A stretch of DNA of 64,000 bases. Origin: a virus. This document shows, one piece after another, positions 1 to 64,000 of this stretch (its first letter is position 1; each line of letters starts with the position of its first letter). The notes under the pieces were generated by a model. It was given only the letters and a program-made list of their open reading frames with translations, did not search any database and had not been told where the DNA came from. The DNA lies in the IMG/VR virus record IMGVR_UViG_3300046010_015054, positions 96,001-160,000 of that record. One strand, written 5' to 3'. The position numbers were made by a program, and so were the translations under genes.

Positions 1-1787
1 TAAGGTCTTTCACCTTTAGGTACATTAATACCATAATTTAATTCTTTAAATTCTAACCCTAAAATATCTGTTGCAGTTGCTTGCATTGGGATAGTATTAC
101 ATTGACGAGGGTGATAATTTGGGCTTTTCCAACCCCCATTTTCGTCTCTAAACCATCCTAATTTATAATGAGTAATACATTCAACAGCTGTTCCTGGGTT
201 GGTGAATTCTATGTTTTTGTAAGCTTCTAATCCTTGGAACCAATCATTATGGAATGTAGAAAGTATAACTTTACAATTATGTTTTTTAGCAAATTCAACA
301 ACATAAGGAACCCAACCAATGGTATCACCTATTGCTTTAGATTCTACCGTAATTAAAACTTTTTGATTAGTTAAATCTAATCTACTTGCTTCTTTACCAT
401 CAATTTTTATTACCCAAGGTACATAGTACTCTGTACTACATTCAACCCACATATTATTGTTAATGGTTTGTGAATGGTGTACTTTACCGGTTGCAGAATC
501 AATAAATTCTATAAAATAACTTTTGTTAATATTTCCTAAAATTTCTACTTTAGGTTTATTTAAATAACTAATATTTATTTTATTTTTATCTTCTACTTGA
601 TTATATTCATCTAAAAATTCTTGTAAAGTATTCCGACCAATTTCAGCTACTTTATCCCAATTAAAATTTTGATGGATAATTTCAGACTCTTTATGTGCAC
701 GTTTATAATGATCTTGATAATTTACGTAAGCATCTCTCATTACACGAGCTAAATCTTCAAAATCAGGTTCATAATAAGAACCTTCTACAAATTTTCCTTT
801 ATAATTTGGATCCTTGGCAGGTAATTCTCCCCATACTTTTACAGGTAATCCTTTACCTTCAGCAAATTCCATTTGACCAGAGCATGCTGAGTAAATAGCT
901 GGAGTACCACAAGCCATAGCCTCAATTAAAGGTAAATTCCATCCTTCACTACGAGCACAAGATAAAAATACATGACCTGTTTTTAAGTATTGAATGTAAT
1001 CTTCTCTAGAAGGAAAATGTACTACTTTGATGCGAGGATCTTCTAAACCATAATGCTTTAATCTATCTTCAGTAGTTTTTAAACCATCATCTGCAAATGG
1101 GTTATCAACCGAAAGTATTAAATCAACTTTCTCATCTGGTTTGAATTCTTTAAGAAAGGTTTCAATTATTTCTTTTGTAGATTTTCTATATTCCCAACGC
1201 CCAAACATTACAAATTTAAACCTATTATCCAAATATTCTTCTGGGAGTAATAGGTAGGGTTCAATTTTAAAGATATTAGTGTCTACACCCTCAGGTACAA
1301 CTTTTACTTTTTCAGCAGGCATACCTTGCTTAATAGTACATTCAGCTTGCCATTTTGAAGGTACCCAAATTTGATCAAATTCTTTTAATTTATTAAAAAA
1401 ATTTTCAGGTTGTAAAGTAGATTCCCAAACATTATATGCAATTTTAGGACCTACGTAATTATCATAAAAATAATGATGACCCGTAGCTTCTAAAATAATA
1501 TTAACATTATGTTTAAAATTATTTTCATAATTTTTATATATAGGAGAATCTTGCCTTTCGTAATCTACAAAAAGTGTTTGTTCAACTAATAATTTTTTAT
1601 CTAAATCATTTAAATAAGGTTCATTATTATGAGGTTCATCTTTATAACCTTCCCAAGTTTTACCTGCAGGAAAATTTCTAACTTTTACATCAAGATGTTT
1701 AGATAAATGTCTAAAAAAATCTCTTGTATGATTAGCGTAACCTGTAGGGCCTATATAAGGTCCGTGTGCATAAACTTTTGGTTTCAT
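1..1787 (-). CDS. GT4 glycosyltransferase fused to an autotransporter O-heptosyltransferase (AAH/TibC-like) domain; 3' end runs off the window
   Basis: Not in the ORF track because it has no stop in the window. Hand translation from ATG at 1787 gives MKPKVYAHGPYIGPTGYANHTR...FGRWEYRK...ARSEGWNLPLIEAMACGTP (GT-B/GT4 EX7E motif), then ESKAIGDTIGWVPYVVEFAKKHNCKVILSTFHNDWF, which resembles the GD..W.PY..F...H.C segment of AAH/TibC heptosyltransferases. Confidence 0.8.
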   Translation of the reverse strand, partial: MKPKVYAHGPYIGPTGYANHTRDFFRHLSKHLDVKVRNFPAGKTWEGYKDEPHNNEPYLNDLDKKLLVEQTLFVDYERQDSPIYKNYENNFKHNVNIILEATGHHYFYDNYVGPKIAYNVWESTLQPENFFNKLKEFDQIWVPSKWQAECTIKQGMPAEKVKVVPEGVDTNIFKIEPYLLLPEEYLDNRFKFVMFGRWEYRKSTKEIIETFLKEFKPDEKVDLILSVDNPFADDGLKTTEDRLKHYGLEDPRIKVVHFPSREDYIQYLKTGHVFLSCARSEGWNLPLIEAMACGTPAIYSACSGQMEFAEGKGLPVKVWGELPAKDPNYKGKFVEGSYYEPDFEDLARVMRDAYVNYQDHYKRAHKESEIIHQNFNWDKVAEIGRNTLQEFLDEYNQVEDKNKINISYLNKPKVEILGNINKSYFIEFIDSATGKVHHSQTINNNMWVECSTEYYVPWVIKIDGKEASRLDLTNQKVLITVESKAIGDTIGWVPYVVEFAKKHNCKVILSTFHNDWFQGLEAYKNIEFTNPGTAVECITHYKLGWFRDENGGWKSPNYHPRQCNTIPMQATATDILGLEFKELNYGINVPKGERP

Positions 1788-1788
1788 A

Positions 1789-2538
1789 TTATCTCATTAT
1801 TGAACAACCCCCATCTAGTCCTCTATATCCATCAAAACCATGATAAATAGGACAAATTGGAACTCCGTGATTTCTTAAATGCTGTCTGAGTAAAGTTTCA
1901 TTAACAAACATATCATAATAGTACTGGTAATATTCAGGGTTTACAAAGATTGTTCGTAACATTTCAGGAAAGACATTATGGTAGGTTTTCATAACATCAT
2001 ATCCCCCAACAGCAAAAGTATCATTAAGTTGATCAGCCATACCCCATCTATCAGGATATTCAAAAAAATTAACTGCTTCAGGGTTTACTTTAGTAATGTC
2101 TTCTAAGAAGATACAATTTTCAGCTACTCTATGTGTCCAAAGTAAATCATATCTTGTTTTTATTACCAAATCATATTTAATACCGGAATTTTCTAACAAA
2201 TCCCAAGATCGTTTTAAAGATAACCACATTCCCATTTGGGAATTTAAGCGTTGGTTATTTTGTCCTTTTAAATCTGTAGCATCAAACTTTATTGCTTTTT
2301 CAAATAAATGTTTTTTAGGCTGATACCAATCTAATAGATTTTTGTAAGTATTTTGATCAACATTATAAACACGTTGCAATTTACCTTCATTAAAAAAATC
2401 ATACTTGTAAAAATGTTTATCAACCCAAGCATGCATATACACATCAATATCATATCGATCTAAAAACCAACGTTTTAGTTCTTTAAAACCATGTTTGTAT
2501 CTACGTGGCTGACCACTAATTGTTAAAGCTATTTTCAT
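1789..2538 (-). CDS. Putative GT-A-like glycosyltransferase (SGxPR / YDxVIxxRxD family), paralogue 1
   Basis: MKIALTISGQPR, DVYMHAW, YDLVIKTRYDL and LNDTFAVG motifs; clearly paralogous to 2535-3299. Confidence 0.55.
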   Translation of the reverse strand: MKIALTISGQPRRYKHGFKELKRWFLDRYDIDVYMHAWVDKHFYKYDFFNEGKLQRVYNVDQNTYKNLLDWYQPKKHLFEKAIKFDATDLKGQNNQRLNSQMGMWLSLKRSWDLLENSGIKYDLVIKTRYDLLWTHRVAENCIFLEDITKVNPEAVNFFEYPDRWGMADQLNDTFAVGGYDVMKTYHNVFPEMLRTIFVNPEYYQYYYDMFVNETLLRQHLRNHGVPICPIYHGFDGYRGLDGGCSIMR

Positions 2539-3299
2539 CGAATAATATGGGCATGAAAATGTTTGGTTAAACTTTCAACATAATTTACCTCTACATTATT
2601 TTTTAGCATTACATGCCATTTTAAAAGACTTTCAGCAACAGTTTTATCCGCTGTACTTGTGACAGTTTTTAACCATTCACCATAATCTGGGTCTATAAAA
2701 ATGTAGTTAAGTATATAACAAAAATAATCAGAATAAATTTCAGCAATATGAGGTCCACTAACTATAAATTGATCATCAATTTCAGATGTTCGTTGAGGGA
2801 ATCCATTAATATCTGGGTATTTAAAGCAATTATATTTGTTAGGATCTAATTGAGTAATGTCTTTTAGAAAGATACATTTAGGAGATACATACTTAGTAAA
2901 TTGAAGATCAAATCTATATCTAATAATATAATCATATTCAATACCGGATTCACGTACTAAATTATAACAAGCATGAATTGAATAAGCAGCACTTAAAATA
3001 TTATGTAATTTATAATTTAAATGAGATCCGCGAATATCGGTTTCATCAAACGGTATAGGTGTTTGAAATTCGTATGCTTTAGGTTTATATAATTTTAAAA
3101 TTTTATCATAATCACTTTGTGTAAAAGTGTATGTTTTTTTTTCTAAAAAATCATGTCCAGTTTCAAAGACTGATGTAGTATCATACCAAGTATGGATGTA
3201 AACATCACAATCATACTTGTTTAAGAACCATTTTTTTAGTTCTTTAAAACCTAAATCATAATTGCGGGGTAAACCGCTTATACAAATTGCTACTTTCAT
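2535..3299 (-). CDS. Putative GT-A-like glycosyltransferase, paralogue 2
   Basis: MKVAICISGLPR, DVYIHTW, YDYIIRYRFDL and IDDQFIVSG motifs; 4-nt overlap with the next gene. Confidence 0.55.
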   Translation of the reverse strand: MKVAICISGLPRNYDLGFKELKKWFLNKYDCDVYIHTWYDTTSVFETGHDFLEKKTYTFTQSDYDKILKLYKPKAYEFQTPIPFDETDIRGSHLNYKLHNILSAAYSIHACYNLVRESGIEYDYIIRYRFDLQFTKYVSPKCIFLKDITQLDPNKYNCFKYPDINGFPQRTSEIDDQFIVSGPHIAEIYSDYFCYILNYIFIDPDYGEWLKTVTSTADKTVAESLLKWHVMLKNNVEVNYVESLTKHFHAHIIR

Positions 3300-3910
3300 T
3301 ATCTATAATGACCTCCTCCTAACCAAAGAACAAATGATTTACGAGTACCTTTAATTACAGGTGTAACTCTATGAAGCATAAATGATGGGAAAATAATAAC
3401 AGTACCCTTACCTTTAGGACCTGTTAAAGGCATTTGCCCACCATTCCAAATTTCTAAATTACCCCCTTCATATTCTTCAGGGCCAGAAAGTTGAACTGTA
3501 ACTGAGAGTTTTCTAAAAGGCATAAATCCTTGGCTACCTATATCCATATGCCAATCATAGTGACCTTTATTAGTACCATAGTATTCAGTATATTGAATTT
3601 GTTCTGGCATAAAGTTTAGATCAAAATGATACATTTCTTTATTAGCTTCATATGCCATTAAACCAATTTTATCGTAAATCCATTTTGTATTTTCTGAAAA
3701 TGGAATCCATTTAATACTGGAATTGCGAGCATCTAAATTTTCACCTTGATCTTGTCCACCTTGCTCAGTAACAGCTGTTTGGAATTGCATTTCGGCTACT
3801 TGAGATTCAATTTGAGATAACTCATCAGTAGTAAAACCTTCTTGAAACCAATAATAATTACATTGGTTTACGGGATTTTCTAAAGGGAATGTATAATTAA
3901 CATTCATCAT
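3299..3910 (-). CDS. 2OG-Fe(II) oxygenase, prolyl-4-hydroxylase/PKHD-like
   Basis: HxD (WHMD), RKLSVTVQL, YEGG, distal His with 2OG-binding Arg (HRVTPV..GTRKSFVLW). Confidence 0.88.
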   Translation of the reverse strand: MMNVNYTFPLENPVNQCNYYWFQEGFTTDELSQIESQVAEMQFQTAVTEQGGQDQGENLDARNSSIKWIPFSENTKWIYDKIGLMAYEANKEMYHFDLNFMPEQIQYTEYYGTNKGHYDWHMDIGSQGFMPFRKLSVTVQLSGPEEYEGGNLEIWNGGQMPLTGPKGKGTVIIFPSFMLHRVTPVIKGTRKSFVLWLGGGHYR

Positions 3911-3921
3911 GATTTTTTAAA

Positions 3922-6273
3922 TTAAGGATTTGTAAAAGAAATTAAAATATATCGGGTTCCTTCGATTACAGGACGTCCCCCGTGTTTGTGAGTAATTTGA
4001 CCAGGATGAGCCATAGCATATCCTTTTCTTTGAGGTTGGATTGTTAATTTATAGCGAGGGATAAAAGTACCACCTCCTTTAAATTCATCATTTAACCTAA
4101 CATTTAATGTAATAGCTGAGCTATCGTGGTGAATATCTAAGCTACCTTGATTATTTGTATCATATTTAGCAATAAAGTTTTCACTTTTTGAAGTTTGCCA
4201 ATTATTACCTTCAAGTTCCCAAAACCAAATCCAAATAGGATAAACAAATTGTTCTAGAACTTTTTGATAGATTTTTTGCATCTTTAAACTTTCCATAGTT
4301 TGGTCTGTTGTAGGATAAAAAGTATGTCTATCAGTTTTCCATTCATTTTGTTCAGCTAAAGCTATTACTTCATCACAGAATTTTTCAGTAAATAATGGGA
4401 ATTCAATAATATTAGGACCAATTTCATCAGTCATAAGCTTATATTGTCCTTTTAAAATATAAGGATCAATATATTTTTTACACCACTCTTCCCAGTTACT
4501 ATCATCTAAAATTTCAATTATAGGTTTATTACCTTCAGTTACTCCTACACTTTTATCTTGTTCAAAATAATTAACTTTTGGAGCAGCTACTTTTAATTTA
4601 GGTAGATCAGCAAAATCTGCTAAAATATCTTGACGATGAGTCATACCAAAAGTAATTGATAAAAACTCATCTAAAGCAAATATTTTACTTTTATAACGAG
4701 GGATCCACTCTTCTACTAGCTTTTGAACACCTGAACGTGATAAAATGTAGGCGTGTGAGTTATATGAATAATCAGGCTCTACCCAATTTCTAAATCCTTC
4801 TATAGGTTTTTCTAAATCAGGTTTAAGAGCATTACGTCCTAAATAAATCATATCATATCCTTTATCTAAAAGAGATTTTATATTTTCCCAGTTTACTGGG
4901 AGTTGTTCTTTAAAATCTTCTTCTAGAATAAAAGTTATTTCTCTATCATATTCATAAGCATCAACCCAAGCATCAATATGAGCTAAGGCACATCCTACTT
5001 CTCCATCTGTTACTTCGCGATTCCACCAATGACAACTACTTTCGATTTTCCAATTTGGGTGTTTTTTAACACCAAATTTTACTAAATCTTTTTGTGTTAA
5101 AGTGCGATAATCAAAACCAGTTTTTACCCAGTAGTTATAAAAACCAGGCATAGATAATTTATCGCATTTATCTTTAATTTGCTGAGTTTCATTTAAAGCT
5201 ATAACGTAAAAATGATCTAAATTCATATTTAATTTTAATAATAAAGGTATCCAGTTTCTTATTGTTACATACCACCAGTCAAGTGAATATACGTAATTTT
5301 GTGCTAATTGCCAATTTATATTGTCATTTTCATTAAGAGCATTAAAACCATGTAATGTTTCTTTTAAACCACCCCATTCCCAAGTAATAGGTAATACTTG
5401 ATGGCCTAACATTTCTAAAGCTGTTAAGCAAAATGTTTCTTCATATGTTGAAGGATAGTACCAATATTGACTATCCGCCATTAATTTATATAATTCTTTT
5501 TCGGGTAATGTACCTAAAAATTCTACATCATCCAAACTATCTACCCATTCTTTATAATATTGATTATAATATTCTAAACCATATTCAGGAGTACAAATTT
5601 TTAAGCTAGAATCAGGGGCTTCTTGTTTAATTTGAGGCCAATCTTCTAATACTCTAGCTAAACCTCTTTCAGCATGAGATGAATAGATATATTGATTTTT
5701 ATTTTTTTGATATAATTGAGAAGTTGGTTTTGGGAAGATTAAACCTTTTATTGCTTGGGGTTCAGGAAAAGTTTTTATAATTTTGCTAGCATCAATACCA
5801 TAACCAATAATTTTAATTTTACTTTCGGTTTCTGGGTATTGTTGGAGCCAAATTTCTCTATGCCATTTAGTTAAGCATATAATATATTTAAGTTTAGGAT
5901 GGATTAATAATTCTCTATGATTAGGTATTTCTTCTCCATTCCACCAATTATAATAATCGGTATTACTAAGCCAAAATATAGAATTTTTATAATTAAAATC
6001 TTCAAATTCTTTTAAATAATGTATATAATTTATTCCAATAATAGTATCAACTGAAGATTCTTCTTGTTTAAATTGTTTAGTAGTTCTATATTTTACATTA
6101 TCAAAATCTCCAGGAATAACATTTCCAACTACCCAAATATAATATTCAGGGAGTTTGGCTAATTCTTGTGCTAAATAATAAGTGGTTTTTTCTGTACCTC
6201 CTAAACCGGTAGTTTCTATAGAAGAAGGACCCCAAGGAGTTTTGTGATAACCTGTGTATAAAACTATTTTCAT
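3922..6273 (-). CDS. Tri-domain enzyme: GT4 + GT25 (COLGALT-like) + PLOD-like lysyl hydroxylase
   Basis: N-terminal GLGGTE and PSTYEETFCLTALE (GT4). Middle GEVGCALAH..ILEED..YDMIYLGR..VEPDYSY..HAYILS (GT25/procollagen galactosyltransferase-like). C-terminal FPLFTEKFC..PTTD..HHDSS..GGGT..HPGQITHKHGG..GTRYILISF.NP (PLOD-type 2OG domain). The start is probably ATG 6273 (MKIVLYTG) rather than 6309, because 6284-6323 holds promoter and terminator elements. Confidence 0.85.
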   Translation of the reverse strand: MKIVLYTGYHKTPWGPSSIETTGLGGTEKTTYYLAQELAKLPEYYIWVVGNVIPGDFDNVKYRTTKQFKQEESSVDTIIGINYIHYLKEFEDFNYKNSIFWLSNTDYYNWWNGEEIPNHRELLIHPKLKYIICLTKWHREIWLQQYPETESKIKIIGYGIDASKIIKTFPEPQAIKGLIFPKPTSQLYQKNKNQYIYSSHAERGLARVLEDWPQIKQEAPDSSLKICTPEYGLEYYNQYYKEWVDSLDDVEFLGTLPEKELYKLMADSQYWYYPSTYEETFCLTALEMLGHQVLPITWEWGGLKETLHGFNALNENDNINWQLAQNYVYSLDWWYVTIRNWIPLLLKLNMNLDHFYVIALNETQQIKDKCDKLSMPGFYNYWVKTGFDYRTLTQKDLVKFGVKKHPNWKIESSCHWWNREVTDGEVGCALAHIDAWVDAYEYDREITFILEEDFKEQLPVNWENIKSLLDKGYDMIYLGRNALKPDLEKPIEGFRNWVEPDYSYNSHAYILSRSGVQKLVEEWIPRYKSKIFALDEFLSITFGMTHRQDILADFADLPKLKVAAPKVNYFEQDKSVGVTEGNKPIIEILDDSNWEEWCKKYIDPYILKGQYKLMTDEIGPNIIEFPLFTEKFCDEVIALAEQNEWKTDRHTFYPTTDQTMESLKMQKIYQKVLEQFVYPIWIWFWELEGNNWQTSKSENFIAKYDTNNQGSLDIHHDSSAITLNVRLNDEFKGGGTFIPRYKLTIQPQRKGYAMAHPGQITHKHGGRPVIEGTRYILISFTNP

Positions 6274-6283
6274 AAACCTATAT

Positions 6284-6314
6284 ATAATATAAATATAAAA
6301 GGGGGACATTCAAA
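6284..6314 (-). promoter_or_regulatory. Bacteroidota-type sigma70 promoter candidate (TTTG-N19-TATATTAT), overlapping an ATATTTAT motif at 6289-6296
   Basis: Same spacing as three other sites in the window; resembles the TTTG(-33)/TAnnTTTG(-7) consensus. Confidence 0.5.
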
Positions 6315-6323
6315 GTCCCCCTT
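6297..6323 (-). terminator. Intrinsic terminator after collagen chain A
   Basis: GGGGGAC/GTCCCCC stem with a 7-nt loop, followed by a T-run on the minus strand. Confidence 0.75.
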
Positions 6324-6344
6324 ATTAAAAATACTTATAAATTT

Positions 6345-9300
6345 TTAAACTAATTCTAGTTTTTCAAATTTAACATCAATTTTGCTATAGTCTACAGCAT
6401 AATAACCATTTTCAGCTATTACCACAGCGTCTTCAAATTGTGTTCCTAATAATTCTTGAGCCATTACACCAATATATCTAGTATTAGGATCATTAATGTA
6501 ATTATACTCGTAAATATTAATACCTAATTTAGATACACCTATTTTTACAATATTTTCTTTTAATCTAATATCTGATGTTTTTCTGTATTGAAGATAACCA
6601 TCGGCAAAATCTAATGTTTGTGAAAAATTTACTGTAAATAATTTAAAATTTACAGTTAAACCTATAGGTCCAGTACCTTCAGCCCCAATAAGACCTCTAG
6701 AACCAATAGGACCACGAGGGCCGATAGGACCTCTAGGACCTTGAGGACTAGAACCAACAGCACCAATAGGACCACGAGGACCAATATTACCAATAGGACC
6801 TTGAGGGCCTTGAATAGTACTAGCTGGGCCTCTATTGCCCCGAGGGCCTTGTACTCCTATAGGTCCTATAGGACCTTGTGGGCCCGGACCAATAGGACCA
6901 ATTATACCTCTAGGACCTTGGGGTGCAACGCCAATTGGGCCAATATTACCAATAGGACCAATTGGACCCCATGGACCACGAGGACCAATAGGACCTTGTA
7001 TGCCTTGTGGACCTTGTGGGCCCGGGCCTATAGGACCAATAATGCCAGTAGGTCCAATAGGACCTCTAGGACCAATGTTACCAATAGGGCCTTGAATGCC
7101 CTGTGGACCTTGTGGGCCAGGACCAATTGGACCAATATTACCAATAGGACCAATTGGACCCCATGGACCACGAGGACCAATAGGACCTTGTATGCCTTGT
7201 GGACCTTGTGGGCCCGGGCCTATAGGACCAATAATACCTTGAGGACCAATAGGACCTCTAGGGCCTACAATATCAGTTACATCTCCTGCAATGCCTTTAG
7301 GACCTTGAATGCCTGTAGGGCCTTGAATACCTTGTGGGCCTTGAGGACCAGGTCCAATAGGACCTATAATACCTTGGGGTCCTCTAGGACCAATAGGACC
7401 AATGTTACCAATAGGGCCTTGAATACCTTGTGGACCTTGAGGTCCAGGACCTATAGGGCCGATAATACCTTGAGGACCACGAGGACCAATGTTACCAATA
7501 GGGCCAATTGGGCCTATTATACCCCGTGGACCAATAGGACCAGGTCCAATATTACCAATAGTACCTTGTGGACCTATATTTCCAATTGGACCCTGAATAC
7601 CTTGAGGACCACGAGGTCCAATAGGTCCTTGTGGGCCTGGTCCAATAGGACCAATAATGCCAGTAGGTCCAATAGGACCCCAAGGACCTCGCGGACCAAT
7701 AGGGCCTATAATACCCTGAGGGCCTTGAGGACCAGGACCTATAGGGCCTATTATACCTTGAGGACCACGAGGACCAATAGGACCTTGAATATCATTTATA
7801 TCACCCGGAATACCTTTAGGACCTATAATACCTGTGGGGCCTTGAATGCCTTGTGGACCTTGTGGGCCAGGACCTATAGGACCTATAATACCCTGAGGTC
7901 CTCTAGGGCCAATAGGACCAATGTTACCAATAGGGCCTTGAATGCCCTGTGGACCTTGTGGGCCAGGACCTATAGGACCTATAATACCCTGAGGTCCTCT
8001 AGGGCCAATAGGACCAATGTTACCAATAGGACCTTGAATGCCCTGTGGACCTTGTGGGCCTGGGCCAATAGGGCCGATAATACCTTGAGGACCAATATTA
8101 CCCCGAGGACCTTGTATTCCTTGAGGGCCTTGAATACCCTGAGGTCCTTGTGGACCTGGGCCAATTGGACCTTGAATTCCAATAGGTCCAATAGGACCCC
8201 AAGGACCTCGTGGGCCAATAGGGCCTATAGTACCTTGAGGACCTTGTGGGCCCGGGCCTATAGGACCAATAATACCTTGAGGACCAATAGGACCACGAGG
8301 ACCTATAGCATCAGTTACATCTCCAGCAATACCTTTAGGACCTATAATACCTGTGGGGCCTTGAATGCCTTGTGGACCTTGAGGTCCGGGACCTATAGGA
8401 CCAATAATACCCTGAGGTCCCCGAGGACCAATAGGACCTTGTGTACCTTGCGGGCCTTGAATACCCTGAGGCCCTTGTGGGCCTGGACCAATTGGGCCTT
8501 GGATACCTAAAGGACCTCTAGGACCAATAGGACCAATGTTACCAATAGGACCTTGAATACCTCGCGGGCCTTGTGGACCCGGACCAATAGGACCTATAAT
8601 ACCTTGAGGACCACGAGGGCCAATAGGGCCTTGAAGATCACCAGTATCACCTGGGATACCTTTAGGACCTTGTATGCCTGTAGGTCCTTGGGTACCTTGC
8701 GGGCCTTGTGGACCTGGACCAATAGGACCGATAATACCTTGAGGTCCTCTAGGACCAATAGGCCCTTGAATACCTTGTGGACCCTGAATGCCCTGTGGGC
8801 CTTGAGGTCCAGGACCGATTGGACCCTGAATGCCTAAAGGTCCTCTAGGACCAATTGGGCCTATATTGCCAATAGGACCTTGAATACCTTGTGGACCTTG
8901 AGGTCCAGGGCCTATAGGACCAATAATACCTTGTGGACCTCTAGGACCAATAGGTCCCTGAGTACCTTGTGGGCCTTGTATGCCTTGTGGGCCTTGTGGT
9001 CCAGGTCCAATGGGGCCTTGAATTCCAATAGGTCCAATAGGACCCCATGGACCTATTAAACCACGAGGACCTTGAATACCTTGTGGGCCTTGTGGTCCTG
9101 GTCCAATAGGGCCTATAATACCTGTAGGACCTTGAATACCTTGAGGTCCTATTAAACCTCTTGGACCTTGTGGACCTTGTGGTCCTGGTCCAATAGGACC
9201 TATAATTCCTTGTGGTCCACGAGCGCCAATAGGACCTTGTATACCTTGTGGACCTTGTGGACCTTGTGGTCCTGGTCCAATAGGACCAATTATACCTCTT

Positions 9301-9707
9301 GGTCCTTGTAAGCCTTGTGGTCCTTGAGTACCTTGTGGACCTTGAATACCACGTGGACCTTGCGGTCCTTGATTGCCTCTAGGACCTTGTGTACCCCTAG
9401 GACCTTGTGGTCCTTGTAAATCAATTGGTGTTCCTGTTTTACTAGTAACAATTAAAGCTTCAGCAGGTGCATCAAATCGTAAAGCACCCGTTCTATTAGA
9501 AACAAGAACTGTATTAGGTACTACAAATCCAGCATTACTATTAATTTCAATACCTGTTGGTTTAATAGTAAATATATCAACACTACCACTTTGGACTGCT
9601 AAATCTCCTGTAACATTATTAAAAGTAAAATCTATAGCTTTACCATTTGAACTTTCAATAAATTCAAGGCTACCTGATTTAGGTATTATTTTAACATTTT
9701 TAGCCAT
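6345..9707 (-). CDS. Collagen-like fibre protein (chain A) with C-terminal peptidase S74 intramolecular chaperone
   Basis: About 930 aa of Gly-X-Y with periodic GP interruptions; C-terminal SDIRLKENI...IGVMAQEL...[10 protein letters not shown] is the autocleaving chaperone motif. Confidence 0.9.
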
Positions 9708-9713
9708 AGATTA

Positions 9714-12700
9714 TTAAGGGTTATAAGCTGTTAATACTCCGGCTACATAATTAAATGAAGGGTTACCTCCACTAGTATTAAGAGCAAAAGTTGTAGTAAC
9801 TCCAGTTGGTGCATTATTACCTGCTGGGCCCTGAGGACCAATGGGGCCTTGAGGACCAATAGGACCAATAGGACCAATAGCGCCTGTAGCACCTGAAGGG
9901 CCAATAGGACCTTGTGGGCCAATGGGTCCAATGTTACCAATAGGACCTTGAGCACCAGATGCACCAACAGGACCAATAGGACCCTGAATACCTTGTGGGC
10001 CTATATTTCCAATAGGACCAGTTGGGCCAATAGGACCAATAGGACCTTGAGGACCAATAGGGCCTGTAGGACCGATAGGGCCAATAGGACCAATATTACC
10101 TTGAGGGCCTTGTGGTCCAATGGGGCCAATATTACCAATTGGACCTTGGGGGCCAATAGGACCTGTAGGGCCAATAGGACCAATAGGACCTTGTGCACCA
10201 ATAGGTCCGATAGGGCCAATAGGACCAATATTACCAATTGGACCTTGAGGACCAATAGGGCCTGTAGGACCAATTGGGCCAATAGGGCCAATATTACCTT
10301 GGGGACCTTGAGGACCTATAGGACCGATATTACCAATTGGACCTTGCACACCAATAGGACCTGTAGGACCAATAGGACCGATAGGACCCTGTGGGCCGAT
10401 AGGACCAATAGGGCCTTGGGGGCCTGGAGCTTGATTATCTCCTTTAGGTCCAATTGGGCCTTGAGCGCCAATAGGGCCTTGAGGGCCAATAGGACCAGTT
10501 GGACCGATTGGACCAATAGGACCCTGTGGACCAATAGGACCAATAGGACCTATGGGACCAATATTACCAATAGGACCTTGAGGGCCAATAGGACCAGTTG
10601 GGCCAATTGGACCGATTGGACCTTGAGGACCAATTGGACCAATGTTACCAATTGGACCGATTGGACCAATAGGACCTTGAGGACCAATAGGGCCTGTAGG
10701 ACCAATAGGGCCAATAGGACCTTGTGGACCAATGGGGCCAATATTACCAATTGGACCTTGAGGACCAATAGGACCAATAGGACCAATGGGGCCAGTAGGT
10801 CCTATAGGACCAATAGGACCTTGGTTACCTTGTGGACCTTGTGGACCAATTGGACCAATAGGACCAATAGGACCTTGAGGGCCAATAGGTCCAGTAGGAC
10901 CAATGGGGCCGATAGGACCTTGAGGACCAATAGGACCGATAGGACCAATGGGGCCAGGTGCTTGGTTGTCTCCTTTAGGACCAATAGGACCTTGTACTCC
11001 AATAGGACCTTGAGGACCAATTGGACCCGTAGGACCAATAGGACCGATAGGGCCTTGAGGACCAATTGGGCCAATAGGGCCAATAGGACCAATATTACCA
11101 ATTGGACCTTGAGGACCAATAGGACCTGTAGGACCGATAGGGCCAATAGGGCCTTGGGGTCCGATAGGACCAATAGGACCTATAGGACCAATATTACCAA
11201 TTGGACCTTGGGGGCCAATAGGACCTGTAGGACCGATAGGACCGATAGGACCTTGTGGGCCGATTGGACCAATAGGACCAATTGGGCCTTGAGCTCCAAT
11301 AGGACCTTGTGGACCTATAGGACCTGTAGGACCAATAGGACCGATAGGGCCTTGGTTTCCTTGAGGACCCTGTGGGCCAATAGGACCGATAGGACCGATA
11401 GGACCTTGTGGGCCGATTGGACCAGTTGGTCCGATAGGACCAATTGGACCTTGAGGGCCGATAGGTCCAATAGGACCTTGAGGACCAGGTGCTTGGTTAT
11501 CTCCTTTAGGTCCAATAGGACCTTGTACTCCAATAGGACCTTGTGGACCAATCGGGCCAGTAGGACCAATTGGGCCAATAGGACCCTGTGGGCCAATAGG
11601 ACCAATGGGACCAATAGGGCCTTGAGCTCCAATAGGACCTTGAGGACCAATTGGACCTGTAGGACCGATAGGACCTATAGGACCTTGAGGACCTTGAGGA
11701 CCAATAGGGCCAATAGGGCCTATAGGACCTATGGGACCTTGTGGACCGATCGGACCAGTTGGACCAATTGGACCAATAGGGCCTTGGGGGCCAATCGGAC
11801 CAATAGGACCGATAGGGCCCGGAGCTTGGTTGTCTCCTTTAGGTCCAATAGGACCTTGTGCACCTATAGGACCTTGTGGGCCAATAGGACCAGTTGGGCC
11901 AATTGGACCGATTGGACCTTGAGGACCGATAGGACCTATAGGACCAATTGGGCCTTGAGCTCCAATAGGACCTTGTGGACCTATAGGGCCAGTTGGGCCA
12001 ATTGGACCTATGGGACCTTGAGGACCAATTGGACCAATAGGACCGATGGGGCCGATAGGACCTATGGGACCTTGAGGGCCAATTGGACCAGTTGGACCAA
12101 TTGGACCAATAGGACCTTGTGGGCCGATAGGACCAATCGGACCGATAGGACCAATTGGACCAATAGGACCTTGAGGACCGATAGGACCCGTAGGACCAAT
12201 TGGGCCAATAGGGCCTTGGTTACCTATAGGACCTTGTGGACCAATTGGACCTTGAGGACCGATTGGACCTTGTGGGCCGATAGGACCTGTAGGACCGATA
12301 GGACCAATTGGGCCTTGAGCACCAATAGGACCCTGTGGACCAATGGGGCCAATTGGGCCTTGTGGGCCTTGAGGACCTGTAGGACCGATAGGACCAATTG
12401 GACCTTGAGGACCGATAGGGCCAATAGGGCCGATAGGACCCTGTGGGCCAATAGGACCAATAGGACCTGTAGGGCCGATAGGACCGATAGGGCCCTGAGG
12501 ACCAATAGGACCAATAGGGCCTATGGGACCTTGTGCTCCAATAGGGCCTTGTGGTCCAATAGGACCAATAGGACCTTGTGGGCCTTGTGGACCTTGAGGA
12601 CCAATTGGACCTTGAGGACCACCACCTGTTATGGTTCCAGCTGTACCTTCTACTTCTAAAGTATTTGTACCACTATTAAACCAAACTTGTCCTGGGATTG

Positions 12701-12914
12701 GTGAAGAAGGAGAGGATCCTACAACAGGTAATACAAAAGTAGCATTATTAGCAATGGCTAAACTGCCACTATCAATAGTAGCAATGTTAACAGAACCACT
12801 TTTGATTGTTAATTGACCCGCTGATGCAAAATCAAATTTAATTTCTTTACCTACAGCAGTATCTTGGAAATTTAAGCTACCTGATTTTGGTATTATCTGT
12901 ACGTTTTTTGCCAT
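9714..12914 (-). CDS. Collagen-like fibre protein (chain B), no chaperone domain
   Basis: About 930 aa of (GPI/GPQ/GPT)n; the N-terminus [16 protein letters not shown] is nearly identical to that of chain A. Confidence 0.9.
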
Positions 12915-12929
12915 CTTTTATATATACTA

Positions 12930-12937
12930 ATAAATAT
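12930..12937 (-). promoter_or_regulatory. Putative late promoter ATATTTAT upstream of the collagen genes
   Basis: One of 16 exact copies (plus 2 variants) found just upstream of start codons. Confidence 0.7.
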
Positions 12938-15900
12938 TAGCCTTTTACGGGATATTCAACTATTAATTTCGGATCTACTTTTCTTTCTGCAAATACTACG
13001 TAATAAGCGTTTACTTCTCCACATTCACATGCTACCACGACTTGTTCAACTGACGCTGATAATACGTAGTGAGTACATGATTTTCCAATAGGTGTTAATT
13101 GTACTGATAGGCTATCATGGTATACTAAATCTTTCCAGTAATCAGGTAATGTAATTACTCCATCTCCTTCTACTTTACCTCTAATATACACACCAGTTTC
13201 TGGTCCCTCAAGCACTGAGTAGCGAAGTCTCCATCCTTCTTTTGAAGGGTGTGGTATATCAAAGTTTTTAACGTTACCATTGATTTCATTAAAGTTATTA
13301 ATATTAGAAGTTCCGGCACCATCAATATTACCAGTACCATCCATAGTAATGTTTCTAACATTACTAACATCAGTATTGTTCATATCAATGCCACCTTGAA
13401 CACTAATATCTCCGTTAACTCCTAATGTTGTGCCAGTAAATGTTAAGTTAGCTTCACCATTAATTAGACCAGCGGTACCAGTTGCGGTTAATACGTAGTT
13501 GTTAGTATTGTTGTTTATAGTAGCAGCGCCTGACGTACCTGATGAACCTGATGAGCCACTAGAACCGCTAGTACCACTAGAACCGGATGAACCTGATGAA
13601 CCGCTTGTACCTGAAGAGCCTGATGTACCACTAATGCCTATACCTGATGAACCTGAAGAACCTGATGTTCCTGAAGTGCCATTTACACCTGATAAACCTG
13701 AAGAACCAGATGTTCCAGAAGAGCCGCTTGAACCAGATGAGCCTGAGCTACCACTTGAGCCACTTGTACCTGATGAACCTGAAGTTCCTGATGAACCTGA
13801 AGTTCCTGATGAACCTGATGAGCCTGAACTGCCAGAAGATCCTGAACTGCCTGAAGTACCAGAGGAGCCTGAAGAACCACTAGTTCCTGATGAGCCTGAG
13901 CTACCTGAAGAGCCACTTGAACCTGATGTACCAGAAGAGCCTGAACTACCACTTGTGCCTGATGAGCCTGAGCTACCTGAAGATCCAGAAGAGCCACTAG
14001 TACCTGATGAACCTGAACTTCCTGACGTGCCTGATGAACCTGATGAGCCTGATGAGCCTGAAGTACCAGATGAGCCACTTGAGCCAGATGTTCCTGAAGA
14101 ACCTGAACTACCTGATGAACCTGATGAACCTGAAGTACCACTAGTTCCGTTTATACCTGATAAACCTGAAGAACCAGATGTTCCGCTTGAACCAGATGAG
14201 CCTGAGCTGCCACTTGTACCTGAAGAGCCTGAAGTTCCTGATGAACCACTAGTTCCTGAAGAGCCTGAACTACCTGAAGAACCAGAACTTCCACTAGTAC
14301 CTGATGTTCCGCTTGAACCTGAAGTACCTGATGAGCCTGAACTTCCACTTGAACCTGATGAACCTGAACTACCTGAAGTACCTGAAGTTCCTGAAGTACC
14401 ACTAGAACCAGATGTTCCTGATGAGCCTGAAGAACCAGAGCTGCCTGAAGATCCTGAAGTACCAGACGAACCTGAGCTTCCGCTAGTTCCTGATGAACCA
14501 CTAGAACCTGAGCTGCCTGATGAGCCTGATGTTCCTGAAGAACCACTTGTACCTGAAGTACCGGATGAACCACTTGAACCAGATGAACCTGAACTACCTG
14601 AAGTTCCTGATGTACCGTTAATACCACTTAAACCTGATGAGCCACTTGTACCAGATGAACCTGAGCTACCTGATGAGCCTGAAGAGCCACTAGTACCTGA
14701 AGTACCTGAACTGCCTGAAGTACCTGAACTACCGCTTGAACCTGATGAACCAGAGCTTCCGCTAGTTCCTGAGGTACCACTTGAACCTGATGTTCCTGAT
14801 GAACCACTTGAACCAGATGAACCTGAAGAGCCACTTGTACCTGAAGTACCAGATGAACCACTTGTTCCTGATGAGCCTGAAGAACCTGATGAACCAGAAG
14901 AACCACTTGTACCTGAAGTACCTGATGAACCACTAGTACCAGAAGTACCTGATGAACCTGAAGAGCCACTTGAGCCACTTGAACCAGAAGTTCCTGAAGA
15001 ACCTGAAGTACCTGAAGAACCTGAGCTACCACTTGTACCTGATGAGCCACTTGAACCTGAAGTTCCAGATGAGCCACTTGTTCCAGAAGTACCATTAATA
15101 CCACTTAAACCTGATGATCCAGATGTACCTGAGGTACCAGATGAACCTGATGATCCTGATGTGCCTGATGTTCCGCTTGAACCTGAAGTGCCTGATGTTC
15201 CTGATGAACCAGATGAACCAGAACTTCCACTAGTACCTGATGTACCGCTTGAGCCAGAAGTTCCTGATGAACCTGAGCTACCTGAAGATCCTGATGAGCC
15301 GCTAGTTCCTGAAGTTCCTGATGAACCGCTTGAACCTGATGTACCTGAAGAGCCACTTGAACCACTTGAACCGGAAGTACCACTTGTACCTGAAGTACCA
15401 TTTATACCTGAAAGGCCTGATGAACCAGATGTTCCTGAAGAACCTGAAGTTCCGCTAGTTCCTGATGAACCTGAGCTGCCTGATGTTCCTGATGAACCTG
15501 AAGTACCAGATGAGCCATCTGTACCACTAGTTCCTGATGAGCCACTAGAACCTGAACTACCACTTGAACCAGATGTTCCGCTTGAACCTGAAGTTCCGCT
15601 TGAACCTGAAGAGCCACTTGAACCACTAGTTCCTGAAGTACCAGATGAACCACTTGTTCCTGATGAACCTGAACTACCTGAACTGCCTGATGTACCGCTA
15701 GTACCTGAAGTTCCGTTTATACCGCTTAAACCTGAAGAACCTGATGTTCCTGAAGAGCCAGATGTACCTGAAGTACCTGAACTGCCTGATGAGCCCGAGC
15801 TACCACTTGTACCAGATGAACCATCTGTACCAGATGTACCACTTGAACCTGAAGAACCTGAAGTACCACTTGTACCACTTGTTCCTGAAGAACCTGAAGA

Positions 15901-18900
15901 TCCTGAAGTGCCGCTTGAACCTGAACTACCGCTTGAACCTGAAGAACCTGATGTTCCACTAGTACCTGAAGAGCCATCCGTACCTGAGGTACCTGATGAA
16001 CCAGATGAACCTGAAGTACCTGAAGTTCCGTTTATACCTGAAAGACCTGATGATCCTGAAGTACCTGAAGTACCTGAAGAACCACTAGTTCCACTTGAAC
16101 CTGATGAGCCTGAACTACCTGAGGTTCCACTTGTACCTGAAGATCCGTCTGTACCTGATGTACCTGATGAACCGCTTGTTCCTGATGAACCTGATGAACC
16201 TGATGTACCAGATGAACCTGAAGAACCACTTGTTCCTGATGAACCATCTGTACCTGAAGTACCTGAGCTACCTGAAGAACCTGAGCTACCTGAAGTGCCA
16301 GATGAACCATCTGTACCACTTGTACCCGAAGTACCTGAAGTACCATTAATACCACTTAAACCTGAAGATCCAGATGTACCTGAAGTGCCTGAACTTCCTG
16401 AAGTACCTGATGAGCCTGAGCTACCTGATGTTCCTGAAGATCCTGAAGTACCAGATGAGCCATCTGTACCAGATGTACCTGAGGAACCACTAGTTCCTGA
16501 TGAACCACTAGAACCTGAAGTTCCACTAGAGCCTGAACTACCTGAAGTACCACTTGAGCCATCTGTACCTGAAGTACCAGATGAACCAGATGATCCTGAG
16601 CTGCCTGAAGTACCAGATGAGCCATCTGTACCGCTTGTGCCTGAAGTACCTGAAGTACCATTAATACCACTTAAGCCAGAAGAACCACTTGTTCCTGAGC
16701 TACCTGAAGTACCACTTGTTCCTGAAGAACCTGAGCTACCACTTGTACCACTAGTTCCTGATGAACCATCTGTACCTGAGGTACCGCTTGAACCTGATGT
16801 TCCTGATGAGCCACTTGAACCCGAAGTTCCAGATGAACCAGAACTACCTGAAGTGCCTGAAGAACCATCTGTACCAGATGTTCCTGAAGATCCTGAACTA
16901 CCTGAGCTACCACTAGTGCCTGAAGTACCTGAGCTACCATCTGTACCACTTGAACCTGAAGTTCCAGAAGTACCACTTGTTCCGTTTATACCTGATAAAC
17001 CAGAAGAACCACTTGTTCCGCTTGTACCTGAAGAACCATCTGTACCACTTGTACCAGATGAACCAGATGTACCACTTGAGCCACTAGTTCCTGAAGATCC
17101 GTCTGTACCTGAAGTTCCTGAAGAACCGCTAGTACCTGATGAGCCTGAACTACCACTTGTGCCTGATGAGCCTGAACTACCTGATGTACCTGATGAACCA
17201 TCTGTGCCGCTTGTACCAGATGAACCTGAACTACCACTAGTACCTGAAGTACCTGAAGAACCATCTGTACCTGAAGTACCTGATGAACCACTTGTACCTG
17301 AAGTGCCATTTATACCTGAAAGACCTGAGCTACCTGATGTGCCACTAGTACCTGAAGTACCATCTGTACCACTTGTACCAGAAGTGCCACTTGTACCCGA
17401 AGAACCATCTGTACCTGAGGTGCCAGATGAACCATCTGTCCCTGAAGTTCCTGATGAACCTGAAGATCCAGATGTTCCTGATGAACCACTTGAACCAGAT
17501 GTACCTGAAGTACCTGAAGAGCCATCTGTACCTGAAGTACCGCTTGAACCATCAGTACCTGAAGTACCACTTGTGCCGGATTCACCTGAGGTTCCTGATG
17601 AACCACTTGTACCTGAGGTGCCGTTTATACCGGATAAACCTGAAGATCCGCTGGTTCCGCTTGTGCCTGAAGAACCATCTGTACCAGAAGTACCAGATGA
17701 GCCAGATGTTCCGGATTCACCACTTGTACCAGATGAACCATCTGTACCAGAAGTGCCTGAAGTACCTGATGTACCATTTATACCTGAAAGACCAGATGAA
17801 CCAGAGGTACCAGAAGAACCATCTGTACCCGAAGTACCAGAAGTGCCACTAGAACCATCTGTACCCGAAGTACCTGAAGAACCATCGGTACCACTTGTAC
17901 CTGATGAACCACTAGTACCTGAAGTACCATTAATACCACTTAATCCCGAACTTCCACTTGTTCCGCTTGTACCTGAAGATCCGTCTGTACCTGAAGTACC
18001 CGAAGAACCGCTTGTACCTGATTCACCGCTTGTACCCGAAGAGCCATCAGTTCCTGAAGTACCAGAAGTACCGCTTGTTCCGTTTATACCTGAAAGGCCT
18101 GAAGAGCCTGAAGTGCCAGATGAACCATCTGTACCAGATGTGCCTGATGAACCACTTGTGCCAGAAGTACCTGAAGAACCGTCTGTACCTGAAGTACCGC
18201 TTGAGCCATCAGTACCTGAGGTACCACTTGTACCTGAGGTTCCATTAATACCGCTTAAACCTGATGAACCTGATGTACCACTTGAACCATCTGTACCAGA
18301 TGTACCAGAAGAACCACTAGTTCCTGATGAACCAGATGTACCTGAACTACCATCTGTACCTGAAGTGCCACTTGAGCCATCAGTACCTGAAGTGCCACTT
18401 GTTCCGTTTATACCTGAAAGGCCTGAAGAGCCTGAAGTGCCACTTGTACCAGATGAACCATCTGTACCAGATGTGCCTGATGTTCCGCTTATACCTGAAC
18501 TACCATCTGTACCTGAAGTACCAGATGAACCATCTGTTCCTGAAGTTCCTGATGTGCCGCTTGTTCCGTTTATACCAGACAAACCAGAACTACCTGAAGT
18601 GCCACTTGAGCCATCAGTACCTGAAGTTCCTGATGAACCACTTGTACCACTTGTACCACTTGTGCCTGATGAGCCATCTGTACCTGATGTTCCTGAAGAA
18701 CCATCTGTACCACTTGTACCAGAGGTTCCATTAATTCCTGAAAGGCCTGAACTACCACTAGTACCTGAAGTGCCATCTGTACCACTTGTACCAGAAGTAC
18801 CACCTGTACCTGAAGTACCACTTGAACCATCTGTACCTGATGTACCTGAAGTACCATCTGTACCACTAGTTCCAGAAGTACCATTTATACCACTTAAACC

Positions 18901-20865
18901 TGAAGATCCGCTTGTTCCACTTGTACCAGATGAACCATCTGTACCAGAGGTACCAGAGGTACCAGAAGTGCCTGAAGAACCATCTGTTCCTGATGTTCCT
19001 GATGAACCATCTGTACCTGAGGTACCGCTTGTGCCCGAAGTACCATTTATACCACTTAAACCTGAAGAACCTGAGGTACCTGAAGTACCACCTGTACCAC
19101 TTGTACCAGAAGTACCACCGGTACCTGAAGTGCCACTTGTTCCTGAAGTTCCGGATTCACCACTTGAGCCTGATGTTCCAGATGTACCATTTACACCTGA
19201 TAATCCTGATGTGCCTGAGGTTCCTGAAGTACCTATACCTGAAGTTCCACTTGAACCACTTGTTCCAGAAGTGCCATCTATACCTGATGTACCTGAAGTA
19301 CCTGCTTCTCCTGAAGTGCCACTTGTACCCGAAGTACCATTAATCCCAGAAGTTCCTGATGAACCATCTGTACCTGAGGTACCACTAGTACCTGATTCTC
19401 CTGATGTGCCTGATGTTCCTGAAATTCCACTTGTACCTGAAGTACCAGATTCACCACTTGTTCCACTTGTACCAGATTCTCCAGAGGTACCTGAAGTACC
19501 AGACTCACCTGAAGTACCGGATGTACCTGAAATTCCTGATGTACCTGATGTACCCGAAGTACCTATACCAGAAGTGCCAGAAGTTCCTGATGAACCATCA
19601 GTACCTGAAGTGCCACTAGTACCTGATTCTCCTGATGTACCTGAAGTACCAGTTTCACCTGAAGTACCACTTGTGCCTGAAGTACCAGAAGATCCTGAGT
19701 CTCCTGAAGTGCCTCCTGTAATAGTTACTAATACTGCTGTACCTGATCCTGTTGATTCAACTTGTACACCACTACCAGTAAAGTAGAACGCACCGATATT
19801 GGTATCAACGAGTGAGCCCGTATAATAAATTGTAGTACCAATAGTAACGTTAACTTCTCCTGGATTACTGCCAGTTTCTGCAACTACACCTGATCCTGTA
19901 AAGTTAATTAGTGTAGCGTTTGTTGTTAAGACAAAATTTTCGTCTGAAATTGTAATAGCAGAACCTGCTCCTGAAGTACCTGAGGTACCGCTAGTACCAG
20001 TTTCACCTGAAGTACCACTTGTACCAGATGATCCTGAAGAGCCTATGCCTGAAGTACCTGAGGTACCACTTGTTCCTGAAGTTCCTTCACCTGATGTACC
20101 AGAAGTGCCACTTGTACCATTAATACCAGAAGTACCTGAAGTACCATCAGCACCCGAAGTACCACTTGTACCTGATGTGCCTACGCCTGAAGTGCCAGAT
20201 GAACCATCTGTACCTGAAGTACCACTTGTTCCTGATGTACCTACACCTGAAGTACCAGATGAACCATCTGTACCTGAAGTACCTGATGTGCCTGAAGAAC
20301 CGATACCTGAAGTACCGGAAGAACCATCTGTACCAGATGTTCCTGAAGTACCTGAAGAGCCTGTACCTGATGTACCTGAAGTACCATCTGTTCCAGATGT
20401 GCCGCTGGTACCTGATGTGCCTACACCTGAAGTACCTGAAGTGCCATCTGTACCTGAAGTACCTGATGTGCCTGAAGAACCGATACCTGAAGTACCACTT
20501 GTACCAGATGAACCATCTGTACCTGAAGTACCTGAAGAACCTATACCTGATGTACCTGAAGTACCACTTGTGCCTGAAGTTCCTGAAGAACCTGAAGAAC
20601 CTGAAGAACCAGAACCACCACCAGTACCAGTAATTGTAATAGTAGCACCATTTGAACCAGACGCTTCAACAAAAACCCCACTACCTGTAAAGTTTAATGT
20701 TGCAACATTTGATACAACTAATGAACTTGTGTAGTAAATATTAACTGCTCCACCTATACCGGAAGTACCTGAAGTACCTGAAGTGCCATCTGTGCCACTT
20801 CCTCCACCGGTTGACTGAAAACTCCCAATTGATATTTGGTCTAAAAATCTAGCGTTACTGGCCAT
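12937..20865 (-). CDS. Giant Gly-Ser/Thr triplet-repeat fibre protein (2642 aa) with a phage-fibre C-terminal domain
   Basis: Over 2200 aa of GTS/GSS/GTD triplets, three short 'FTGSGV' beta modules near the N-terminus, and a C-terminal [24 protein letters not shown] domain typical of phage fibre C-termini. Confidence 0.8.
13530..19710 (-). repeat. Degenerate 9-bp coding tandem repeat (Gly-Thr/Ser-Ser)
   Basis: Hundreds of synonymous variants of cctgaagta/cctgatgaa on the plus strand. Confidence 0.95.
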
Positions 20866-20892
20866 TTTATACTTTCAATTATTATATATGTA

Positions 20893-20900
20893 ATAAATAT
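20893..20900 (-). promoter_or_regulatory. Putative late promoter ATATTTAT upstream of the SGT fibre gene
   Basis: Recurrent intergenic motif. Confidence 0.7.
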
Positions 20901-20912
20901 TTTTTATTTTTT

Positions 20913-21944
20913 CTAAATACCAAAATTTGTAGAATTATTTGTATTTGGTTCTATTCTTATTGTTGATAAATTAGGATCATCAGATGGTGCATTTGCAGAT
21001 CTAAATCTTGGATCTTGAGCATTATCTGCTGTTTCAGGAACATAAATTTCATTTGTATTTTTATCACTAATTTCCACATTAGGTAATAATTCAAATGGTG
21101 AAACATCAGTTTCAAGAGAAAAAATTAACTTACACTTATTATTAAATTTCTTTAAAGAAGCTAAGTCTTTTTGTACTGTGTCTGGGATTAGATATCCATA
21201 AAGTTTAATATCAAAAGAAGCACGAATTACTCTTTCGTCATTTTCTTTAATTTCAGTAGTTGTATTGAATTGATCAATACGAGCTTGAAACTGATATCTT
21301 GAAGGATTACCCCAGTATGAGTCTGAAGCGTATTCCATGGCTTCAACAATTTTATTTAATTGTTCCATGTAATAAGTATAAACTACACAAGAGTAGTTAA
21401 CAGTTACATAATCAGGAACTGTAACAGCATAAAATTGTTGTTCAGGAATTCTATTATTTAACACACCAAAATTTGAATAAAAATTTCGTGTATCATATTT
21501 TTTCTTCATTACAGCATATAAATTAGGATAATTTGCATCTAATTTATTAGCTATACTTCTATTTTTAATAATGTTATTTCTTTTAAACATTACCATAGGT
21601 GCCATAATAGCACCATTTTTATCCTTTAAATACCCATCTTTTAACATTGATTTCCATTTTTCAGGAGAACCATATATTACAGGAACTTCAATTCTGTTAC
21701 CATTTTGTATTACGTAAGGTTTAATTACATTTTGGAAATAATAAAGAATAGATTCATCTATATCTTGTAAACCTACAGTAAATGGTTTTACAGTATCACC
21801 TTCCCAACTTTGTTGAAGTGATCTGTTAGGCCCGTTAAAATTAGGATTTGCTAAATTAGGATCACCTAAAATAGCATTTTGCCCTGCATACTCATTGCTA
21901 AGTTGCTGTTGTGTTTTTGGAATAGGTTTTCTACTTTCGGGCAT
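20913..21944 (-). CDS. Tail sheath stabiliser / tail completion protein (T4 gp15-like)
   Basis: VPVIYGSPEKW motif, ...PDYVTVNYSC...YMEQLNKIVE; lies next to the neck genes. Confidence 0.6.
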   Translation of the reverse strand: MPESRKPIPKTQQQLSNEYAGQNAILGDPNLANPNFNGPNRSLQQSWEGDTVKPFTVGLQDIDESILYYFQNVIKPYVIQNGNRIEVPVIYGSPEKWKSMLKDGYLKDKNGAIMAPMVMFKRNNIIKNRSIANKLDANYPNLYAVMKKKYDTRNFYSNFGVLNNRIPEQQFYAVTVPDYVTVNYSCVVYTYYMEQLNKIVEAMEYASDSYWGNPSRYQFQARIDQFNTTTEIKENDERVIRASFDIKLYGYLIPDTVQKDLASLKKFNNKCKLIFSLETDVSPFELLPNVEISDKNTNEIYVPETADNAQDPRFRSANAPSDDPNLSTIRIEPNTNNSTNFGI

Positions 21945-22507
21945 TACATTCTTTCTAAAGTTATACTTACTTTATCAGCCGGTACATAGTGAGTTTGACA
22001 AGCTACAGCTACGTTATATCCAAAATTTCCTAAACCAGGATTAAATCCTGGGGGTTGGGTGTCATTTGGATAGTCTGGGTTTTTACCTAAGAAATATTGA
22101 GTTTCCCAAGCTCTATCTACTTCATAATATGAATTTTGATAATAAATTATGTCACCTGGTTGAGGTACATAATTAGCTCCATAGATGTTTCCAAAATCGT
22201 AATTTCTGTTAAAATCATAAAATTTTTCAAGTAAATCATCTCTTAAAAATTGGAAGATAGGTTTCCAAGAAAAGTCCACACCAAAATCACTAACAGGATT
22301 TTGTGATTCAGGTATATCAATAATACAATATAATAATACAGGACCTATATAAAATTTTTCTTGAGAAGCTTCGCCATAAATGTTTGAATTAGTTTGGCTA
22401 GGTCTATATTTGTAAAAAGCTGCTTGTTGAGATATAATATTACCCATCAACTCTCGGTTGATGTGTCTAAACATACTTATATCTCTTTTTTCTCCAAATA
22501 AAGCCAT
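21944..22507 (-). CDS. Neck / head-closure protein (T4 gp14-like)
   Basis: NIYGEA and PQPGDIIYY..YYEV motifs; synteny with gp13-like and gp15-like genes. Confidence 0.6.
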   Translation of the reverse strand: MALFGEKRDISMFRHINRELMGNIISQQAAFYKYRPSQTNSNIYGEASQEKFYIGPVLLYCIIDIPESQNPVSDFGVDFSWKPIFQFLRDDLLEKFYDFNRNYDFGNIYGANYVPQPGDIIYYQNSYYEVDRAWETQYFLGKNPDYPNDTQPPGFNPGLGNFGYNVAVACQTHYVPADKVSITLERM

Positions 22508-23727
22508 TATCCTATATAAATTGTCATTGGAACATTATTTAATTCTGATTTAGCGAATTCTGCTTCATCTTTTCTTCTTTCAAGACGTGCTTTACGAGAA
22601 GTTTCATCAAAATATTCTCTTAAACGAGCTATTAATTTATCTTTTTCGTCTTTAGCAGCAGCAATTAAATCACCACCATTAAGTGTTACAGCTGCTCCTG
22701 GGATAGGGATTTGGGAATATTTATTTCTTACATATCCCAACATTTCTTTAGCTTGAGCTAAAGTATATTCAAATATCCAAGAACGACCTATAGAATTTAT
22801 TTGAGAATAAACTGGGTTATTGTAAGGCATGTTAGATACATTTGTAATATATCCTGAACCTGATGCTCCACTACCAGTTTGTATAGAGTCTAAATATCTT
22901 TCACTCTTAATAATATATTCAAACCAGAAATTTACTCCATCATCTGCTGGAGTAGGTACTGGGAATACTTTAAGTTTATTATTTATAAGTTCAAAGCTAT
23001 AAGCTGAGAATAAAATATCGTTTCCAAGTTCTACTTCTTGGATTGCTGCTACGTTGTATGATAAAGGTGTTACAAAGAAATTTGTACCGGCTCCATAACC
23101 AGCCACACCACCTAAACCACCAAAGAAAGAGCCCCAACCGGCACCTAAACCAATACCACCTCCGTAGTAATAGTCTGCAGATGCAGGTACACCTTGATAA
23201 AAAACTCTTTTAATTTCAAGCTCACTACCAGAAATACCTCGATCTTCAGCCCATTGATTTAAATCATATTCTTGTACACTACCTGTTAAAATAACAGATC
23301 CGCTATACCAAGTTACATTACCCCCGGTTCCGGCTTCAGCACCATATTGTTCTGAAACTCTAATAATATTACTATAGTTTGGGGTAATACTAGCATTTTG
23401 AAAAGTATCTGGTGCTTCTTCTAGGGTCATTCCCTCGAAGTTTACAAGATTCTCTCTAACTAAATAAGCATAAAGTTCATTACCATAAACTGTAACCGCC
23501 ATTTCAAAAGCAGTCCAAAAGTTTAAATCTTGTAATTCTACGTTTTCAATAGGCCATCCTAATCTTCTAGCACAGAAGTTTGTGACACTATTTGCATCAT
23601 TTTGGAATTGTACATCATTATCATAAAACCCAAAAGGGGTAGGAGAAGGATACACATTCGATTGTGAAGTGTATAAATTTAAAGATTCTGTGAAATTTGA
23701 GGAGCCACTATATATAGGGATATTCAT
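22507..23727 (-). CDS. Neck protein (T4 gp13-like head-tail adaptor)
   Basis: RRLGWPIENVEL at the N-terminus; WIFEYTLAQAKEMLGYVRNKY..IPGAAVTLNG at the C-terminus. Confidence 0.8.
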   Translation of the reverse strand: MNIPIYSGSSNFTESLNLYTSQSNVYPSPTPFGFYDNDVQFQNDANSVTNFCARRLGWPIENVELQDLNFWTAFEMAVTVYGNELYAYLVRENLVNFEGMTLEEAPDTFQNASITPNYSNIIRVSEQYGAEAGTGGNVTWYSGSVILTGSVQEYDLNQWAEDRGISGSELEIKRVFYQGVPASADYYYGGGIGLGAGWGSFFGGLGGVAGYGAGTNFFVTPLSYNVAAIQEVELGNDILFSAYSFELINNKLKVFPVPTPADDGVNFWFEYIIKSERYLDSIQTGSGASGSGYITNVSNMPYNNPVYSQINSIGRSWIFEYTLAQAKEMLGYVRNKYSQIPIPGAAVTLNGGDLIAAAKDEKDKLIARLREYFDETSRKARLERRKDEAEFAKSELNNVPMTIYIG

Positions 23728-23769
23728 TCTGCCTTTTTGTTATAAATATCAAAAAGACAATAAATCAAA

Positions 23770-24492
23770 CTATTTTCTTGAAGTTCCTGATGTACCTAAT
23801 TGTACACCTATTTCTTTAGCCTCTTCATAGTAATTAATTAAATCCCCAACAATAGGATCTCTATGGTTTTGCTTTAAAGTAATAGCCTCTAAATTTTTAA
23901 TTTTTCTAGCTCCTTTATATAAGAATCTAAACCCAGAATCTTTTTTGTTTTTAAGGTCTACTTGAATATCGTCACCACAGATAATCATTTTAGATCGTAA
24001 ACCTATACGGGTTACAATCATTTCCATTTGCTCGTGGGTAACGTTTTGAGCTTCGTCTACAATAACAACACTATCAAGAAAAGTCCTACCGCGCATAAAA
24101 GATAAGGGTACAATTTCAAGAGATCCATCTTCGATAAGTTTTTCGACTTTGGTTTTATCATATAAGGCATACATGTTTTGGTAAATTGGTTGAATCCAGG
24201 GATCCATCTTTTCTCTTAGATCTCCTGGTAGAAAACCTATTTCTTCTTTTGAAACTGTTGGACGTGTAATGATAATTTTATCTACCTCTCTCATAAATAA
24301 TTTTTCGAGGGCAATTTGACACGCTAACAATGTTTTACCTGAACCGGCTGCTCCAGCTAATAATGTAACTGTACTTTGAAGTATTTTTGCTTTAGCTTCT
24401 TTTTGTTCTTGGTTTAATTCTATTTTAAATTTTATTGGGTTTTTTGGTTTACGTTTTTCTTTGAAAATATCTTCGTTAGATGTTGTATCCAT
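23770..24492 (-). CDS. phoH: PhoH-family ATPase
   Basis: GAAGSGKT, RP..EEIGFLPG, FMRGRTF, VDEAQN, GD..QVD motifs. Confidence 0.95.
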   Translation of the reverse strand: MDTTSNEDIFKEKRKPKNPIKFKIELNQEQKEAKAKILQSTVTLLAGAAGSGKTLLACQIALEKLFMREVDKIIITRPTVSKEEIGFLPGDLREKMDPWIQPIYQNMYALYDKTKVEKLIEDGSLEIVPLSFMRGRTFLDSVVIVDEAQNVTHEQMEMIVTRIGLRSKMIICGDDIQVDLKNKKDSGFRFLYKGARKIKNLEAITLKQNHRDPIVGDLINYYEEAKEIGVQLGTSGTSRK

Positions 24493-25210
24493 TTTTAAAA
24501 TTTATTTTTACTAGCTTATCTAAACCAGCATTTACGTGCATTGTATCTTCTAAAACTAATTCAAAGTCAAAACGTTCATCCAAAGGTAGAACTAAATCAA
24601 CTTGAGACCCCCATCTAATTAATGAGAATCTTTCATTTTGGGCAAACACATCATATTGTTTGTTTGTAAAAGGAGCTATAACATTTACATCCTCATCTGC
24701 GATTTGTACTAAATGATATGAATAATCTAAAGATGGAACATAAATTTTGTTGTACATTCTTTCATTAAACTTTAAATAATCCATATTATTAGGATTAATT
24801 GCAGCATTAAGAATGTCTTTTTCAACCGCTAACATGGGTTTATTTGTGCTTTCAATTGGGTCTAACGGCTTATACGTTAATACTCCCCCATATGGTATGC
24901 GATTAATGTGAACGTCGTAGAACGACATAAAAATGCCTATAACTAAACTAGGTACGTTATAATCTTTATCACCTATAACATCCTGAAGTGTGTAGTTCAT
25001 ACCTTTAATTTCAACTACAGGCTCTGATGGGTCTGTAATAAATTTTTGGTAAAGAATTGTACCATCAGCAGGACTATAAAAATGTTCAAAATCTATATAG
25101 TTAGGACGTAACGGGTCTCTAAAGAAGAATACATTTGATAATTCTCCGATAGGTAGTTTAGATAGTTCTTCTACTTCACCATCTAACCAATCTTCTAAAT
25201 ATTGGGCCAT
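24476..25210 (-). CDS. psd: Phosphatidylserine decarboxylase-family pyruvoyl enzyme (no membrane anchor)
   Basis: FFFRDP.R, SPADG, IFMS.YDVH.NR.P, NER and VQIA motifs, plus the self-cleavage site IRWGSQVDL. Confidence 0.82.
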   Translation of the reverse strand: MAQYLEDWLDGEVEELSKLPIGELSNVFFFRDPLRPNYIDFEHFYSPADGTILYQKFITDPSEPVVEIKGMNYTLQDVIGDKDYNVPSLVIGIFMSFYDVHINRIPYGGVLTYKPLDPIESTNKPMLAVEKDILNAAINPNNMDYLKFNERMYNKIYVPSLDYSYHLVQIADEDVNVIAPFTNKQYDVFAQNERFSLIRWGSQVDLVLPLDERFDFELVLEDTMHVNAGLDKLVKINFKNGYNI

Positions 25211-26124
25211 TAAACTAAACTTTTAGTGTAATCTACGTAGTTAAGGTGCATTACCATACATGAAAGAAGAGCACCTGATTTCATATATTCTGAGATATTG
25301 AATATAATAGGCTCCATTCCCTCGTTAGCACAAATTTTTTCTAGTGATTCAATCTTATGTTTTTCACCATCATACAATTCGTCTGTACGCTTTAATTCAG
25401 AAATGTTAGATGCTGCGAGAACCATATTTCCTAATCTTACAGCGTTTGTAATACCACCATATGCGTCATCAATATCAATATCAATGACCTCAGTTACAGA
25501 TTCCATAGCTTTAATTTCTTTAGGAGTAAAGAGTTCAGTACAAACTAAAGTTTTATCTTTAGATAATGGGAAAATAGAACAATCTAAGTGATATAGATAT
25601 TCATCTACCATTTTAACGGGGATAATGTTCATATTAAATTGTTCAGCCATCCACTCATATGTTTTGATATCTGAACGAATTCCGTAACCACCAATGTAGA
25701 TATTATCGTGTAAGTATTTTAAATCTGCCTCGCCTTCCCATTTATGAGGACACATGTGAGTATTGTAACCCATTAAATCAAAAAATGGTTTACCTACTTT
25801 CTCTTCACCTTGTCTTGGTTCTGAGGTAAAGTTAGATAAGACTATATTGTTTGAATCTTTAATGTGGGGTAAATAAATGCCTAAATTAGCTACATATACT
25901 TGATCCTGGAAGTTACCAGCGCTTGGTAAAAGATAGGTTAAAGAAGCACCGGACATAAAATTATACAAGTCTAAAAATTGCTTGTAAGCTTTACCTCTAT
26001 TGATTTTTAAATCTTCAGCTTCTAGTTCTTGCATCCAAACATTGTTTGGATTCGAGGTATCGAGCGTAAACGGGAAATTCATTACATAACTTGGTACCTG
26101 CAATTGCGAGGGAGTTTCTTTCAT
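25210..26124 (-). CDS. Amidinotransferase / arginine deiminase / DDAH superfamily enzyme
   Basis: DQVYVAN, R.GE, EGEAD, YHLD and KSGALLSC motifs with catalytic Asp/His/Cys; TAATG-coupled to the psd-like gene. Confidence 0.85.
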   Translation of the reverse strand: MKETPSQLQVPSYVMNFPFTLDTSNPNNVWMQELEAEDLKINRGKAYKQFLDLYNFMSGASLTYLLPSAGNFQDQVYVANLGIYLPHIKDSNNIVLSNFTSEPRQGEEKVGKPFFDLMGYNTHMCPHKWEGEADLKYLHDNIYIGGYGIRSDIKTYEWMAEQFNMNIIPVKMVDEYLYHLDCSIFPLSKDKTLVCTELFTPKEIKAMESVTEVIDIDIDDAYGGITNAVRLGNMVLAASNISELKRTDELYDGEKHKIESLEKICANEGMEPIIFNISEYMKSGALLSCMVMHLNYVDYTKSLV

Positions 26125-26188
26125 TATAATACTTTTAAGTTATACTTACTTAGTTCCCCTATAAATATAGTAAGGGTACTTAGAGTAG

Positions 26189-26216
26189 AAAAAGGCCTAG
26201 AAAATTCTAGGCCCTT
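26189..26216 (-). terminator. Intrinsic terminator
   Basis: GGCCTAGAA/TTCTAGGCC stem followed by TTTTT on the minus strand. Confidence 0.7.
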
Positions 26217-26235
26217 CTTTACAAATATTAAATTT

Positions 26236-27051
26236 TTATCCTATTCTACCAACAGTTAATATAACTGAAGGAACAGCAGGTCCTAAAGTAGGGGTTCCAT
26301 TATATAGAACAACAGCATTATTATCAGTGCCTGCCATTCTTAATTCATAATAATCTCCTGCTGAAGCTGAGAGATAAAAATTCCATGCAGCTACAGAGGA
26401 ATCATTAGATCCACCTCCTAAAGTAACTCCTGTATTACTATCATCAACATTATTTCCATTTTTTGCTAACCAAATATAAACTGTATTATTACTATTATTA
26501 GTTTTACTTAATTGAGCTGAAAATTGAAGATCATAGATTCCAGTATTAGCTATTTTAATTTGGGTTTTATCTGAGCCACTAATACTAATACCACTAGCAA
26601 AGTCTGTGGTACTATAAGACATTGAATAAACTGTATTAGTTACTGATAAAGATATAGATGCTGTATGATACGCTGATAGATAATAATTAGTAACCCCACT
26701 ACCACCTGAAGTTCCACTAGAACCTGATGTTCCTGAAGAACCTGAAGAACCAGATGTTCCACTTCCTGAAGTTCCACTAGTACCACTTGAACCGGACGTC
26801 CCTGAAATACCCGATGTTCCTGAAGTACCATTTATACCTGATGTACCTGAAGTGCCTGCAACTCCTGAAGTACCCGAAGAACCAGAAGTACCACTACCTG
26901 ATGTACCTGAGGTTCCACTAGTACCTGATGTTCCGGAAAGAAATTGTGAATATTCTACTTGTTTTGTGACACTATCTTGAACTACAACAAATAATTCATC
27001 TCCTACTAAAGGACCAGCTACAGGTAATTGAGATATAGGTAAATTAGGCAT
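26236..27051 (-). CDS. Probable head-decoration/fibre protein with a short SGT repeat and C1q/TNF-like C-terminal domain
   Basis: N-terminal PISQLP..L.GDELF.VVQ...TKQV fibre-attachment-type motif, ~80 aa of GTS repeat, GIYDLQFSAQL beta-sandwich motif; two genes downstream of the capsid gene. Confidence 0.6.
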   Translation of the reverse strand: MPNLPISQLPVAGPLVGDELFVVVQDSVTKQVEYSQFLSGTSGTSGTSGTSGSGTSGSSGTSGVAGTSGTSGINGTSGTSGISGTSGSSGTSGTSGSGTSGSSGSSGTSGSSGTSGGSGVTNYYLSAYHTASISLSVTNTVYSMSYSTTDFASGISISGSDKTQIKIANTGIYDLQFSAQLSKTNNSNNTVYIWLAKNGNNVDDSNTGVTLGGGSNDSSVAAWNFYLSASAGDYYELRMAGTDNNAVVLYNGTPTLGPAVPSVILTVGRIG

Positions 27052-27053
27052 AA

Positions 27054-27299
27054 TTAAGTTATTATTATTTTGGAATTATCTTCTTGTAAAATATAAAATA
27101 AATTTTCTTGAAGCAAGAAATTTTCATCTTCGGTTAAATCAACATCTCCTTTATTTTGATACGTAATCCAATTTTGTCGAGCAATAGTTAATTCATATAA
27201 ATATTGATTATAATATTTTACCTGTTCATTTAAAGGTAATTTTTTTATATGTTCAAATTGAACAAATTGTGGCCATAATATTTCTTCAAAAATATTCAT
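27054..27299 (-). CDS. Small virion-associated hypothetical protein (LLQE repeats)
   Basis: Likely start ATG 27299, just downstream of the ATATTTAT motif; the track's start at 27356 runs through the terminator. C-terminal FLLQENLFYILQED. Confidence 0.55.
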   Translation of the reverse strand: MNIFEEILWPQFVQFEHIKKLPLNEQVKYYNQYLYELTIARQNWITYQNKGDVDLTEDENFLLQENLFYILQEDNSKIIIT

Positions 27300-27321
27300 A
27301 TAATATAAATATTGTAAAATG

Positions 27322-27352
27322 AAATAAGAAAGCCCCGCTTTCGCGGGGCTCT
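27322..27352 (-). terminator. Intrinsic terminator after the major capsid gene
   Basis: AGCCCCGC-GAAA-GCGGGGCT followed by TTCTTATTT on the minus strand. Confidence 0.85.
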
Positions 27353-27373
27353 CCATTTCTATTCTAGGTTAGA

Positions 27374-29113
27374 TTAGAAGCTGGTTAAACCAGAAACGTA
27401 GATCTTACCATAGAATTCAGGACGTAACATCTTCTTAGCGTAGCGAGTCAAGAGACCTTTTCTTGGAGTGAAGGTTTCTGGATCGTAGATAAGAGGAGTC
27501 ATGATTAATGGAATGTAAGGAGCGAATACAGCACCAGCTTCCAAGAATTGAGTACCACGGAAGCCCATAAGAATTGTGTTTTCATTCATGTATGGGTTCT
27601 TGTATACAGTGTATCTGTTGTTGATAGCACCTGCTTTCTGTACACCAAAGGCGTAAGTCATTTTAGATACATCACCGTCAGAATTTGAAGCATATCCAGG
27701 GATAGATTCAAGAACTGTAGCTACAGTTGGAGAACATACTAAGAAGTTTGCACCACCACGAAGAGTTAACTGGTGAATCTTGTTAGATAACTTCTGCATC
27801 TTAGTACCAAGGGTTTGGAACCACTGGCCTTGAGTGTTGTAGTAACCACCGTTAGTAGCAGTTAACTGGCTAAAGTTATTAGTACCTGGATTGTAGAATT
27901 CGTTAGAAACTGCTGACCAGTACTCTGTACCTGCACCTGCGTCTTCAATTAACATGTCAAGGATTTCAAGGTCGATTTCAAGAGAAATGTACTCGCTCAT
28001 GATGTTAGTTAATTCAGCTTCGGCGTCAAGAGCTTGGTAAGCATTAAGGTCTTGTGCGAATTCTGGAGTCCATACTGCTTTTAACTTCTTGGTCTTAGCA
28101 ACAATTGCTTGTGACTGCATCTGGATGTTGATCTGTGGGATCGCGATTTGAGTTGCGTCAAGAGAGTTAGGAATGGCGTATGTGTTATCAGCTTCAAAGT
28201 CACCGATTTGGTATGGAGACATTGTAGTTGCCTTCTGGTAGAATACTTGGAAATTACCAGTAAGAGTACCAGCATTTAAAGCATTAACTGCAAGGTTTGC
28301 TAAAGCAGCTGAAGTTGTGAAGTAGAAACTAATAGTGTTAGCAGTGTAGTTGTAAGTAGTAAATGCTGGTAATAAGTTATCAGCAGTAAACGAACCTGAA
28401 ACAGGAACGAAACCTCTTACGGCATCTGGATCAAAGTTAGGAAGCTCTGTAGTAGCAGTAGCAACAGTTACTTTTAAGATTTGATTAGCAGCTGCTGAAG
28501 CTGATAATTCAGAATCAAAGTTTAACTGAGACCATAAAGAAGCAGAGGCCATAGATAATGAACCTGTACCTACTGATTCAGAGAACTGGTTGGTTGAGTA
28601 AGTAAACTTACCAGCACCATAAAGACCACCAGTGTTGTTTTCAGCTAAGTTGCTAACACCAGTAGAGAATGGATATTGTGCAGATCCAGTGTTTCCGTAA
28701 AGTGACTCACCAGCAGTAAATGGAGTTTTAGTATTACCATACTGGAAATCAAGGAAGAACACAAGGCCTGAAGGAAGGTTCATTGGCTGTACAGAAACGA
28801 ATTCTTTAGCAGCGATTTGACCAAATACCTTACGTACCAATGGAAGAGCTACACCAGCCCATTCAGCACCTGTACCTACTGTGAAGGCACCAGCACCGTT
28901 ACCTGAACCACCACCAGGGTTAGTTGAGGTTTCTACTACAAGCTGCTTAGCTTGGTTTTCAAGGATCATTGACATGTTGTTCTTGTCAGTCTCACTACCG
29001 AGACCTTCAAGTAAACCTGTCTTCTCCCACTTTGCAGCTAATTTAGCTGCGTCAGACTGAAGGTTTTTCCAACCAGCAGCTGATGACTCTAAAAGAGATT
29101 GAAGTTGTGACAT
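27374..29113 (-). CDS. gp23: Major capsid protein, T4 gp23 family
   Basis: KWEKTGLLEGL, ILENQ, VQPMNLPSGLVF, KLKAVWTPEFAQDLNAY, APYIPL and FTPRKGLLTRY motifs. Confidence 0.96.
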   Translation of the reverse strand: MSQLQSLLESSAAGWKNLQSDAAKLAAKWEKTGLLEGLGSETDKNNMSMILENQAKQLVVETSTNPGGGSGNGAGAFTVGTGAEWAGVALPLVRKVFGQIAAKEFVSVQPMNLPSGLVFFLDFQYGNTKTPFTAGESLYGNTGSAQYPFSTGVSNLAENNTGGLYGAGKFTYSTNQFSESVGTGSLSMASASLWSQLNFDSELSASAAANQILKVTVATATTELPNFDPDAVRGFVPVSGSFTADNLLPAFTTYNYTANTISFYFTTSAALANLAVNALNAGTLTGNFQVFYQKATTMSPYQIGDFEADNTYAIPNSLDATQIAIPQINIQMQSQAIVAKTKKLKAVWTPEFAQDLNAYQALDAEAELTNIMSEYISLEIDLEILDMLIEDAGAGTEYWSAVSNEFYNPGTNNFSQLTATNGGYYNTQGQWFQTLGTKMQKLSNKIHQLTLRGGANFLVCSPTVATVLESIPGYASNSDGDVSKMTYAFGVQKAGAINNRYTVYKNPYMNENTILMGFRGTQFLEAGAVFAPYIPLIMTPLIYDPETFTPRKGLLTRYAKKMLRPEFYGKIYVSGLTSF

Positions 29114-29134
29114 TTTGTTTATTGTTTTTTAAAA

Positions 29135-30388
29135 TTAAGATTTAATGATACCGGCAAGTTTCTGCCATCTCATAACTTGTTCTGTTGATTCAAGTATTGG
29201 TTGCTTATTGGTTGTTGGGGCAACACCAGCTGCTTTTGAAGCTAAACCTCTGATTGATTCATTAACAGGAGCTTTCTTTTCTTTAAGCTCGGTAGATAAT
29301 GTTTCAAATACAAGTTTAGTTTCTTTAACTGTTGCTGCTTTATCAAAAGCTTGCAATACTTTTATCTTTTGGTTTTCTGTAAGATTCTTTGCTCTGAAAA
29401 TCTTGTTAGTGTAAAGAAGTTTAGCATTTAAGAGTTTAACTTCATTTAAAGTTGAAGTTAATTCTTTAATGTTAGATTCCATTTCTTCTAAATCTTTTTC
29501 TTCTTTTCTAACATTAGAAGTAAAATTAGCAGGGAATACATCAGTTTTGTCAATAAATTTAAACATTTCATCATCGATTAAAGGACGACCTGCCGCAGCA
29601 TTATCCTTTACTCTTTTAATGAACATATTTACTTTATCCATTACATTCTCATCCATTGCTTCTTCCATCTTTTTCTTAGATTTTTCATAATCAGCGATAC
29701 CTTCTTCTTCAGCGGTGTCTTTTTTAATTTTACCACGCTTTCTAGAAGGAATATCACCTTTACCTCCGCCGTACATCTCATTCATAGTTTCTTCTTCAGC
29801 ATCCACTTCAATGTCCATATCCATTTCCATGTCATCTTCAGCTTCAAAGTTTTCACCGGCTTCAATTTCACCAGCTTTAACCATATCTTCGATTACGTCT
29901 TCAATAAGAGCTTTTAAATCTTCTTCGCTCATATCCTCTAGGTCGATTTCTTCTTCTTCGCCAGCTTCTTTACCTTTTTCGAATTCGTATTTTTCGTCGT
30001 CACCGACATACTTTTCTTCTTGGTCTTCAGCTTCGTTAAGTTGAGATTCTTCCTCGAGTTCTGCAAGGAGTTCTTCAAGATCCATCTCTTCTTCCATATC
30101 TGCTTCTCTCATCTTTTCGGTTTCCTTTTCAGGTTTATCATCGCCTTTAAGATCTTTACGCATCACTGGATTAGACATTTTCTCTTTGAGCTCCTCTTCT
30201 TCGTTGTACATCTCTTGACCTTCATAAGCTTCATCTTCGTCAAGTTCGGCAATTTTTGCCTTTAACTTTTCCGCAAGATAGGGAGCAAATGTTTCCTCAA
30301 GAGCTGCCTTGGCATTTGCGATGGCGGCTTCTTTTACAGCTTTAGCATCGGCAATGGCCTCGTTAAGTAGTTCTCTACTATTACTCAT
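29135..30388 (-). CDS. Prohead core scaffold protein (gp22-like)
   Basis: Acidic coiled-coil between the protease and capsid genes; EAIADAKAVKEAA, LNEVKLLNAKLLYTNK and RWQKLAGI motifs; many xxE cleavage-like sites. Confidence 0.75.
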   Translation of the reverse strand: MSNSRELLNEAIADAKAVKEAAIANAKAALEETFAPYLAEKLKAKIAELDEDEAYEGQEMYNEEEELKEKMSNPVMRKDLKGDDKPEKETEKMREADMEEEMDLEELLAELEEESQLNEAEDQEEKYVGDDEKYEFEKGKEAGEEEEIDLEDMSEEDLKALIEDVIEDMVKAGEIEAGENFEAEDDMEMDMDIEVDAEEETMNEMYGGGKGDIPSRKRGKIKKDTAEEEGIADYEKSKKKMEEAMDENVMDKVNMFIKRVKDNAAAGRPLIDDEMFKFIDKTDVFPANFTSNVRKEEKDLEEMESNIKELTSTLNEVKLLNAKLLYTNKIFRAKNLTENQKIKVLQAFDKAATVKETKLVFETLSTELKEKKAPVNESIRGLASKAAGVAPTTNKQPILESTEQVMRWQKLAGIIKS

Positions 30389-30519
30389 TGTCCACAAAAT
30401 TTGTTTGGGGGATACGTTTATTAAGAAACGTAATAAGGGTTATAATCACGGATGTCATATAAATTCATGACATATTACGATGATACGTATATCAAGATCT
30501 CTAAAAATCGCATCATATG

Positions 30520-30547
30520 AAAAAAATGGCCTTCCCGAAGGAAGGCC
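30520..30547 (-). terminator. Intrinsic terminator with C(UUCG)G tetraloop
   Basis: Minus strand reads GGCCTTCC-TTCG-GGAAGGCC-ATTTTTTT. Confidence 0.85.
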
Positions 30548-30572
30548 GCCCAAGGTAGCGCCCGAGGGAGAT

Positions 30573-31181
30573 TTATAAAACGGGACAGGTCCCGTTCGCA
30601 CAAAGGATTTCAGTAAGTAATGAATTAACTTTTTGATATTTGTTAAACTTTACTTCTTCAATTCCTTCTTTAACTAAGTGCATGTATGAGCCTGGGTTAG
30701 ATGGTGTTGAAACAAAGTCCCAACAAATAAGATTAAAGTCATCTTGTACTTCCATCATACCACCTGACATAGGTTTTAGTGAACCCTCACCACGTGAAGA
30801 AACACCTACTACTACACCATTTTCAATAAGAGCTTTAAGGATATTTCCTGTTGCTGTAGGTAGGATTTCAATTTTACCCATAACTTCATCCCCATCCCAC
30901 CAAACTTCTCTAATAATGTGTGATACATTTTTAAGGTTGATAATTGAAGAATCTGGGTGGTCTAATTCACCAGTTGCTCTATTTTCTTTGACTATATCTT
31001 GATATTTGTCGATTTCTCTTTTCCAAATTTCAGGAGCATAGTATCTAGAGTTACCATTTTTAACACCAGCAGTAGCTAAAATACCCTCAACAAGAGGATT
31101 TCCAGCAGGTGTTTTAAGACCTTCAGTTAACTGAACTGGGTTAACTTTAAATAATTGGGTTTCAATTAAAACCTGTTTCAT
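30573..31181 (-). CDS. gp21: Prohead core protease, T4 gp21 family
   Basis: KNGNSRYY, GELDHP, NVSHII, GVSSRG.GS and DFVSTPS motifs. Confidence 0.95.
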   Translation of the reverse strand: MKQVLIETQLFKVNPVQLTEGLKTPAGNPLVEGILATAGVKNGNSRYYAPEIWKREIDKYQDIVKENRATGELDHPDSSIINLKNVSHIIREVWWDGDEVMGKIEILPTATGNILKALIENGVVVGVSSRGEGSLKPMSGGMMEVQDDFNLICWDFVSTPSNPGSYMHLVKEGIEEVKFNKYQKVNSLLTEILCANGTCPVL

Positions 31182-31852
31182 TTTTCTTCATTAATTTCTT
31201 TAGCGATTTCTAAGATAGATTCTTTTAAATCACCATATCCTGAAGATTTGTATTTTCCAGTTGCTTCTTTAGGAGTGCCTAAACCAGGAGCTTCGGTTTG
31301 ATATCCAATACCTTTAACACCGAATGCAGCATTTTTCATATAATAAAGACTATCTTTTGCCATGTTTTTTGCTACTATTCCTTTTAACTCGTCAACTGTC
31401 TTATCTTTATTTTTAGGATCTTTCATTTCAGCATAGTATCCTTCTAAGAAGGCTTCGCCGTAAATGTTATCAATATTTTTATAATCAGTATAATCGTATC
31501 CTGTTTCTTTATCTAAATCTTCTACTTCTTTAGAAACTTTTTTATTCTCAGCTTTAGTAGTTTGTTCATCTTTAGGTTTAGGAGCATCTACAGGATTTTC
31601 AGCTACAGAAAATTCTTCACTTAAGAAGTTGTTAAATGTATTAAATGGGTCGATTGCAGGTTTAGATACAAGACCACCAATCATAGTAGCTTCTGTAATA
31701 ATGCCTCTTTGTTTTAGGATAAGAGTAGTCTCACCAAATCCATAATGATTAGGAATTAGATTTGGGAATAATTTTTTGGCGTTTTTTAAGAACACATCTT
31801 TGTGCCCTTTGCCTTCTTTGATCAAATTATATTGATTTTGTAAACTTTTCAT
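31178..31852 (-). CDS. Hypothetical head-module protein
   Basis: 224-aa ORF coupled to the protease gene; GYYAEM..IVAKNMAKDSLYY segment. Confidence 0.6.
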   Translation of the reverse strand: MKSLQNQYNLIKEGKGHKDVFLKNAKKLFPNLIPNHYGFGETTLILKQRGIITEATMIGGLVSKPAIDPFNTFNNFLSEEFSVAENPVDAPKPKDEQTTKAENKKVSKEVEDLDKETGYDYTDYKNIDNIYGEAFLEGYYAEMKDPKNKDKTVDELKGIVAKNMAKDSLYYMKNAAFGVKGIGYQTEAPGLGTPKEATGKYKSSGYGDLKESILEIAKEINEEK

Positions 31853-32109
31853 TCTTCTGGCTTTAATATGTCCTTAATATCTTTCAAATAGTCTAAGACT
31901 AAGTCTGTTGGGGTAATAATGCTATAATTGGGACTTTTTTTATAATAAGCTAAAGTCTTTTTTTGAGCATCGCGTAACATAGGTTTTAATTCACTCATTT
32001 GCTTTTCAATTTCTTGAAACGCTAAAATTCTTTTTTTAATAAAGTCTTTTTTACCTTGGTCGGCATTAAGACCATTTAAATACTTATCTAAAGAATTAAC
32101 ACCTTCCAT
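31849..32109 (-). CDS. Hypothetical protein
   Basis: ORF in the head operon; likely start 32109, downstream of the promoter variant at 32114-32121. Confidence 0.55.
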   Translation of the reverse strand: MEGVNSLDKYLNGLNADQGKKDFIKKRILAFQEIEKQMSELKPMLRDAQKKTLAYYKKSPNYSIITPTDLVLDYLKDIKDILKPEE

Positions 32110-32111
32110 AA

Positions 32112-32429
32112 TTATACATATTTGGTTCCCCAAAGATACTTAGTGTCTATGGCTTTTGATTGAGCTGCTAATTTTTTAGGATTTACTAATTTGTATTTCC
32201 AAGCTTTAACGTAATAATTGTCTGTAACTCCTTTGGGTCCTGCTTTAGGACCAGGTCCTAATGTTGCACCTGGATCAGCTTCTGGAAGGGGTTGTTTTTT
32301 AGTTTTCTTAAATGCAAATGGAGTAGCATATTGAGCACCTGTACCAGGTGTAAAAGAAGCAGACCCCATTGTTCCTGAGGTCTCGTCTACTTTCTTAGCT
32401 AATTTGTATTTATAGTGTTGATTTGCCAT
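32112..32429 (-). CDS. Hypothetical head-module protein
   Basis: 105-aa ORF with GAQYATPFAF motif, overlapping both neighbours. Confidence 0.6.
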   Translation of the reverse strand: MANQHYKYKLAKKVDETSGTMGSASFTPGTGAQYATPFAFKKTKKQPLPEADPGATLGPGPKAGPKGVTDNYYVKAWKYKLVNPKKLAAQSKAIDTKYLWGTKYV

Positions 32430-33279
32430 TTATACTTCTAAATTCTTCTAAGAGTTCAGCATACATTAGAAGGTTAGTTATATCTTCATTAGTAATAGGA
32501 GTAGGTTTTTCAATCTCCTTAATTAAAGATAAAACTTCTTCAAGTTTAATAGCGACAACTTTATTATCAACTCCTTTTAAGATAGTATTGAGTTCTTCTT
32601 TAATTAAATTTACTCTTTCGTTATAGAAAGTTTTTAATTTAGACGTAGACTCAACTGAAGTGATAAATTCTTTTAGAATTTCTTTTTGGCTGGGATAGAG
32701 GTTGGCGTATTTACCATTGAATTTTTCAAGCATTAATTTGTATGCTAAAATTCTAACGTCTTGATCCTGATTTTTAAATTCCTCTAGGATATCATTTGTT
32801 ACTTTTTCTTCTGAAATAGGTGAAGAACTAAGATATTCTAAAAGAGTTATTTTATTGTTTACAATTAACTCAGGATTTATGAATTCTGAGGAATTGGTAA
32901 TTTCTAATAGATTATAGAAAGAGGCAAATGCTTTGTAATTAGGAATTTTATATTTAAAAAATTCTTCTAAGTTATAATGTTTTTTAATCTCATTAATAAG
33001 ATTATATTTTTCTCTTCTAAGAATACTTCTATTTAATTTAACTGAACTTTCAAGTAAAGTGTTAACTAACATATTAGCTTGAGACTCATGTAATTGAGTG
33101 TTTTTATTTAAAGCTTCGTATAATTTTAATTCTTTACCTAATTCACTTTTAGCAAAAAAAGTCTTAATGATATTAAGCGCTTGAGAATTTGCACCATTTA
33201 GGGTATCTGCTGTTACTTGTCTTACAAGTAACTCAAATAGGATACCGGTATTCTTATATTTTGAATGTTTAATATTCAT
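32410..33279 (-). CDS. Hypothetical helical protein immediately downstream of the portal gene (prohead assembly candidate)
   Basis: 289-aa ORF starting MNIKHSKYKNTGILFELLVRQ, with its own ATATTTAT motif. Confidence 0.65.
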   Translation of the reverse strand: MNIKHSKYKNTGILFELLVRQVTADTLNGANSQALNIIKTFFAKSELGKELKLYEALNKNTQLHESQANMLVNTLLESSVKLNRSILRREKYNLINEIKKHYNLEEFFKYKIPNYKAFASFYNLLEITNSSEFINPELIVNNKITLLEYLSSSPISEEKVTNDILEEFKNQDQDVRILAYKLMLEKFNGKYANLYPSQKEILKEFITSVESTSKLKTFYNERVNLIKEELNTILKGVDNKVVAIKLEEVLSLIKEIEKPTPITNEDITNLLMYAELLEEFRSINGKSTL

Positions 33280-33316
33280 TCCTAAATCAGGATTTCTTAT
33301 AAATATATCAGGATTC

Positions 33317-35209
33317 TTACTCAGTTAAATTAGATTCATCTAATAATGACTCTTTATTTTTGTCACTTTCAAACACTAATTGTTTAGATAAACTTTCAAT
33401 TAACGTTCTGTTTTTAGCGAATACTGATTTAGCATTTTCTAAGGCTAAAGGTGATCCACCTTTAAAATTAGTTCTACCAAATTCTTCTTGGTCGTCAACT
33501 TTCATTGACTTAACACCTAATCTATCCTTACCAAAATTATCATCTTGAGTATTTCTATCTGATGATTTTTCTTCAGGGCGGCCTAATGGTACTTTTTCAT
33601 CATATCCATCAGGTACTGAGTTAGCTTCATATCTTCCTTTACCATATAAAGAAGCTAAATCGTGTGGGGTACCATAAGATTTACCTGTTTCTAATGGGTC
33701 ATTACCTTCATCAGCAATTTGTTGATTACGGAAAGCACGTTTTTGGTCTTCAATAATAAGATCTCTATATTCATCGAATTGATCTTCACTGAAGTGGAAC
33801 ACATTATCGTAAATCCAATCTGTTGGAAGGATTTTACTATCTAAAATATCTTTAGCTAATGCTACTTTTTCTTTTAATAATGCAATTTTTTCCTGATCGT
33901 AAATAATTGAAGGAGTAGTTAAACTTAACTCGAAATTAGTTAATTGTTCTCCATCATATCCTTGTGTGTATAAGTGTACTAAACCAATTTTATACAATTC
34001 AGATAATACAATCTTTTGGATACGTTCAATTGTACGAGCAAATCGAATATCTTCAGCAGCTAATGTAGCTTTACCTGTCAAATCTTTCTCGTAACCCATA
34101 AACGCTTTAGGTACCTTAAGAGCAGCAAATAATTTGTCTCTTAAGTAAGCAACGTCTTCAATACCATTGTATTCTAGACCTTTTGTAGTATCGATTTTAG
34201 TTGCCGTGTCATTACCTCTTACTGGAATGAAGAAATCCTCAAGGATATTCTGCATGTTATATTTTAAGTTATATTCACCAGTATTGGGATCCATTAACGG
34301 AGTTTTCTTCATATTGTTGATTGTCTTCTGCATGAAAGCATCAACTTCTTGTGGTGGGATGTTACCTACGTTAATATAGAAAACACGTTTTTCTGGGGCG
34401 CGAGCAATTCTGTGAATAAGCATCGCATCTTCCATTAACACATATTGCTTAAATAAACGACGTGCTGGTTCTAAGTAAGAACGACCATAAGGAAGATAAT
34501 TTACATCCGTAATTAAACGAAAGTGAGCAATCTCATAATTGTCAAATTTAATTTGATTAGCCGTATCTATTTTTTCATTTGGAGTAGCATAGTAACCAGA
34601 ACCTCCAGTAAAGTAACCATCTGGGTTGTAGAGGAATTCTACTTTAGATGGGTTTTTAGGGTCAAAATTTTCTTTTCTTTGAATGTGGTAAGCAGTATAA
34701 GGAATAACATTGTATACTCCGAATTTTTCTGCAATTTCTAATTTGATAAAGAAATCACCATACTTACACATTTGACGAATCCAAGACCATAGGTTGAATT
34801 CGATATTTAAAACATCATAGAATAAATTGTATAAAGTTTTTTGAATATCTTCATCACTACTTCTAATTTGAAGTACCTCACCCATATCATTTTTTAGGGT
34901 ACATTCGTCCGCTACAATATCAAGAGCAGAAGCAATAATTGCATCTGTATCCATCTGATCGTAATCACCATATAGATAAGTTCTATAATATTGATAGTTA
35001 AGGTTAAATTGTTGTGCTAAAAGAGATGTAGCTGCGGGGTTGGTATAAATTTTACCAAATCTATCTACAACTGAGTTGGTTTGGAATTCACCTGTGGTTT
35101 GAATTCTATCTGGGTCAATAACTTTTAATTGACCATCTCCTTCACTACGAATAATAACGTCCGTAGAGAAGAGTCTTCTTAACCTTGAAAATATATCAGT
35201 TTGTGCCAT
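33317..35209 (-). CDS. gp20: Portal protein, T4 gp20 family
   Basis: MEDAMLIHRIARAPEKRVFYI.VGN, EDFFIP.RG, KLFAALKVP and EDIRFAR motifs. Confidence 0.95.
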   Translation of the reverse strand: MAQTDIFSRLRRLFSTDVIIRSEGDGQLKVIDPDRIQTTGEFQTNSVVDRFGKIYTNPAATSLLAQQFNLNYQYYRTYLYGDYDQMDTDAIIASALDIVADECTLKNDMGEVLQIRSSDEDIQKTLYNLFYDVLNIEFNLWSWIRQMCKYGDFFIKLEIAEKFGVYNVIPYTAYHIQRKENFDPKNPSKVEFLYNPDGYFTGGSGYYATPNEKIDTANQIKFDNYEIAHFRLITDVNYLPYGRSYLEPARRLFKQYVLMEDAMLIHRIARAPEKRVFYINVGNIPPQEVDAFMQKTINNMKKTPLMDPNTGEYNLKYNMQNILEDFFIPVRGNDTATKIDTTKGLEYNGIEDVAYLRDKLFAALKVPKAFMGYEKDLTGKATLAAEDIRFARTIERIQKIVLSELYKIGLVHLYTQGYDGEQLTNFELSLTTPSIIYDQEKIALLKEKVALAKDILDSKILPTDWIYDNVFHFSEDQFDEYRDLIIEDQKRAFRNQQIADEGNDPLETGKSYGTPHDLASLYGKGRYEANSVPDGYDEKVPLGRPEEKSSDRNTQDDNFGKDRLGVKSMKVDDQEEFGRTNFKGGSPLALENAKSVFAKNRTLIESLSKQLVFESDKNKESLLDESNLTE

Positions 35210-35214
35210 ATCTA

Positions 35215-35222
35215 ATAAATAT
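35215..35222 (-). promoter_or_regulatory. Putative late promoter ATATTTAT upstream of the portal gene
   Basis: Recurrent intergenic motif overlapping the upstream stop codon. Confidence 0.7.
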
Positions 35223-36790
35223 TATAACAACCATCTTAAATCCTCATTTTGCCCATTTACTTTATGGTTATAAGGATTTTCAATTTGACGGCCGTATGCG
35301 AATTGTGGTTGATCTCTTCTTTGAATGTTATTTAAAGCACTTCGAGTTAGATCTAAGTTTTGTTGTTGGAATTTAAGTGAGGTATCTCTTAAGAACATAC
35401 CAATGCCAAATGGCATTACTAAGTCATCATTATACCCTGTTTGAGCTTCGGGACGACCATTCTTCCAAACAAATACTTTCATTTCTTCAAGTAAACGCTT
35501 TGAACGAATAGTTACACTTTTATCTCCCACGAACTCTCTAAATTTATTAACTACTAATGGTCGGGTTCTCATTGACATTGTAAAACCAGGAACCATATTT
35601 GAGTCATTTTCATATGATTTAAGATACGACTCAGCTGTTAATTGATCACTCTTAGGTGAGTGATAGAGGTTTCTATATCCTCTTTCTATTACGGCTTCAA
35701 TAGTTGCCCAACCAATTGAAGCGTTTTCAATAACAAGAAGTGCGTTATTGTATTCAGTAGCAATTGCTACTAAAAGAAAACCAAATTCTCTAGTAGGTAA
35801 TTGACCCTTATATTCTGCTACTTGTATATTAGTTTCAATATCAATTACGTGGAATGTAGAAAAGTCTTTACCATCACCACGAGCAACGTCTGCTAATACC
35901 ATATAATCTCTAGAATAATCAGCAGGTTCCCAAACCCATAAATTTTGGTCTACACCTCGTCTTTCAACTGGATCTTTAATAGTAGTTTCTTTAATAAATT
36001 CTAACCACTCTGGGTAGAATACTACATCACCTGAAGTGCTAAAGTCACAGTCACATTCTTGTGCTGCTAATCTAGGGTCACCAAGTAATTCGTCTTGTCG
36101 TTTTCGCCAAGCTTCATCTCGTTCAGGGTGTACAAACCAAGGTAATTTGATAGGTAAGAAGTCGTTCTCTCCCGATTCCGCTCTCACCCATGTCTGGTGG
36201 AACCAGTTTCCAGTTCCATAAGGGGTAGAAAGTACTATTGCTCCACCACCCGTTGCTAGTGTTTGTTGTGCTGATGCCCATATTTCTCCAATTCCTTCAA
36301 TAAACGCAGCCTCGTCAATCAACAGAAGAGATACTGCTTCTGATCGACCTGCATCACTTGATGCTGAAGTTGCTTTAATTTGAGATCCGTTACTTAATCG
36401 AAGGGATAATTTATTGTTTTCGTCTGCTGTTATTTTTAACCATGAAGGTAGATTATCAAACATGAATTTTACTTTCGTAACCATGTTACGAGCAGTTTCC
36501 TGTTTAGTTGCGATACAGAGTACGTTTTTATCTTTATGGAATAACATTAACCATAAAGAATAACCTGCGGCTAAGGTTGAAATGCCTAACTGACGAGATT
36601 TAAGTACAACTGAGTATGGGTTATCTCTCCAAAGGTGTAATGCCTTTTCTTGGAAAGGATATAAATTAAAATACACCCTACCTCTTTGTGGGTGTTGAAT
36701 ATAACAATATTTACGCATAAAGTGTGCTGGGTCAGTAGCACACTTAATATATTCTTGTTGGATTATTTGTCTTAAATTACTATCACTCAT
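35222..36790 (-). CDS. gp17: Terminase large subunit, T4 gp17 family
   Basis: LYPFQ, KSRQLGIST, IDEAAFI, STPYG, QECDCDF, DVARG.G.DFS and NDDLVM motifs. Confidence 0.95.
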   Translation of the reverse strand: MSDSNLRQIIQQEYIKCATDPAHFMRKYCYIQHPQRGRVYFNLYPFQEKALHLWRDNPYSVVLKSRQLGISTLAAGYSLWLMLFHKDKNVLCIATKQETARNMVTKVKFMFDNLPSWLKITADENNKLSLRLSNGSQIKATSASSDAGRSEAVSLLLIDEAAFIEGIGEIWASAQQTLATGGGAIVLSTPYGTGNWFHQTWVRAESGENDFLPIKLPWFVHPERDEAWRKRQDELLGDPRLAAQECDCDFSTSGDVVFYPEWLEFIKETTIKDPVERRGVDQNLWVWEPADYSRDYMVLADVARGDGKDFSTFHVIDIETNIQVAEYKGQLPTREFGFLLVAIATEYNNALLVIENASIGWATIEAVIERGYRNLYHSPKSDQLTAESYLKSYENDSNMVPGFTMSMRTRPLVVNKFREFVGDKSVTIRSKRLLEEMKVFVWKNGRPEAQTGYNDDLVMPFGIGMFLRDTSLKFQQQNLDLTRSALNNIQRRDQPQFAYGRQIENPYNHKVNGQNEDLRWLL

Positions 36791-36794
36791 AGTA

Positions 36795-37187
36795 TTATAG
36801 TTGAAGTATAGAGAACATTGTTACAACTCCACTTCCAAATCCTATCATAGTCCCATTCCAAAACTTTGCTTTTTTAGCTTGTTTTAAAGCTTTGATTTCG
36901 CTTTCTTTTAATTTTATAATCTCACCTAAAGTAGTTATTTCAACTTCTTTATTTTGAATAAGATTACTTAAATTTTCTATTTGTTCTATTTGTAACTTTA
37001 CTTTAGTTTCAGTAGCAAATAATTTTTCTTGACTATATTGGAGTTCAAGTTTACAATCGTTATATTTTGTAATAGCATTAACAATTGTTGAGCGAGGAAC
37101 TGAGATTAGGTCAGTTGAAGAGTTCTGTGAAAGTGCTGGAAAGCTCAGTATCAGACATAGCATTAAGCTTAGCAGTGTTCTTAGCAT
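36795..37187 (-). CDS. Secreted coiled-coil protein with hydrophobic C-terminus (spanin-like partner candidate)
   Basis: Signal peptide ...FPALS|Q, a coiled coil and a C-terminal hydrophobic stretch; overlaps the upstream gene by 77 nt. Confidence 0.45.
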   Translation of the reverse strand: MLRTLLSLMLCLILSFPALSQNSSTDLISVPRSTIVNAITKYNDCKLELQYSQEKLFATETKVKLQIEQIENLSNLIQNKEVEITTLGEIIKLKESEIKALKQAKKAKFWNGTMIGFGSGVVTMFSILQL

Positions 37188-37461
37188 TTTGTTTCTTTAA
37201 TTTAATTAATTCGGCTTCTTTTTTTGTAATATCTTTATTTATTTGAGCTATTCTATCTTTTATACGATCATTTAATGCTAAAATAGAGTCGTTTGAACTA
37301 TGTAATTCGTCTATTTGTTGTTCGTATTTTTTTTCCTGCTCTTTAAGTAGTCTTTCGTATTCTTTTTTATACGAATTACTTAAAAATAAATGTTGAAAAA
37401 TCATAGTTAATACTAAAATAATAATAACTACAAATTGTGGATTATTTTTTATCCAATTCAT
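37111..37461 (-). CDS. Membrane-anchored coiled-coil protein (i-spanin-like candidate)
   Basis: N-terminal TM helix FVVIIILVLTMIF followed by a heptad coiled coil. Confidence 0.5.
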   Translation of the reverse strand: MNWIKNNPQFVVIIILVLTMIFQHLFLSNSYKKEYERLLKEQEKKYEQQIDELHSSNDSILALNDRIKDRIAQINKDITKKEAELIKLKKQNAKNTAKLNAMSDTELSSTFTELFN

Positions 37462-37483
37462 TAGTGTGTTTTCTTTATAAATA

Positions 37484-38014
37484 TTACAAAGAAAGCGCCT
37501 TCTTCACCTGCTTTATTCGTTCTTCAGTATCACCTTTAATTTCACAATAATTTTTTATTCTGTGTTTATACTTAGATATAGTACTTTGAATAATAAAATT
37601 AATTAAGTTTCTATATTCAAGATCAGTTTCTCGAACACCATTATCCTCCATTTCTACTCCTTCGGGTGATACATAAAATATATAATCGTATTCTGGGAGT
37701 AAATTAGCAGCTAGATTAGCAAAATCTTCAGCATCATTATAATTTATTGATTTAGCTGCTCGTGCAAATGAGATAATATCAATAATAGTACGATCTGTAA
37801 TAATGTTATCGTGCATTAATTCACTAGCACGTTCTGCTAGGAACACACATTGACCCTTTAATGTGGAATCTGTATTTAAAGGGATTCCCATCTCCATTAA
37901 GTATTTAGAACGTTCAGTTCTAAACATATAATCCTTAAATTCCGGTAACTCTTTTAATGCATTTACAAGTGTAGTTTTACCTACACTCATAGTACCACAA
38001 AAACCTATTTTCAT
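37484..38014 (-). CDS. P-loop nucleoside/nucleotide kinase-like ATPase (AAA_28/NadR-type)
   Basis: GTMSVGKTT, ITDRT.ID, YDYIFY and EDNGVRETD motifs. Confidence 0.8.
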   Translation of the reverse strand: MKIGFCGTMSVGKTTLVNALKELPEFKDYMFRTERSKYLMEMGIPLNTDSTLKGQCVFLAERASELMHDNIITDRTIIDIISFARAAKSINYNDAEDFANLAANLLPEYDYIFYVSPEGVEMEDNGVRETDLEYRNLINFIIQSTISKYKHRIKNYCEIKGDTEERIKQVKKALSL

Positions 38015-38391
38015 TGACTATCTCCTTTAAATACTCTATAACTATCTTCTTCGTAATGTTTAGTGGATACCTCAAAAATTGTCGCACCTTGAGTAAGTGC
38101 TTTTAATTGGTGAGGTTGTCCAATCTCTAAATCTACAACATCTCCTTGAGAGATAATAGTTGATTGTACTGAGGCTTTTTCAGTGTCAATCCAGCTATAT
38201 TCAAATTCTCCTTCAGCTACGTACCATGATTCTTCTTTAATCAAATGGTAGTGCATTGAAAATTTTTTACCTTTTTCAAATACAAGTAGCTTACCACAAT
38301 ATGCTTCGTGATTAACAATCCAAAGCTCGTGTCCCCAAGCTTTCTTGTGAATATCTCCTTTACGTGGAATTGGTTGATATTTGTGACCCAT
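38011..38391 (-). CDS. Cupin, sugar-isomerase-like
   Basis: K.WG.E, SMHYH..KEESWYV and GQPHQL cupin motifs. Confidence 0.8.
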   Translation of the reverse strand: MGHKYQPIPRKGDIHKKAWGHELWIVNHEAYCGKLLVFEKGKKFSMHYHLIKEESWYVAEGEFEYSWIDTEKASVQSTIISQGDVVDLEIGQPHQLKALTQGATIFEVSTKHYEEDSYRVFKGDSQ

Positions 38392-38663
38392 TAAAATCTT
38401 GTAGTTCCTTTCATTGAAGCATTTTTATACCAAGGTAAGCCTTCTCTATCTTTGCGTGCTTGGCTCCATTCTTCAAGGGTTAATTGTTTCCCGTATAAAT
38501 AATATTCTTTCTTAAGCTCACTTTCTTCTCCTTCAATAGGTTGAACTGCAGGCCCTTCCCAGTTATGATATTTCCAAGCTTCGCTTCCGCTTTCTCTAAA
38601 GAAGTAGTGATGTGCTCCTTTAGATTTCATTCTTTTTTCTTCGTAAATTGTTTCTTTTTTCAT
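38391..38663 (-). CDS. Hypothetical protein
   Basis: 90-aa ORF with HNWEGPA..EYYLYG motif, coupled to both neighbours. Confidence 0.6.
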   Translation of the reverse strand: MKKETIYEEKRMKSKGAHHYFFRESGSEAWKYHNWEGPAVQPIEGEESELKKEYYLYGKQLTLEEWSQARKDREGLPWYKNASMKGTTRF

Positions 38664-40024
38664 ACGTAATGGCTAATAAATTCTGGGTATTCTTTGTCTC
38701 TAAGATAATAAGAGAGAATGTCTTCGGCAACATAAATTGCTTGAGCTCCTGATACTGTAATACCACGAGCACTTAATGCATCACCTACAAAGTGTACATT
38801 TGAGAACTTGGTAAGAGACAAGTTGCGGTAGTTTACAAGTGGTTCAGGAGATAGATATTTTACTTCAGGAATGTAAATACCCCAATCATCTTCTAATGTT
38901 GGGAATACTTTTTTCATATCCTCGATAAAGTCCATAATGTAAGTCCAATACTCACCCATTACATGTTCTACTCCACTTAAAAATTCAATTTGATAAGCAG
39001 ATACTCCATTACCTTCTGAGGTAGTTGAAGGAACTCGAGTAGGTGAATAATACAAACCAGTACCATTAAACTGGAGCTTGTTTACAACATCACGCGACCA
39101 AGCAAATGGATCTTCAATACCATTAATTTCCATCAAGATACCAAAATTGGTCATATCGTTTCGGTAACGCATGTCTTTTTTAGCGTGACCATTGTAGCTG
39201 TGATCACCATATGTTTCTTCTACAGCAACATAAGCTGCGTTATTGTTTGTACAGAATGAGCGAAGCGAAACACCTTTATCTTCAAATTTGCGATACAACT
39301 TAAAGTCGTATGAAATGTCGATTAGTTTTTGGAAGTGTTTTTGTGGTGCTTCAAATCGAACTCCAATCTGGACTGATTTGGGTTCGTCTGGTAATTCGTA
39401 TTGGTGGGCTAGCTCTTGAGCAAAGTCAATACCTGATTTACCTACTGCAAAAATAAGTTCATCGTAAAAAATGGAATCATTATCCATAGTTGCAAATTCA
39501 GGTTTAACCGAATGCATTACAACCTCGTTGTGTCTAAAATTGATACTGGTTACTTTAGTTTCCCATTTAAACTCTACTCCTTTAGACACTAAATAATCGT
39601 ACCAGTTTTTAGCGATTTCAGATAGATAATCTGTACCTACGTGCCAAACGGGAAACAATCGTAAACCGAAATATGGTTTAATAAATTCTGGTTCTGATTC
39701 TGGGTTTGAACACTGTACTTCCTCTGGTTTAGGATGGAAACGCTTAAAATTGGTGATGACTTGATCCATCAATTCCATTGCTTTTTCCTCACCACAATAC
39801 TTAGACAATTGACCTCCAATTGCTGTGTGATAAGTTAGTTTACCATCAGACCAACCACCTGCACCCAAGAAACCAGTCATTACTTCTTCTGGTTTGCGAT
39901 TGTATGGGTCTTTACCCATATCAATGATTGTGATTAGTTCACCAGGATAACCTTTGTCTACAAGCTTAGTAGCAGCATTCACTCCTGCTACACCTGCACC
40001 TACGATTACAATTTGTTTTTCCAT
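38660..40024 (-). CDS. FAD-dependent oxidoreductase (uncharacterised dehydrogenase family)
   Basis: IVGAGVAG, GAG.WSDGKL, IGVRFE, RSFC.N, NGH, TNFGIL and VGD..RGI motifs. Confidence 0.88.
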   Translation of the reverse strand: MEKQIVIVGAGVAGVNAATKLVDKGYPGELITIIDMGKDPYNRKPEEVMTGFLGAGGWSDGKLTYHTAIGGQLSKYCGEEKAMELMDQVITNFKRFHPKPEEVQCSNPESEPEFIKPYFGLRLFPVWHVGTDYLSEIAKNWYDYLVSKGVEFKWETKVTSINFRHNEVVMHSVKPEFATMDNDSIFYDELIFAVGKSGIDFAQELAHQYELPDEPKSVQIGVRFEAPQKHFQKLIDISYDFKLYRKFEDKGVSLRSFCTNNNAAYVAVEETYGDHSYNGHAKKDMRYRNDMTNFGILMEINGIEDPFAWSRDVVNKLQFNGTGLYYSPTRVPSTTSEGNGVSAYQIEFLSGVEHVMGEYWTYIMDFIEDMKKVFPTLEDDWGIYIPEVKYLSPEPLVNYRNLSLTKFSNVHFVGDALSARGITVSGAQAIYVAEDILSYYLRDKEYPEFISHYV

Positions 40025-40042
40025 ATTTTTACTTATTACACA

Positions 40043-40073
40043 TTAAGATAATAAAAAAAGCCGTAGCCTCAAA
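40043..40073 (-). promoter_or_regulatory. Bacteroidota-type promoter candidate (TTTG-N19-TATCTTAA)
   Basis: Directly upstream of the oxidoreductase gene, with the same spacing as the other sites. Confidence 0.55.
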
Positions 40074-40088
40074 ATTGAGGCCACAGCT
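40053..40088 (-). terminator. Intrinsic terminator overlapping the promoter
   Basis: Minus strand AGCTGTGGCCTCAA-TT-TTGAGGCTACGGCT followed by a T-run; G-U pairs work only in this orientation. Confidence 0.7.
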
Positions 40089-40140
40089 CTCTAAAAAAAT
40101 TTTAAAAAATTTTCGACGGGCTATGAATCCGTCTGTAAGT

Positions 40141-40260
40141 TTATTTACTTAATTTACTTAAGATTGCCTGATTTTCGGCTATTCTTTTTGCAAATTTAAG
40201 TTGTGTTTTTTTATTAACCGGCTTTTTGCCTTTTATTCTTTTTGCTTCTGATTTTGCCAT
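40141..40260 (-). CDS. Small basic protein (39 aa)
   Basis: Hand translation MAKSEAKRIKGKKPVNKKTQLKFAKRIAENQAILSKLSK; below the track's size cutoff. Confidence 0.5.
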   Translation of the reverse strand: MAKSEAKRIKGKKPVNKKTQLKFAKRIAENQAILSKLSK

Positions 40261-40348
40261 TTTTCCTGATTGTATAATACACACCTGCTCCGAAGTGAAA
40301 AGTAAGATAAATTATAAAAAAAGATATTATAATTACCTGCTCATTCAT
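40214..40348 (-). CDS. Small single-TM protein (44 aa)
   Basis: Hand translation MNEQVIIISFFIIYLTFHFGAGVYYTIRKNGKIRSKKNKRQKAG; starts immediately after the upstream TAA. Confidence 0.4.
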   Translation of the reverse strand: MNEQVIIISFFIIYLTFHFGAGVYYTIRKNGKIRSKKNKRQKAG

Positions 40349-40492
40349 TTATTTTCCTTGTCCTCTGTAAGCTTTTTTGTAAAGTTTACTTGATTTAAGA
40401 TTTGATGTCTTAGTTTTAGCATGAACACCTGGTCTGTTGACTTCGGGTTTTTCTTGGAACGTGTTGGCGGTTTGTGCCTTAATTTTAGCCAT
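40349..40492 (-). CDS. Small basic phage protein ending YRGQGK (47 aa)
   Basis: Hand translation MAKIKAQTANTFQEKPEVNRPGVHAKTKTSNLKSSKLYKKAYRGQGK; the YRGQG terminus is common in small aquatic-phage proteins. Confidence 0.7.
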   Translation of the reverse strand: MAKIKAQTANTFQEKPEVNRPGVHAKTKTSNLKSSKLYKKAYRGQGK

Positions 40493-40760
40493 CTATTTTT
40501 TCAATTGATATTAGTAACTTACCTTCACCTTTTATAGCTCTGTGCCATTGGTGTCTTGGGATAAATATTCGCATCCCTAGTTCTAGTTCAGTAGGTAAGT
40601 TATCATCTAATTGAAAAGCCCAACCTTTACCTACTTCTAAAATTGTAATAAGACGTCCTTCATCATCACGATGCCAAAGGAGTTCGATGGGATCTATATT
40701 CTCATCGAACTCTCTTATAATGTTTTGGTCTGTTACCTCTAAATCTTTGTAAGGCCTCAA
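40485..40760 (-). CDS. Small cupin-like protein
   Basis: WHRD.E.R and IP..QWHR.IKG motifs. Confidence 0.65.
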   Translation of the reverse strand: MRPYKDLEVTDQNIIREFDENIDPIELLWHRDDEGRLITILEVGKGWAFQLDDNLPTELELGMRIFIPRHQWHRAIKGEGKLLISIEKIDG

Positions 40761-41113
40761 TTCAAATATTTTAATTTATAAAGAGTAGACTCAATCAAAG
40801 TCATGATTTCATCGATCTGATTTTGTAAGTATGAATCTTCTACAGGTTGTCTTAAAATACCAACTGTTTTAGCTAAAGCTTCAAAATAAGTAATTATTTG
40901 TTGTTTATTAGTATAACCTAACATTTGAAAAGTAGTATACCCGTTTATAATACCATATTTACCTTGATAAGTTTCTACTAAACCATCAACTAAATCGTCA
41001 ATACCCTCATAATAACCTTGTAATGCTTTATGTTCAGCAAATGAAGTAGTTTGCAAGTGAAAAATATGCACTTGAGTTTGAGAGTGAAATAAGTAAGAGA
41101 TTAATTTTTCCAT
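40757..41113 (-). CDS. Ferritin/Dps-like four-helix-bundle protein
   Basis: H.FHLQT.SFAEHKAL..YY..I..LVD.LVETYQG pattern. Confidence 0.75.
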   Translation of the reverse strand: MEKLISYLFHSQTQVHIFHLQTTSFAEHKALQGYYEGIDDLVDGLVETYQGKYGIINGYTTFQMLGYTNKQQIITYFEALAKTVGILRQPVEDSYLQNQIDEIMTLIESTLYKLKYLN

Positions 41114-41114
41114 A

Positions 41115-41762
41115 TTACCAGAATCCTGAGAAGTTTGATTTGAGTCCTAAAAGTTTAGCATAACGTGGTAAACGGCAGCTCCAATATGAGGCTTTTGTTC
41201 TATCTTTTTTATTGGGGCAATCGTGTCGAGCAGAAAACGCTTTACGTGCTTGTGGGTTATTTATCTTAGCTGATAAACCTGTTGTATCACCAAATGATAC
41301 TTTTTTAATTCCGCCACCTGGTTTTCTTACATAAACGTAGAATTTTTTAGAGCCACCACGTTTTGGTTTACCAATTGGAGGGTTTTTCTTTTTCTTATCA
41401 GCCTCGTTTATTTCTTCTATTTCTTCAAAGATAAAATCTAAAGGAACTCTTTGACCATTATATTCTCCAAAATGTCCTAAGTCTGTTTCTATAAGAATAT
41501 CTAAATCATCACCTTTTACTTCTAAAAGATCACGAGAGTAAAGCATTCTTGCTTCTTCCCACAATTTAAAATATTTCTCGGACCCGGCACGAAATAGATG
41601 TTCTGTAAGCGGTTTTTTATTGTCTATATGGTAAAGTATACCTTCAGACAGCCCAGTGCGTGCTACGAGTTGTTCATTTAACATAGGAGCTTTAGAGCAA
41701 CCCCCACAACCACAACTGCAGCTTTTCTGTTCTGAGATTTTTTGTTTATCCATGGCACTCAT
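41115..41762 (-). CDS. Hypothetical protein with a basic Cys/His C-terminal module
   Basis: KKFYVYV..KKVSFGD..ARKAFSARHDC..YWSC; an INE|A site precedes the module. Confidence 0.65.
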   Translation of the reverse strand: MSAMDKQKISEQKSCSCGCGGCSKAPMLNEQLVARTGLSEGILYHIDNKKPLTEHLFRAGSEKYFKLWEEARMLYSRDLLEVKGDDLDILIETDLGHFGEYNGQRVPLDFIFEEIEEINEADKKKKNPPIGKPKRGGSKKFYVYVRKPGGGIKKVSFGDTTGLSAKINNPQARKAFSARHDCPNKKDRTKASYWSCRLPRYAKLLGLKSNFSGFW

Positions 41763-41774
41763 ATGCCATAAATA

Positions 41775-42881
41775 TTATAAAGTGAAGTAAATTTGCTGAT
41801 CTAGACCCTTTTTACCATCCCAAACAAGACATTCAGCTGAGCGCTTTGAACCAACGTAGCCATGGCTGTAATGCCAAGCGTCGTTTCCTGAAAGTGAGCT
41901 CATATAACGAATTATAACACCACTATATTCGTGGGCTGATTTGTATTTGATTTCCTGTTTATGGTGGATATGTCCTAAATGAAATTCTCTATATTTTGTA
42001 GCTCCCCATTCTAATGGGTTTTCTTGAGCCATAATAAGAGGAAGGTCATTTACTTTTTCTTTATCTCCGTGAGTAAAACCTAATAAAATATCTTCGTATT
42101 TGTAGTATTTTCTAGGAGCTGCAAGGTTATTCACGTTTACATTCTCGTTGTTGTGAAACCAACCCTGTAATGAGTCACCTAAATAGAAAATTTTCTCGTA
42201 ATCGTGGTTACCCGGGATCATAATAATATCAACTGGAGCGATTTGAGTAAGCTTGTTGATATTCTCAATTAATAATTGACGGCCTTTTCTAAAAATGTGT
42301 TGCCAACGAGTATCGTTTTCCTGTGGTGTACCTTTTGTAGTACGGTTGTAAGGGTAAGAATAATCCGAGTTAAAAAAATCGTTGCCAATTGGAACTACAA
42401 ATCTATCAACGTTTACATTTTTAACAGACTCAACAAAATGATCAATGCAATCGTTAAAAATACCCATTGCAATTTTTAAATCGTAATCCTGATTAGTTTC
42501 TTCTCTCCAAGCAAATTTACCCAAGTGAAGGTCAAAAATGTTAATTTCAACCATTTTTTTAGGTTTACTACTTACATTTTTATATTCAATTTTTTTAACA
42601 ACCGGAGATAGAGCTTGTAAATCTTCAATAAACTCGGCTTTAATTTCATCTAATCTTTTAGATTCAATTTTGCTTCTAAGCCAAATTTTTACTTGGAAGA
42701 GAGGGGTTGTAGCAATTACACCATCTGGTGTTTTAGCTCCAACTTCCCAAGAGTTAACAATTTGTTTTTCTATTTCCCAATACTCTAATGAGATATCGTG
42801 TGCGTTCAGTAACTGATCTACAGTAACTATTCTGTCAGTAATCTGACTTGATAATTCTTTATTAGCCATAGTATTATTCAT
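41775..42881 (-). CDS. Calcineurin-like metallophosphoesterase
   Basis: DLHLG, GND, PGNHD, HGD and GHIHH motifs; the start may be 42869. Confidence 0.85.
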   Translation of the reverse strand: MNNTMANKELSSQITDRIVTVDQLLNAHDISLEYWEIEKQIVNSWEVGAKTPDGVIATTPLFQVKIWLRSKIESKRLDEIKAEFIEDLQALSPVVKKIEYKNVSSKPKKMVEINIFDLHLGKFAWREETNQDYDLKIAMGIFNDCIDHFVESVKNVNVDRFVVPIGNDFFNSDYSYPYNRTTKGTPQENDTRWQHIFRKGRQLLIENINKLTQIAPVDIIMIPGNHDYEKIFYLGDSLQGWFHNNENVNVNNLAAPRKYYKYEDILLGFTHGDKEKVNDLPLIMAQENPLEWGATKYREFHLGHIHHKQEIKYKSAHEYSGVIIRYMSSLSGNDAWHYSHGYVGSKRSAECLVWDGKKGLDQQIYFTL

Positions 42882-42886
42882 CTACT

Positions 42887-42917
42887 TGAAAATAAGAAGG
42901 CATCTTTAAGATGCCAA
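42887..42917 (-). promoter_or_regulatory. Host-type promoter candidate (TTGG-N19-TATTTTCA) containing an inverted repeat
   Basis: GGCATCTT-n-AAGATGCC palindrome at 42899-42915 lies across the spacer. Confidence 0.4.
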
Positions 42918-43100
42918 CCTATTGTTGTAGAATTTTTCTAGTATAAAGTAATCTGATTCTAGAAGCCCTAAATGCTTGATAAGATTTTTATCGGCTTCCT
43001 TATTAAAATCAATATAACCCAAACTAAGTTCTAACCAGTAATCTAAAATTCTAGCGTAAACTTCGTTTTCAAATTTATTAAACCTTTGCTTTAAGTGCAT
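42906..43100 (-). CDS. Hypothetical protein
   Basis: 64-aa ORF that fills the gap and overlaps the upstream gene. Confidence 0.45.
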   Translation of the reverse strand: MHLKQRFNKFENEVYARILDYWLELSLGYIDFNKEADKNLIKHLGLLESDYFILEKFYNNRLAS

Positions 43101-43602
43101 CTATATCTCTACTTAGTTTATTATTGGCCGCGCTCAATCTTTGAGTAATTTTAGACCAATATCCTTTTAGAGTATTAACGATTCTGTCTAAAACACTTTG
43201 TTCTTCAATTTTCTGAACACCGATTGTAGAAGCAATACGAGATGTTTTTGCTGTCGCTTCAATTGAATCGTCAACAATTTTTCTCATGGCTGGGTTAATT
43301 CTTTCTTTAACCCAATCTAAAGCTTCTTTATAAGCGAATGAAGTTCTTTCATAGCCTTTTCTCTTGATAGTAACAAGAATATTTTCAACTTCAAGAGCTT
43401 TGTCTTTAGTCTCGTCGAGTTCGTCTAAAACAGGACGAATAACTTCTTCTAGACCCTTATATCTTTTCTCTAATAATTTAAGTTTAGCAGTTATCTGATC
43501 GATCTCGTCAGATAATTCTGCAAATTCTTTAATTTGAGCTGTTAATTCAGGGTCGTCAACTTTAACCTCTTGAATATTTTTGTAAATATCTGTTAAATTC
43601 AT
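43078..43602 (-). CDS. Hypothetical coiled-coil protein (putative head-internal)
   Basis: MNLTDIYKNIQE leader; ATATTTAT motif upstream. Confidence 0.6.
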   Translation of the reverse strand: MNLTDIYKNIQEVKVDDPELTAQIKEFAELSDEIDQITAKLKLLEKRYKGLEEVIRPVLDELDETKDKALEVENILVTIKRKGYERTSFAYKEALDWVKERINPAMRKIVDDSIEATAKTSRIASTIGVQKIEEQSVLDRIVNTLKGYWSKITQRLSAANNKLSRDIDALKAKV

Positions 43603-43613
43603 GATAATAAATA

Positions 43614-44078
43614 TTATGCAGCTGCTGTTTCTTCACCGGCTGCCGGAGTTTCTATAGATTTTTCAGTAGCAGTTGTAGTAGTTTCGGTTTTAGTTTCAGT
43701 TGCTTCTTCTTTAGTTCCGTATCTTAAAATACGAGAAATAGCATTTGTTCCATTTTGTAACTCGTTAATGTTTAACAAGTAATATTTTTTACCTTCAATT
43801 TGAGCAATCCAACTCTTAGTAGTGTATATAAGATAGAATGTTTGCCCGTTTTTAAGGTTTATACGAAACGTAGTAGGCTTAGGAGCAACCCAATCGATGC
43901 TATCGACAAAAACTTTAAAGTCTGCTGTCATAAGCTTTACTAAAATGTCCTTTAATTCAGGAAATTTAGTCAGCTCGTCAGAAGCTGTTTCGCCATAGTC
44001 TGAGATAGCTCCTTTGGGCTTTCCGTAGACTTGGCGAGCAACTACTTTAATTTTTTCTTTAAGTTCTTCAGCTGTCAT
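43614..44078 (-). CDS. Hypothetical protein
   Basis: 154-aa ORF with WVAPKPTTFRINLKN motif. Confidence 0.65.
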   Translation of the reverse strand: MTAEELKEKIKVVARQVYGKPKGAISDYGETASDELTKFPELKDILVKLMTADFKVFVDSIDWVAPKPTTFRINLKNGQTFYLIYTTKSWIAQIEGKKYYLLNINELQNGTNAISRILRYGTKEEATETKTETTTTATEKSIETPAAGEETAAA

Positions 44079-45817
44079 TATTTTTTCTGTTTAGCAGTTG
44101 GGCCTTTACCTCCACCTTTTGCTTTGTATGCTGCTACAGCACCGGCAATTGCTTTGGCTGCTTTTTCAGATTTACCTTGACCTTTGATTTTTTTAACTAA
44201 TTTCTCGTATGATTCTTCCAAAGACATTCTATTATAAGTTTCTTGATCTTCGTATCTAAAACGATCTCCATCTTTCATAGGACCTATAATATCATTAAAT
44301 TTAGGTAAACCATATGTCCAAGTGTGGTCAATGATTGGGTGGTCTTTATAAAGATTATCTTCAGGACCTAATATTTTAGCTAACTTATAACCAGCAGCTT
44401 CCATTTTTGAGATAAATGAATCTAAATTTTCATCTTTAATAGCACCTTTTGTACTTACAGCTAAAAAACTTTCATTTACGTTAGATTCTTCCATTTTACC
44501 TCCAGGAATCTTTTTAGACCAGTAGCCTTTAGGTAAACCTTCTTCTAAGTATGGTTTTAAGATTTTTTTAGCAGCTTCCATATTACCATCATTCATAGCT
44601 TTTCTAGCTTGTTTGATGTTGTTTTGGTCGTCGGCTGATTTGTTTTTGTTTAATGCTTTTTGAATAGCAGCTGCTAGTTTTTCTTCGCCACTAATTTTTT
44701 CTTCATCAATAACGTCTTCGGCAGAAGCAACACCTACCATAGCATCGATTTCTGGTTCTTTTAGTTCGAAATCAAGATAGTGTTTAGCTTTACTCATTTT
44801 AGAAGCAGCATCTGTGATCATAGCTTGCCACCATGCTGGGAAGTCTACTTCACCCATACCTTCAAATTGATCTACCATCTGGTAAAGCTCCATAGCATAT
44901 TTTCCAATACGATATAGTTCGCCCTTGATCATGTGTGGTTCGTCGTCTTCGTGGCCTAAGTCAAGATCTTCAGAAACTACGGATTGATAAGGAATAGAAC
45001 CTCCTGATTTTAATTTAAGATATATACCATCAATTCCGGCTATTTCATCTTCAACTTCACCTTTGGGAGAACTCCATTTGATTTTATCTCCTACTTTATA
45101 TTTAGACATATTTTTTTCTTCTAAAGGTCTTCCTTCGTCATCATATGACATAAAAATTTCATCTTCGTCATCTAATTGAGCTTGGTCTGGGTCGTATTTT
45201 CCTTCCATAGGTGTTACTTTAGCTCCTACTCTTTTTAATTCTTCTTCTTCTTGTGGGGTTAAAGCTTGCACTTCAGAATCACCAGTAGGACCAGTGATTT
45301 TTCTAAGTCCTTTAGTTTCTTTAACGCCTTTTTTAGCTATTGCTTTTTCAATAGCTTCACCACGTTTTTCTTCATAAGAAGAAAGTTCGCCGTCTTTATT
45401 TAAGTCGGCTTTTTTAGGGTTTTTTAGCTCTTCGTCTAAATCAGCTACTAACTTTTTAACGTCAGGACCATACCCTAACGCCTTAGCTTTTTTATACAAG
45501 TCTTCGATAGCGTCCATCATAGCAGAAGCGTCCTGGAGATCTCTCATTGCTTCGTAATCTTCAGGTTCAAAGTATTCCATTCTTTCTTCTTTGACTCCTT
45601 CTTTTTTCATTAAAGCTGCTTTAACAGCTTCTTTAATTCTATTTTCGTTCATTTCTTTGACTTGTTTTTTAGCACGTTTTACAGCTGTTCCGTACATAAC
45701 GCTTTCAGCATCCTTACCATAACGCTTGACAAATTCGCGTTTATTGGATTTAAGATCTTTTACGATCTCTTCCTTACGCTTTTCTTCAGCTTTGGTAAGA
45801 CTGCGTTCGTTGAGCAT
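44078..45817 (-). CDS. Modular acidic/basic hypothetical protein (putative head-internal polyprotein)
   Basis: 579 aa of short modules separated by xxE sites; DLNKDG loop; basic C-terminus. Confidence 0.65.
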   Translation of the reverse strand: MLNERSLTKAEEKRKEEIVKDLKSNKREFVKRYGKDAESVMYGTAVKRAKKQVKEMNENRIKEAVKAALMKKEGVKEERMEYFEPEDYEAMRDLQDASAMMDAIEDLYKKAKALGYGPDVKKLVADLDEELKNPKKADLNKDGELSSYEEKRGEAIEKAIAKKGVKETKGLRKITGPTGDSEVQALTPQEEEELKRVGAKVTPMEGKYDPDQAQLDDEDEIFMSYDDEGRPLEEKNMSKYKVGDKIKWSSPKGEVEDEIAGIDGIYLKLKSGGSIPYQSVVSEDLDLGHEDDEPHMIKGELYRIGKYAMELYQMVDQFEGMGEVDFPAWWQAMITDAASKMSKAKHYLDFELKEPEIDAMVGVASAEDVIDEEKISGEEKLAAAIQKALNKNKSADDQNNIKQARKAMNDGNMEAAKKILKPYLEEGLPKGYWSKKIPGGKMEESNVNESFLAVSTKGAIKDENLDSFISKMEAAGYKLAKILGPEDNLYKDHPIIDHTWTYGLPKFNDIIGPMKDGDRFRYEDQETYNRMSLEESYEKLVKKIKGQGKSEKAAKAIAGAVAAYKAKGGGKGPTAKQKK

Positions 45818-45820
45818 AGT

Positions 45821-45994
45821 TTATTTTGCTTTATCTTCAGCTACAGAAGCTTGACGATATTCAGTTACAAGTTTTTTAATTTCACCTAAAACTTTACGTG
45901 CACGTCCGTGTGCTGCTTTAGATTTACCTGCGTGTTCTGCTTTAAAAGTTTCGTATAAAGCTTCAATTTTTTCGAAAATTTCAGTTGTGTTCAT
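45821..45994 (-). CDS. Histone H1-like (Hc1 family) DNA-binding protein, 57 aa
   Basis: Hand translation MNTTEIFEKIEALYETFKAEHAGKSKAAHGRARKVLGEIKKLVTEYRQASVAEDKAK; the KAA..RARK...E..K....R..S pattern matches Hc1. Confidence 0.75.
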   Translation of the reverse strand: MNTTEIFEKIEALYETFKAEHAGKSKAAHGRARKVLGEIKKLVTEYRQASVAEDKAK

Positions 45995-46013
45995 AATTTT
46001 GATTATTTATAGA

Positions 46014-47414
46014 TTATTTAATTATTTTTTTGAATAATGGAAACATTGATTCATTCATTGAAGATTTTTTATCATCTTTCATGTCTTTTTCTAAAGCGTC
46101 AATATGTTCAGCATCATCAGCTTCAGCATCTTTGTAGTATTCTTTTTTACCTTCACCTAATCCAGTCATAGCTACTGATAAGATATCATCATAGTTATTT
46201 TTAAAGAAAGTGTAGTCTAATTGTCTAGGGAATGATCTGGGCATATCTAAGTATGATTGTGCTAATTCCTCAACATCATAAGATCCTTCATCCATTAGGT
46301 GTTGAGCATAATCACGAATCATTTCTTCGGTTGCTTCATATTCTAACCCCTTACCAATATTTTTTACTAAATCACCTTCAGCTTCTTTAACTACGAAATC
46401 ACGAGTAAAGAAGGTAATTGTGTTACCAATCTGCTGGATGAGTTTTTCGTTGCCTATTTCTTGAGCAGCTTGTAGAGCTTGGTCAAGGTGACCTTGAATT
46501 TCTTTTTCTGTATCTGTAAGAGTAGGTTCTTCAGCTGCAGGTGCTGCTGGTTCGTCAACATTAACGTCAACTTTTTCTACGTCTGTTACTTCTTCTTCTG
46601 CTTCTTCTAAACCCTCATAGAAATCAGAGTATAATTTAGATAAACCTACATCAGGATCGCCAAATTCCATATCTGAATCTTCAGTAATTTCTTCTGCTAA
46701 TTCGTTTAAGATATTTTGACGAATCATTTCTTTTAATTCTTCTTTTGTCATTTTATTTGATTTCATTTCTTTAATCATCTTGCCATCTACTTTAGTTACT
46801 TTACTTAAAGGCTTTTTAAATGTTGTTGAGCCGTCGATAGTAACAAAAACAGATTCTCTGTCAGGTGCTATGTTTTTAACGTAATAAGTTTTATTATCAC
46901 CTACAAACACTAATCTAGTGTCTTTACCAATATTATAGGTTTTGATCATTTTTTCTACATCCATACCTGAAATAGCTTCTTCTAGATTATCTTCTTGTGT
47001 TGAGAATATTACTTCACCTTCAGGAGTTACTGAACCCACTTTAGCACTTTTATTAGCTAAATTGCGAATTACAAAAAAGTCTTCATCAAGACCTTCTTCT
47101 GACTTGATAATAAAAGAGCCACCAGCGTAATCACCTAAGTAATTTTCAATACCAAATCCGTTAATATCTTTCCAATCTTCACCTGGAGTATTAGGTCCTG
47201 CTTTTGTATCAAGATCAAAGTAAGCTCCTCTAGAGTCCATTTGTAATGATCCAGGTTGAACCGAATATATAAGACCTAAATCGTCTGTTTCAGTAAAATG
47301 ATCAGCTACTTTTTGAGCAACTTTATCCGGGTTTTTAGGGTATAATGAGATAAGCTCAATTGCTTCAGTAAGTCTATTTTTAGACAAATAATTTGTTAGA
47401 TTAAAGTTGTTCAT
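46014..47414 (-). CDS. Acidic modular hypothetical protein (putative head-internal)
   Basis: MNNFNLTNYLSKNRLTE|A leader and repeated LEE|A sites. Confidence 0.65.
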   Translation of the reverse strand: MNNFNLTNYLSKNRLTEAIELISLYPKNPDKVAQKVADHFTETDDLGLIYSVQPGSLQMDSRGAYFDLDTKAGPNTPGEDWKDINGFGIENYLGDYAGGSFIIKSEEGLDEDFFVIRNLANKSAKVGSVTPEGEVIFSTQEDNLEEAISGMDVEKMIKTYNIGKDTRLVFVGDNKTYYVKNIAPDRESVFVTIDGSTTFKKPLSKVTKVDGKMIKEMKSNKMTKEELKEMIRQNILNELAEEITEDSDMEFGDPDVGLSKLYSDFYEGLEEAEEEVTDVEKVDVNVDEPAAPAAEEPTLTDTEKEIQGHLDQALQAAQEIGNEKLIQQIGNTITFFTRDFVVKEAEGDLVKNIGKGLEYEATEEMIRDYAQHLMDEGSYDVEELAQSYLDMPRSFPRQLDYTFFKNNYDDILSVAMTGLGEGKKEYYKDAEADDAEHIDALEKDMKDDKKSSMNESMFPLFKKIIK

Positions 47415-47803
47415 TGCTTTAATTTTTTAATAAGTTCAGCAGCTGTTTTTTTCTTATCAGCAACTTCGTTTTTAGCAGTACGGAAAGCTTCCATAGCATC
47501 CTTCATTTCTTTAATAGAATCTTGATAAGCTTTTAACGCCTCAGTTCCCGCTCTACGTGCATCAGACTTTTGCTTATAAACACCTAAGATGTTTTTAATT
47601 TCTAAGCCACCTTTAATTTGAAGAGCAAATTCTGGAAGAGTTAATTCGTATACTACGTCTTCCATTTCTGAGTTTTGGTCTGGTTTTTCAACGATAAAGA
47701 ATTTACCAATCTCGTCTACAGGAATACTTTGCACTTCGGCAATTTGCCCTGCTTCCTCTTCGATGGCTTCTTTGATGAGTTGTTTAAAGTCTGATAGTTT
47801 CAT
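47411..47803 (-). CDS. Hypothetical protein
   Basis: MKLSDFKQLIKEAIEEE leader; ATATTTAT motif upstream. Confidence 0.65.
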   Translation of the reverse strand: MKLSDFKQLIKEAIEEEAGQIAEVQSIPVDEIGKFFIVEKPDQNSEMEDVVYELTLPEFALQIKGGLEIKNILGVYKQKSDARRAGTEALKAYQDSIKEMKDAMEAFRTAKNEVADKKKTAAELIKKLKQ

Positions 47804-47817
47804 ATGTGATAAATATG

Positions 47818-48111
47818 TTATTTTTTGGACTGATATGTTCCTTTTTTGTATTTTGCTTTTTCTGTGTTAGAAACAAATTGTTTACCTTTACGTGATGCTG
47901 CTGCTTTTTTACGAGATGTTTTAGCACGTTCGGCTTTAGATAACGATTGAGCTTTTTTACGAGGTAAGCAACGTGTAGTTGCATCACCTTTTTTCATAGT
48001 ACCACAAGGGCCTGTAATATTACCTTGAGTATCAATACGCACCCAGTCCTCTTTTTTGAACCAGTCGCGTAGTGACTCTGAAATTAGCTCTTGTAGACGT
48101 TCGTGGGTCAT
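47818..48111 (-). CDS. Small basic Cys-containing viral protein (DUF5872-like)
   Basis: SLRDWFKKEDWV..GPCG..RCLP..KQFVSNT motif. Confidence 0.55.
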   Translation of the reverse strand: MTHERLQELISESLRDWFKKEDWVRIDTQGNITGPCGTMKKGDATTRCLPRKKAQSLSKAERAKTSRKKAAASRKGKQFVSNTEKAKYKKGTYQSKK

Positions 48112-48551
48112 TATTTTTCTCCTTTACGTTCTTGCCATTCGTAAGAGATAGTATCTTTTACAATAGGACCACCTTTAGCCCATGTTCTACAAGTACGAGC
48201 TGAATGGCATTTAAAACTATGCATCCAGCAATATCCTAATCTTCCATCATCATCTGATAGAGGACCAGGCATACAATCTTCCATTCTAGGAGAAATATCA
48301 AAAGCAGCACAATTACCACAAAGTGATTGTTTAGCTGCTTCAACTGTTGTATCCCAATGTTCAGCTAACTCGTCCCAGAAATCTCCAGGTTCGTCAACAT
48401 TTAAAGGACCATATTTGATATAATCTGCTTTAATAGCTGAGTCCCTGTTTTGAGTATTTAACTCAAGGTCTTGAGTTGGGAGAGGACAAGCCATTAAAGC
48501 TTCATAAAGCTTACCTTCTTGTAAGTATCTTTTTATATCAAAATTATCCAT
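48111..48551 (-). CDS. Cys-rich, probably metal-binding hypothetical protein
   Basis: ACP, CGNCAAFD and GYCWMHSFKCHSARTC..W motifs; MDNFDIKRYLQEGKLYE|A leader. Confidence 0.65.
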   Translation of the reverse strand: MDNFDIKRYLQEGKLYEALMACPLPTQDLELNTQNRDSAIKADYIKYGPLNVDEPGDFWDELAEHWDTTVEAAKQSLCGNCAAFDISPRMEDCMPGPLSDDDGRLGYCWMHSFKCHSARTCRTWAKGGPIVKDTISYEWQERKGEK

Positions 48552-50590
48552 TATTTTTTCTTTTTAGATCTACCAGACATTTGCCCTTTACATACTTTAA
48601 CAGCGCGACCTGAGAGATAAGCGGATGATTTTTCACCAGCTGCTTTTCTTCTTTTAATATATGCTTTACCAGCAGGGCAAAGTTCCTCATATATCATTCC
48701 TTCACCTAATTTAATAGTTTCTTGAAGTTTTTTCTTTAATTCTGGGATAAGTCCTTTCTGGATGAATTGATTGAGATTTATAGTTCTAGTTTCTCCATCT
48801 TCATCTTGAATGGTTATGGTATATTCGTCAGAATCTAATACTTTATATCTGTTACCATAATAATTTACCATTTTACCTTTTAATTTAGAGAAAGTTTCAG
48901 CCGAAATTCTATCTCCAAATCCTTTAGTTACCTCATCCATTCTACGTCTCATATAGTCAGATTGTTCAAATTCATCCTCACTATAATCACCAGAACGTCT
49001 TTTCATGTAGTCGGTTTCTTCGTAATCTTCTTCTTCAAAATCGTCTTCATCAAAATCACTACTGTCGAGGACTTCAATATCTTGAGACATTAAATCGTAG
49101 TAAAAATCGTAAATACCATTTAAGTTGTTAGAGGCGTAAACATTTGAACCATATAGTTCAATAGGAAAATCACTATATTGATCTCTAAATATATCTAATG
49201 CTTTACGAGCATCACGAACTGATACTTCAATAAAGTATCTTTCGTCTAATTGACCACCCATTGCTTCACCTACTTTTTTATATCCTACTTCTGAATATTC
49301 GTTGTAGGTGCTGTTTTTATCCTCTTCAAGATTATATGAATCTAATTCGTCTAAAAGTTCTCTTAAAGTATTAACATTAATCATTTGGATTTTATCCAAA
49401 AGTGATTCGTCACCTAATTTTGCTCTTAAATCTGCAAATTGTTTAGGAGCGGGACCAAATTTAGGATTACTTATTCTTGGATCGTTGGTAGCTTCGTCTA
49501 AATTTTCTTCTTGATTTTCTTCGTATACACTCTTAAACTGAGCAAATGTGCGAACTGGTTCATCGTATAATTCTACAGTTTCGTATTCTGTATTAATACG
49601 AATTTCTGAACCTTGGAAGGTCATATCTAAAATAAGAGTGTCGTAGTTTTTACCAATTGCGGTTCCACCGACAATTCTTTTACCTACTTTTTCAGCCCAA
49701 CCCGCTACAGTTTTAACTAAAGATGAAACACCTTTTCTTTTAGCAAATTCAGCAATATTTGAAGGAACATAAGCTTCATTTAATTCACCTTCTTTCATTG
49801 ATGTTTTTACAACACTTTTAAGATTAGCTTTTTCGATGAAATCTTCAAATTTAGCATTCAATTCCTCTGATTGATTTTCAGGTTTATAAATTGCTGTAAA
49901 TGGTTGAGATAGACTTTTAGGATCCATATCATATTCCACACCCATATTATCTAATTGGCTTTGGAGGAATTTGATCATATTTTTTGCTGCTTCTTGATAA
50001 CCCCATTTTCCACCTTCTTTTACTGAGTTATCTGTAGATAAAAGACGCATATTATCTATATCGGTAATAGATTCTTTACCGGTTATAGTATTTTTAACTT
50101 TCATCTTATCATCTTGAATAGCTAATACTTTGAAATCGAAGCCTTGAACTGTATTACCTACAATATCACCTACTTTAATAGGTCTTTTATTTTTTCTTGA
50201 GTATTCAGCACTAACTTCTTCTAAACCTGTTTCTCTACGATATTGAGCTGCGTCTTTTTCCATTTCGTCTTTCGTCATTTGATTTAAAAATGCTGCTTTA
50301 GGGTCTTCAGGTAGAGAACTAATTTCACCTTTTTTAAATTTTTCAAGATAATATGCTTTAGCTTGATCATCTAAAGACATCATTTCTTCTAAAGGTTTAG
50401 AAAAAAATTCTTGTATTTTATTTAAATTTTCCATTGTATAATCTTCTTCTACTCTTGCAGTCTTTAAAAATGATTTAACTAAGCTTAAGTCATCGTAATC
50501 CCATTCTCTTTCAGGTTTTCTGAAGAGATAGTTGTCTGTTTGTTTTAAACGGGATAAAGCTTTTTTTATTTTAAGTCCTAAAGGTTCCAT
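48551..50590 (-). CDS. Large modular hypothetical protein (putative head-internal polyprotein)
   Basis: 679 aa; many LEE/LNE/LDE/VKE junctions, small SH3-like modules and a basic Cys-containing C-terminus. Confidence 0.65.
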   Translation of the reverse strand: MEPLGLKIKKALSRLKQTDNYLFRKPEREWDYDDLSLVKSFLKTARVEEDYTMENLNKIQEFFSKPLEEMMSLDDQAKAYYLEKFKKGEISSLPEDPKAAFLNQMTKDEMEKDAAQYRRETGLEEVSAEYSRKNKRPIKVGDIVGNTVQGFDFKVLAIQDDKMKVKNTITGKESITDIDNMRLLSTDNSVKEGGKWGYQEAAKNMIKFLQSQLDNMGVEYDMDPKSLSQPFTAIYKPENQSEELNAKFEDFIEKANLKSVVKTSMKEGELNEAYVPSNIAEFAKRKGVSSLVKTVAGWAEKVGKRIVGGTAIGKNYDTLILDMTFQGSEIRINTEYETVELYDEPVRTFAQFKSVYEENQEENLDEATNDPRISNPKFGPAPKQFADLRAKLGDESLLDKIQMINVNTLRELLDELDSYNLEEDKNSTYNEYSEVGYKKVGEAMGGQLDERYFIEVSVRDARKALDIFRDQYSDFPIELYGSNVYASNNLNGIYDFYYDLMSQDIEVLDSSDFDEDDFEEEDYEETDYMKRRSGDYSEDEFEQSDYMRRRMDEVTKGFGDRISAETFSKLKGKMVNYYGNRYKVLDSDEYTITIQDEDGETRTINLNQFIQKGLIPELKKKLQETIKLGEGMIYEELCPAGKAYIKRRKAAGEKSSAYLSGRAVKVCKGQMSGRSKKKK

Positions 50591-50599
50591 ATAATATTT

Positions 50600-51175
50600 T
50601 TAATCAAGTGAGCCTGCTCCTCTTGGGTCTGGTCCTGATATGCTTGTTGGTTCTTTATCTTTCCAAATTGGTTCCCAAGTAGCATTATTACCTTGTTGAA
50701 AAACTTTAATTCCAGCTAAATCATCTCTATACACAGATACAAATCCTCTAATTTCATCAGCTGCTAAACTTGTTGCTAATCCTTGAAGTGTTTTAGTTTT
50801 TCTTAAACCTCTAATATTAGGACTTATATAATTTTCTAAATCATATATGAGATCTGAGAGTTCACCTATAGCTCTACCTTCTTGGTTAGGTAATTCTCTA
50901 TCATTTTTCCAAGTATATTCAGCTTCATTTAAAGTCTCATTCATACCTAACTCAGCATTTAAAACATTCATAAATGCTCCAAAATTTTGAGAGCCGTATT
51001 CTTCTTTTAAAATTTTAGCTACGGCTAAAGCAAAATCCATGTAAGATAGATTTTTATCTACTACATCGATTGCTTTATTGATTTCTGTGGCTACTTGATC
51101 AGCTGTGCTTTCTAGTAGATTTGCCTCTGCTAGGTATCTTTGTTTGTTCCACTTCGCTACGTCGAAATTGTTCAT
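50600..51175 (-). CDS. Hypothetical protein
   Basis: MNNFDVAKWNKQRYLAE leader; LNE|A junction. Confidence 0.6.
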   Translation of the reverse strand: MNNFDVAKWNKQRYLAEANLLESTADQVATEINKAIDVVDKNLSYMDFALAVAKILKEEYGSQNFGAFMNVLNAELGMNETLNEAEYTWKNDRELPNQEGRAIGELSDLIYDLENYISPNIRGLRKTKTLQGLATSLAADEIRGFVSVYRDDLAGIKVFQQGNNATWEPIWKDKEPTSISGPDPRGAGSLD

Positions 51176-51332
51176 TTTCTTCTTGTTTAGTTTCTTCTAT
51201 AATTTCTTCTTTTACCTCTTCTTGGGGTGGAGGAGGTGGAACATGTTGCTTTACGTAAGTGTCTTTAGAAAATCGACCTACTCCAACGTTTCGGTTAATG
51301 TTTCTAAAGATGTCTCCCGGATTAGACTTCAT
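51099..51332 (-). CDS. Small hypothetical protein
   Basis: ATATTTAT motif 11 nt upstream; overlaps the downstream gene by 77 nt. Confidence 0.45.
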   Translation of the reverse strand: MKSNPGDIFRNINRNVGVGRFSKDTYVKQHVPPPPPQEEVKEEIIEETKQEENEQFRRSEVEQTKIPSRGKSTRKHS

Positions 51333-51350
51333 GTAGTTTTCTTATAAATA

Positions 51351-51929
51351 TTAGTCTTTCTTTAAACTTTGCAGGAATTTAATAGTGTCTTCCTTCTGTT
51401 TTAAGAGTAAATTTTTACTTGAACCAACCCATTTTTCAACGTCACCCGCTTCTGTAATAAAGGATTGATTATCTTGGTTTTGGATTTCTTCGTTTATCCA
51501 TTCTTCAAATTCCTTCATAACACCATCTAAGCCCTGGTTGTTAACTTTCTTTTGATAAGCTTCCCATTGCCCTGAAGTTCTGAGGTGGGTTTCAAAGTCT
51601 ATTTGGCAATCAAAGCAGTGTTGGTATAGTTGAAACCATTTTTTGTCTAAATGGGGTTTCATTTTCTTTTTACATGAAGGGCAAAAAAGAGGAAAGTTGA
51701 CAGCTTCACGTGCTTTATCCAGTTTTGTAACATTTTGTTTAATACCATCTTTAATAGTCCAGGTTTTCCCGTCTAATTCCCAAATATCACCCTCTTTGTG
51801 TACCTCAGAATTTTCTTTAGTAAAACCAACAGATGTACTTACTTTATCACCATATTTTTTAGTAACAAGATTTCGGAGACGTTGTACATCTTTTTCTTTA
51901 AATTCTTTTTTTAAAACATTATCTTTCAT
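51351..51929 (-). CDS. Hypothetical protein with CxxC...CxxC zinc finger
   Basis: FCPSCKKKM...HCFDCQ motif. Confidence 0.7.
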   Translation of the reverse strand: MKDNVLKKEFKEKDVQRLRNLVTKKYGDKVSTSVGFTKENSEVHKEGDIWELDGKTWTIKDGIKQNVTKLDKAREAVNFPLFCPSCKKKMKPHLDKKWFQLYQHCFDCQIDFETHLRTSGQWEAYQKKVNNQGLDGVMKEFEEWINEEIQNQDNQSFITEAGDVEKWVGSSKNLLLKQKEDTIKFLQSLKKD

Positions 51930-51933
51930 ATAA

Positions 51934-53178
51934 CTATTTTTTTATGCTATCTGTCCATTTACGAAGCATGATGTTTCCTTTTTCGTAAGCATCTCTTTCG
52001 ATTTGCTCTAAATAATCATCTTCGTGAGTATTTGTAGTTTTTATTTTACCAGTTCCAACTTCACCATTTAAATTTTGTTCGTGATGCACCATCTCGTGGG
52101 CGAATGAACGTAATATATCTTTTGGGTGTCTCCCCATTGTATATAAAACAATTGTAGCATTTGCAGGATCATAGAAGGCAGTCATGCCTAAAGGATCTTT
52201 TGCATTTACTTCATCATCTTCTATAAATTTTACACTAGGGAAAGGTTTAATATTCATCCCATTCTCGTACATGTATTGTGAGAGTTCTGGGATAAATTTT
52301 TTATATCCTGATCCATAAGGTACTGCTGATCCTTCAGCTTCTTTAAGTTTTTGAAGGCGCTGTGTTTTTTCCTTAGATGCTTCTTTACGTGTTTCTATAT
52401 AATCTAAACCACGCTTTAAACGGGCTTTAGTCTCAGGGTCTTTAGCGTTTTGGTAAGCCGCTCTAACACGCTGGTGAATCAAGTTAATAACCTGAGACTG
52501 GCGAGCGTGTGATTTGGCTTTAAAAGAAGCTGAGTTAAGTGTATCTACAATATCTTCTTTTGTTTTAAATTTTATAGAGACAGTGTCTGATGGGTCTTCA
52601 TCTGTATAGAGTCTACGACCTGATCCTTTTGGTTTTTTGCCTGTACCAGTTTTAGGATCTGCTTCTTCTAAACCCATAGCTAACTCACGAGCAAATTGAC
52701 TTAAACCAAATGGATCTTTTACTTTACCACTTGGGTTATTTTGCTTTTTGTAATCATCCATATTTTTATCGGATGTTTTTTGGCCATCTTCTTCTAATTC
52801 TTTAGTCTCAATCTTCTTTAATTTAGAATAGTAGTTAGGATCTTCATAAATGTGATCCATAGCAATTTCGCGAGCTATACTTTTGTCTGTAGTATGCTCC
52901 ATTTCTGTTTTGATACCCTGATCTAATTTTTTCTTTATAGATTGAAGGGGCATTTTATGATATTTTGCTAAATCTTGTAAAGTTAAACCTTTAGCTTTTC
53001 CACCGGGTATTTTTTCTTCTTTCATTTGACTTTTTTTCCAAGCTTCTAATTTTGCGGGTTCATATTTCATGGTTTGATTGTCTAAACCACAATTATGACA
53101 TAAATAAGGATCAGGATCTGTTAAAGTATCTGTTTGCCAAGGATGACCACAATTAAAACAAGTAACATTTACTATCAT
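51934..53178 (-). CDS. Multidomain protein: Zn ribbon + DUF5661-like module + C-terminal zincin metallopeptidase
   Basis: CFNCG..CHNCG; GIKTEMEHT..AREIAMDH.YEDPNYY; RSFAHEMVHHEQ...E.DAY (HExxH). Confidence 0.7.
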   Translation of the reverse strand: MIVNVTCFNCGHPWQTDTLTDPDPYLCHNCGLDNQTMKYEPAKLEAWKKSQMKEEKIPGGKAKGLTLQDLAKYHKMPLQSIKKKLDQGIKTEMEHTTDKSIAREIAMDHIYEDPNYYSKLKKIETKELEEDGQKTSDKNMDDYKKQNNPSGKVKDPFGLSQFARELAMGLEEADPKTGTGKKPKGSGRRLYTDEDPSDTVSIKFKTKEDIVDTLNSASFKAKSHARQSQVINLIHQRVRAAYQNAKDPETKARLKRGLDYIETRKEASKEKTQRLQKLKEAEGSAVPYGSGYKKFIPELSQYMYENGMNIKPFPSVKFIEDDEVNAKDPLGMTAFYDPANATIVLYTMGRHPKDILRSFAHEMVHHEQNLNGEVGTGKIKTTNTHEDDYLEQIERDAYEKGNIMLRKWTDSIKK

Positions 53179-53978
53179 GATTGAAGGAAATCTTTTATTT
53201 TAGTCTTTACTTCTTCTTTAGATACAGAATTATCTAAAATATCTTGACTTTTCATGTTTGCGTTCCAATCCTCTATAAATGCCTTATTTTCAGCATCTAT
53301 TTTATCTTCATACGCTTGATCCTTTGCTGATTTGGGTGTTGAGTCTTTAGGTGCAAACTGGTCTACGTATAATTTTTTTATGTCTTCGTAAGATGATAAT
53401 GTAAAAGGTTTATCATCGTTTACAACCGAGATAAAATTGTCGCCAAAAATATCTCTATACTTGGCGTAATTTTTTGTGACATTTGCCCAAGTTTTAAGGA
53501 CAATGTCTGGTGGAAGGCTTCTTTCAAGGCCTTTAGATTTGTCAAAACGTTTTTCATTTCTTTTAAGTGCTTTTTTAAGTGAAGCGTGAACGTACACCAT
53601 TAAAACATCGTAACCAGCTAACATGAGTCTATTTCTAAGTTCAGCTACATTTTTAAGTGAACCAGAAGCATTGTCTAATACAATGTTTTCTTTATTATCT
53701 ATAGCTTGATTTAAAGCTTCATTGTAGGTTTTGATAGCCTGTTGCATACCTGTTGCGGCTTTGCTTCTAGACTCTTTACCTGCATTCTTTAAATCGAAAG
53801 AAACTCCTGCATTTTTTAGATTTTCTTTATAGTAATCGTCTATGTTTAATACTTTTAAGTTGAAATCTTTTATATAATCGTCAACTAAAGAACTCTTCCC
53901 TGCACCCGGAGCACCAGCAAGTATGATGGCTTTGGGTCTAGAGGAGAGTTCTTCCAGTAATTGAACAAGACTGATCAT
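53175..53978 (-). CDS. Zeta-toxin/AAA_33-like P-loop kinase
   Basis: AIILAGAPGAGKS, NIDD, VLD.AS and GYDVLMVYV..SL..AL.RN..R..R.LP motifs. Confidence 0.75.
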   Translation of the reverse strand: MISLVQLLEELSSRPKAIILAGAPGAGKSSLVDDYIKDFNLKVLNIDDYYKENLKNAGVSFDLKNAGKESRSKAATGMQQAIKTYNEALNQAIDNKENIVLDNASGSLKNVAELRNRLMLAGYDVLMVYVHASLKKALKRNEKRFDKSKGLERSLPPDIVLKTWANVTKNYAKYRDIFGDNFISVVNDDKPFTLSSYEDIKKLYVDQFAPKDSTPKSAKDQAYEDKIDAENKAFIEDWNANMKSQDILDNSVSKEEVKTKIKDFLQS

Positions 53979-54001
53979 TCAAACGCGTTTGCGTATAAAT
54001 A

Positions 54002-54790
54002 TCAAGCTTCTAATTTAACTGATAAAGGAAAACTTTCAAATGCTGGTTTAGCGTCTGGATTTTCAAGGTGGTATAGGTCTAGAATTTTTTGGAAGAAACC
54101 CCAATTCTCTTCTATTGAACGAGATGATTCGTAAACTTCCCAACCTTTACCTTGAATTTTCTTTCCTGATTTGTCTGGTCCTCTTTTGGCTGATTTAAGC
54201 CATAAGATACCAGTACGTGTAACTTTTTCCTCAAATGTTTCGTTCCACATTTTAGCGTAAGCTGCAATTTGAAGGTCTTGGCTAGTGTGGAGGCTGTTTG
54301 AGGTTTTGATATCCAAAATCCAAATCTCGTCATTTATCTCTAGAACCAAATCACACGTTCCTGCAATTTCAGCTTCATCTGAGAATAAGTGAATTTCACT
54401 TTCGATAAGGGTAGGTTTAACTTGCTTCCAAAACTCATCAAATTTAAGGATATTTTTCCAAACATCCATTGAGTATTTTGCTTCGCCGTACTCGTTTAAC
54501 CAGGTAAGTTCTTTACCAAGTAGGTAATCTTCAATCGCTTCGTGTACTTGAGTACCTTCATTTGCTGCTTTTCTAACAATAATATCGGAGTTGTGCCCAA
54601 CATCTTTCAACCAATTTTCAAAAAACTTGTTTTTAGGAAAATATTGTAAGACTGAGGTGATTGAAGGGTAGTATTTTTCTCCCTTTTTGTAAAAACGTGT
54701 GTCTAAAAAGTTTACCTGCTTTGCGTCTTGGTCAATTTCTAATACTCTTGTAACGCTTTTTTTATAGATTTTAGCTCCTTGTTCTATCAT
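54002..54790 (-). CDS. PD-(D/E)xK exonuclease (Cas4/lambda-exo-like)
   Basis: YPSITSVL, GTQVH, AGTCDL, LDIKTS and LQIAAY motifs. Confidence 0.85.
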   Translation of the reverse strand: MIEQGAKIYKKSVTRVLEIDQDAKQVNFLDTRFYKKGEKYYPSITSVLQYFPKNKFFENWLKDVGHNSDIIVRKAANEGTQVHEAIEDYLLGKELTWLNEYGEAKYSMDVWKNILKFDEFWKQVKPTLIESEIHLFSDEAEIAGTCDLVLEINDEIWILDIKTSNSLHTSQDLQIAAYAKMWNETFEEKVTRTGILWLKSAKRGPDKSGKKIQGKGWEVYESSRSIEENWGFFQKILDLYHLENPDAKPAFESFPLSVKLEA

Positions 54791-55719
54791 AATAGTTCTA
54801 TCTTCCTTGACATTAGGTCAAAGGTATTAATTGGATATGTTTCTTGAATAAGTTTTGTAAAGTGTTCAAACCCCATTTCATTCGGATCTTTTTCATCCAG
54901 GTCAACGATATAAACTTCTTTTCCCTCCGCCAAGAGTAGTTCAGCAAATTTTAAAGCATCTTTTTGAGCGTCTTTATCTAACGCAATATACACTTTTTCT
55001 ACTTGAGAAGTTACAATACGCTTCATCAAGTTTGCTTGTATATGTTTTCCTAACAGCGGGATCGCATTGCGTTTGATAGAGATTGCGTCAAATGGTCCTT
55101 CGCACAATATAAGCGGTGAAGACCAATTTATAAACAGTTCAAATGGCACAATATTCTTGCCAATAGGCGGATTCTTGTATTTTACTGGGGAGTTTGGGTT
55201 AAAGTTTCGAGCAACAAAATAGTTTAGTTTCCCGAATTCGTTGTATGAGGGTACGATAATCATTTTATCGTATTTTCCTCCTTCACAATAACCTATATTG
55301 TATCGAAGAATATCTGCTTTGGTAATACCTCGTTTTTTAAGATAAGTAAGGGCGTGCCTTCCTATAATATCGTTTTCGGTAATTTCAGATAAGGGTTTAA
55401 ACTCTTCAGGAAGTTTAACTTCCTCTAGGGTTTGAATTTGTTCGTCTTTGTATGAGGATTTTACTAAACTACGTAATTCGTTTAGTTTATCTTCAGACGC
55501 ACCGATTTGTTTAAAAAGAGTTATAAGTTTTACTCCTTTCTTTCCGCACACCCAACAATGCCACGGGTTTTTATCCCCATTCCCTTCACTAAAGTTTACC
55601 TCTAGTTTAGGTTTGTGGTGATGGCAGAATGGACAGGTGTGGGCTTGGTTTCCTCTAGCAGTTGGTTTTCCAGGTCCTAAGACAGAATTGACCAGCGCTA
55701 CAAGGAGTTGATTTACCAT
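54787..55719 (-). CDS. DNA primase (Zn finger + Toprim)
   Basis: CPFCHH..HCWVC, YLKKRGI, KYKNP, CEGPFDA and LDKDA..KDPNE motifs. Confidence 0.88.
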   Translation of the reverse strand: MVNQLLVALVNSVLGPGKPTARGNQAHTCPFCHHHKPKLEVNFSEGNGDKNPWHCWVCGKKGVKLITLFKQIGASEDKLNELRSLVKSSYKDEQIQTLEEVKLPEEFKPLSEITENDIIGRHALTYLKKRGITKADILRYNIGYCEGGKYDKMIIVPSYNEFGKLNYFVARNFNPNSPVKYKNPPIGKNIVPFELFINWSSPLILCEGPFDAISIKRNAIPLLGKHIQANLMKRIVTSQVEKVYIALDKDAQKDALKFAELLLAEGKEVYIVDLDEKDPNEMGFEHFTKLIQETYPINTFDLMSRKIELL

Positions 55720-55723
55720 ACAT

Positions 55724-55754
55724 TTAATGTACGAAAAACCCTTTACCCTGCAAA
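55724..55754 (-). promoter_or_regulatory. Bacteroidota-type promoter candidate (TTTG-N19-TACATTAA)
   Basis: Immediately upstream of the primase start codon. Confidence 0.55.
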
Positions 55755-56183
55755 ATCTTTAGTATAAAATTTTCCTAAAATATTGTCGTTGTAGAATTCT
55801 TCTGGTTTTTCAAGTACAGAATAAACAAACAAATATTTTGTTTCAAAATACGTAAGTTGTTTTTTGTCTTTTGCCAGTTGAATAATAGAACGTTCAAAGT
55901 CGTCTGAGTTGGTTTTTAATTCTTCAATGAGAATTTTATTTGAACCCCAATAGGTTTTCCAATCTGATTCTTTTACTGTAAGACGATATGAAGGACGGCG
56001 TCCTTGTCCCTCTATTTCTGCTAGTTCTTTTTTGGTAAGTTTTTTCTTTACGCTGTGGTACAGCACTTTTTTACCAATATAAGCTTTGCCAGTTTTTTTA
56101 TTGAGGACCCTATAAACAAAACCAAAGGTGCCGTATGGGAACTGATCAATGTCAGTGATTTCTTCACCATTATATTTCCACAT
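55743..56183 (-). CDS. GIY-YIG-type nuclease-like protein
   Basis: GFVY...YIGKK, ESDWKTYWGS and YNDNI motifs. Confidence 0.75.
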   Translation of the reverse strand: MWKYNGEEITDIDQFPYGTFGFVYRVLNKKTGKAYIGKKVLYHSVKKKLTKKELAEIEGQGRRPSYRLTVKESDWKTYWGSNKILIEELKTNSDDFERSIIQLAKDKKQLTYFETKYLFVYSVLEKPEEFYNDNILGKFYTKDFAG

Positions 56184-56198
56184 AATTTATTTTTTATA

Positions 56199-57548
56199 TT
56201 ATAACGTCCATGCAGGAACATAGTAAGGATTTCCACCAATAGTAACTCTAATCCAGCCTGCTGCTGTGTATCCTGTATTATCTGGTACTTGTGCTGATTC
56301 AAATCCAAAAGAGGCAGGAGCATTACTTACAAGAGTAATAGTACCAAAACCAGTTCCGTTTGAACCTGATGTACCTGATGTACCTGAAGTACCATTTACA
56401 CCTGAAAGACCTGAAGTGCCTGATGTACCAACACCTGAAGTACCTGATGTGCCTGAAGTACCTAAACCAGAAGTACCACTACTTCCTGAAGTGCCACTAG
56501 TACCTGAAACCCCAGACGTTCCTGAAGTACCATTATTTCCTGAAAGGCCTGAAGAACCTGAGGTACCCGAAGTGCCGCTAGTACCTACACCTGAAGTTCC
56601 TGATGAACCAGAAGTACCACTAGTACCTAATCCAGATGTTCCTGAAGTACCACTTACACCACTTGTTCCTGAAGTCCCATTCACGCCACTTAAACCAGAT
56701 GTGCCAGATGTACCTGAAGTACCTACACCTGAAGTTCCTGATGAGCCAGAGGAGCCAGAACTACCAGAGGTACCTGATGTGCCTAAGCCAGATGAACCTG
56801 ATGAGCCAGAAGTTCCAGAAGTACCATTTATACCAGATAAGCCTGAAGAACCAGAAGTACCTGAAGTTCCGGTACCAGAAGTTCCTGAAGAACCTGATGA
56901 ACCTGAACTACCTGAGGTACCAATGCCTGAAGTACCTGAAGTACCATTTGAACCACTTGTTCCAGAAGTACCATTTATTCCAGATAGACCAGATGAGCCT
57001 GAACTGCCAGAAGATCCTGAACTGCCTGAAGTACCAGAGGAGCCTGAAGAACCAGAACTACCTGAAGTACCTGAGCTACCTAGACCAGATGAGCCTGAAG
57101 AACCAGATGTGCCTGAAGTTCCGTTTATACCTGAAAGACCTGAAGAACCCGAACTTCCACTTGAGCCGGATGAACCGGATGAACCTGATGAACCATCTGT
57201 ACCTGACGTACCTGAAGTACCTGAACTACCTAAGCCAGAAGTACCTGAGGTACCATTAATTCCACTTGATCCTGAACTACCAGATGTACCTGAAGTACCT
57301 GATGTACCATTTCCTGAGGTTGTGTAGTGAAGTTGTCCAGTTGAGTTACTTATGACAACTGTACTATAACCTGCTCCAGCAACTTCTGTAGTTCCAACAA
57401 GACTAAGAGATCCAGTAACATCTAAACTACCACTAACTGTAATGTCATAATCACTAGTACCCGTAAAGGCCTGAACCATTTGATTTACTTGTGAGGCAAA
57501 AATAATTTGTCCATCAACAATACCAGAAGTACTTAGTGTATTAGCCAT
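56199..57548 (-). CDS. Gly-Ser/Thr repeat fibre-like virion protein
   Basis: About 320 aa of GTS/GSS triplets with LSG(I/V)NGT markers; short C-terminal GWIRVTIGG..YYVPAW module. Confidence 0.75.
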   Translation of the reverse strand: MANTLSTSGIVDGQIIFASQVNQMVQAFTGTSDYDITVSGSLDVTGSLSLVGTTEVAGAGYSTVVISNSTGQLHYTTSGNGTSGTSGTSGSSGSSGINGTSGTSGLGSSGTSGTSGTDGSSGSSGSSGSSGSSGSSGLSGINGTSGTSGSSGSSGLGSSGTSGSSGSSGSSGTSGSSGSSGSSGSSGLSGINGTSGTSGSNGTSGTSGIGTSGSSGSSGSSGTSGTGTSGTSGSSGLSGINGTSGTSGSSGSSGLGTSGTSGSSGSSGSSGTSGVGTSGTSGTSGLSGVNGTSGTSGVSGTSGTSGLGTSGTSGSSGTSGVGTSGTSGTSGSSGLSGNNGTSGTSGVSGTSGTSGSSGTSGLGTSGTSGTSGVGTSGTSGLSGVNGTSGTSGTSGSNGTGFGTITLVSNAPASFGFESAQVPDNTGYTAAGWIRVTIGGNPYYVPAWTL

Positions 57549-57583
57549 CGATCTAAAAGTGTGTTATGCCGTAATAAATATCG

Positions 57584-58639
57584 TTATAAATCTAAATTTA
57601 CTAAAATTGTTGTATCTGTTGTTTGCGATGTTGGAACAGGTTGAGATAATTTTCCTACCGCTATTAGATTTTGAGCTTCATCGTATAAACCAACAGTTGT
57701 AACGTAAGGTGCGAAATAAGAACCAGTTAAAGCATCTAAGAGTTGACCATTTCCAGGTTCATAGAAATAACTTCCAGTCCATTCAAACACACTACCACTA
57801 GCTTGAGCTGATGGGTTTAATGTAGCATTAAATTCTGCAGGTTGTATAGTGCATTTGTATTGAGTTTCATATATCGTCATAGAAGACGAGAATGAACACG
57901 TAATTGAACCTGTAATCAGCGCACTAATGCCTGGTAAGAATATAGCACCATAAGATGCAGTAGCATAGATTCCCGAGGCATATAAGAAACCTCCAGAACC
58001 ACCTGCACCTGCAGAGAATGAAGACGAGTTTGTTAAAATTATAAGCCCGTGAGTATAGATAACATTACCATAGTTAACATTACTACCAGAAACCAAAAGG
58101 TTTCCTTCACCATCATCTTGTAGAATAAAACTACCAGATTGAATAACTAAACTATTAGGAGCTATATAATCTCCAAATATTTTTGAAGGAATAGAGATAA
58201 CACCAATTGTATCTCCAGAACCTGTTGGTAAAAATCTAGTAGGAGTTAAAGTACTTTGTAAAAAATTATCGTATAAAGGACCTGAACCTGATACTCCTGA
58301 ACTAGTAAAAGTATCTCCTGAACCTGAAGGTCCAGCTCCAGGTATTAAAACTCTTAAATTTGCTGGGTCTCCTGTAGTTGAAAATTGATAGTTTGAATAA
58401 TATAATTGCTTTACAGAATCATATATTAAAGCTTGATATTCAACTTGATTAACACCTGTAGTGATATTTGAGCCATAGTTAACATTCCAAGGTATATTTT
58501 TACCAAAGAATCTTTCTATACCAACATATTCACCATTGGATTGAGTGTAAAAACTTGATGTAGTAAAAGTAAACCCTTTGTTGACCAGAAATGGTGCAAC
58601 AATTAAATCAGAAGCTAAAAATTGTTTCCAAGCACTCAT
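57584..58639 (-). CDS. Virion structural protein (baseplate/tail region)
   Basis: DDGEGNL, GNVIY.HG and PYVTTVGLYD..NLIAVGKLSQP motifs; paralogous C-terminus with the next gene. Confidence 0.65.
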   Translation of the reverse strand: MSAWKQFLASDLIVAPFLVNKGFTFTTSSFYTQSNGEYVGIERFFGKNIPWNVNYGSNITTGVNQVEYQALIYDSVKQLYYSNYQFSTTGDPANLRVLIPGAGPSGSGDTFTSSGVSGSGPLYDNFLQSTLTPTRFLPTGSGDTIGVISIPSKIFGDYIAPNSLVIQSGSFILQDDGEGNLLVSGSNVNYGNVIYTHGLIILTNSSSFSAGAGGSGGFLYASGIYATASYGAIFLPGISALITGSITCSFSSSMTIYETQYKCTIQPAEFNATLNPSAQASGSVFEWTGSYFYEPGNGQLLDALTGSYFAPYVTTVGLYDEAQNLIAVGKLSQPVPTSQTTDTTILVNLDL

Positions 58640-58642
58640 TCA

Positions 58643-59686
58643 TTAGAAGTTCAGCTTAACGCGGATTAATGCTTCTTTTGTAAAATCTTTAACTAGAGGT
58701 CTAGATAATTTAGCTACAGCTAACAACTCGTTTGAATCATTGTATAAACCTACAGTTGTAATATATGTTTGTGGGTTGTTGATGAATGTAGAGTAAATAA
58801 CTTCACCTGTACTTGCACTAATAAACGAAGGGTTAGTTGTGTAGTTAAATTCAAAGTTTTGTGGTCTTATGTAAACATAATCTGATGTTACATTTTCTTG
58901 GGAGTTAAGACCAAAACTATCACCTGTGCTAATAGCTCTATACATGATCATATTGTTAAGACCATTTGCAATATTTGAGCTACCAGTTTGAGGAGCTAAA
59001 GCAATACCACCTGCAGCTACAGGTAATTGAAGAGCTTTTGCGTTTAATAAAATTGTACCCATATCAGGAACAAACCAACCATAAGAACCAGAGACTGTAT
59101 AACCAGCTGCAGAAGCACCTGCTAAAGCAGTAGTAGTTGTAGCAGTACCATTTGAGCCTGAAACGATCTGATAAACTCTAGTACCATTGATGTAAGGTAC
59201 TACTGAAAGATCATTACTATTATCTGTTAAGTATAAAGTAGTGTTTGCTGCTGATCCTGAAAGTACTAAGTTTAAGGATCCTGGGAGTAAAGATTGTTTA
59301 TAATTTGCTCTTTCTACTGAAACTGCAAAGAATTGTGAACTAGTTACTGATCCAAATAAAAAGCTTGAGTTTTCATCTTCAAGAATAAGGTTTCTATATT
59401 GACCATATAATGTTCTTGAAGGGCTTAGATTTGGAATAGCAGAGTTATAGGCAGTTGAACCTGAACCATTTGCATCACAATATCCAATAAAAAATTGGAT
59501 AGAGGCGCTATCATAGGTTGCTACAGTATTGTAAACTGCTAAAACATATTCTCCCTGTGAGCTAGCTTCTTGAGTAGAAGAAGTAAAGAAAGCTGTTAAT
59601 GTGTTAATATCATTAGACCAGCAAGGAGCAGTTACAGAATCTGCTGATACTAAAAAATCTGTTGGATTTAATCTTTTAAATGACAT
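58643..59686 (-). CDS. Virion structural protein (baseplate/tail region)
   Basis: FNYTTNPSF and TYITTVGLYND.NELLAVAKLSRP motifs. Confidence 0.65.
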   Translation of the reverse strand: MSFKRLNPTDFLVSADSVTAPCWSNDINTLTAFFTSSTQEASSQGEYVLAVYNTVATYDSASIQFFIGYCDANGSGSTAYNSAIPNLSPSRTLYGQYRNLILEDENSSFLFGSVTSSQFFAVSVERANYKQSLLPGSLNLVLSGSAANTTLYLTDNSNDLSVVPYINGTRVYQIVSGSNGTATTTTALAGASAAGYTVSGSYGWFVPDMGTILLNAKALQLPVAAGGIALAPQTGSSNIANGLNNMIMYRAISTGDSFGLNSQENVTSDYVYIRPQNFEFNYTTNPSFISASTGEVIYSTFINNPQTYITTVGLYNDSNELLAVAKLSRPLVKDFTKEALIRVKLNF

Positions 59687-59693
59687 ATCTTAA

Positions 59694-60353
59694 TTATGCT
59701 GAAGTTTTAGTAATTGTTACAGGGATTGTAATGCGAGCTCCTGAATCTCTACCTACTACAGTTAAGGTAGCTTGTAAAATATTGTTGGAACCAAATAAAG
59801 TATTCACAGTAGTGGCTGTCATGTTGATTGTAGTACCAACCACTGTTTTAGAGACGTTAGTTCCAATTGTTGTAGTGCTGTTTAGTGCGATAGCATCTGG
59901 TGTATTAATACCTACCCCGTTAAATGTACTTAATACACGTACATCACTTATAGTAGCGGTATAACCATTGGTTTCGGTTGTGGTTAAGCCACCTAAATAG
60001 TTTAGAGTTTGAGGTGTAATAGCAAGTGAAGCACCTTGTTTTAATGTGATAGCGGAATATCCTAGGTCAAGTACCGGCATCTTAGCACTTCCACGAGGTA
60101 GTGTAGTTAACACATACTTCATTTCTTGAGTTACAAGAGGAAATGCTTCTAAAAGAGGCATGTTTTCGATTGCTTGACCATAGAAAGCTGAACCTGAAGG
60201 GTTGCTAGGGTTGTAAAGAGTATAATCGATTTCGTCATCAGATAAAGCAAATTGAGTGATACGGAATGTACCATCATTTTTTGCTAGTAACTCTCTACCC
60301 TTGTCCGTTAGGATAGCATCAACAGTTACGACTGAGTTATTTAAATATCCCAT
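59694..60353 (-). CDS. Virion structural protein (baseplate/fibre attachment type)
   Basis: DAILTDKGRELLA..ITQFALSDDEIDY motif. Confidence 0.65.
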   Translation of the reverse strand: MGYLNNSVVTVDAILTDKGRELLAKNDGTFRITQFALSDDEIDYTLYNPSNPSGSAFYGQAIENMPLLEAFPLVTQEMKYVLTTLPRGSAKMPVLDLGYSAITLKQGASLAITPQTLNYLGGLTTTETNGYTATISDVRVLSTFNGVGINTPDAIALNSTTTIGTNVSKTVVGTTINMTATTVNTLFGSNNILQATLTVVGRDSGARITIPVTITKTSA

Positions 60354-60373
60354 CTTATATTTTAGATTTTGTT

Positions 60374-60381
60374 ATAAATAT
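60374..60381 (-). promoter_or_regulatory. Putative late promoter ATATTTAT
   Basis: Recurrent intergenic motif. Confidence 0.7.
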
Positions 60382-60396
60382 ATTAATTTTAGTTTT

Positions 60397-63300
60397 TTAT
60401 ATACCAGAAGTTGTTACTATAGAATTTAAATCACTCTTAATGGTAGGGCTAGCATTTGGCGTAATCAAGTTCCCTTTACCTACTCCTGAAAGAGTTGTTC
60501 CATTGAATGTTACAAAAGTTCCATCTGTAATAGCTTTCCAAATCAGACAGCCCGCAGCTGCATAGCTTGTTGCTAAACTAGAAGCATTAGCTCCCATTTC
60601 AAGATTTACATTTACAGCTTTAGTAAGTATAAGTACATTTGAATGAGTTGCTGAAACTCTATCAATTTCATAAACACCATTATACTCTAAAGGATAAGCA
60701 TAACTACCATCTCCATTTATAGCATCATAAGTGTCATTAACAGATGTTAAACTTCCTGAAGCAGTAGTACCTAAATTATAGTAGATAGAAACAAACCATC
60801 TTTCTCCTGCTGATAGGCTAGCTGAAATTGTGCTTGTTATAGTAGCAGGGGTAGATCCTGTAACTGCAGCAATTGCTGATTCATAACCATTATTGTCTAT
60901 ACCAGGTATAGCTATAAGATTAGTTAAGAATCCACCAAATAATGATAAAGTACTAAATGAACCTGTTGTAGCTGCTCCTCCAAATAAAGATGAACCACTA
61001 GGAATATAATAAGATGAAACCGAAGGCACACCAAATTCAGAACTTAAAACGCGAGCTGTATTTGGTATGTTAGCTGTTGTAGTGCGTTGAGTAATTTGTG
61101 GCTGTGAGTTTGGTGGTAAATTACTCTGTACTGAGAATGAAAAGAATATATCTTGAGGAGATATAGTAGCTACTGAACTTGTTGTGTCAACATTAAGAAT
61201 TTGGCTAAGTTTTAAAGCACCACCAGTTGCAATTTGTGGGTAAGTTCCACCACCCCAAGCAAATTCATAAATGTTTGTGTTAAATAGATCAATTGAAGGT
61301 TGACCTAAAGTTGTAGCTCCAATGTTATCATTTTGGTAGTTTTGAACTACAAATGACTGAGTAAGTGAAGTACTATTAAGATTGTCAGTTGTATTTTTAC
61401 TACCTAAATATCTTGGTTCATTCCACCATAAAGAAGTATAGTTTGAATCAGGTACAGAAACAGGAGCTGCTGAACCTGAAAGAATAGCTAAAATATTAAC
61501 TGGAATGTTTTGGCTAGTAGCGTAATCAACTTCTTGAAGTTTTGTATTTGGTCTATTTTCAATAGCATTATTGAAAGTAGCATTATAATCGTTGTTTTGG
61601 AAAGGACCAGTAGCATCTGTTACTTTAGGACTTAATACAAGTAACTGGTTTAAGAAAGTTTGGGGATCTGAAAGTAGGTATTGTGCTGAGTTTCCAGGGG
61701 CAAATTCAAAGAAATAGTAGTTACCACCATCTCTAGGAGAAATTGTAATTGGATAGAATGTAAATCCTCTCCAAATAATAGATTCTACATTTGCTAAAGT
61801 TAAATTATTACTTTCACTTGCTAAATCAATACTATTAATTTTAGCATATTGAATATAAGGAGGAAATTTTTCTGGTAATCCACTTGGGGTTGGATTTTGA
61901 CTCCAAAAAGCAGCTTCCCCTGCTATAGGTACTACTGAGCTAATAAATGTAGCTGAAGAGGTAGGAGTACCACCTGCTCCATCTCCACCATATAGGCTTA
62001 CATTATAAGTAGTAGGAGTTGTATCTACTTGTTTAAAAGTATTTGGTAAATTAAGTTCACCACCATTATCAGTATTAATCCAAGAACCACTAAATTCTCC
62101 ATTATAAAATTCATCTTGTGAGGAATGAATTTGGATATCTAGCCCATAAGGGTTAATTATACTTTCAGACCAGCTTTGAGTTACACCATAAACATTGGAT
62201 AAACCATTAGCTATATAGTATGGATTTGTACTTAAACCATTTAAATTATTAGTTGAACCTCCGGCACCACCAGTAACAAATACCATTTCAATAGAACCGG
62301 TATAGTCAAATAAAGATGAAGTAACTAATGGTTGTGGGTATTTACTTCTTTCAAGTAAGTTTTGTTTTACAACAACACCTGATGCAAGACTTGTTCTAGC
62401 AGGAACAAAATCTTTAACCATGTTGAATAAAGAGTTATCAAAGAATTTAATAAGTCTTATGTAGTCTGTAAAGTTGTAATTGCCTATATATTTTTCAAAA
62501 TAGCTATTTGCTAATTTATCTAAGTCTGGGTAAGTATCTGATCTGCTAAAGCGTTGTCTTGGGTCACCAATAAATTCTCCAATGTTGAAGAATCCTAGTT
62601 GATCCATAATATCCTCATTTATTTCATTTTGAGGAGAAAATGCTACTTCAACATAATTTACATTGTTTGTATAATTATTTTCTTCTTGACTATTTTGTTG
62701 AATTTGAATGTAGCGAGATAAAGTATCCCCTGCAGGTAAAATTTCAGTTATGTTGTGTATCTTGTTAGAAACTATATTTTTGATACCAGCAACTGGTTGA
62801 TCTATATAAATAGTTTCTGTATTTGCTACAAAATTTGAAGTAGTTCCAATATAAAAGTTACTATTATTATTATCAAATGAGGATGTAGCAACCCAAGATC
62901 CTGTAACTTTAGGGTGAATTGAAACTGAGCTAGTGTATAATTCTCCACCTAAAGAAGCTCTAAATGCTAGTTCTAAAGGAGCACCATCCCAAGATGCTGC
63001 TTCAATAGAATCAGGATTCATTGTTATATTTTCAAAGCTTACAGGAGCAATTTTTTTAGTATAGTATTTTACTTCTTGTAAAGATCCTGAGAAAATACTA
63101 AGTGTTGAGAATGGAGAGCCAAAATTGTTACCTAAAGATGCTGAGATAGAAGTATCCCAAGAAGCTAAAGTTCCTACTACAGAATGAGATTGTAAAAATC
63201 CTATTTGACTGCCATCATCTCCATTATAGATGTTGTTAGCAGCATATAAAGTAAATCTACCAGAGTTATCATCTACAGTAACAGCTGTAGTCCACCAACC

Positions 63301-64000
63301 TCCATCAAAGAAAGGTAAGTATACTCTTGCAAATGTTGTAGGGTCTCCATTAAAATCTGGGTAGAATTTTAAGAAAGCATATTCGTTGTATGGGTTAATT
63401 ATAGATCCACTATAAGAACCTGAAGCATTTACTGAACCTGAATATTCTAGGGATAAAAGTGATCCTTGATCTGTTACAAAGATAGATTGGCTTGGATAAA
63501 GTCTAGCAGATTGAACACCTGCTGTTTTAAATCTTAAAGCAACAGTTTCAGGTCTTTTGTTTGTGTTAGGAGTTGTCCAAGCATTGTTTAATTGGAATTC
63601 TGTTCCTACCCAACCACCATCTTGATAAAAATCATAGGCATAATTAAATTTTTGCTGCCATAGATCCCAATCATTTGTATTAATTTTATCTTTACCTCCA
63701 AATTCAGATACTCTTAAAATTGTATCAGGAATACCATAAATTGTAATAAGAGCTTTCAAACCATCAACTGTACCTTTTCTTTTTAAAAGAAGTGGTAAAG
63801 CGTTGTATAATCTTTTGTAAGTTCTATAGTTTACATCTTCTAGAGGAATAGGTTCTGCAGAAGAAGTAACATAGTTTGTGATAAGCTCTGAGCCGGTAGG
63901 AGGTAAATATCCTCCTTCAGGATTATATCCTAAAAGAGCAATATAAAGATCGTTAGAACTAAAGTTATTTTGGTAAAGTTTAATACCAAATGACCTTAAA
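60397..64000 (-). CDS. Large baseplate wedge-like structural protein; 5' end runs off the window
   Basis: The frame stays open from 63759 to 64000 by hand check (...YKRLYNALPLLLKRKGTVDGLKALITIYG); the KGT..G...L motif is typical of gp7/P2 gpI-like wedge proteins. Confidence 0.65.
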   Translation of the reverse strand, partial: LRSFGIKLYQNNFSSNDLYIALLGYNPEGGYLPPTGSELITNYVTSSAEPIPLEDVNYRTYKRLYNALPLLLKRKGTVDGLKALITIYGIPDTILRVSEFGGKDKINTNDWDLWQQKFNYAYDFYQDGGWVGTEFQLNNAWTTPNTNKRPETVALRFKTAGVQSARLYPSQSIFVTDQGSLLSLEYSGSVNASGSYSGSIINPYNEYAFLKFYPDFNGDPTTFARVYLPFFDGGWWTTAVTVDDNSGRFTLYAANNIYNGDDGSQIGFLQSHSVVGTLASWDTSISASLGNNFGSPFSTLSIFSGSLQEVKYYTKKIAPVSFENITMNPDSIEAASWDGAPLELAFRASLGGELYTSSVSIHPKVTGSWVATSSFDNNNSNFYIGTTSNFVANTETIYIDQPVAGIKNIVSNKIHNITEILPAGDTLSRYIQIQQNSQEENNYTNNVNYVEVAFSPQNEINEDIMDQLGFFNIGEFIGDPRQRFSRSDTYPDLDKLANSYFEKYIGNYNFTDYIRLIKFFDNSLFNMVKDFVPARTSLASGVVVKQNLLERSKYPQPLVTSSLFDYTGSIEMVFVTGGAGGSTNNLNGLSTNPYYIANGLSNVYGVTQSWSESIINPYGLDIQIHSSQDEFYNGEFSGSWINTDNGGELNLPNTFKQVDTTPTTYNVSLYGGDGAGGTPTSSATFISSVVPIAGEAAFWSQNPTPSGLPEKFPPYIQYAKINSIDLASESNNLTLANVESIIWRGFTFYPITISPRDGGNYYFFEFAPGNSAQYLLSDPQTFLNQLLVLSPKVTDATGPFQNNDYNATFNNAIENRPNTKLQEVDYATSQNIPVNILAILSGSAAPVSVPDSNYTSLWWNEPRYLGSKNTTDNLNSTSLTQSFVVQNYQNDNIGATTLGQPSIDLFNTNIYEFAWGGGTYPQIATGGALKLSQILNVDTTSSVATISPQDIFFSFSVQSNLPPNSQPQITQRTTTANIPNTARVLSSEFGVPSVSSYYIPSGSSLFGGAATTGSFSTLSLFGGFLTNLIAIPGIDNNGYESAIAAVTGSTPATITSTISASLSAGERWFVSIYYNLGTTASGSLTSVNDTYDAINGDGSYAYPLEYNGVYEIDRVSATHSNVLILTKAVNVNLEMGANASSLATSYAAAGCLIWKAITDGTFVTFNGTTLSGVGKGNLITPNASPTIKSDLNSIVTTSGI

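Follow-up and report, generated by a model that had tools for sequence, protein, structure and literature searches.

A conserved cassette of collagen-like fibre genes and candidate hydroxylation and glycosylation enzymes in an immuto-like lake phage

Results

Eight genes occupy a variable slot before the tail sheath

The window analysed here is a stretch of 64,000 nucleotides (positions 96,001 to 160,000 of IMG/VR record IMGVR_UViG_3300046010_015054) from the 170-kb genome of a T4-like phage of a lake. Among cultured phages it is closest to Flavobacterium phage immuto, and its host is probably a member of the Bacteroidota. A check of the open reading frames found eight contiguous genes, all on the minus strand and at the positions given in the earlier note, which had put the gaps at under 75 nt; they measure 1 to 35 nt, with 71 nt before P0004 if that gene starts at the ATG at 6273. 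In transcription order, three fibre genes (P0001, the Gly-Ser/Thr-Ser fibre; P0002, collagen B; P0003, collagen A) are followed by five enzyme genes: P0004 (GT4, GT25 and lysyl hydroxylase, LH), P0005 (an oxygenase), P0006, P0007 and P0008 (GT4 and TibC-type). The cassette extends 2 kb past the start of the window, where P0008 is followed by an ORF of 82 aa and by the tail sheath gene. It fills a variable slot with the neck genes on one side and the tail-sheath gene on the other; in immuto, the same slot is occupied by tail-fibre-like and structural genes.

Three collagens, one of them free of proline

The first gene, P0001 (12937..20865, minus strand), encodes 2642 aa with 758 Gly-X-Y triplets in 14 runs; X is Thr or Ser and Y is Ser in 655 of the 758, and the translation holds no proline anywhere. 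The earlier note had recognised this Ser/Thr fibre and set it apart from the collagens, a distinction that falls, since its strict Gly-X-Y register makes it a third, proline-free collagen. Three short beta-domains lie near its N-terminus, and its C-terminal, non-repeat part of about 200 aa is 39-47% identical to the end of immuto gp052, a 'putative tail fiber-like protein'. The protein belongs to phrog_17490. In its structural model, the confident last ~85 aa find their best matches in phage tailspike and tail-fibre tip domains (cyanophage Pam1, Z 7.5, rmsd 1.9 A over 66 aa, from the predicted structure), and they also match the ends of phage 'Collagen triple helix repeat' proteins in BFVD.

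The other two are the Pro-rich collagens of the earlier note. Collagen B (P0002; 9714..12914, minus strand, 1066 aa) has 308 Gly-Pro-[I/Q/T] triplets, four G-P-K-G-D-N sites and no chaperone domain. Collagen A (P0003; 6345..9707, minus strand, 1120 aa) has 279 triplets in 31 runs, separated by one-residue G-P-G breaks, and four G-P-K-G sites, and it ends in the S74 intramolecular chaperone already ascribed to it, with an S-D-I-R-L-K motif (Peptidase_S74, PF13884, 31.8 bits, cut-off 22). The two proteins have their N-terminal ~100 aa in common, a domain of P0002 that is conserved in the collagens of the related contigs L003, L006, L007, L012 and L014. Proline stands at X in 272 triplets of P0002 and 187 of P0003, and at Y in none of their 587. 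Lysine occurs in these triplets only at Y, four times in each protein, and helix lysines are always in an X-Lys-Gly context (8/8 in the window, 277/277 in relatives). Arginine is also found only at Y in the relatives' collagens (0/166), following general collagen sequence preferences, so the placement of lysine is not specific to selection by a hydroxylase.

The S74 chaperone, the C-terminal domain shared with immuto that resembles fibre tips, and the contents of the slot all point to P0001-P0003 being fibres, from which we infer that they are incorporated into the virion. Elsewhere in the window, triplet statistics pick out two smaller proteins of the P0001 kind, both on the minus strand: one of 271 aa with 26 Gly-[T/S]-S triplets (26236..27051), whose gene adjoins that of the major capsid protein, and one of 449 aa with 95 Gly-[T/S/L]-S triplets (56199..57548). 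Both are candidates for further acceptors of Ser glycosylation.

A terminator-like hairpin (6299..6323, minus strand), with a 9 bp stem containing 6 G-C pairs and then a T run, separates the stop codon of collagen A from the probable start of P0004. At the equivalent site, L003 has the same stem and L007, L012 and L013 have hairpins with other stem sequences; none was found there in L006 or L014. The hairpin could act as a step-down in expression between the structural and the enzyme genes.

A fusion of two glycosyltransferase-type domains and a lysyl hydroxylase-type domain

P0004 (3922..6273, minus strand) is numbered here by the 795-aa frame opening at 6309; its true start is probably the ATG at 6273, and homologues align only from residue 13 on. 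Pfam, structure-database matches and homologue motifs resolve three domains, the GT4-GT25-PLOD fusion that the earlier note had read from the translation: GT4 (residues ~13-345, bases 5275-6273), GT25/COLGALT-like (residues ~366-560, bases 4630-5214) and a PLOD-type lysyl hydroxylase (residues 605-795, bases 3925-4497). Both PF13692 (GT4-type) and PF01755 (GT25) score above the Pfam cut-offs. Residues 605-795 match human LH3 (E 9e-26) and mimivirus L230 (PDB 6ax6, E 2e-25) end to end with the HxD...H...R signature intact, and residues 398-557 match the catalytic GT2 domain of human COLGALT1 (E about 1e-13 to 6e-13). Across 113 full-length homologues, H727, D729, H776 and R786 are conserved in at least 111, the GT4 E-x7-E motif is conserved, and the GT25 metal motif E-[D/E]-D is present in every one. 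The window's own version is E-E-D, not the E-D-D of COLGALT1 (PMC12003778). Because the PDB contains no bacterial LPS-type GT25 structure, the COLGALT1 match by itself would also fit an LPS-type specificity; the sole argument that this domain acts on protein rather than LPS is its fusion to the LH domain.

A small oxygenase of doubtful prolyl specificity

The next gene, P0005 (3299..3910, minus strand), encodes a small Fe(II)/2OG oxygenase of 203 aa from the P4Hc/PKHD superfamily (PF13640, 52.4 bits; phrog_61). We consider it rather unlikely that this is a collagen prolyl hydroxylase acting on the prolines of collagens A and B, as the earlier note implied. Its PF13640 (P4Hc-type) domain carries HxD...H, it directly follows the LH fusion in 8/8 syntenic relatives, Pro at Y does occur in the collagens of some relatives (in L006, 30-33 per protein), and collagen A offers about 24 G-P-G breaks, the sole Pro-Gly dipeptides in the window's collagens. 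However, the best solved relatives of P0005 are PKHD-type hydroxylases (PiuC, Sbal_3634; E 1.5e-8), whereas a prolyl 4-hydroxylase structure matches only at E 0.019, and in NCBIfam it falls to the Fe2+-dependent dioxygenase family PRK05467 below the cut-off. Homologues also occur in six related loci where no collagen is in view; their neighbours there are sulfotransferase and GT2 genes or the TibC module alone. The P4H-type assignment thus stands at superfamily level and not for P4H proper, and the label 'prolyl hydroxylase' is weak because Pro is absent from Y in the window's collagens and the oxygenase occurs without collagens. Nevertheless, P0005 is a member of the conserved block.

Two GT-A-fold paralogues and a TibC-type fusion

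Sequence searches with P0006 (2535..3299, minus strand, 254 aa) and P0007 (1789..2538, minus strand, 249 aa, 39% identical to P0006) return weak DUF7796 matches only. The AlphaFold2 model of P0006 (pLDDT 93.5) has a GT-A fold, in agreement with the earlier description of two GT-A-like paralogues: Foldseek retrieves BoGT6a, glycogenin and alpha-1,3-GalT (E 1e-5), and Mnn9, hyaluronan synthase and BoGT6a align to it in VIA-align at Z about 11. P0006 belongs to phrog_13607, its family has 964 representatives, and the residues G9, R12, D32, Y122, R129 and D131 are invariant; relatives carry two to four copies of the P0007 gene. P0006 is probably a glycosyltransferase that extends fibre glycans.

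P0008 (1..1787, minus strand) is cut short where the window begins; the complete protein has 760 aa (genome 95505-97787, corresponding to L002:15505-17787). The GT4-heptosyltransferase fusion claimed for it is upheld and can be made more specific, with a GT4 domain at residues ~1-400 and a TibC/Aah-type GT9 domain, a protein O-heptosyltransferase by family, at residues 423-755. The latter scores 206.1 bits against TIGR04414 (hepto_Aah_TibC; equivalog cut-off 200) and matches TibC (PDB 4rap/4rb4) at E 4e-31, with an Asp and four Cys aligned to TibC D110 and Cys339/342/358/370, the catalytic residue and the iron finger of an enzyme that modifies Ser and not Thr (PMC4358343). No LPS heptosyltransferase structure matched P0008 at E < 1, and the GT9 domain reaches no more than 19 bits with LPS heptosyltransferase I. 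As for the donor, two proteins of the phage resemble rfaE_dom_I (124 bits) and rfaE_dom_II (95.5 bits). Both HldE-like genes score below the equivalog cut-offs and lie 70-90 kb from the cassette, and a genome search found no GmhA or epimerase, which makes the donor sugar uncertain.

Each enzyme tracks its own type of fibre in related phages

The order of the enzyme block is kept between the collagens and the sheath in eight related contigs, down to 44-55% identity. We compared 32 loci, each extending 7 kb or more ahead of the sheath gene, within a view of 10 kb. The LH fusion is present in 7/8 loci with a Pro/Lys collagen and in 0/24 without (Fisher p 2e-6), and the TibC-like enzyme in 10/16 loci with a Ser/Thr collagen and in 0/16 without (Fisher p 2.5e-4), with the caveat that these p-values overstate independence, the loci being relatives of one another. 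In the single Pro/Lys-collagen locus that lacks the LH, the contig breaks off at the LH gene. Where neither type of fibre is present, the neck genes are followed directly by the sheath and the enzymes are absent too. One relative has a collagen with 113 Lys in 178 triplets together with a second GT25-oxygenase gene. The search for synteny and co-occurrence in related phages that the earlier note had suggested therefore came out in favour of a link between enzymes and fibres. Since some relatives carry the TibC module alone, the two modules are separable, and the single system first proposed is a real block made of two parts: the LH with the Pro/Lys collagens and the TibC-like enzyme with the Ser/Thr collagens.

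In a separate lineage, that of the cultured Roseobacter podovirus CRP-6, a 'tail fiber' is a collagen of 99 triplets in which Lys takes the Y position 26 times, and a protein of GT25 + PLOD-GT + LH-like make-up is encoded two genes further on. By sequence, CRP-6 is an independent case of a GT25/LH protein near a collagen fibre. Our literature search found no paper describing the cassette enzymes in phages.

Discussion

We think it likely that this phage hydroxylates and glycosylates its own fibres with a self-contained, two-module cassette. This is the most likely reading of the family membership of the enzymes, their conserved synteny and their presence or absence together with the matching fibre type, to which the intact catalytic residues can be added. 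Thus, the earlier idea that the phage modifies its own virion fibres is retained for hydroxylation and glycosylation, and canonical prolyl 4-hydroxylation is dropped from it, with 0 Pro at Y in 587 triplets. From the same observations we infer the substrates, the sugars and the purpose, which may be helix stabilisation, adhesion or shielding.

In the first module, collagens A and B would be the substrates of P0004. With Fe2+, 2-oxoglutarate and O2, its PLOD-type domain would hydroxylate the Lys of the G-X-K-G sites; the new hydroxyl would receive a hexose from the COLGALT-like GT25 domain, and the GT4 domain would lengthen the glycan, perhaps with the GT-A paralogues. In the second module, the proline-free P0001, a candidate acceptor of a TibC-like enzyme, would be O-glycosylated on Ser by the TibC-type domain of P0008, as probably would the two smaller Gly-Ser/Thr-Ser repeat proteins. 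The donor would most likely be ADP-heptose, which the split HldE-like kinase and adenylyltransferase of the phage could supply, and further sugars would come from the GT4 and GT-A enzymes. The host cytoplasm would be the site of every step, ahead of fibre trimerisation or in the course of it, with the hairpin keeping enzyme expression below fibre expression.

It could be argued that the enzymes act mainly on other virion proteins (capsid decoration, neck, tail or the small Ser-repeat proteins) and that the giant fibres are unmodified or only marginally modified. The virion glycosylation published for mycobacteriophages falls on capsid and tail-tube proteins, and here two more Gly-Ser/Thr-Ser proteins are encoded elsewhere, one of them beside the capsid gene. 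Moreover, over a length of about 1100 residues each of the window collagens offers just four Lys sites, so that the first module would gain this phage little. However, the presence of the enzymes follows that of large fibres in the same slot, and the Lys count of the adjacent collagen reaches 113 in the relative with the extra GT25-oxygenase gene; we regard this reading as improbable.

Remodelling of the host envelope (LPS core or O-antigen, capsule or surface proteins), for instance to block superinfection, with the proximity to fibres reflecting regional plasticity, seems to us quite improbable. GT25, GT9 and GT4 enzymes were first described in LPS synthesis, and their Pfam names are 'LPS biosynthesis protein' for GT25 and 'heptosyltransferase' for GT9; glycosyltransferases in the hypervariable regions of marine myophages have been interpreted as envelope remodelling (PMC7029224); and elsewhere GT2 genes, a sulfotransferase and an amine oxidoreductase make up glyco-cassettes in the pre-sheath slot in which no collagen is seen. 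In contrast, the GT25 domain of P0004 is fused to a hydroxylase type whose known substrates are peptidyl lysines, the GT9 domain of P0008 exceeds the protein O-heptosyltransferase cut-off while hardly matching the LPS enzyme, and envelope remodelling does not predict that each enzyme tracks its own fibre type. Hypermodification of phage DNA, by base hydroxylation and then glycosylation, does employ 2OG oxygenases and GT4-type transferases, a recent example having GT4-like transferases (PMC13326640). Yet the cassette contains no domain from a nucleic-acid-modifying family, its LH and BAHT domains belong by sequence to protein-specific families, and it sits inside the structural module, away from the nucleotide-metabolism genes, which leaves this explanation scarcely credible.

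Each module has a known counterpart. The second resembles the E. coli TibC-TibA and Aah-AIDA-I systems (BAHT, TIGR04414): the C-terminal 330 aa of P0008 lie above the equivalog cut-off and keep the catalytic Asp and four-Cys iron finger, and the expected acceptor is again Ser in a long repetitive protein. It differs in the presumed acceptor, a Gly-X-Y repeat fibre and not a beta-helical autotransporter passenger, and in the fusion to GT4; the alignment begins at residue 62 of TibC, which may mean that the N-terminal barrel is incomplete. Bacillus anthracis exosporium BclA and Riftia cuticle collagen are likewise hydroxyproline-poor triple helices with O-glycans on repeat Thr/Ser, and in Riftia glycosylated Thr at Y (Gly-X-Thr triplets) stabilises the helix. 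Their enzymes are not known to be related to those of the phage, and P0001 differs in having no Pro and Ser instead of Thr at Y.

The first module recalls mimivirus, whose L230 is also a viral PLOD-type LH joined to a glycosyltransferase in a virus encoding its own collagens, with R699, a glucosyltransferase, as its second enzyme for them. The proposed phage chemistry is the same, from Lys to Hyl to glycosyl-Hyl in the cytoplasm of the infected cell. However, mimivirus is a giant virus of amoebae from another realm; L230 combines a GT-A glucosyltransferase with LH, whereas the phage has GT4, GT25 and LH; the activity of L230 is proven and that of P0004 predicted; and the phage gene lies beside the genes of its presumed substrates, with which it moves as a single cassette. 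In the animal LH3 (PLOD3)-COLGALT1 (GLT25D1) complex (PDB 8zgc), both catalytic domains have homologues in P0004, which keeps the Fe/2OG ligands and an E-[D/E]-D instead of the canonical DxD, and the phage collagens offer the X-Lys-Gly acceptor context. The animal proteins are separate and associate, whereas the phage has a single chain without the PLOD GT and accessory domains or the non-catalytic GT1 of COLGALT1, and with a GT-B (GT4) domain instead; in other phages, CRP-6 gp58 and S-CAM9 gp218 combine GT25, PLOD-GT and LH.

What is new here is the union of both enzyme-fibre modules in one conserved cassette of fixed order, in a freshwater, immuto-like lineage. If our reading is true, a single phage polypeptide would do the work of the animal LH3-COLGALT1 complex, or of L230 and R699 together in mimivirus.

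A fibre and enzyme cassette between neck and sheath genes

The source virus record, of which the window covers bases 96001-160000, is 170,105 bp long and is rated complete, and in its cassette region every gene lies on the minus strand. Three repeat fibres come first: P0001 (12937-20865, 2642 aa), the proline-free Gly-Ser/Thr-Ser fibre; P0002, or collagen B (9714-12914, 1066 aa); and P0003, or collagen A (6345-9707, 1120 aa). They are followed by P0004 (3922-6309, with the probable true start at 6273), a fusion of GT4, GT25 and lysyl hydroxylase (LH) domains; the small oxygenase P0005 (3299-3910); the GT-A paralogues P0006 (2535-3299) and P0007 (1789-2538); and the GT4-TibC fusion P0008, which runs past the window start and whose full 760 aa are encoded at L002:15505-17787, a stretch of the same genome. 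Three genes of the neck region lie upstream of P0001, as do genes for PhoH, phosphatidylserine decarboxylase, a small repeat protein and a gp23-type capsid protein, while downstream of P0008 an 82-aa ORF is followed by the sheath and tube genes of the tail. The phosphatidylserine decarboxylase gene (24476-25210) sits in the structural module beside PhoH; in Flavobacterium phage immuto, the nearest cultured relative (capsid identity 54%), the genes listed for the syntenic stretch do not include it. Many lake-water metagenomes contain DNA of the phage; no RNA data were found among the public runs containing the gene.

Between collagen A and P0004 lies a strong, terminator-like hairpin, which is present in four of six relatives, with other stem sequences in three of those four. 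Its position fits a drop from abundant structural products to catalytic enzyme amounts. A scan for sigma-70 promoters was uninformative (49 sites against 48.6 expected).

Enzymes and collagens co-vary in related phages

The earlier note, which proposed that this phage hydroxylates and glycosylates its own fibres, had asked whether enzymes and fibres occur together and in the same order in relatives, and here the pattern was clean. A homologue of P0004 (44-80% identical) was found in eight related contigs with the gene order kept: collagens, LH fusion, oxygenase, GT-A paralogues, GT4-TibC fusion, 82-aa ORF and sheath. The GT-A paralogues vary from two to four copies per contig and are missing from one. 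Pro/Lys collagens stand directly before the LH fusion in every related contig that reaches upstream, and the Ser/Thr collagen precedes them where the contig extends further.

A scan with the sheath protein added 80 loci of the wider lineage, in which the content of the slot before the sheath varies; in many of these phages the neck genes lead straight to the sheath. In immuto, whose backbone is the same, this region lacks both the Gly-X-Y genes and the enzymes. In some of the wider-lineage loci a Ser/Thr collagen is accompanied by a stand-alone TibC-like gene, an FkbM methyltransferase and two GT4 genes, and neither an LH fusion nor a Pro/Lys collagen is present; in others no collagen is visible, and the slot encodes GT2 enzymes and an amine oxidoreductase together with a sulfotransferase and a P0005-like oxygenase. 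One such locus (L020:3165-9641; also L026, L029 and L067) encodes two GT2 proteins and a flavin amine-oxidoreductase-like protein besides its sulfotransferase and P0005-like oxygenase, and no collagen is seen there over 10 kb. This position ahead of the sheath acts like a hot spot for exchangeable modification cassettes.

Co-variation was counted in the 32 loci that offer a view of at least 7 kb before the sheath. Pro/Lys collagens are present in seven of the eight loci with an LH fusion and in none of the 24 without it (Fisher p 2e-6, a value that overstates independence given the kinship of the loci), the sole exception being a contig cut off at the LH gene. Ser/Thr collagen accompanies the TibC-like gene in 10 of 16 loci, against 0 of the 16 loci lacking this gene (p 2.5e-4, overstated by kinship in the same way). 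At least four of these six misses are short views: three contigs stop before any Ser/Thr collagen could show, and L040 has a view of 7.4 kb. The related locus L006 is seen over 18.7 kb, yet has only a 147-aa ORF with the fibre C-terminal domain. The co-variation pattern across the 32 loci shows that the cassette consists of two separable modules, the LH fusion with Pro/Lys collagens (module 1) and the TibC-like enzyme with Ser/Thr collagen (module 2).

At another related locus (L013:3003-6716 and L013:9170-10474), charged triplets make up the collagen; 113 of its 178 triplets have Lys at Y, and Pro is almost absent. A second, stand-alone GT25 and 2OG-like gene is found there, GT-A paralogues are lacking, and the GT4-TibC fusion holds an inserted methyltransferase domain.

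Two kinds of collagen-like fibre

P0001 had been described in the earlier note as a (G-S/T-S)n fibre. It is Ser/Thr-rich as stated, but it is not merely that, as its register is that of a proline-free collagen: it has 758 Gly-X-Y triplets, of which 655 carry Thr or Ser at X with Ser at Y, and no Pro at all, and Pfam places a PF01391 match at its end. With a further 308 and 279 triplets in register in P0002 and P0003, all three are long Gly-X-Y proteins, for which a triple helix is predicted.

The C-terminal domain of P0001 is shared with immuto gp052, a 'putative tail fiber-like protein' (39-47% identity). It also recurs in many proteins of uncultured phages, some of which bear an annotation as collagen repeat proteins. 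In the AlphaFold model of this C-terminus, residues 1-115 have pLDDT below 60, and the comparable part is confined to the last ~85 aa, which resemble tailspike and tail-fibre tip domains with a best Z of 7.5, within the range of chance resemblance. A PDB sequence search with the same region matched collagen repeats only. The domain is indicative of a distal fibre tip, the structural likeness being suggestive at most. The N-terminal domains of P0001-P0003 matched no family in Pfam or PHROGs; the one of ~100 aa common to P0002 and P0003 recurs in collagens of relatives.

P0002 and P0003 are rich in Pro, which is found at X and never at Y (X/Y 272/0 and 187/0, respectively), Y being Ile, Gln, Arg or Thr. 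Each has four Lys, every one at Y in G-P-K-G, giving eight sites in the window collagens. We rejected the placing of Lys at Y as a sign of hydroxylase selection, as Arg is likewise confined to Y. Residues 1045-1087 of P0003 are an S74 chaperone (PF13884, 31.8 bits, cut-off 22) with the Ser...Lys motif S-D-I-R-L-K; an intramolecular chaperone of this kind is characteristic of phage fibres and spikes. Collagen A (6345-9707) has a one-residue deletion (G-P-I-G-P-G-P-Q) about every 9-12 triplets, which divides it into 31 runs, and collagen B is nearly unbroken, with five runs. The G-P-G breaks in collagen A are the sole Pro-Gly dipeptides of either window collagen.

Two further Gly-[T/S]-S proteins are encoded in the window, at 26236-27051 (26 triplets) and 56199-57548 (95 triplets). 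The first of these genes has the capsid gene on one side and, on the other, a 304-aa ORF located ahead of the phosphatidylserine decarboxylase and PhoH genes. Both proteins may be capsid or neck decorations and extra targets of glycosylation.

The GT4-GT25-LH fusion

Residues 605-795 of P0004 align end to end with residues 513-715 of human LH3 (E 9e-26) and with the LH domain of mimivirus L230 (E 2e-25). The HHD, THYHEG and GTRY motifs of LH3 are aligned with H727-H728-D729, H776 and R786 of P0004, and at least 111 of 113 full-length metagenome homologues retain the Fe(II)/2-oxoglutarate residues. By its sequence the C-terminal domain falls in the PLOD/LH catalytic family, and Lys-hydroxylating activity is predicted for it. 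The architecture differs from that of metazoan PLOD (GT, accessory and LH domains): in Pfam, P0004 lacks the GT_PLOD domain (PF25342) and has GT4-type and GT25 domains instead. The GT4 domains of P0004 and P0008 are not recent duplicates of each other (BLASTP E 0.07).

The GT25 domain matches PF01755 (30.1 bits, cut-off 24) and the COLGALT1 catalytic GT2 domain (residues 334-492, E 1e-13). Its metal motif is E463-E464-D465; among the 113 homologues the first position is E in 113, the second D in 58 or E in 53, and the third D in 113. COLGALT1 binds Mn2+ by way of Glu-Asp-Asp, an uncommon motif (PMC12003778). The match to COLGALT1 was not taken to prove that the acceptor is a protein, there being no bacterial GT25 chain among the PDB matches to compare; the sole argument for a protein rather than LPS sugars is the fusion of the domain to LH.

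The INPHARED phages gave no full-length homologue of P0004 and matched it at the level of domains only. Related fusions are found in independent phage lineages. In Roseobacter podovirus CRP-6 (L016:2952-6564), gp58 combines GT25, PLOD-GT and LH-like domains and lies two genes after gp60, which is annotated as a tail fibre and proves to be a collagen of 99 triplets, 26 of them with Lys at Y. In cyanophage S-CAM9, gp218 (L017:4699-6540) has the same combination and comes after a tail-fibre gene and two 2OG oxygenases. Pfam finds the GT_PLOD domain in both proteins, and both are annotated 'hypothetical protein'. Because CRP-6 and S-CAM9 are cultured, a direct experimental test is possible.

The oxygenase P0005 and the GT-A paralogues

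The suggestion in the earlier note that P0005 is a prolyl hydroxylase acting on these collagens fails at the substrate. P0005 matches PF13640 (52.4 bits, cut-off 27) and is of P4Hc type at the superfamily level only; its best PDB matches are PKHD-type enzymes (Sbal_3634, E 1.5e-8; PiuC, E 6.5e-6), with the prolyl 4-hydroxylase 6iuq at E 0.019. X-Pro-Gly acceptors, with Pro at Y, are missing from collagens A and B, and P0005-like oxygenases also occur in six related loci without collagens. With Pro at Y equal to zero, canonical prolyl 4-hydroxylation of the window collagens was rejected as the main role of P0005.

P0006 and P0007 matched no informative sequence family. The model of P0006 (pLDDT 93.5) has a GT-A fold: its top Foldseek matches are all GT-A enzymes (E 1e-5), and VIA-align gives Z of 10-11.3 across 170-200 residues. 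Conserved acidic residues of the paralogues are D32, D123, D131 and D176, with no canonical D-x-D. The closest fold match of P0006 is BoGT6a, which is metal-independent.

The GT4-TibC fusion and its probable sugar donor

Residues 423-755 of P0008 score 206.1 bits against TIGR04414, the NCBI model of autotransporter O-heptosyltransferases (BAHT: TibC, Aah), above the equivalog cut-off of 200, and 19.4 bits against the LPS heptosyltransferase I model; the match to the TibC structure has an E of 4e-31. In TibC, roles have been established for the catalytic Asp110 and four iron-finger cysteines, and the enzyme modifies Ser, not Thr (PMC4358343). Aligned to 4rb4, the D110A mutant of TibC, P0008 has Asp at position 110 and Cys at all four cysteine positions (Cys339, 342, 358 and 370). 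The Ser-rich protein neighbouring this TibC-like gene is the Gly-X-Y fibre P0001, and the genome stretches covered by the analysis showed no gene resembling an autotransporter.

The donor of the TibC-like domain is probably ADP-heptose. The phage encodes HldE-like split genes, one rfaE_dom_I-like (124 bits, cut-off 345) and the other rfaE_dom_II-like (95.5 bits, cut-off 181.5). The latter, at genome positions 7274-7642 (L009:1489-1884), encodes a cytidylyl/adenylyltransferase of 131 aa that is matched best by rfaE domain II, the heptose-1-phosphate adenylyltransferase (E 2.4e-27, below cut-off), and next best by glycerol-3-phosphate cytidylyltransferase; this gene and the kinase-like gene near 27.6 kb look like a split HldE. 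The genome profile search returned neither GmhA (SIS_2) nor NAD-dependent epimerases, a weak blank, because a PF13640 search of the same kind recovered one other oxygenase and missed P0005 itself.

A second modification cluster lies outside the window (genome 25112-28362; L011:5112-8362), where two 2OG-Fe(II) oxygenases (PF13759; PF13661/PF13640), a Sulfotransfer_2 protein and an HldE-kinase-like gene stand side by side. It has been predicted that bacterial collagen-like and tail-collar proteins are hydroxylated and then sulfated (Iyer et al. 2010, PMC2938197).

Discussion

Hydroxylation and glycosylation of collagen Lys is textbook animal biochemistry, and to our knowledge mimivirus is so far its sole viral case. 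For protein O-heptosylation, the known cases are a few enterobacterial adhesins. A full-text literature search found no PLOD/COLGALT-like or TibC-like enzymes described in bacteriophages. The nearest published idea comes from Iyer et al. 2010 (PMC2938197), who predicted that collagen-like proteins of bacteria are hydroxylated by dioxygenases of other families. Virus-encoded collagen modification in mimivirus is the known kind to which module 1 compares, and protein glycosylation by the BAHT enzymes the one to which module 2 compares. What sets this locus apart is that one conserved cassette joins the two modules, that the LH fusion has a GT4-GT25-LH architecture, and that the modules are separable.

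We propose that the fibres are modified parts of the virion. In module 1, the LH domain would hydroxylate the Lys of G-X-K-G, GT25 would put a hexose on it, and GT4, perhaps together with the GT-A proteins, would lengthen the glycan. A weak point is that acceptor sites for this module are few in this phage, with eight Lys across the window collagens. In module 2, the TibC-like domain would O-glycosylate Ser in the Gly-Ser/Thr-Ser proteins. We could speculate, at a confidence that is rather low, that one cassette makes two chemically distinct glyco-collagens: a Pro-rich one bearing glycosyl-hydroxylysine of the animal type, and a proline-free one whose triple helix of ~760 triplets is held by a sugar on nearly every Y-Ser and not by hydroxyproline.

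A common freshwater phage lineage encodes both chemistries, with catalytic residues intact, within its structural module, and their gain and loss go together with those of the matching repeat fibres next to them. If one cassette does make two such glyco-collagens, glycan-stabilised collagen and the hydroxylation and galactosylation of Lys would both be widespread inventions among the viruses of bacteria, rather than something peculiar to animals and giant viruses, and the compact single-chain phage enzymes would be tools for making hydroxylated, glycosylated collagens in bacteria. If the proposed fibre modification is confirmed, the evolutionary reservoir of animal collagen-modifying enzymes would reach into phages, whose virions would carry elaborate, enzyme-installed modifications that could affect adsorption, stability and recognition.

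Follow-up and report, generated by a model that had tools for sequence, protein, structure and literature searches.

The window analysed here (64,000 nucleotides, positions 96,001 to 160,000 of IMG/VR record IMGVR_UViG_3300046010_015054) belongs to an uncultured T4-like phage in which three enzyme domains, a GT4 glycosyltransferase, a GT25 glycosyltransferase and a lysyl hydroxylase (LH), are encoded on one chain. The fusion gene is located directly downstream of collagen-like fibre genes and on the same strand. Homology and fold are evident for the domains, the catalytic residues are intact and the linkage to lysine-bearing collagen genes is conserved. Because an animal-type LH is joined to two sugar transferases beside collagen fibre genes, the fibre lysines are probably hydroxylated and glycosylated. 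The fusion protein is thus probably a self-contained enzyme that modifies the lysines of the phage's own fibres, with hydroxylation, addition of a hexose by GT25 and, probably, of a second sugar by GT4.

The gene covers positions 3922..6273 on the minus strand and encodes 783 amino acids from Met13 of a reading frame that gives a stop-free translation over 3922-6309 (-). The start is likely to be at 6273 (Met13), since the alignment with 783-amino-acid homologs begins at this residue and the upstream ATG is contained in the loop of a hairpin. This terminator-like hairpin (6299..6323, minus strand; 9-bp stem with 6 GC pairs, T tail) separates the gene for collagen chain A from the fusion gene and is the only minus-strand site of its type within 3000-13200. 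All three domains are on the minus strand: a GT4-type retaining GT-B domain (5275..6273, residues 13 to ~345), a COLGALT1-like GT25 domain of the GT-A type (4549..5226, residues 362-587) and an LH domain of PLOD/L230 type (3925..4512, residues 600-795). The AF2 model has a mean pLDDT of 92.4, and its pTM of 0.65 means that the arrangement of the domains is not fixed by the model. Foldseek searches with the model placed LH3 at the top, followed by L230, COLGALT1 and retaining GT4 enzymes. A COLGALT-like GT25 and a PLOD-like LH in one phage protein had been proposed in a preliminary description of this DNA. The motifs are present (HHDSS at residues 727-731, HPGQITHKHGGRPVIEGTRYILISF at 768-792, and further GEVGCALAH, YDMIYLGR and RNWVEPDYSYNSHAYILS), and the matches in PDB, Pfam and Foldseek agree with the proposal. 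The GT_PLOD family (PF25342) has no Pfam match in the protein.

As judged from its sequence, the C-terminal domain is a true member of the LH family and not a generic 2OG oxygenase, since the next PDB family, P4H, reaches just E 0.014. The similarity found with phmmer against PDB spans residues 607-795, the N-terminal helices typical of LH included, at E 1e-26, with LH3/PLOD3 at E 9e-26 to 1e-26 and the LH domain of mimivirus L230 at E 1e-25. In Foldseek the domain matched LH3 at E 3e-26, and the L230 structures 6ax6/9nev were matched with a TM-score of 0.87, an rmsd of 1.6-2.0 Å and 34% identity. The Fe triad H727/D729/H776 corresponds to L230 H825/D827/H877, and the 2OG ligands R786 and Y716 to L230 R887 and Y814, the roles of the L230 residues being known (PMC5802723). 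All five phage residues are invariant among 26 homologs with 27-83% identity. The dimer contact of the L230 LH domain is formed by Leu873 entering an aromatic pocket of Y798, Y801 and Y831 (PMC5802723). At the dimer-pocket positions I772 and W704 are retained in the phage protein, Y798 is replaced by G701 and Y831 by I733; the pocket is conserved in part, a point against the proposed role. A branch of the LH tree with 98% support separates the phage-type domains from the L230-like sequences and the PLODs of animals, and the differing fusion architectures are intermixed within the phage-type clade.

The GT25 domain scores above the Pfam cutoff (PF01755, 30.1 bits, cutoff 24). Its relative closeness to COLGALT1 was judged from PDB and NCBIfam scores: COLGALT1 was matched at E 1e-13 (54 bits, phmmer against PDB; Foldseek E 1.6e-16), bacterial GT25 structures in PDB gave no match with an E of 0.1 or below, and none of the NCBIfam LPS families matched the domain. 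Profile and structure searches, suggested in the preliminary description, led to LH3, L230 and COLGALT1 rather than to an NCBIfam LPS family or a generic 2OG oxygenase. In GLT25D1 the metal motif is E435, D436 and D437 and the base motif D522 and E523 (PMC12987934). E463/D465 and D547 of the phage protein correspond to E435/D437 and D522 and are invariant among the same 26 homologs; the middle Asp of the metal motif is replaced by Glu (E463-E464-D465) and the base motif is present (D547-E548). The acceptor cleft of GLT25D1 comprises K470 and a Tyr-Trp motif (Y494/W495), with a lid loop at Y561-E580 (PMC12987934). The Tyr of the Tyr-Trp motif is kept, K470 is replaced by Asn493 and W495 by Asn517, and the lid loop falls outside the region aligned with the fusion GT25. 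The domain is a GT25 and COLGALT-like, but with these differences an assignment as a galactosyltransferase that reads its acceptor in the manner of COLGALT1 is not warranted.

The additional retaining GT-B domain of GT4 type, also noted earlier, is borne out by two Pfam families above their cutoffs (PF00534, Glycos_transf_1, 28.7 bits, cutoff 26.4; PF13692, Glyco_trans_1_4, 30.8 bits, cutoff 27) and by an EX7E motif formed by E291/E299, which are invariant together with R215 in the 26 homologs. Foldseek matches of the domain, which has the two-Rossmann GT-B fold, were MshA, PimA, glycogen synthase and the alpha-1,2-glucosyltransferase tll1591, and NCBIfam gave weak GT4 matches to exopolysaccharide enzymes. 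One relative, P0176, has the structure GT_PLOD-GT25-LH with the same domain order, and on contig L108 a stand-alone GT4 (45% identical) is followed 193 bp on by a separate GT25-LH gene. The N-terminal position shared with the GT_PLOD of P0176 and the one locus split into GT4 and GT25-LH suggest that the GT4 domain may extend the first sugar on hydroxylysine.

The predicted substrates are two collagen-like fibre chains, A (6345..9707, minus strand, 1120 amino acids) and B (9714..12914, minus strand, 1066 amino acids). The two collagen domains contain eight lysines, four per chain, and no others. In chain A these are K349, K458, K631 and K804 (codons 8661-8663, 8334-8336, 7815-7817 and 7296-7298, minus strand) and in chain B K359, K470, K647 and K824 (11838-11840, 11505-11507, 10974-10976 and 10443-10445, minus strand). 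The earlier statement that G-X-K-G is the sole lysine context in both collagens is exact, and eight of eight are G-P-K-G. Each lysine of chain A is found two triplets ahead of an interruption and each lysine of chain B one triplet ahead, in GPK-GDNQAP; the sites of the two chains sit at corresponding breaks. Eight target lysines are few for an enzyme of 783 amino acids, which counts against a role on fibre lysines. The N-terminal domain of the collagens had no match among deposited phages.

A PKHD/P4H-type 2OG-Fe(II) oxygenase of 203 amino acids (3299..3910, minus strand) is the conserved downstream partner of the fusion and might be a candidate collagen prolyl hydroxylase. At 34 of 43 dereplicated loci the fusion is followed immediately by such an oxygenase, which was absent only at loci with X-position Pro of 3.5% or less. 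A link between the oxygenase and X-position Pro (raw p 1.4e-5) is not significant and comes down to no more than 4 independent contrasts.

Relatives of the fusion protein are encoded at 325 IMG/VR loci. Of the full-length forms found, GT4-GT25-LH was the most frequent and accounts for more than 120 clusters at 90% identity; the cluster names of the relatives are 'hypothetical', 'GT25' or 'cell wall biosynthesis'. Upstream sequence of 2.5 kb or more is available at 63 loci, 62 of which have a same-strand collagen reading frame ahead of the enzyme gene, 51 of them within 1.5 kb. The neighbouring collagens (72 unique, 17,896 triplets) contain 5058 lysines at Y and 5 at X, and 125 arginines at X. 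Five syntenic relatives without the fusion (L096-L098, L101 and L104) retain the Ser/Thr fibre, a Pro collagen and the 2OG oxygenase, and their collagens contain no lysine in 162-270 triplets. Fusion-less relatives located via the GT4-TibC gene have Ser/Thr fibres only, which are lysine-free. This joint absence of enzyme and lysine is based on few independent lineages. In a tblastn search of 50,697 deposited phage genomes no record covered more than 24% of the fusion protein, and no cultured carrier was found; judged by terminase, the closest phage in culture is Flavobacterium phage immuto (59.6%).

We infer the substrate, the order of the steps, the sugars and the acceptor of GT4 as follows. 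Within the infected cell the enzyme would work on the fibre chains of the phage itself, ahead of triple-helix formation. With Fe2+, 2-oxoglutarate and O2 the LH domain would hydroxylate the Y-position lysine of X-Lys-Gly, the targets in this phage being the eight sites, each adjoining a break in the Gly-X-Y pattern. The inverting GT25 would place a first hexose, Gal and Glc not being distinguishable, on the new hydroxyl, and the retaining GT4 would probably add a second sugar as a non-homologous stand-in for the glucose-adding GT-A domain of LH3. The interpretation in the preliminary description, in which one polypeptide makes hydroxylysine, galactosylates it and extends it, is supported overall. 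Homology and intact sites speak for the scheme; the word galactosylate is unjustified, since the sugar transferred by L230 is glucose and the acceptor cleft has other residues here, and the extension by GT4 is a step that we infer.

The GT4 domain could instead serve another acceptor, either Ser/Thr of a fibre or a different protein, with only LH and GT25 modifying the fibre lysines. This division of labour is rather doubtful. Fusion to GT4 persists in distant phages (33-36% identity), in which no Ser/Thr fibre is found within 10 kb upstream, and where Ser/Thr fibres occur they accompany another enzyme, a GT4-TibC-like gene. The N-terminal slot is moreover the one held by GT_PLOD in P0176. What speaks for a separate acceptor is the high diversity of acceptors of GT4 enzymes, together with the domain arrangement left unfixed at a pTM of 0.65 and the presence in the window of a 2642-amino-acid Gly-Ser/Thr fibre and further glycosyltransferases. 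It is unlikely, and less probable than a separate GT4 acceptor, that the collagen linkage reflects a shared fibre or late module and the lysine positions helix stability, with the enzyme acting on some other lysine-bearing target or on none of the lysines of the fibres. The lysine pattern alone proves nothing, because three complete or near-complete phage records have collagens with Y-only lysine and no LH domain. Lysine at Y is a general pattern (1100 at Y and 78 at X in viral collagens sampled irrespective of LH), and it has an alternative cause, since 32% of the lysine sites near the fusion, against 12% in the background, belong to Lys-Gly-Asp/Glu, which is known to stabilise the helix. The LH-less complete phages and this enrichment ruled out Y-only lysine as a signature of the enzyme. 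A shared module alone is nevertheless difficult to reconcile with a collagen gene ahead of the enzyme gene in 62/63 loci, in groups that are ~34% identical and in genomes of differing size, or with the wholly lysine-free collagens of the syntenic relatives without the fusion. X-Lys-Gly is furthermore the exact site recognised by LH and GLT25D1 (PMC12987934).

It is highly improbable that the gene is a host-takeover or auxiliary gene for remodelling of host LPS or capsule, with an oxygenase domain for an unrelated small-molecule or protein substrate. The COLGALT1 match of the GT25 domain (54 bits), with no match to a bacterial GT25 structure or an NCBIfam LPS family, argues against it, as do an oxygenase domain that is LH-specific across the full 190 amino acids, a same-strand position within the fibre module and an occurrence that follows lysine-bearing collagens. 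The Pfam and JGI names ('LPS biosynthesis', 'cell wall biosynthesis') point the other way, as do the weak NCBIfam GT4 matches to exopolysaccharide enzymes and the fact that GT4 enzymes are frequent in polysaccharide synthesis.

Hydroxylysine and the Glc-Gal unit attached to it are classical textbook features of animal collagens. To our knowledge, hydroxylation and glycosylation of collagen lysine have so far been described for animals and giant viruses only, and we know of no assayed exception to animal-only hydroxylysine glycosylation other than mimivirus L230. Searches of the literature gave no publication on phage lysyl hydroxylases or on hydroxylysine in phages. If the fusion protein modifies fibre lysines as proposed, the chemistry would be widespread among aquatic tailed phages, whose fibres would carry sugar-decorated hydroxylysine at a small number of sites, placed at defined breaks, here and in up to half of the triplets in other phages. 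The origin of the PLOD/COLGALT machinery would become testable, and recombinant collagens with hydroxylation and glycosylation could be produced in bacteria by means of a compact, soluble enzyme of a single chain. More speculatively, tailed phages and probably their hosts might hold an extensive, old pool of collagen-lysine enzymes, in which case hydroxylysine glycans would predate animals and the third step would have been invented at least twice. The phage-type LH clade would then not be a recent copy of animal or giant-virus genes, and the third step would be performed by a GT-B GT4 in this phage and, in animals and mimivirus, by the PLOD domain of GT-A type.

According to a review, which is silent on hydroxylysine, prokaryotic collagens are mostly without hydroxylation or glycosylation (PMC8968730). 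Other prokaryote- or phage-encoded modifiers of collagen-like surface fibres share the fibre-modifying role but act on Pro or Thr. The remaining phage and bacterial LH fusions (GT25-LH of ~440, GT25-GT_PLOD-LH of ~640 and GT_PLOD-GT25-LH of 694 amino acids, and stand-alone LH) group with the present fusion in one phage-type LH clade and differ in that the third module here is GT4. A fusion of GT25 and LH is not new in principle, since it is found in L230 of mimivirus (Acanthamoeba polyphaga), described from assays as a bifunctional collagen lysyl hydroxylase and hydroxylysine glucosyltransferase (Luther et al. 2011, summarised in PMC9614988). Both are viral chains with a GT25-type transferase followed by a C-terminal LH, both viruses encode collagen-like proteins, and the two enzymes have the same Fe triad and 2OG ligands. 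L230-type proteins consist of GT25, a PLOD GT domain, an accessory domain and LH in ~900 amino acids, whereas in the phage protein the PLOD GT and accessory domains are missing and a GT4 (GT-B) domain stands at the N-terminus instead; the host is a bacterium rather than an amoeba. In the animal pathway LH3/PLOD3 and COLGALT1/GLT25D1 convert Lys to Hyl, Gal-Hyl and Glc-Gal-Hyl, and the three chemical steps proposed for the phage protein and the X-Lys-Gly site are the same. The LH domain is homologous to that of human LH3 (E 1e-26) and the GT25 domain, which retains the metal motif and the Asp-Glu base motif, to the catalytic domain of COLGALT1; structures of the human LH3 and COLGALT1 system are 6fxk, 8zgc, 9evj and 9u7h. 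Unlike COLGALT1/GLT25D1, the phage protein has Asn at the K470 and W495 positions and is without the inactive N-terminal GT domain. In animals the steps are divided over two complexed ER proteins and the second sugar comes from the GT-A domain of LH3, whereas the phage would have all three in one cytoplasmic chain, with a non-homologous GT-B domain as third module.

The protein encoded by the fusion gene (3922-6273, minus strand; residues numbered on the 795-residue ORF) carries GT4-type domains at residues about 119-323 and a GT25 domain at residues 366-466, all above curated Pfam cutoffs, and a C-terminus that no Pfam model captures. For the C-terminal 190 residues the best PDB sequence matches are human LH3/PLOD3 (E 1e-26) and the lysyl hydroxylase (LH) domain of mimivirus L230 (1e-25), with prolyl 4-hydroxylase as the next family at only E 0.014. 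The catalytic C-terminal domain of COLGALT1 is matched by residues 398-557 (E 1e-13); at E 0.1 or better no structure of a bacterial GT25 was hit, and NCBIfam gave no match to an LPS-type GT25. The AlphaFold2 model, made from 77 homologs, has a mean pLDDT of 92.4, the linkers 181-200 and 588-596 being its weak parts. Foldseek searches with this model gave LH3 as top hit (E 3e-26), followed by the L230 LH domain (TM 0.87, rmsd 1.6-2.0 A, 34% identity), COLGALT1 (1.6e-16) and retaining GT4 enzymes (MshA, PimA, glycogen synthase and an alpha-1,2-glucosyltransferase). The GT4 domain also keeps the EX7E pair E291/E299. All three domains named in the preliminary description, a GT4, a COLGALT-like GT25 and a PLOD-like lysyl hydroxylase, are thereby upheld.

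The catalytic residues are conserved in an alignment of 26 full-length homologs with 27-83% identity. In the LH domain, H727/D729/H776 (the Fe triad) as well as R786 and Y716 (2-oxoglutarate ligands) are invariant in all 26 and align with H825/D827/H877, R887 and Y814 of L230, the roles of which were demonstrated by mutagenesis (PMC5802723). Equally invariant are E463 and D465 (E-E-D motif) and D547 (D-E motif) of the GT25 domain; these align with E435/D437 and D522 of human GLT25D1, which are the Mn2+ ligands and the catalytic base, respectively (PMC12987934). The residues K470 and W495 that line the human acceptor cleft (PMC12987934) are, however, replaced by Asn493 and Asn517, and the lid loop has no alignment in the phage protein. 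As judged from these positions, the acceptor holding and the donor sugar of the human enzyme therefore cannot be transferred to the phage GT25. The sugar transferred by L230 is glucose, not galactose (PMC9614988), and the galactosylation proposed earlier is not retained.

The source record is 170,105 bp and rated 100% complete, the window being its bases 96001-160000. Every long ORF of the window lies on the minus strand, and a major head protein, a portal and a T4-type large terminase were detected with PHROGs; the closest cultured relative of the terminase is that of Flavobacterium phage vB_FspM_immuto (59.6% identity). Translation of the ORF at 3922-6309 (minus) gives 795 residues. The homologs have 783 amino acids and align from Met13. 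A terminator-like hairpin (6323-6299, minus; 9-bp stem with 6 GC pairs and a T tail) separates the stop codon of collagen A from the enzyme start, and its loop contains the first ATG of the ORF (6309). The start at 6273, as first assigned, is therefore preferred and likely correct. The hairpin may keep enzyme expression lower than fibre expression.

The predicted substrates are the two upstream fibre chains, collagens A (6345-9707, minus) and B (9714-12914, minus). Their Lys residues (349, 458, 631 and 804 in A; 359, 470, 647 and 824 in B) are all in G-P-K-G, and neither collagen domain, each of about 920 residues, has any further Lys, which bears out G-X-K-G as the sole Lys context. The Lys-bearing stretches are 7296-8663 in A and 10443-11840 in B (both minus). 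Each of the eight Lys is followed after one or two triplets by an interruption of the repeat, and the spacing is nearly equal in A (109/173/173 residues) and B (111/177/177). Were A and B part of one common helix, the modified residues would be grouped at four nodes. The 2642-aa Gly-Ser/Thr fibre upstream is Lys-free.

The same three-domain architecture was found in more than 120 metagenome clusters (90% identity), none of them named as a hydroxylase, and relatives are encoded in 325 IMG/VR loci, of which 79 were retrieved. Of the 63 loci that have 2.5 kb or more of sequence upstream of the gene, 62 carry a same-strand collagen-like ORF ahead of it, in 51 cases no more than 1.5 kb away. The linkage holds both for close relatives and for a distant group (33-36% identity), in which many contigs are about 60 kb and Lys occurs in up to about half of the collagen triplets. 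In 17,896 strict Gly-X-Y triplets from 72 unique neighbouring collagens, Lys is found 5058 times at Y and 5 times at X, and Arg 410 and 125 times. Conversely, searching with the collagen N-terminal domain gave syntenic relatives without the fusion gene (L096-L098, L101 and L104). They still encode the Ser/Thr fibre, a collagen with Pro and, downstream, the 2OG oxygenase (44-49% identity), and their collagens have no Lys in 162-270 triplets; an HMM search of four whole records matched the small oxygenase alone and no fusion.

The Lys position could also reflect the collagens themselves. Viral collagens sampled by a (G-x-K)4 pattern have Lys 1100 times at Y and 78 times at X, which shows Lys at Y to be a general habit of viral collagens; an LH lies nearby in just 4-5 of these 42 loci. 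Among phage records that are complete or near-complete, three carry collagens with Lys solely at Y and lack an LH domain throughout. Lys-Gly-Asp/Glu, a helix-stabilising charge pair, makes up 32% of Lys sites against a background of 12%. Collagens sampled by a (G-K-x)4 DNA pattern have Lys 147 times at X and 86 times at Y, with no LH within the retrieved stretches of the 16 loci. The Lys position therefore agrees with the known site of the enzyme yet alone proves nothing, and what supports the putative modification of fibre lysines is homology, together with intact active sites, near-universal synteny and co-absence.

In LH3 the second sugar is added by a GT_PLOD domain. One relative, P0176 (694 aa), has the order GT_PLOD-GT25-LH, with GT_PLOD in the position that GT4 has in the fusion, and locus L108 (1224-3395) has a stand-alone GT4, 45% identical to that of the fusion, with a separate GT25-LH gene 193 bp later. 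These arrangements tie GT4 to the GT25 and LH domains. GT_PLOD and GT4 are both retaining (CAZy). The chances that GT4 would extend the first sugar are about even. The locus L109 (1474-3558), which encodes a 694-aa GT_PLOD-GT25-LH protein, has no collagen gene within its 6.7-kb contig.

The gene directly downstream of the fusion (3299-3910, minus) encodes a PKHD/P4H-type 2OG oxygenase. This oxygenase has the same place in 34 of 43 dereplicated loci (L002-L080) and still adjoins Pro collagens in relatives without the LH fusion. It is absent solely where the collagens have at most 3.5% Pro at X (median 0.2% without and 42% with the oxygenase), a link that is not significant with only 4 independent contrasts. 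This small oxygenase, of a family frequent in cyanophages and pelagiphages, is a candidate collagen prolyl hydroxylase. Between it and the GT4-TibC gene are two paralogous DUF7796/phrog_13607 genes (1789-2538 and 2535-3299, minus), kept in all close relatives (48-90% identity). The GT4-TibC gene (3-1787, minus) encodes a GT4 joined to an Aah/TibC-like domain (TIGR04414, E 1.4e-19). A search with this gene gave further relatives that lack the LH fusion (L348-L364), in which Lys-free Gly-Ser/Thr fibres are the sole neighbouring fibres. The pairing is modular, Lys collagen with the LH fusion and Ser/Thr fibre with the GT4-TibC-like gene, which appears to belong with that fibre rather than with the Lys collagens; the small oxygenase possibly pairs with Pro at X. 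In Lys-free relatives (L097, 12365-19742, plus) the genes after the collagen encode a ConA-like lectin-domain protein, the 2OG oxygenase, three methyltransferases of FkbM type and a radical SAM/SPASM protein, a different candidate modification set.

At other loci (L114, L120, L125, L127, L132, L136, L147, L149, L157, L158, L161, L165, L166, L168, L178, L182 and L184) an irregular (G)GKN repeat, such as MNGKYGKNGGKNGGKNG... on L136, lies 1-2 kb from at least three tandem LH-like 2OG oxygenase genes on the opposite strand (about 230-250 aa; E 1e-12 to 1e-18 with the LH profile). Some copies have in-frame stops, which makes the true reading frame uncertain. These loci may correspond to the tandem-dioxygenase neighbourhoods of cyanophages in Iyer et al. 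2010.

The phylogeny of 86 LH domains (quick IQ-TREE, unrooted) separates with 98% SH-aLRT support a set of giant-virus L230-like (including mimivirus and Tupanvirus), two animal PLOD and one protist sequence from all phage-type LH domains, among which three-domain, two-domain, single-domain and GT_PLOD-bearing forms are intermingled. The comparison with PLOD and L230 suggested in the preliminary description thus places the phage LH in a set of its own; since the tree is unrooted, it gives no direction of transfer. The phage LH genes do not appear to have been copied recently from an animal or from mimivirus. No literature was found on phage lysyl hydroxylases or hydroxylysine in phage, and most prokaryotic collagens are unmodified according to a 2022 review (PMC8968730). 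The enzyme is of a known kind, L230 having been assayed and the LH3/COLGALT1 complex solved. New features are its occurrence in tailed phages of bacteria, a compact chain that lacks the PLOD GT and accessory domains, and a GT-B module as third component.

What the first reader, a model, noticed from the sequence alone, without database searches (positions are those of the whole stretch)
6345..12914. Two collagen chains in exact triplet register: a possible heterotrimeric phage collagen
Seen: the chains differ in residue usage (A: GPR/GII/GIQ/GPW; B: almost only GPI/GPQ), yet the periodic Gly-Pro dipeptide interruptions of A fall at the positions of the GPT triplets of B. Intervals run 10, 10, 11, 11... 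units in both, with 7 markers before the first Lys and even a shared 5-unit interval near the C-terminus. Each collagen domain has exactly four Lys, all as GPKG next to a helix break. Lys codon spacings are 327/519/519 nt in A and 333/531/531 nt in B, which equals 37/59/59 triplet units in both once the GP deletions and one insertion are counted. Inference: register maintained despite sequence divergence implies co-assembly, as an A/B heterotrimer (like animal collagens I and IV) or two laterally matched helices. Prokaryotic and phage collagens are normally taken to be homotrimers.
Basis: partly seen in the sequence, partly recalled or inferred. Interest (0 to 1): 0.93.

Follow-up and report, generated by a model that had tools for sequence, protein, structure and literature searches.

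The report
Two co-evolving phage collagen chains
Two neighbouring genes of an uncultured T4-like phage encode different collagen chains whose repeat architecture has changed in lock-step in related phages, so they almost certainly build one fibre together, most likely as a mixed triple helix, a design so far documented only for animal collagens.

Summary
Chain A (6345-9707, minus strand) and chain B (9714-12914, minus strand) are old paralogues. Both have a 98-residue N-terminal domain, about 285 Gly positions and a 29-residue C-terminal cap. A's 24 Gly-Pro (G1G) breaks sit exactly where B has its 25 GPT triplets, and the four GPKG lysines fall at equal unit counts.

Two related uncultured phages have different unit patterns (34 and 21 units), and there too A and B match unit by unit (permutation p<=1e-5 each). 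One of them has the same three-unit duplication in both genes. The A/B split predates these phages.

Lys-to-Asp pairs that are split between the chains fall at the offsets of in-helix axial contacts. The register with A leading (A.B.B) is best or tied best in all five pairs counted.

Three things count against a mixed helix:
- The trimeric S74 chaperone is on one chain only.
- A is one residue shorter per unit, which needs a bulge in B.
- Three contigs are mismatched by whole units.

Odds: co-assembly about 0.8, of which mixed triple helix about 0.48 and paired homotrimers about 0.3. Nothing has been shown physically. Earlier unchecked notes of this scan report similar candidates in other phage genomes. 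I found no published case.

The parts
9714..12914 (-). Chain B gene, 1066 aa. Almost only GPI/GPQ triplets, with 25 GPT markers and no Gly-X-Y break except at the four Lys sites.
   Evidence: (PF01391 E 2.9e-120)
6345..9707 (-). Chain A gene, 1120 aa. [18 protein letters not shown] triplets with 24 G1G (Gly-Pro) breaks. It starts 6 nt after the stop of B.
   Evidence: (PF01391 E 2.5e-89)
12621..12914 (-). B N-terminal non-collagen domain (residues 1-98), homologous to that of A.
   Evidence: (45% identity over 87 aa)
9414..9707 (-). A N-terminal non-collagen domain (residues 1-98). All-beta in a monomer model, with no clear solved relative.
9804..12620 (-). B collagen domain (residues 99-1037).
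6663..9413 (-). A collagen domain (residues 99-1015).
9717..9803 (-). B C-terminal cap, 29 aa.
6576..6662 (-). A C-terminal cap, 29 aa, homologous to B's cap. It would become the C-terminus after S74 self-cleavage.
6348..6575 (-). Peptidase_S74 intramolecular chaperone domain of A, starting at Ser1045 (SDIRLKEN).
   Evidence: (PF13884, 27.6 bits, cut-off 22)
7296..8663 (-). Span of the four Lys codons of A's collagen domain: 8661-8663, 8334-8336, 7815-7817, 7296-7298. Each is GPKG followed by Asp at +5 and a +1 break.
10443..11840 (-). Span of the four Lys codons of B's collagen domain: 11838-11840, 11505-11507, 10974-10976, 10443-10445. Each is GPKGD followed by a G5G break.
3922..6309 (-). 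Context: next gene downstream, 795 aa. It fuses a GT4 glycosyltransferase, a COLGALT1-like GT25 domain and an LH3/PLOD-like lysyl hydroxylase. It probably modifies the GPKG lysines.

Best explanation
A and B are partner chains of one collagenous virion fibre of an uncultured T4-like myophage. They most likely wind into a mixed triple helix, with A as the leading strand. A.B.B fits best; A.A.B is not excluded.

Shown:
- The two genes are ancient paralogues.
- They are always adjacent, in the order B then A.
- Their unit architecture changes in lock-step between phages.

Inferred:
- The homologous N-terminal domains and 29-residue caps hold the three strands together.
- After each marker both chains restart in phase.
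- The one extra residue of B (the invariant Thr of GPT) is bulged out opposite A's missing residue. This gives a regularly spaced, one-sided hinge about every 9.4 nm.
- Lys at Y positions forms axial salt bridges with Asp at X positions across chains (A to B at +2, B to A at +5). These clamp the helix next to the breaks and fix the register.
- The GPKG lysines are also candidate substrates of the adjacent lysyl-hydroxylase/glycosyltransferase fusion.
For: 1. Exact unit-by-unit match in the window.

2. Co-variation in relatives. L005 has 34 units. A runs 29x10,32,32,29x6,30,27,30,27,27,30,27x5,24,27,27,30, and B is the same with +1 or 0 per unit. L027 has 21 units, and B is A+1 in every unit. 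Permutation p<=1e-5 each.

3. Orthology. The A and B clades of the N-terminal domain are each supported (95/86 and 95/93). The split therefore predates the divergence of the window phage and L026-L031. L005's chains are unresolved in that tree and are assigned by marker type.

4. Parallel duplication. In L027, units 12-14 were duplicated to 15-17 in both genes. DNA identity of the copies is .93/1.0/.94 in A and .94/.89/.81 in B, against a background of .6-.8. The A and B units themselves are dissimilar, so this is not gene conversion.

5. Unit types correspond (Mantel r .69-.77). In L005, Asp replaces Asn in A only in the four units where B carries Lys.

6. Contact geometry. Over 101 distinct unit pairs, Lys(Y) in A to Asp/Glu(X) in B lies at +2 in 14 of 15 cases. 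B to A lies at +5 in 7 of 11. These are the offsets of axial pairs for leading-to-next and trailing-to-leading strands (geometry from PMC12086834 plus the one-residue stagger). 'Split KGD' units, with Lys only in A and Asp only in B at +2, recur in L027, L029, L030 and L031.

7. Register count:
- window: A.B.B 12 of 12 Lys paired, against A3 4 and B3 8
- L005: A.B.B or A.A.B 4, all others 0
- L027: A.B.B 9
- L029 and L030: A.B.B tied best with A.B.A
- the three B-leading registers score lowest among the mixed ones in every pair

8. Predicted N-terminal trimer. A(1-110) with two B(1-110) scored 0.80, best of 3 controls 0.00. This mark was reached by 58 of 80 solved complexes and 2 of 110 mismatched pairs. 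Runs agree in at least 94% of contacts and partner pLDDT is at least 81. The chains are paralogues, so this shows compatibility, not preference over homotrimers.

9. Precedent. The C1q ABC helix has Gly-X-Y discontinuities in chains A and C only (PMC11869133).
Against: 1. The Peptidase_S74 chaperone is on A only in the window. By my own knowledge of endosialidase-type fibres it works as a trimer, which fits A3 better than A.B.B.

2. A is one residue shorter than B in almost every unit. A mixed helix therefore needs a bulge or local non-helical hinge about 24 times. No structure shows this.

3. Three contigs are mismatched by whole units, with A always the shorter chain:
- L026: B has a four-unit duplicated block (88% DNA identity between the copies) that A lacks.
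- L028: A lacks three units.
- L030: A lacks one unit.

4. The number of independent split-charge events is small, about three lineages. Part of the +2 signal follows from the shared ancestry of the Lys position.

5. In more distant pairs (L010, L019) one chain carries globular inserts and many +1/+2 breaks opposite an unbroken partner.

6. There are no protein data at all.
Confidence: 0.48

Rival explanations
1. Paired homotrimers. A3 and B3 fold separately, and S74 nucleates A3. They then lie side by side in register as one composite fibre or bundle. They touch at every marker (A's G1G kink against B's GPT) and at the Lys/Asp sites. Unit numbers and lengths must therefore stay matched.
For: - S74 sits on one chain only. 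In L031 it sits on B instead. This is easy to explain if each chain trimerises alone.
- B alone is a perfect unbroken Gly-X-Y rod (258 triplets in L028).
- No register conflict arises from the one-residue difference.
- Distant pairs carry globular inserts in one chain only.
- Whole-unit mismatches would be tolerated more easily.
- The co-variation is explained equally well.
Against: - Side-by-side packing does not predict the specific +2 (A to B) and +5 (B to A) offsets. It also does not predict the consistent advantage of A-leading registers in five pairs.
- A's Asp at +5 instead of +2 pairs only one Lys in three in A3.
- With A one residue shorter per unit, the sites would drift by about 6 nm along straight rods.
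- To my knowledge, no such heterotypic two-helix fibre is known in phages.
Confidence: 0.3
2. Independent fibres under a common ruler. A3 and B3 never touch. Both must have the same length and period because they attach through homologous N-terminal domains to equivalent sites and must reach or bind the same periodic target.
For: - Homologous anchors and caps.
- Equal total lengths also in more distant pairs and in three-gene sets.
- Mismatched contigs exist.
Against: - A length constraint does not explain identical order of 24-, 27- and 30-residue units.
- It does not explain the parallel duplication of the same three units.
- It does not explain the invariant Thr in B opposite each break in A.
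- It does not explain the Lys/Asp co-substitution in the same units.
Confidence: 0.12
3. No selection for a match. The shared register is a relic of the duplication, is kept by gene conversion between A and B, or is an assembly artefact of repeats.
For: - The first seven units (29,29,32x4, then a longer unit) are shared by the window and L027 and may be ancestral.
- In L028 a collapse of near-identical repeats is possible.
Against: - Three different architectures are each matched within a phage, although the A and B clades are older than the window/L026-L031 phages.
- A and B units are only 64-67% identical in DNA, with saturated synonymous sites and no converted tracts.
- Repeats within a gene differ by 20-30%, so they assemble unambiguously.
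- An artefact would break a match between two separate genes, not create one.
Confidence: 0.04

Closest known systems
Animal heterotrimeric collagens and C1q (type I [a1]2a2, type IV, C1q A/B/C)
   Same: - Paralogous chains of equal Gly-X-Y length.
- Interruptions at matched levels that need not be present or equal in every chain. In C1q the discontinuity is in chains A and C only (PMC11869133).
- Terminal non-collagen domains (PMC8968730).
- Inter-chain Lys-Asp/Glu pairs.
- A dedicated Lys hydroxylase/glycosyltransferase encoded next door, LH3/COLGALT1-like.
   Different: - Viral origin.
- Almost no charged residues.
- About 24 regularly spaced one-residue mismatches.
- No homology of the terminal domains to animal NC domains.
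- Mixed assembly is not shown physically.
Prokaryotic and phage collagen-like proteins (Scl1/Scl2, BclA, phage tail-fibre collagen motifs)
   Same: - Gly-X-Y rods without the animal machinery.
- Flanked by trimerising domains.
- GPT triplets that may be O-glycosylated (PMC11923368).
- Fibre role on a surface.
   Different: Those are described as homotrimers (PMC8968730). Here two distinct chains co-evolve unit by unit.
Designed register-specific collagen heterotrimers (axial charge or cation-pi pairs)
   Same: The composition and register with the most N-to-C axial pairs (cation at Y, partner at X of the next triplet) is favoured (PMC12086834). Here A.B.B maximises such pairs.
   Different: This is a natural sequence with few charged sites per 900 residues. 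Stability has not been measured.
Tail fibres and spikes with a C-terminal Peptidase_S74 intramolecular chaperone (endosialidase type, PF13884)
   Same: A ends in an S74 domain with the Ser...Lys motif. Cleavage before Ser1045 would leave a 29-residue cap equal in length to B's.
   Different: Known cases are homotrimers, with the chaperone on every chain (own knowledge). Here it is on one of two partner chains. It sits on the other chain in L031 and on neither in L005 and L027.

Membership tests
Collagen triple-helix repeat proteins (PF01391) | Gly at every third residue over long runs, with Pro-rich X/Y positions | tested here: met
   Pfam E 2.5e-89 (A) and 2.9e-120 (B). Triplet parsing.
Heterotrimeric collagen (animal type, C1q type) | Two or three distinct paralogous chains with equal numbers of triplet positions and interruptions at matched levels | tested here: met
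   Gly counts 285 against 286. All 24-25 markers and four Lys sites coincide. The match co-varies in L005 and L027.
Heterotrimeric collagen (animal type, C1q type) | Inter-chain contacts that favour a mixed composition and a single register | tested here: met
   A.B.B gives the most axial Lys-Asp/Glu pairs, or ties for the most, in five pairs. The B-leading registers score lowest among the mixed ones. Offsets are +2 and +5. There are few independent sites.
Heterotrimeric collagen (animal type, C1q type) | A non-collagen domain that selects the chains | tested here: inconclusive
   The mixed N-terminal trimer is predicted with score 0.80 against best control 0.00. The chains are paralogues and homotrimers were not compared.
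Heterotrimeric collagen (animal type, C1q type) | Both chains physically present in one triple helix | not testable with these tools
   Needs co-expression with native MS, cross-linking or NMR.
Homotrimeric prokaryotic/phage collagen-like fibre | One chain type per helix, folded from its own trimerisation module | tested here: inconclusive
   S74 on A only fits A3. The co-variation and split charge pairs are not expected for independent homotrimers.
Peptidase_S74 intramolecular chaperone (PF13884) | Profile match above the curated cut-off and the Ser/Lys motif at the cleavage site | tested here: met
   27.6 bits against a cut-off of 22. SDIRLKEN starts at Ser1045. Cleavage itself was not tested.
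Collagen lysyl hydroxylase / Hyl-galactosyltransferase (LH3/PLOD, mimivirus L230, COLGALT1), for the neighbouring gene | Sequence similarity to the LH domain and the GT25 domain, and an Fe(II)-binding His-x-Asp...His | tested here: met
   Residues 605-795 match LH3 at E 9e-26 and L230 at 2e-25. Residues 398-557 match COLGALT1 at 6e-13. HHD and a later His are visible in the C-terminal domain. Activity was not tested.

The most novel reading that the evidence does not exclude
A natural two-chain (A.B.B or A.A.B) collagen heterotrimer encoded by a bacteriophage. Its register would be fixed by Lys-Asp pairs split between the chains. It would carry a built-in one-residue mismatch every 10-11 triplets, giving regularly spaced one-sided hinges. 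It would be serviced by the phage's own LH3/COLGALT-like lysine-modifying enzyme. Related phages with three orthologous chains would make ABC versions.
Probability: 0.45. Interest if true: 0.9.

Novelty: new variant of a known kind. Interest (0 to 1): 0.8.

Why it matters
Collagen heterotrimers are regarded as an animal invention, and prokaryotic and viral collagen-like proteins are described as homotrimers (PMC8968730). A phage pair whose repeat indels, duplications and charged residues co-evolve would be a natural mixed-chain collagen outside animals.

It would offer a small two-gene bacterial-type system, possibly expressible in E. coli. Such a system could be used to study chain selection, register control, interruptions and Lys hydroxylation/glycosylation. 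These are hard to study with animal collagens.

The result also shows that comparing the interruption patterns of neighbouring fibre genes can reveal partner chains in metagenomes.

Tried and rejected
- No cultured relative: tblastn of B's N-terminal domain against 50,697 phage records found no match.
- The search for homologous proteins on residues 1-98 returned nothing at E<=1e-3. I could not size the family or find any name for it.
- The monomer model of the N-terminal domain (pLDDT 77.6) gave no PDB match at E<=1e-3. There were only weak resemblances to trimeric phage fibre and spike proteins. The attachment site on the virion is therefore unknown.
- Dating the A/B split against the repeat amplification from synonymous sites failed because all comparisons are saturated.
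- Gene conversion between A and B is rejected.
- The long antisense ORFs inside both genes (6741-8510 and 9912-12659, plus strand) are by-products of the GGN-CCN repeat composition.
- Chain C (12937-20865) has a different N-terminus and no matching period, so I treat it as a separate fibre.
- The stoichiometry (A.B.B or A.A.B) could not be decided.
Full report
**Context.** The window is part of a 170,105-bp IMG/VR virus record with about 30% G+C. The major capsid protein (27374-29113, minus strand) is 54% identical to that of Flavobacterium phage vB_FspM_immuto and is related to T4-type capsids. Three collagen-like genes follow the neck-region genes on the minus strand:
- C: 12937-20865, 2642 aa, Gly-Ser/Thr triplets
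- B: 9714-12914, 1066 aa
- A: 6345-9707, 1120 aa

A starts 6 nt after B's stop. The next gene downstream encodes a 795-aa fusion protein. Residues 605-795 match the lysyl-hydroxylase domain of human LH3 (E 9e-26) and mimivirus L230 (2e-25). Residues 398-557 match procollagen galactosyltransferase COLGALT1 (6e-13), and the N-terminal third is a GT4 glycosyltransferase. A small 2OG-Fe(II) oxygenase and further glycosyltransferases follow.

**The observation.**
- Both chains have a homologous 98-residue N-terminal domain (45% identity) and a collagen domain that starts at residue 99.
- Both have a 29-residue C-terminal cap. A continues into a Peptidase_S74 chaperone that begins at Ser1045, so self-cleavage would leave the two chains ending flush.
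- A has 24 Gly-Pro (G1G) breaks and B has 25 GPT triplets. The marker-to-marker lengths are the same series in both, with B one residue longer per ordinary unit and equal in the four 45-residue Lys units.
- A's last long unit contains a degenerate marker, so the match runs to the end (32+14 against 33+15).
- All 25 Thr of B's collagen domain are in the markers. Gly counts are 285 and 286.
- Shuffling unit order never reproduced the match (p<=1e-5).

**Age of the repeats.** Units within a gene are only 73-78% identical in DNA. A against B is 64-67% identical, slightly higher for units of the same index. Four-fold sites are near saturation in all comparisons. The arrays are therefore old and not homogenised. 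The chain-specific features (GP against GPT in every unit) are held by selection on the protein. Unit-type structure is shared between the genes (Mantel r=0.76). For example, A's five GPW units lie opposite B's GPQGPQGN-type units (four exact, one variant).

**Relatives.** Searches used the downstream enzyme and an N-terminal alignment, in viral and metagenome contigs. They gave 38 loci. None is a cultured phage.

Three architectures match perfectly:
- the window, 24-25 units
- L005 (also fetched as L032), 34 units, including a run 30,27,30,27,27,30,27x5,24,27,27,30 that is identical in both genes. In that run A carries an extra +1 break (GTTV) that offsets its GP deletion.
- L027, 21 units, with B one residue longer than A in every unit

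The partial B genes of L029 and L031 also match as far as they are present. The first unit also changes concordantly: 47/51 in the window against 29/33 in L027.

A maximum-likelihood tree of the N-terminal domains puts the window and L026-L031 chains into separate A and B clades (95/86 and 95/93). L005's two chains are unresolved in that tree; I call them A-like and B-like by their marker type. The duplication is therefore older than the window/L026-L031 phages, and the architectures changed afterwards in both genes alike.

In L027, units 12-14 and 15-17 are a tandem duplication in both genes. DNA identity of the copies is .93/1.0/.94 in A and .94/.89/.81 in B, against a background of .6-.8. 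The A and B units there are quite unlike each other, which excludes gene conversion.

**Exceptions.** Three contigs are mismatched by whole units, and A is always the shorter chain.
- L028 is about 92% identical to L027. It has the duplication in B but not in A. A's copies are the younger ones, so this may be the intermediate state. It may also be a collapsed assembly.
- L030 lacks one A unit that L029 has. The copies are 85% identical.
- L026 has a four-unit duplicated block in B (88% identity between the copies) with no counterpart in A. This looks real.

I read these as transitional or mildly deleterious states. They also show that a mismatch is not immediately lethal.

**Mixed helix or paired helices.** In a triple helix the stabilising axial pair joins a cation at Y to a partner at X of the next triplet of the following strand. 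This is +2 in sequence and i to i+3 along the axis (PMC12086834). With the one-residue stagger, the trailing-to-leading contact falls at +5 (my derivation).

Units were aligned from the residue after each marker. Over 101 distinct unit pairs:
- Lys(Y) of A faces Asp/Glu(X) of B at +2 in 14 of 15 cases.
- Lys(Y) of B faces Asp/Glu(X) of A at +5 in 7 of 11 cases.

Some of this follows from the shared Lys position. Three features do not:
- In L027, L029, L030 and L031 there are units with Lys only in A and Asp only in B at +2.
- In L005, Asp replaces Asn in A at +5 in exactly the four units where B has Lys.
- In the window, A has moved its Asp from +2 to +5 in all four Lys units. This pairs only one Lys in three in A3, but completes 12 of 12 pairs in A.B.B.

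A.B.B is best or tied best in all five pairs counted, and the three B-leading registers score lowest among the mixed ones. KGD/KGE pairs next to interruptions have been proposed as folding clamps (PMC11923368). That fits the Lys sites sitting beside the only true breaks.

A structure prediction of A(1-110) with two copies of B(1-110) scored 0.80, best of 3 controls 0.00. This mark was reached by 58 of 80 solved complexes and 2 of 110 mismatched pairs. The runs agree in at least 94% of contacts and the partner's pLDDT is at least 81. Because the chains are paralogues, this shows only that a mixed N-terminal trimer is compatible.

**Against a mixed helix.**
- S74 chaperones act as trimers in the known fibres (own knowledge), yet only A carries one here. 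It is on A in L026, on B in L031, and on neither chain in L005, L027 and L030.
- A is one residue short per unit, which breaks the Gly phase unless B's Thr (or a neighbour) bulges at every marker. The contact offsets work only with a restart in phase after each marker. That is consistent with such a bulge but does not prove it.
- C1q offers a precedent for discontinuities in only some chains of a heterotrimer (PMC11869133).
- Paired homotrimers lying in register would explain the co-variation as well. They would fit S73-free folding less awkwardly, since S74 on one chain then needs no special account. They do not predict the +2/+5 asymmetry.

**Wider family.**
- More distant pairs share the N-terminal domain and show the same principle. 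In L010-L014 the first 11 segments match (13/12,2,9,2,9,9,2,9,9,9,2), with G4G breaks in one chain and G5G in the other. After a PA14-like insert in one chain, the remaining collagen lengths are 539 and 551 residues.
- In L019 both chains have 14 breaks separated by 13 runs of four triplets. The part before them has 447 against 444 collagen residues, although one chain holds three inserted domains of about 50 residues.
- L035 gene 1 and L015 gene 2 share an 18-segment run. Both contigs carry this family's gene pair, but they are separate contigs.
- Three-gene sets have near-equal lengths that differ between phages: L004 780/789/788, L021 657/660/679, L037 686/688/691. They form three orthologous clades.
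- I saw sets of one, two or three genes with this N-terminal domain, never four.

[quoted passage not shown] My searches found no report of a natural heterotrimeric phage collagen. Earlier unchecked notes of this scan describe similar two- and three-chain candidates in other phage and giant-virus genomes, so this is a recurring pattern in the scan's data.

- Co-assembly of A and B is well supported (about 0.8).
- A mixed triple helix is the best single explanation (about 0.48).
- Paired homotrimers are the main rival (about 0.3).
- Everything rests on sequence analysis and one prediction.

Noticed in passing
window 3922-6309 (-): A 795-aa fusion of a GT4 glycosyltransferase, a COLGALT1-like GT25 domain and an LH3/mimivirus-L230-like lysyl hydroxylase, directly downstream of the collagens. 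HHD and a later His are present. Orthologues follow the collagen genes in L001-L005.
   Followed up: partly
window 3299-3910 (-) and 3-3299 (-): A 203-aa 2OG-Fe(II) oxygenase (PF13640, E 1e-13), possibly a prolyl hydroxylase, followed by two weak DUF7796 ORFs (below Pfam's cut-off) and a GT4 glycosyltransferase. Together they look like a fibre-modification cassette. Pro in A and B is almost always at X, not Y, so the substrate is unclear.
   Followed up: no
window 12937-20865 (-): Chain C, 2642 aa of Pro-free Gly-Ser/Thr triplets. It has a different N-terminus and a C-terminal domain matching phrog_17490. C-like genes precede the A/B-type genes in L017, L021, L023, L027, L028, L036 and L037.
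   Followed up: no
L004 2878-9987; L021 (=L038) 6033-12040; L037 7909-14168; L036 7736-11089: Sets of three adjacent collagen genes with this N-terminal domain. Lengths are near-equal within a phage (780/789/788, 657/660/679, 686/688/691) but differ between phages. They form three orthologous clades. In L037 all three chains have a break about 490 residues into the helix, followed by 15-16 triplets. These are candidate ABC fibres.
   Followed up: partly
L010 1616-8765 (also L011-L014); L019 7433-13261; L015/L034/L035: More distant gene pairs in which the second chain carries inserted globular domains inside the collagen (PA14-like, three CBM-like repeats of about 50 aa, a large C-terminal lectin-like domain). 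The first chain is plain collagen. Break patterns and total collagen lengths still match.
   Followed up: partly
L031 2-1786; L026 3257-5968; window 6348-6575: The S74 chaperone module, with nearly the same C-terminal sequence, sits on chain A in the window and L026, on chain B in L031, and on neither in L005, L027 and L030. It appears to move between the two genes behind the shared 29-residue cap.
   Followed up: partly
L016 2-13936: Three adjacent collagen genes of 1262-1330 aa. At least two have S74-like C-termini. All share a repeated 13-2-3-2 triplet pattern with the same break types. Only the third has the MAKN-type N-terminus.
   Followed up: no
window 26236-27051 (-) and 56199-57548 (-): Two further, shorter collagen-like genes (271 and 449 aa; PF01391) with unrelated N-termini.
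   Followed up: no
window 23770-25210 (-): PhoH-like ATPase and phosphatidylserine-decarboxylase-like genes lie between the capsid and neck genes.
   Followed up: no
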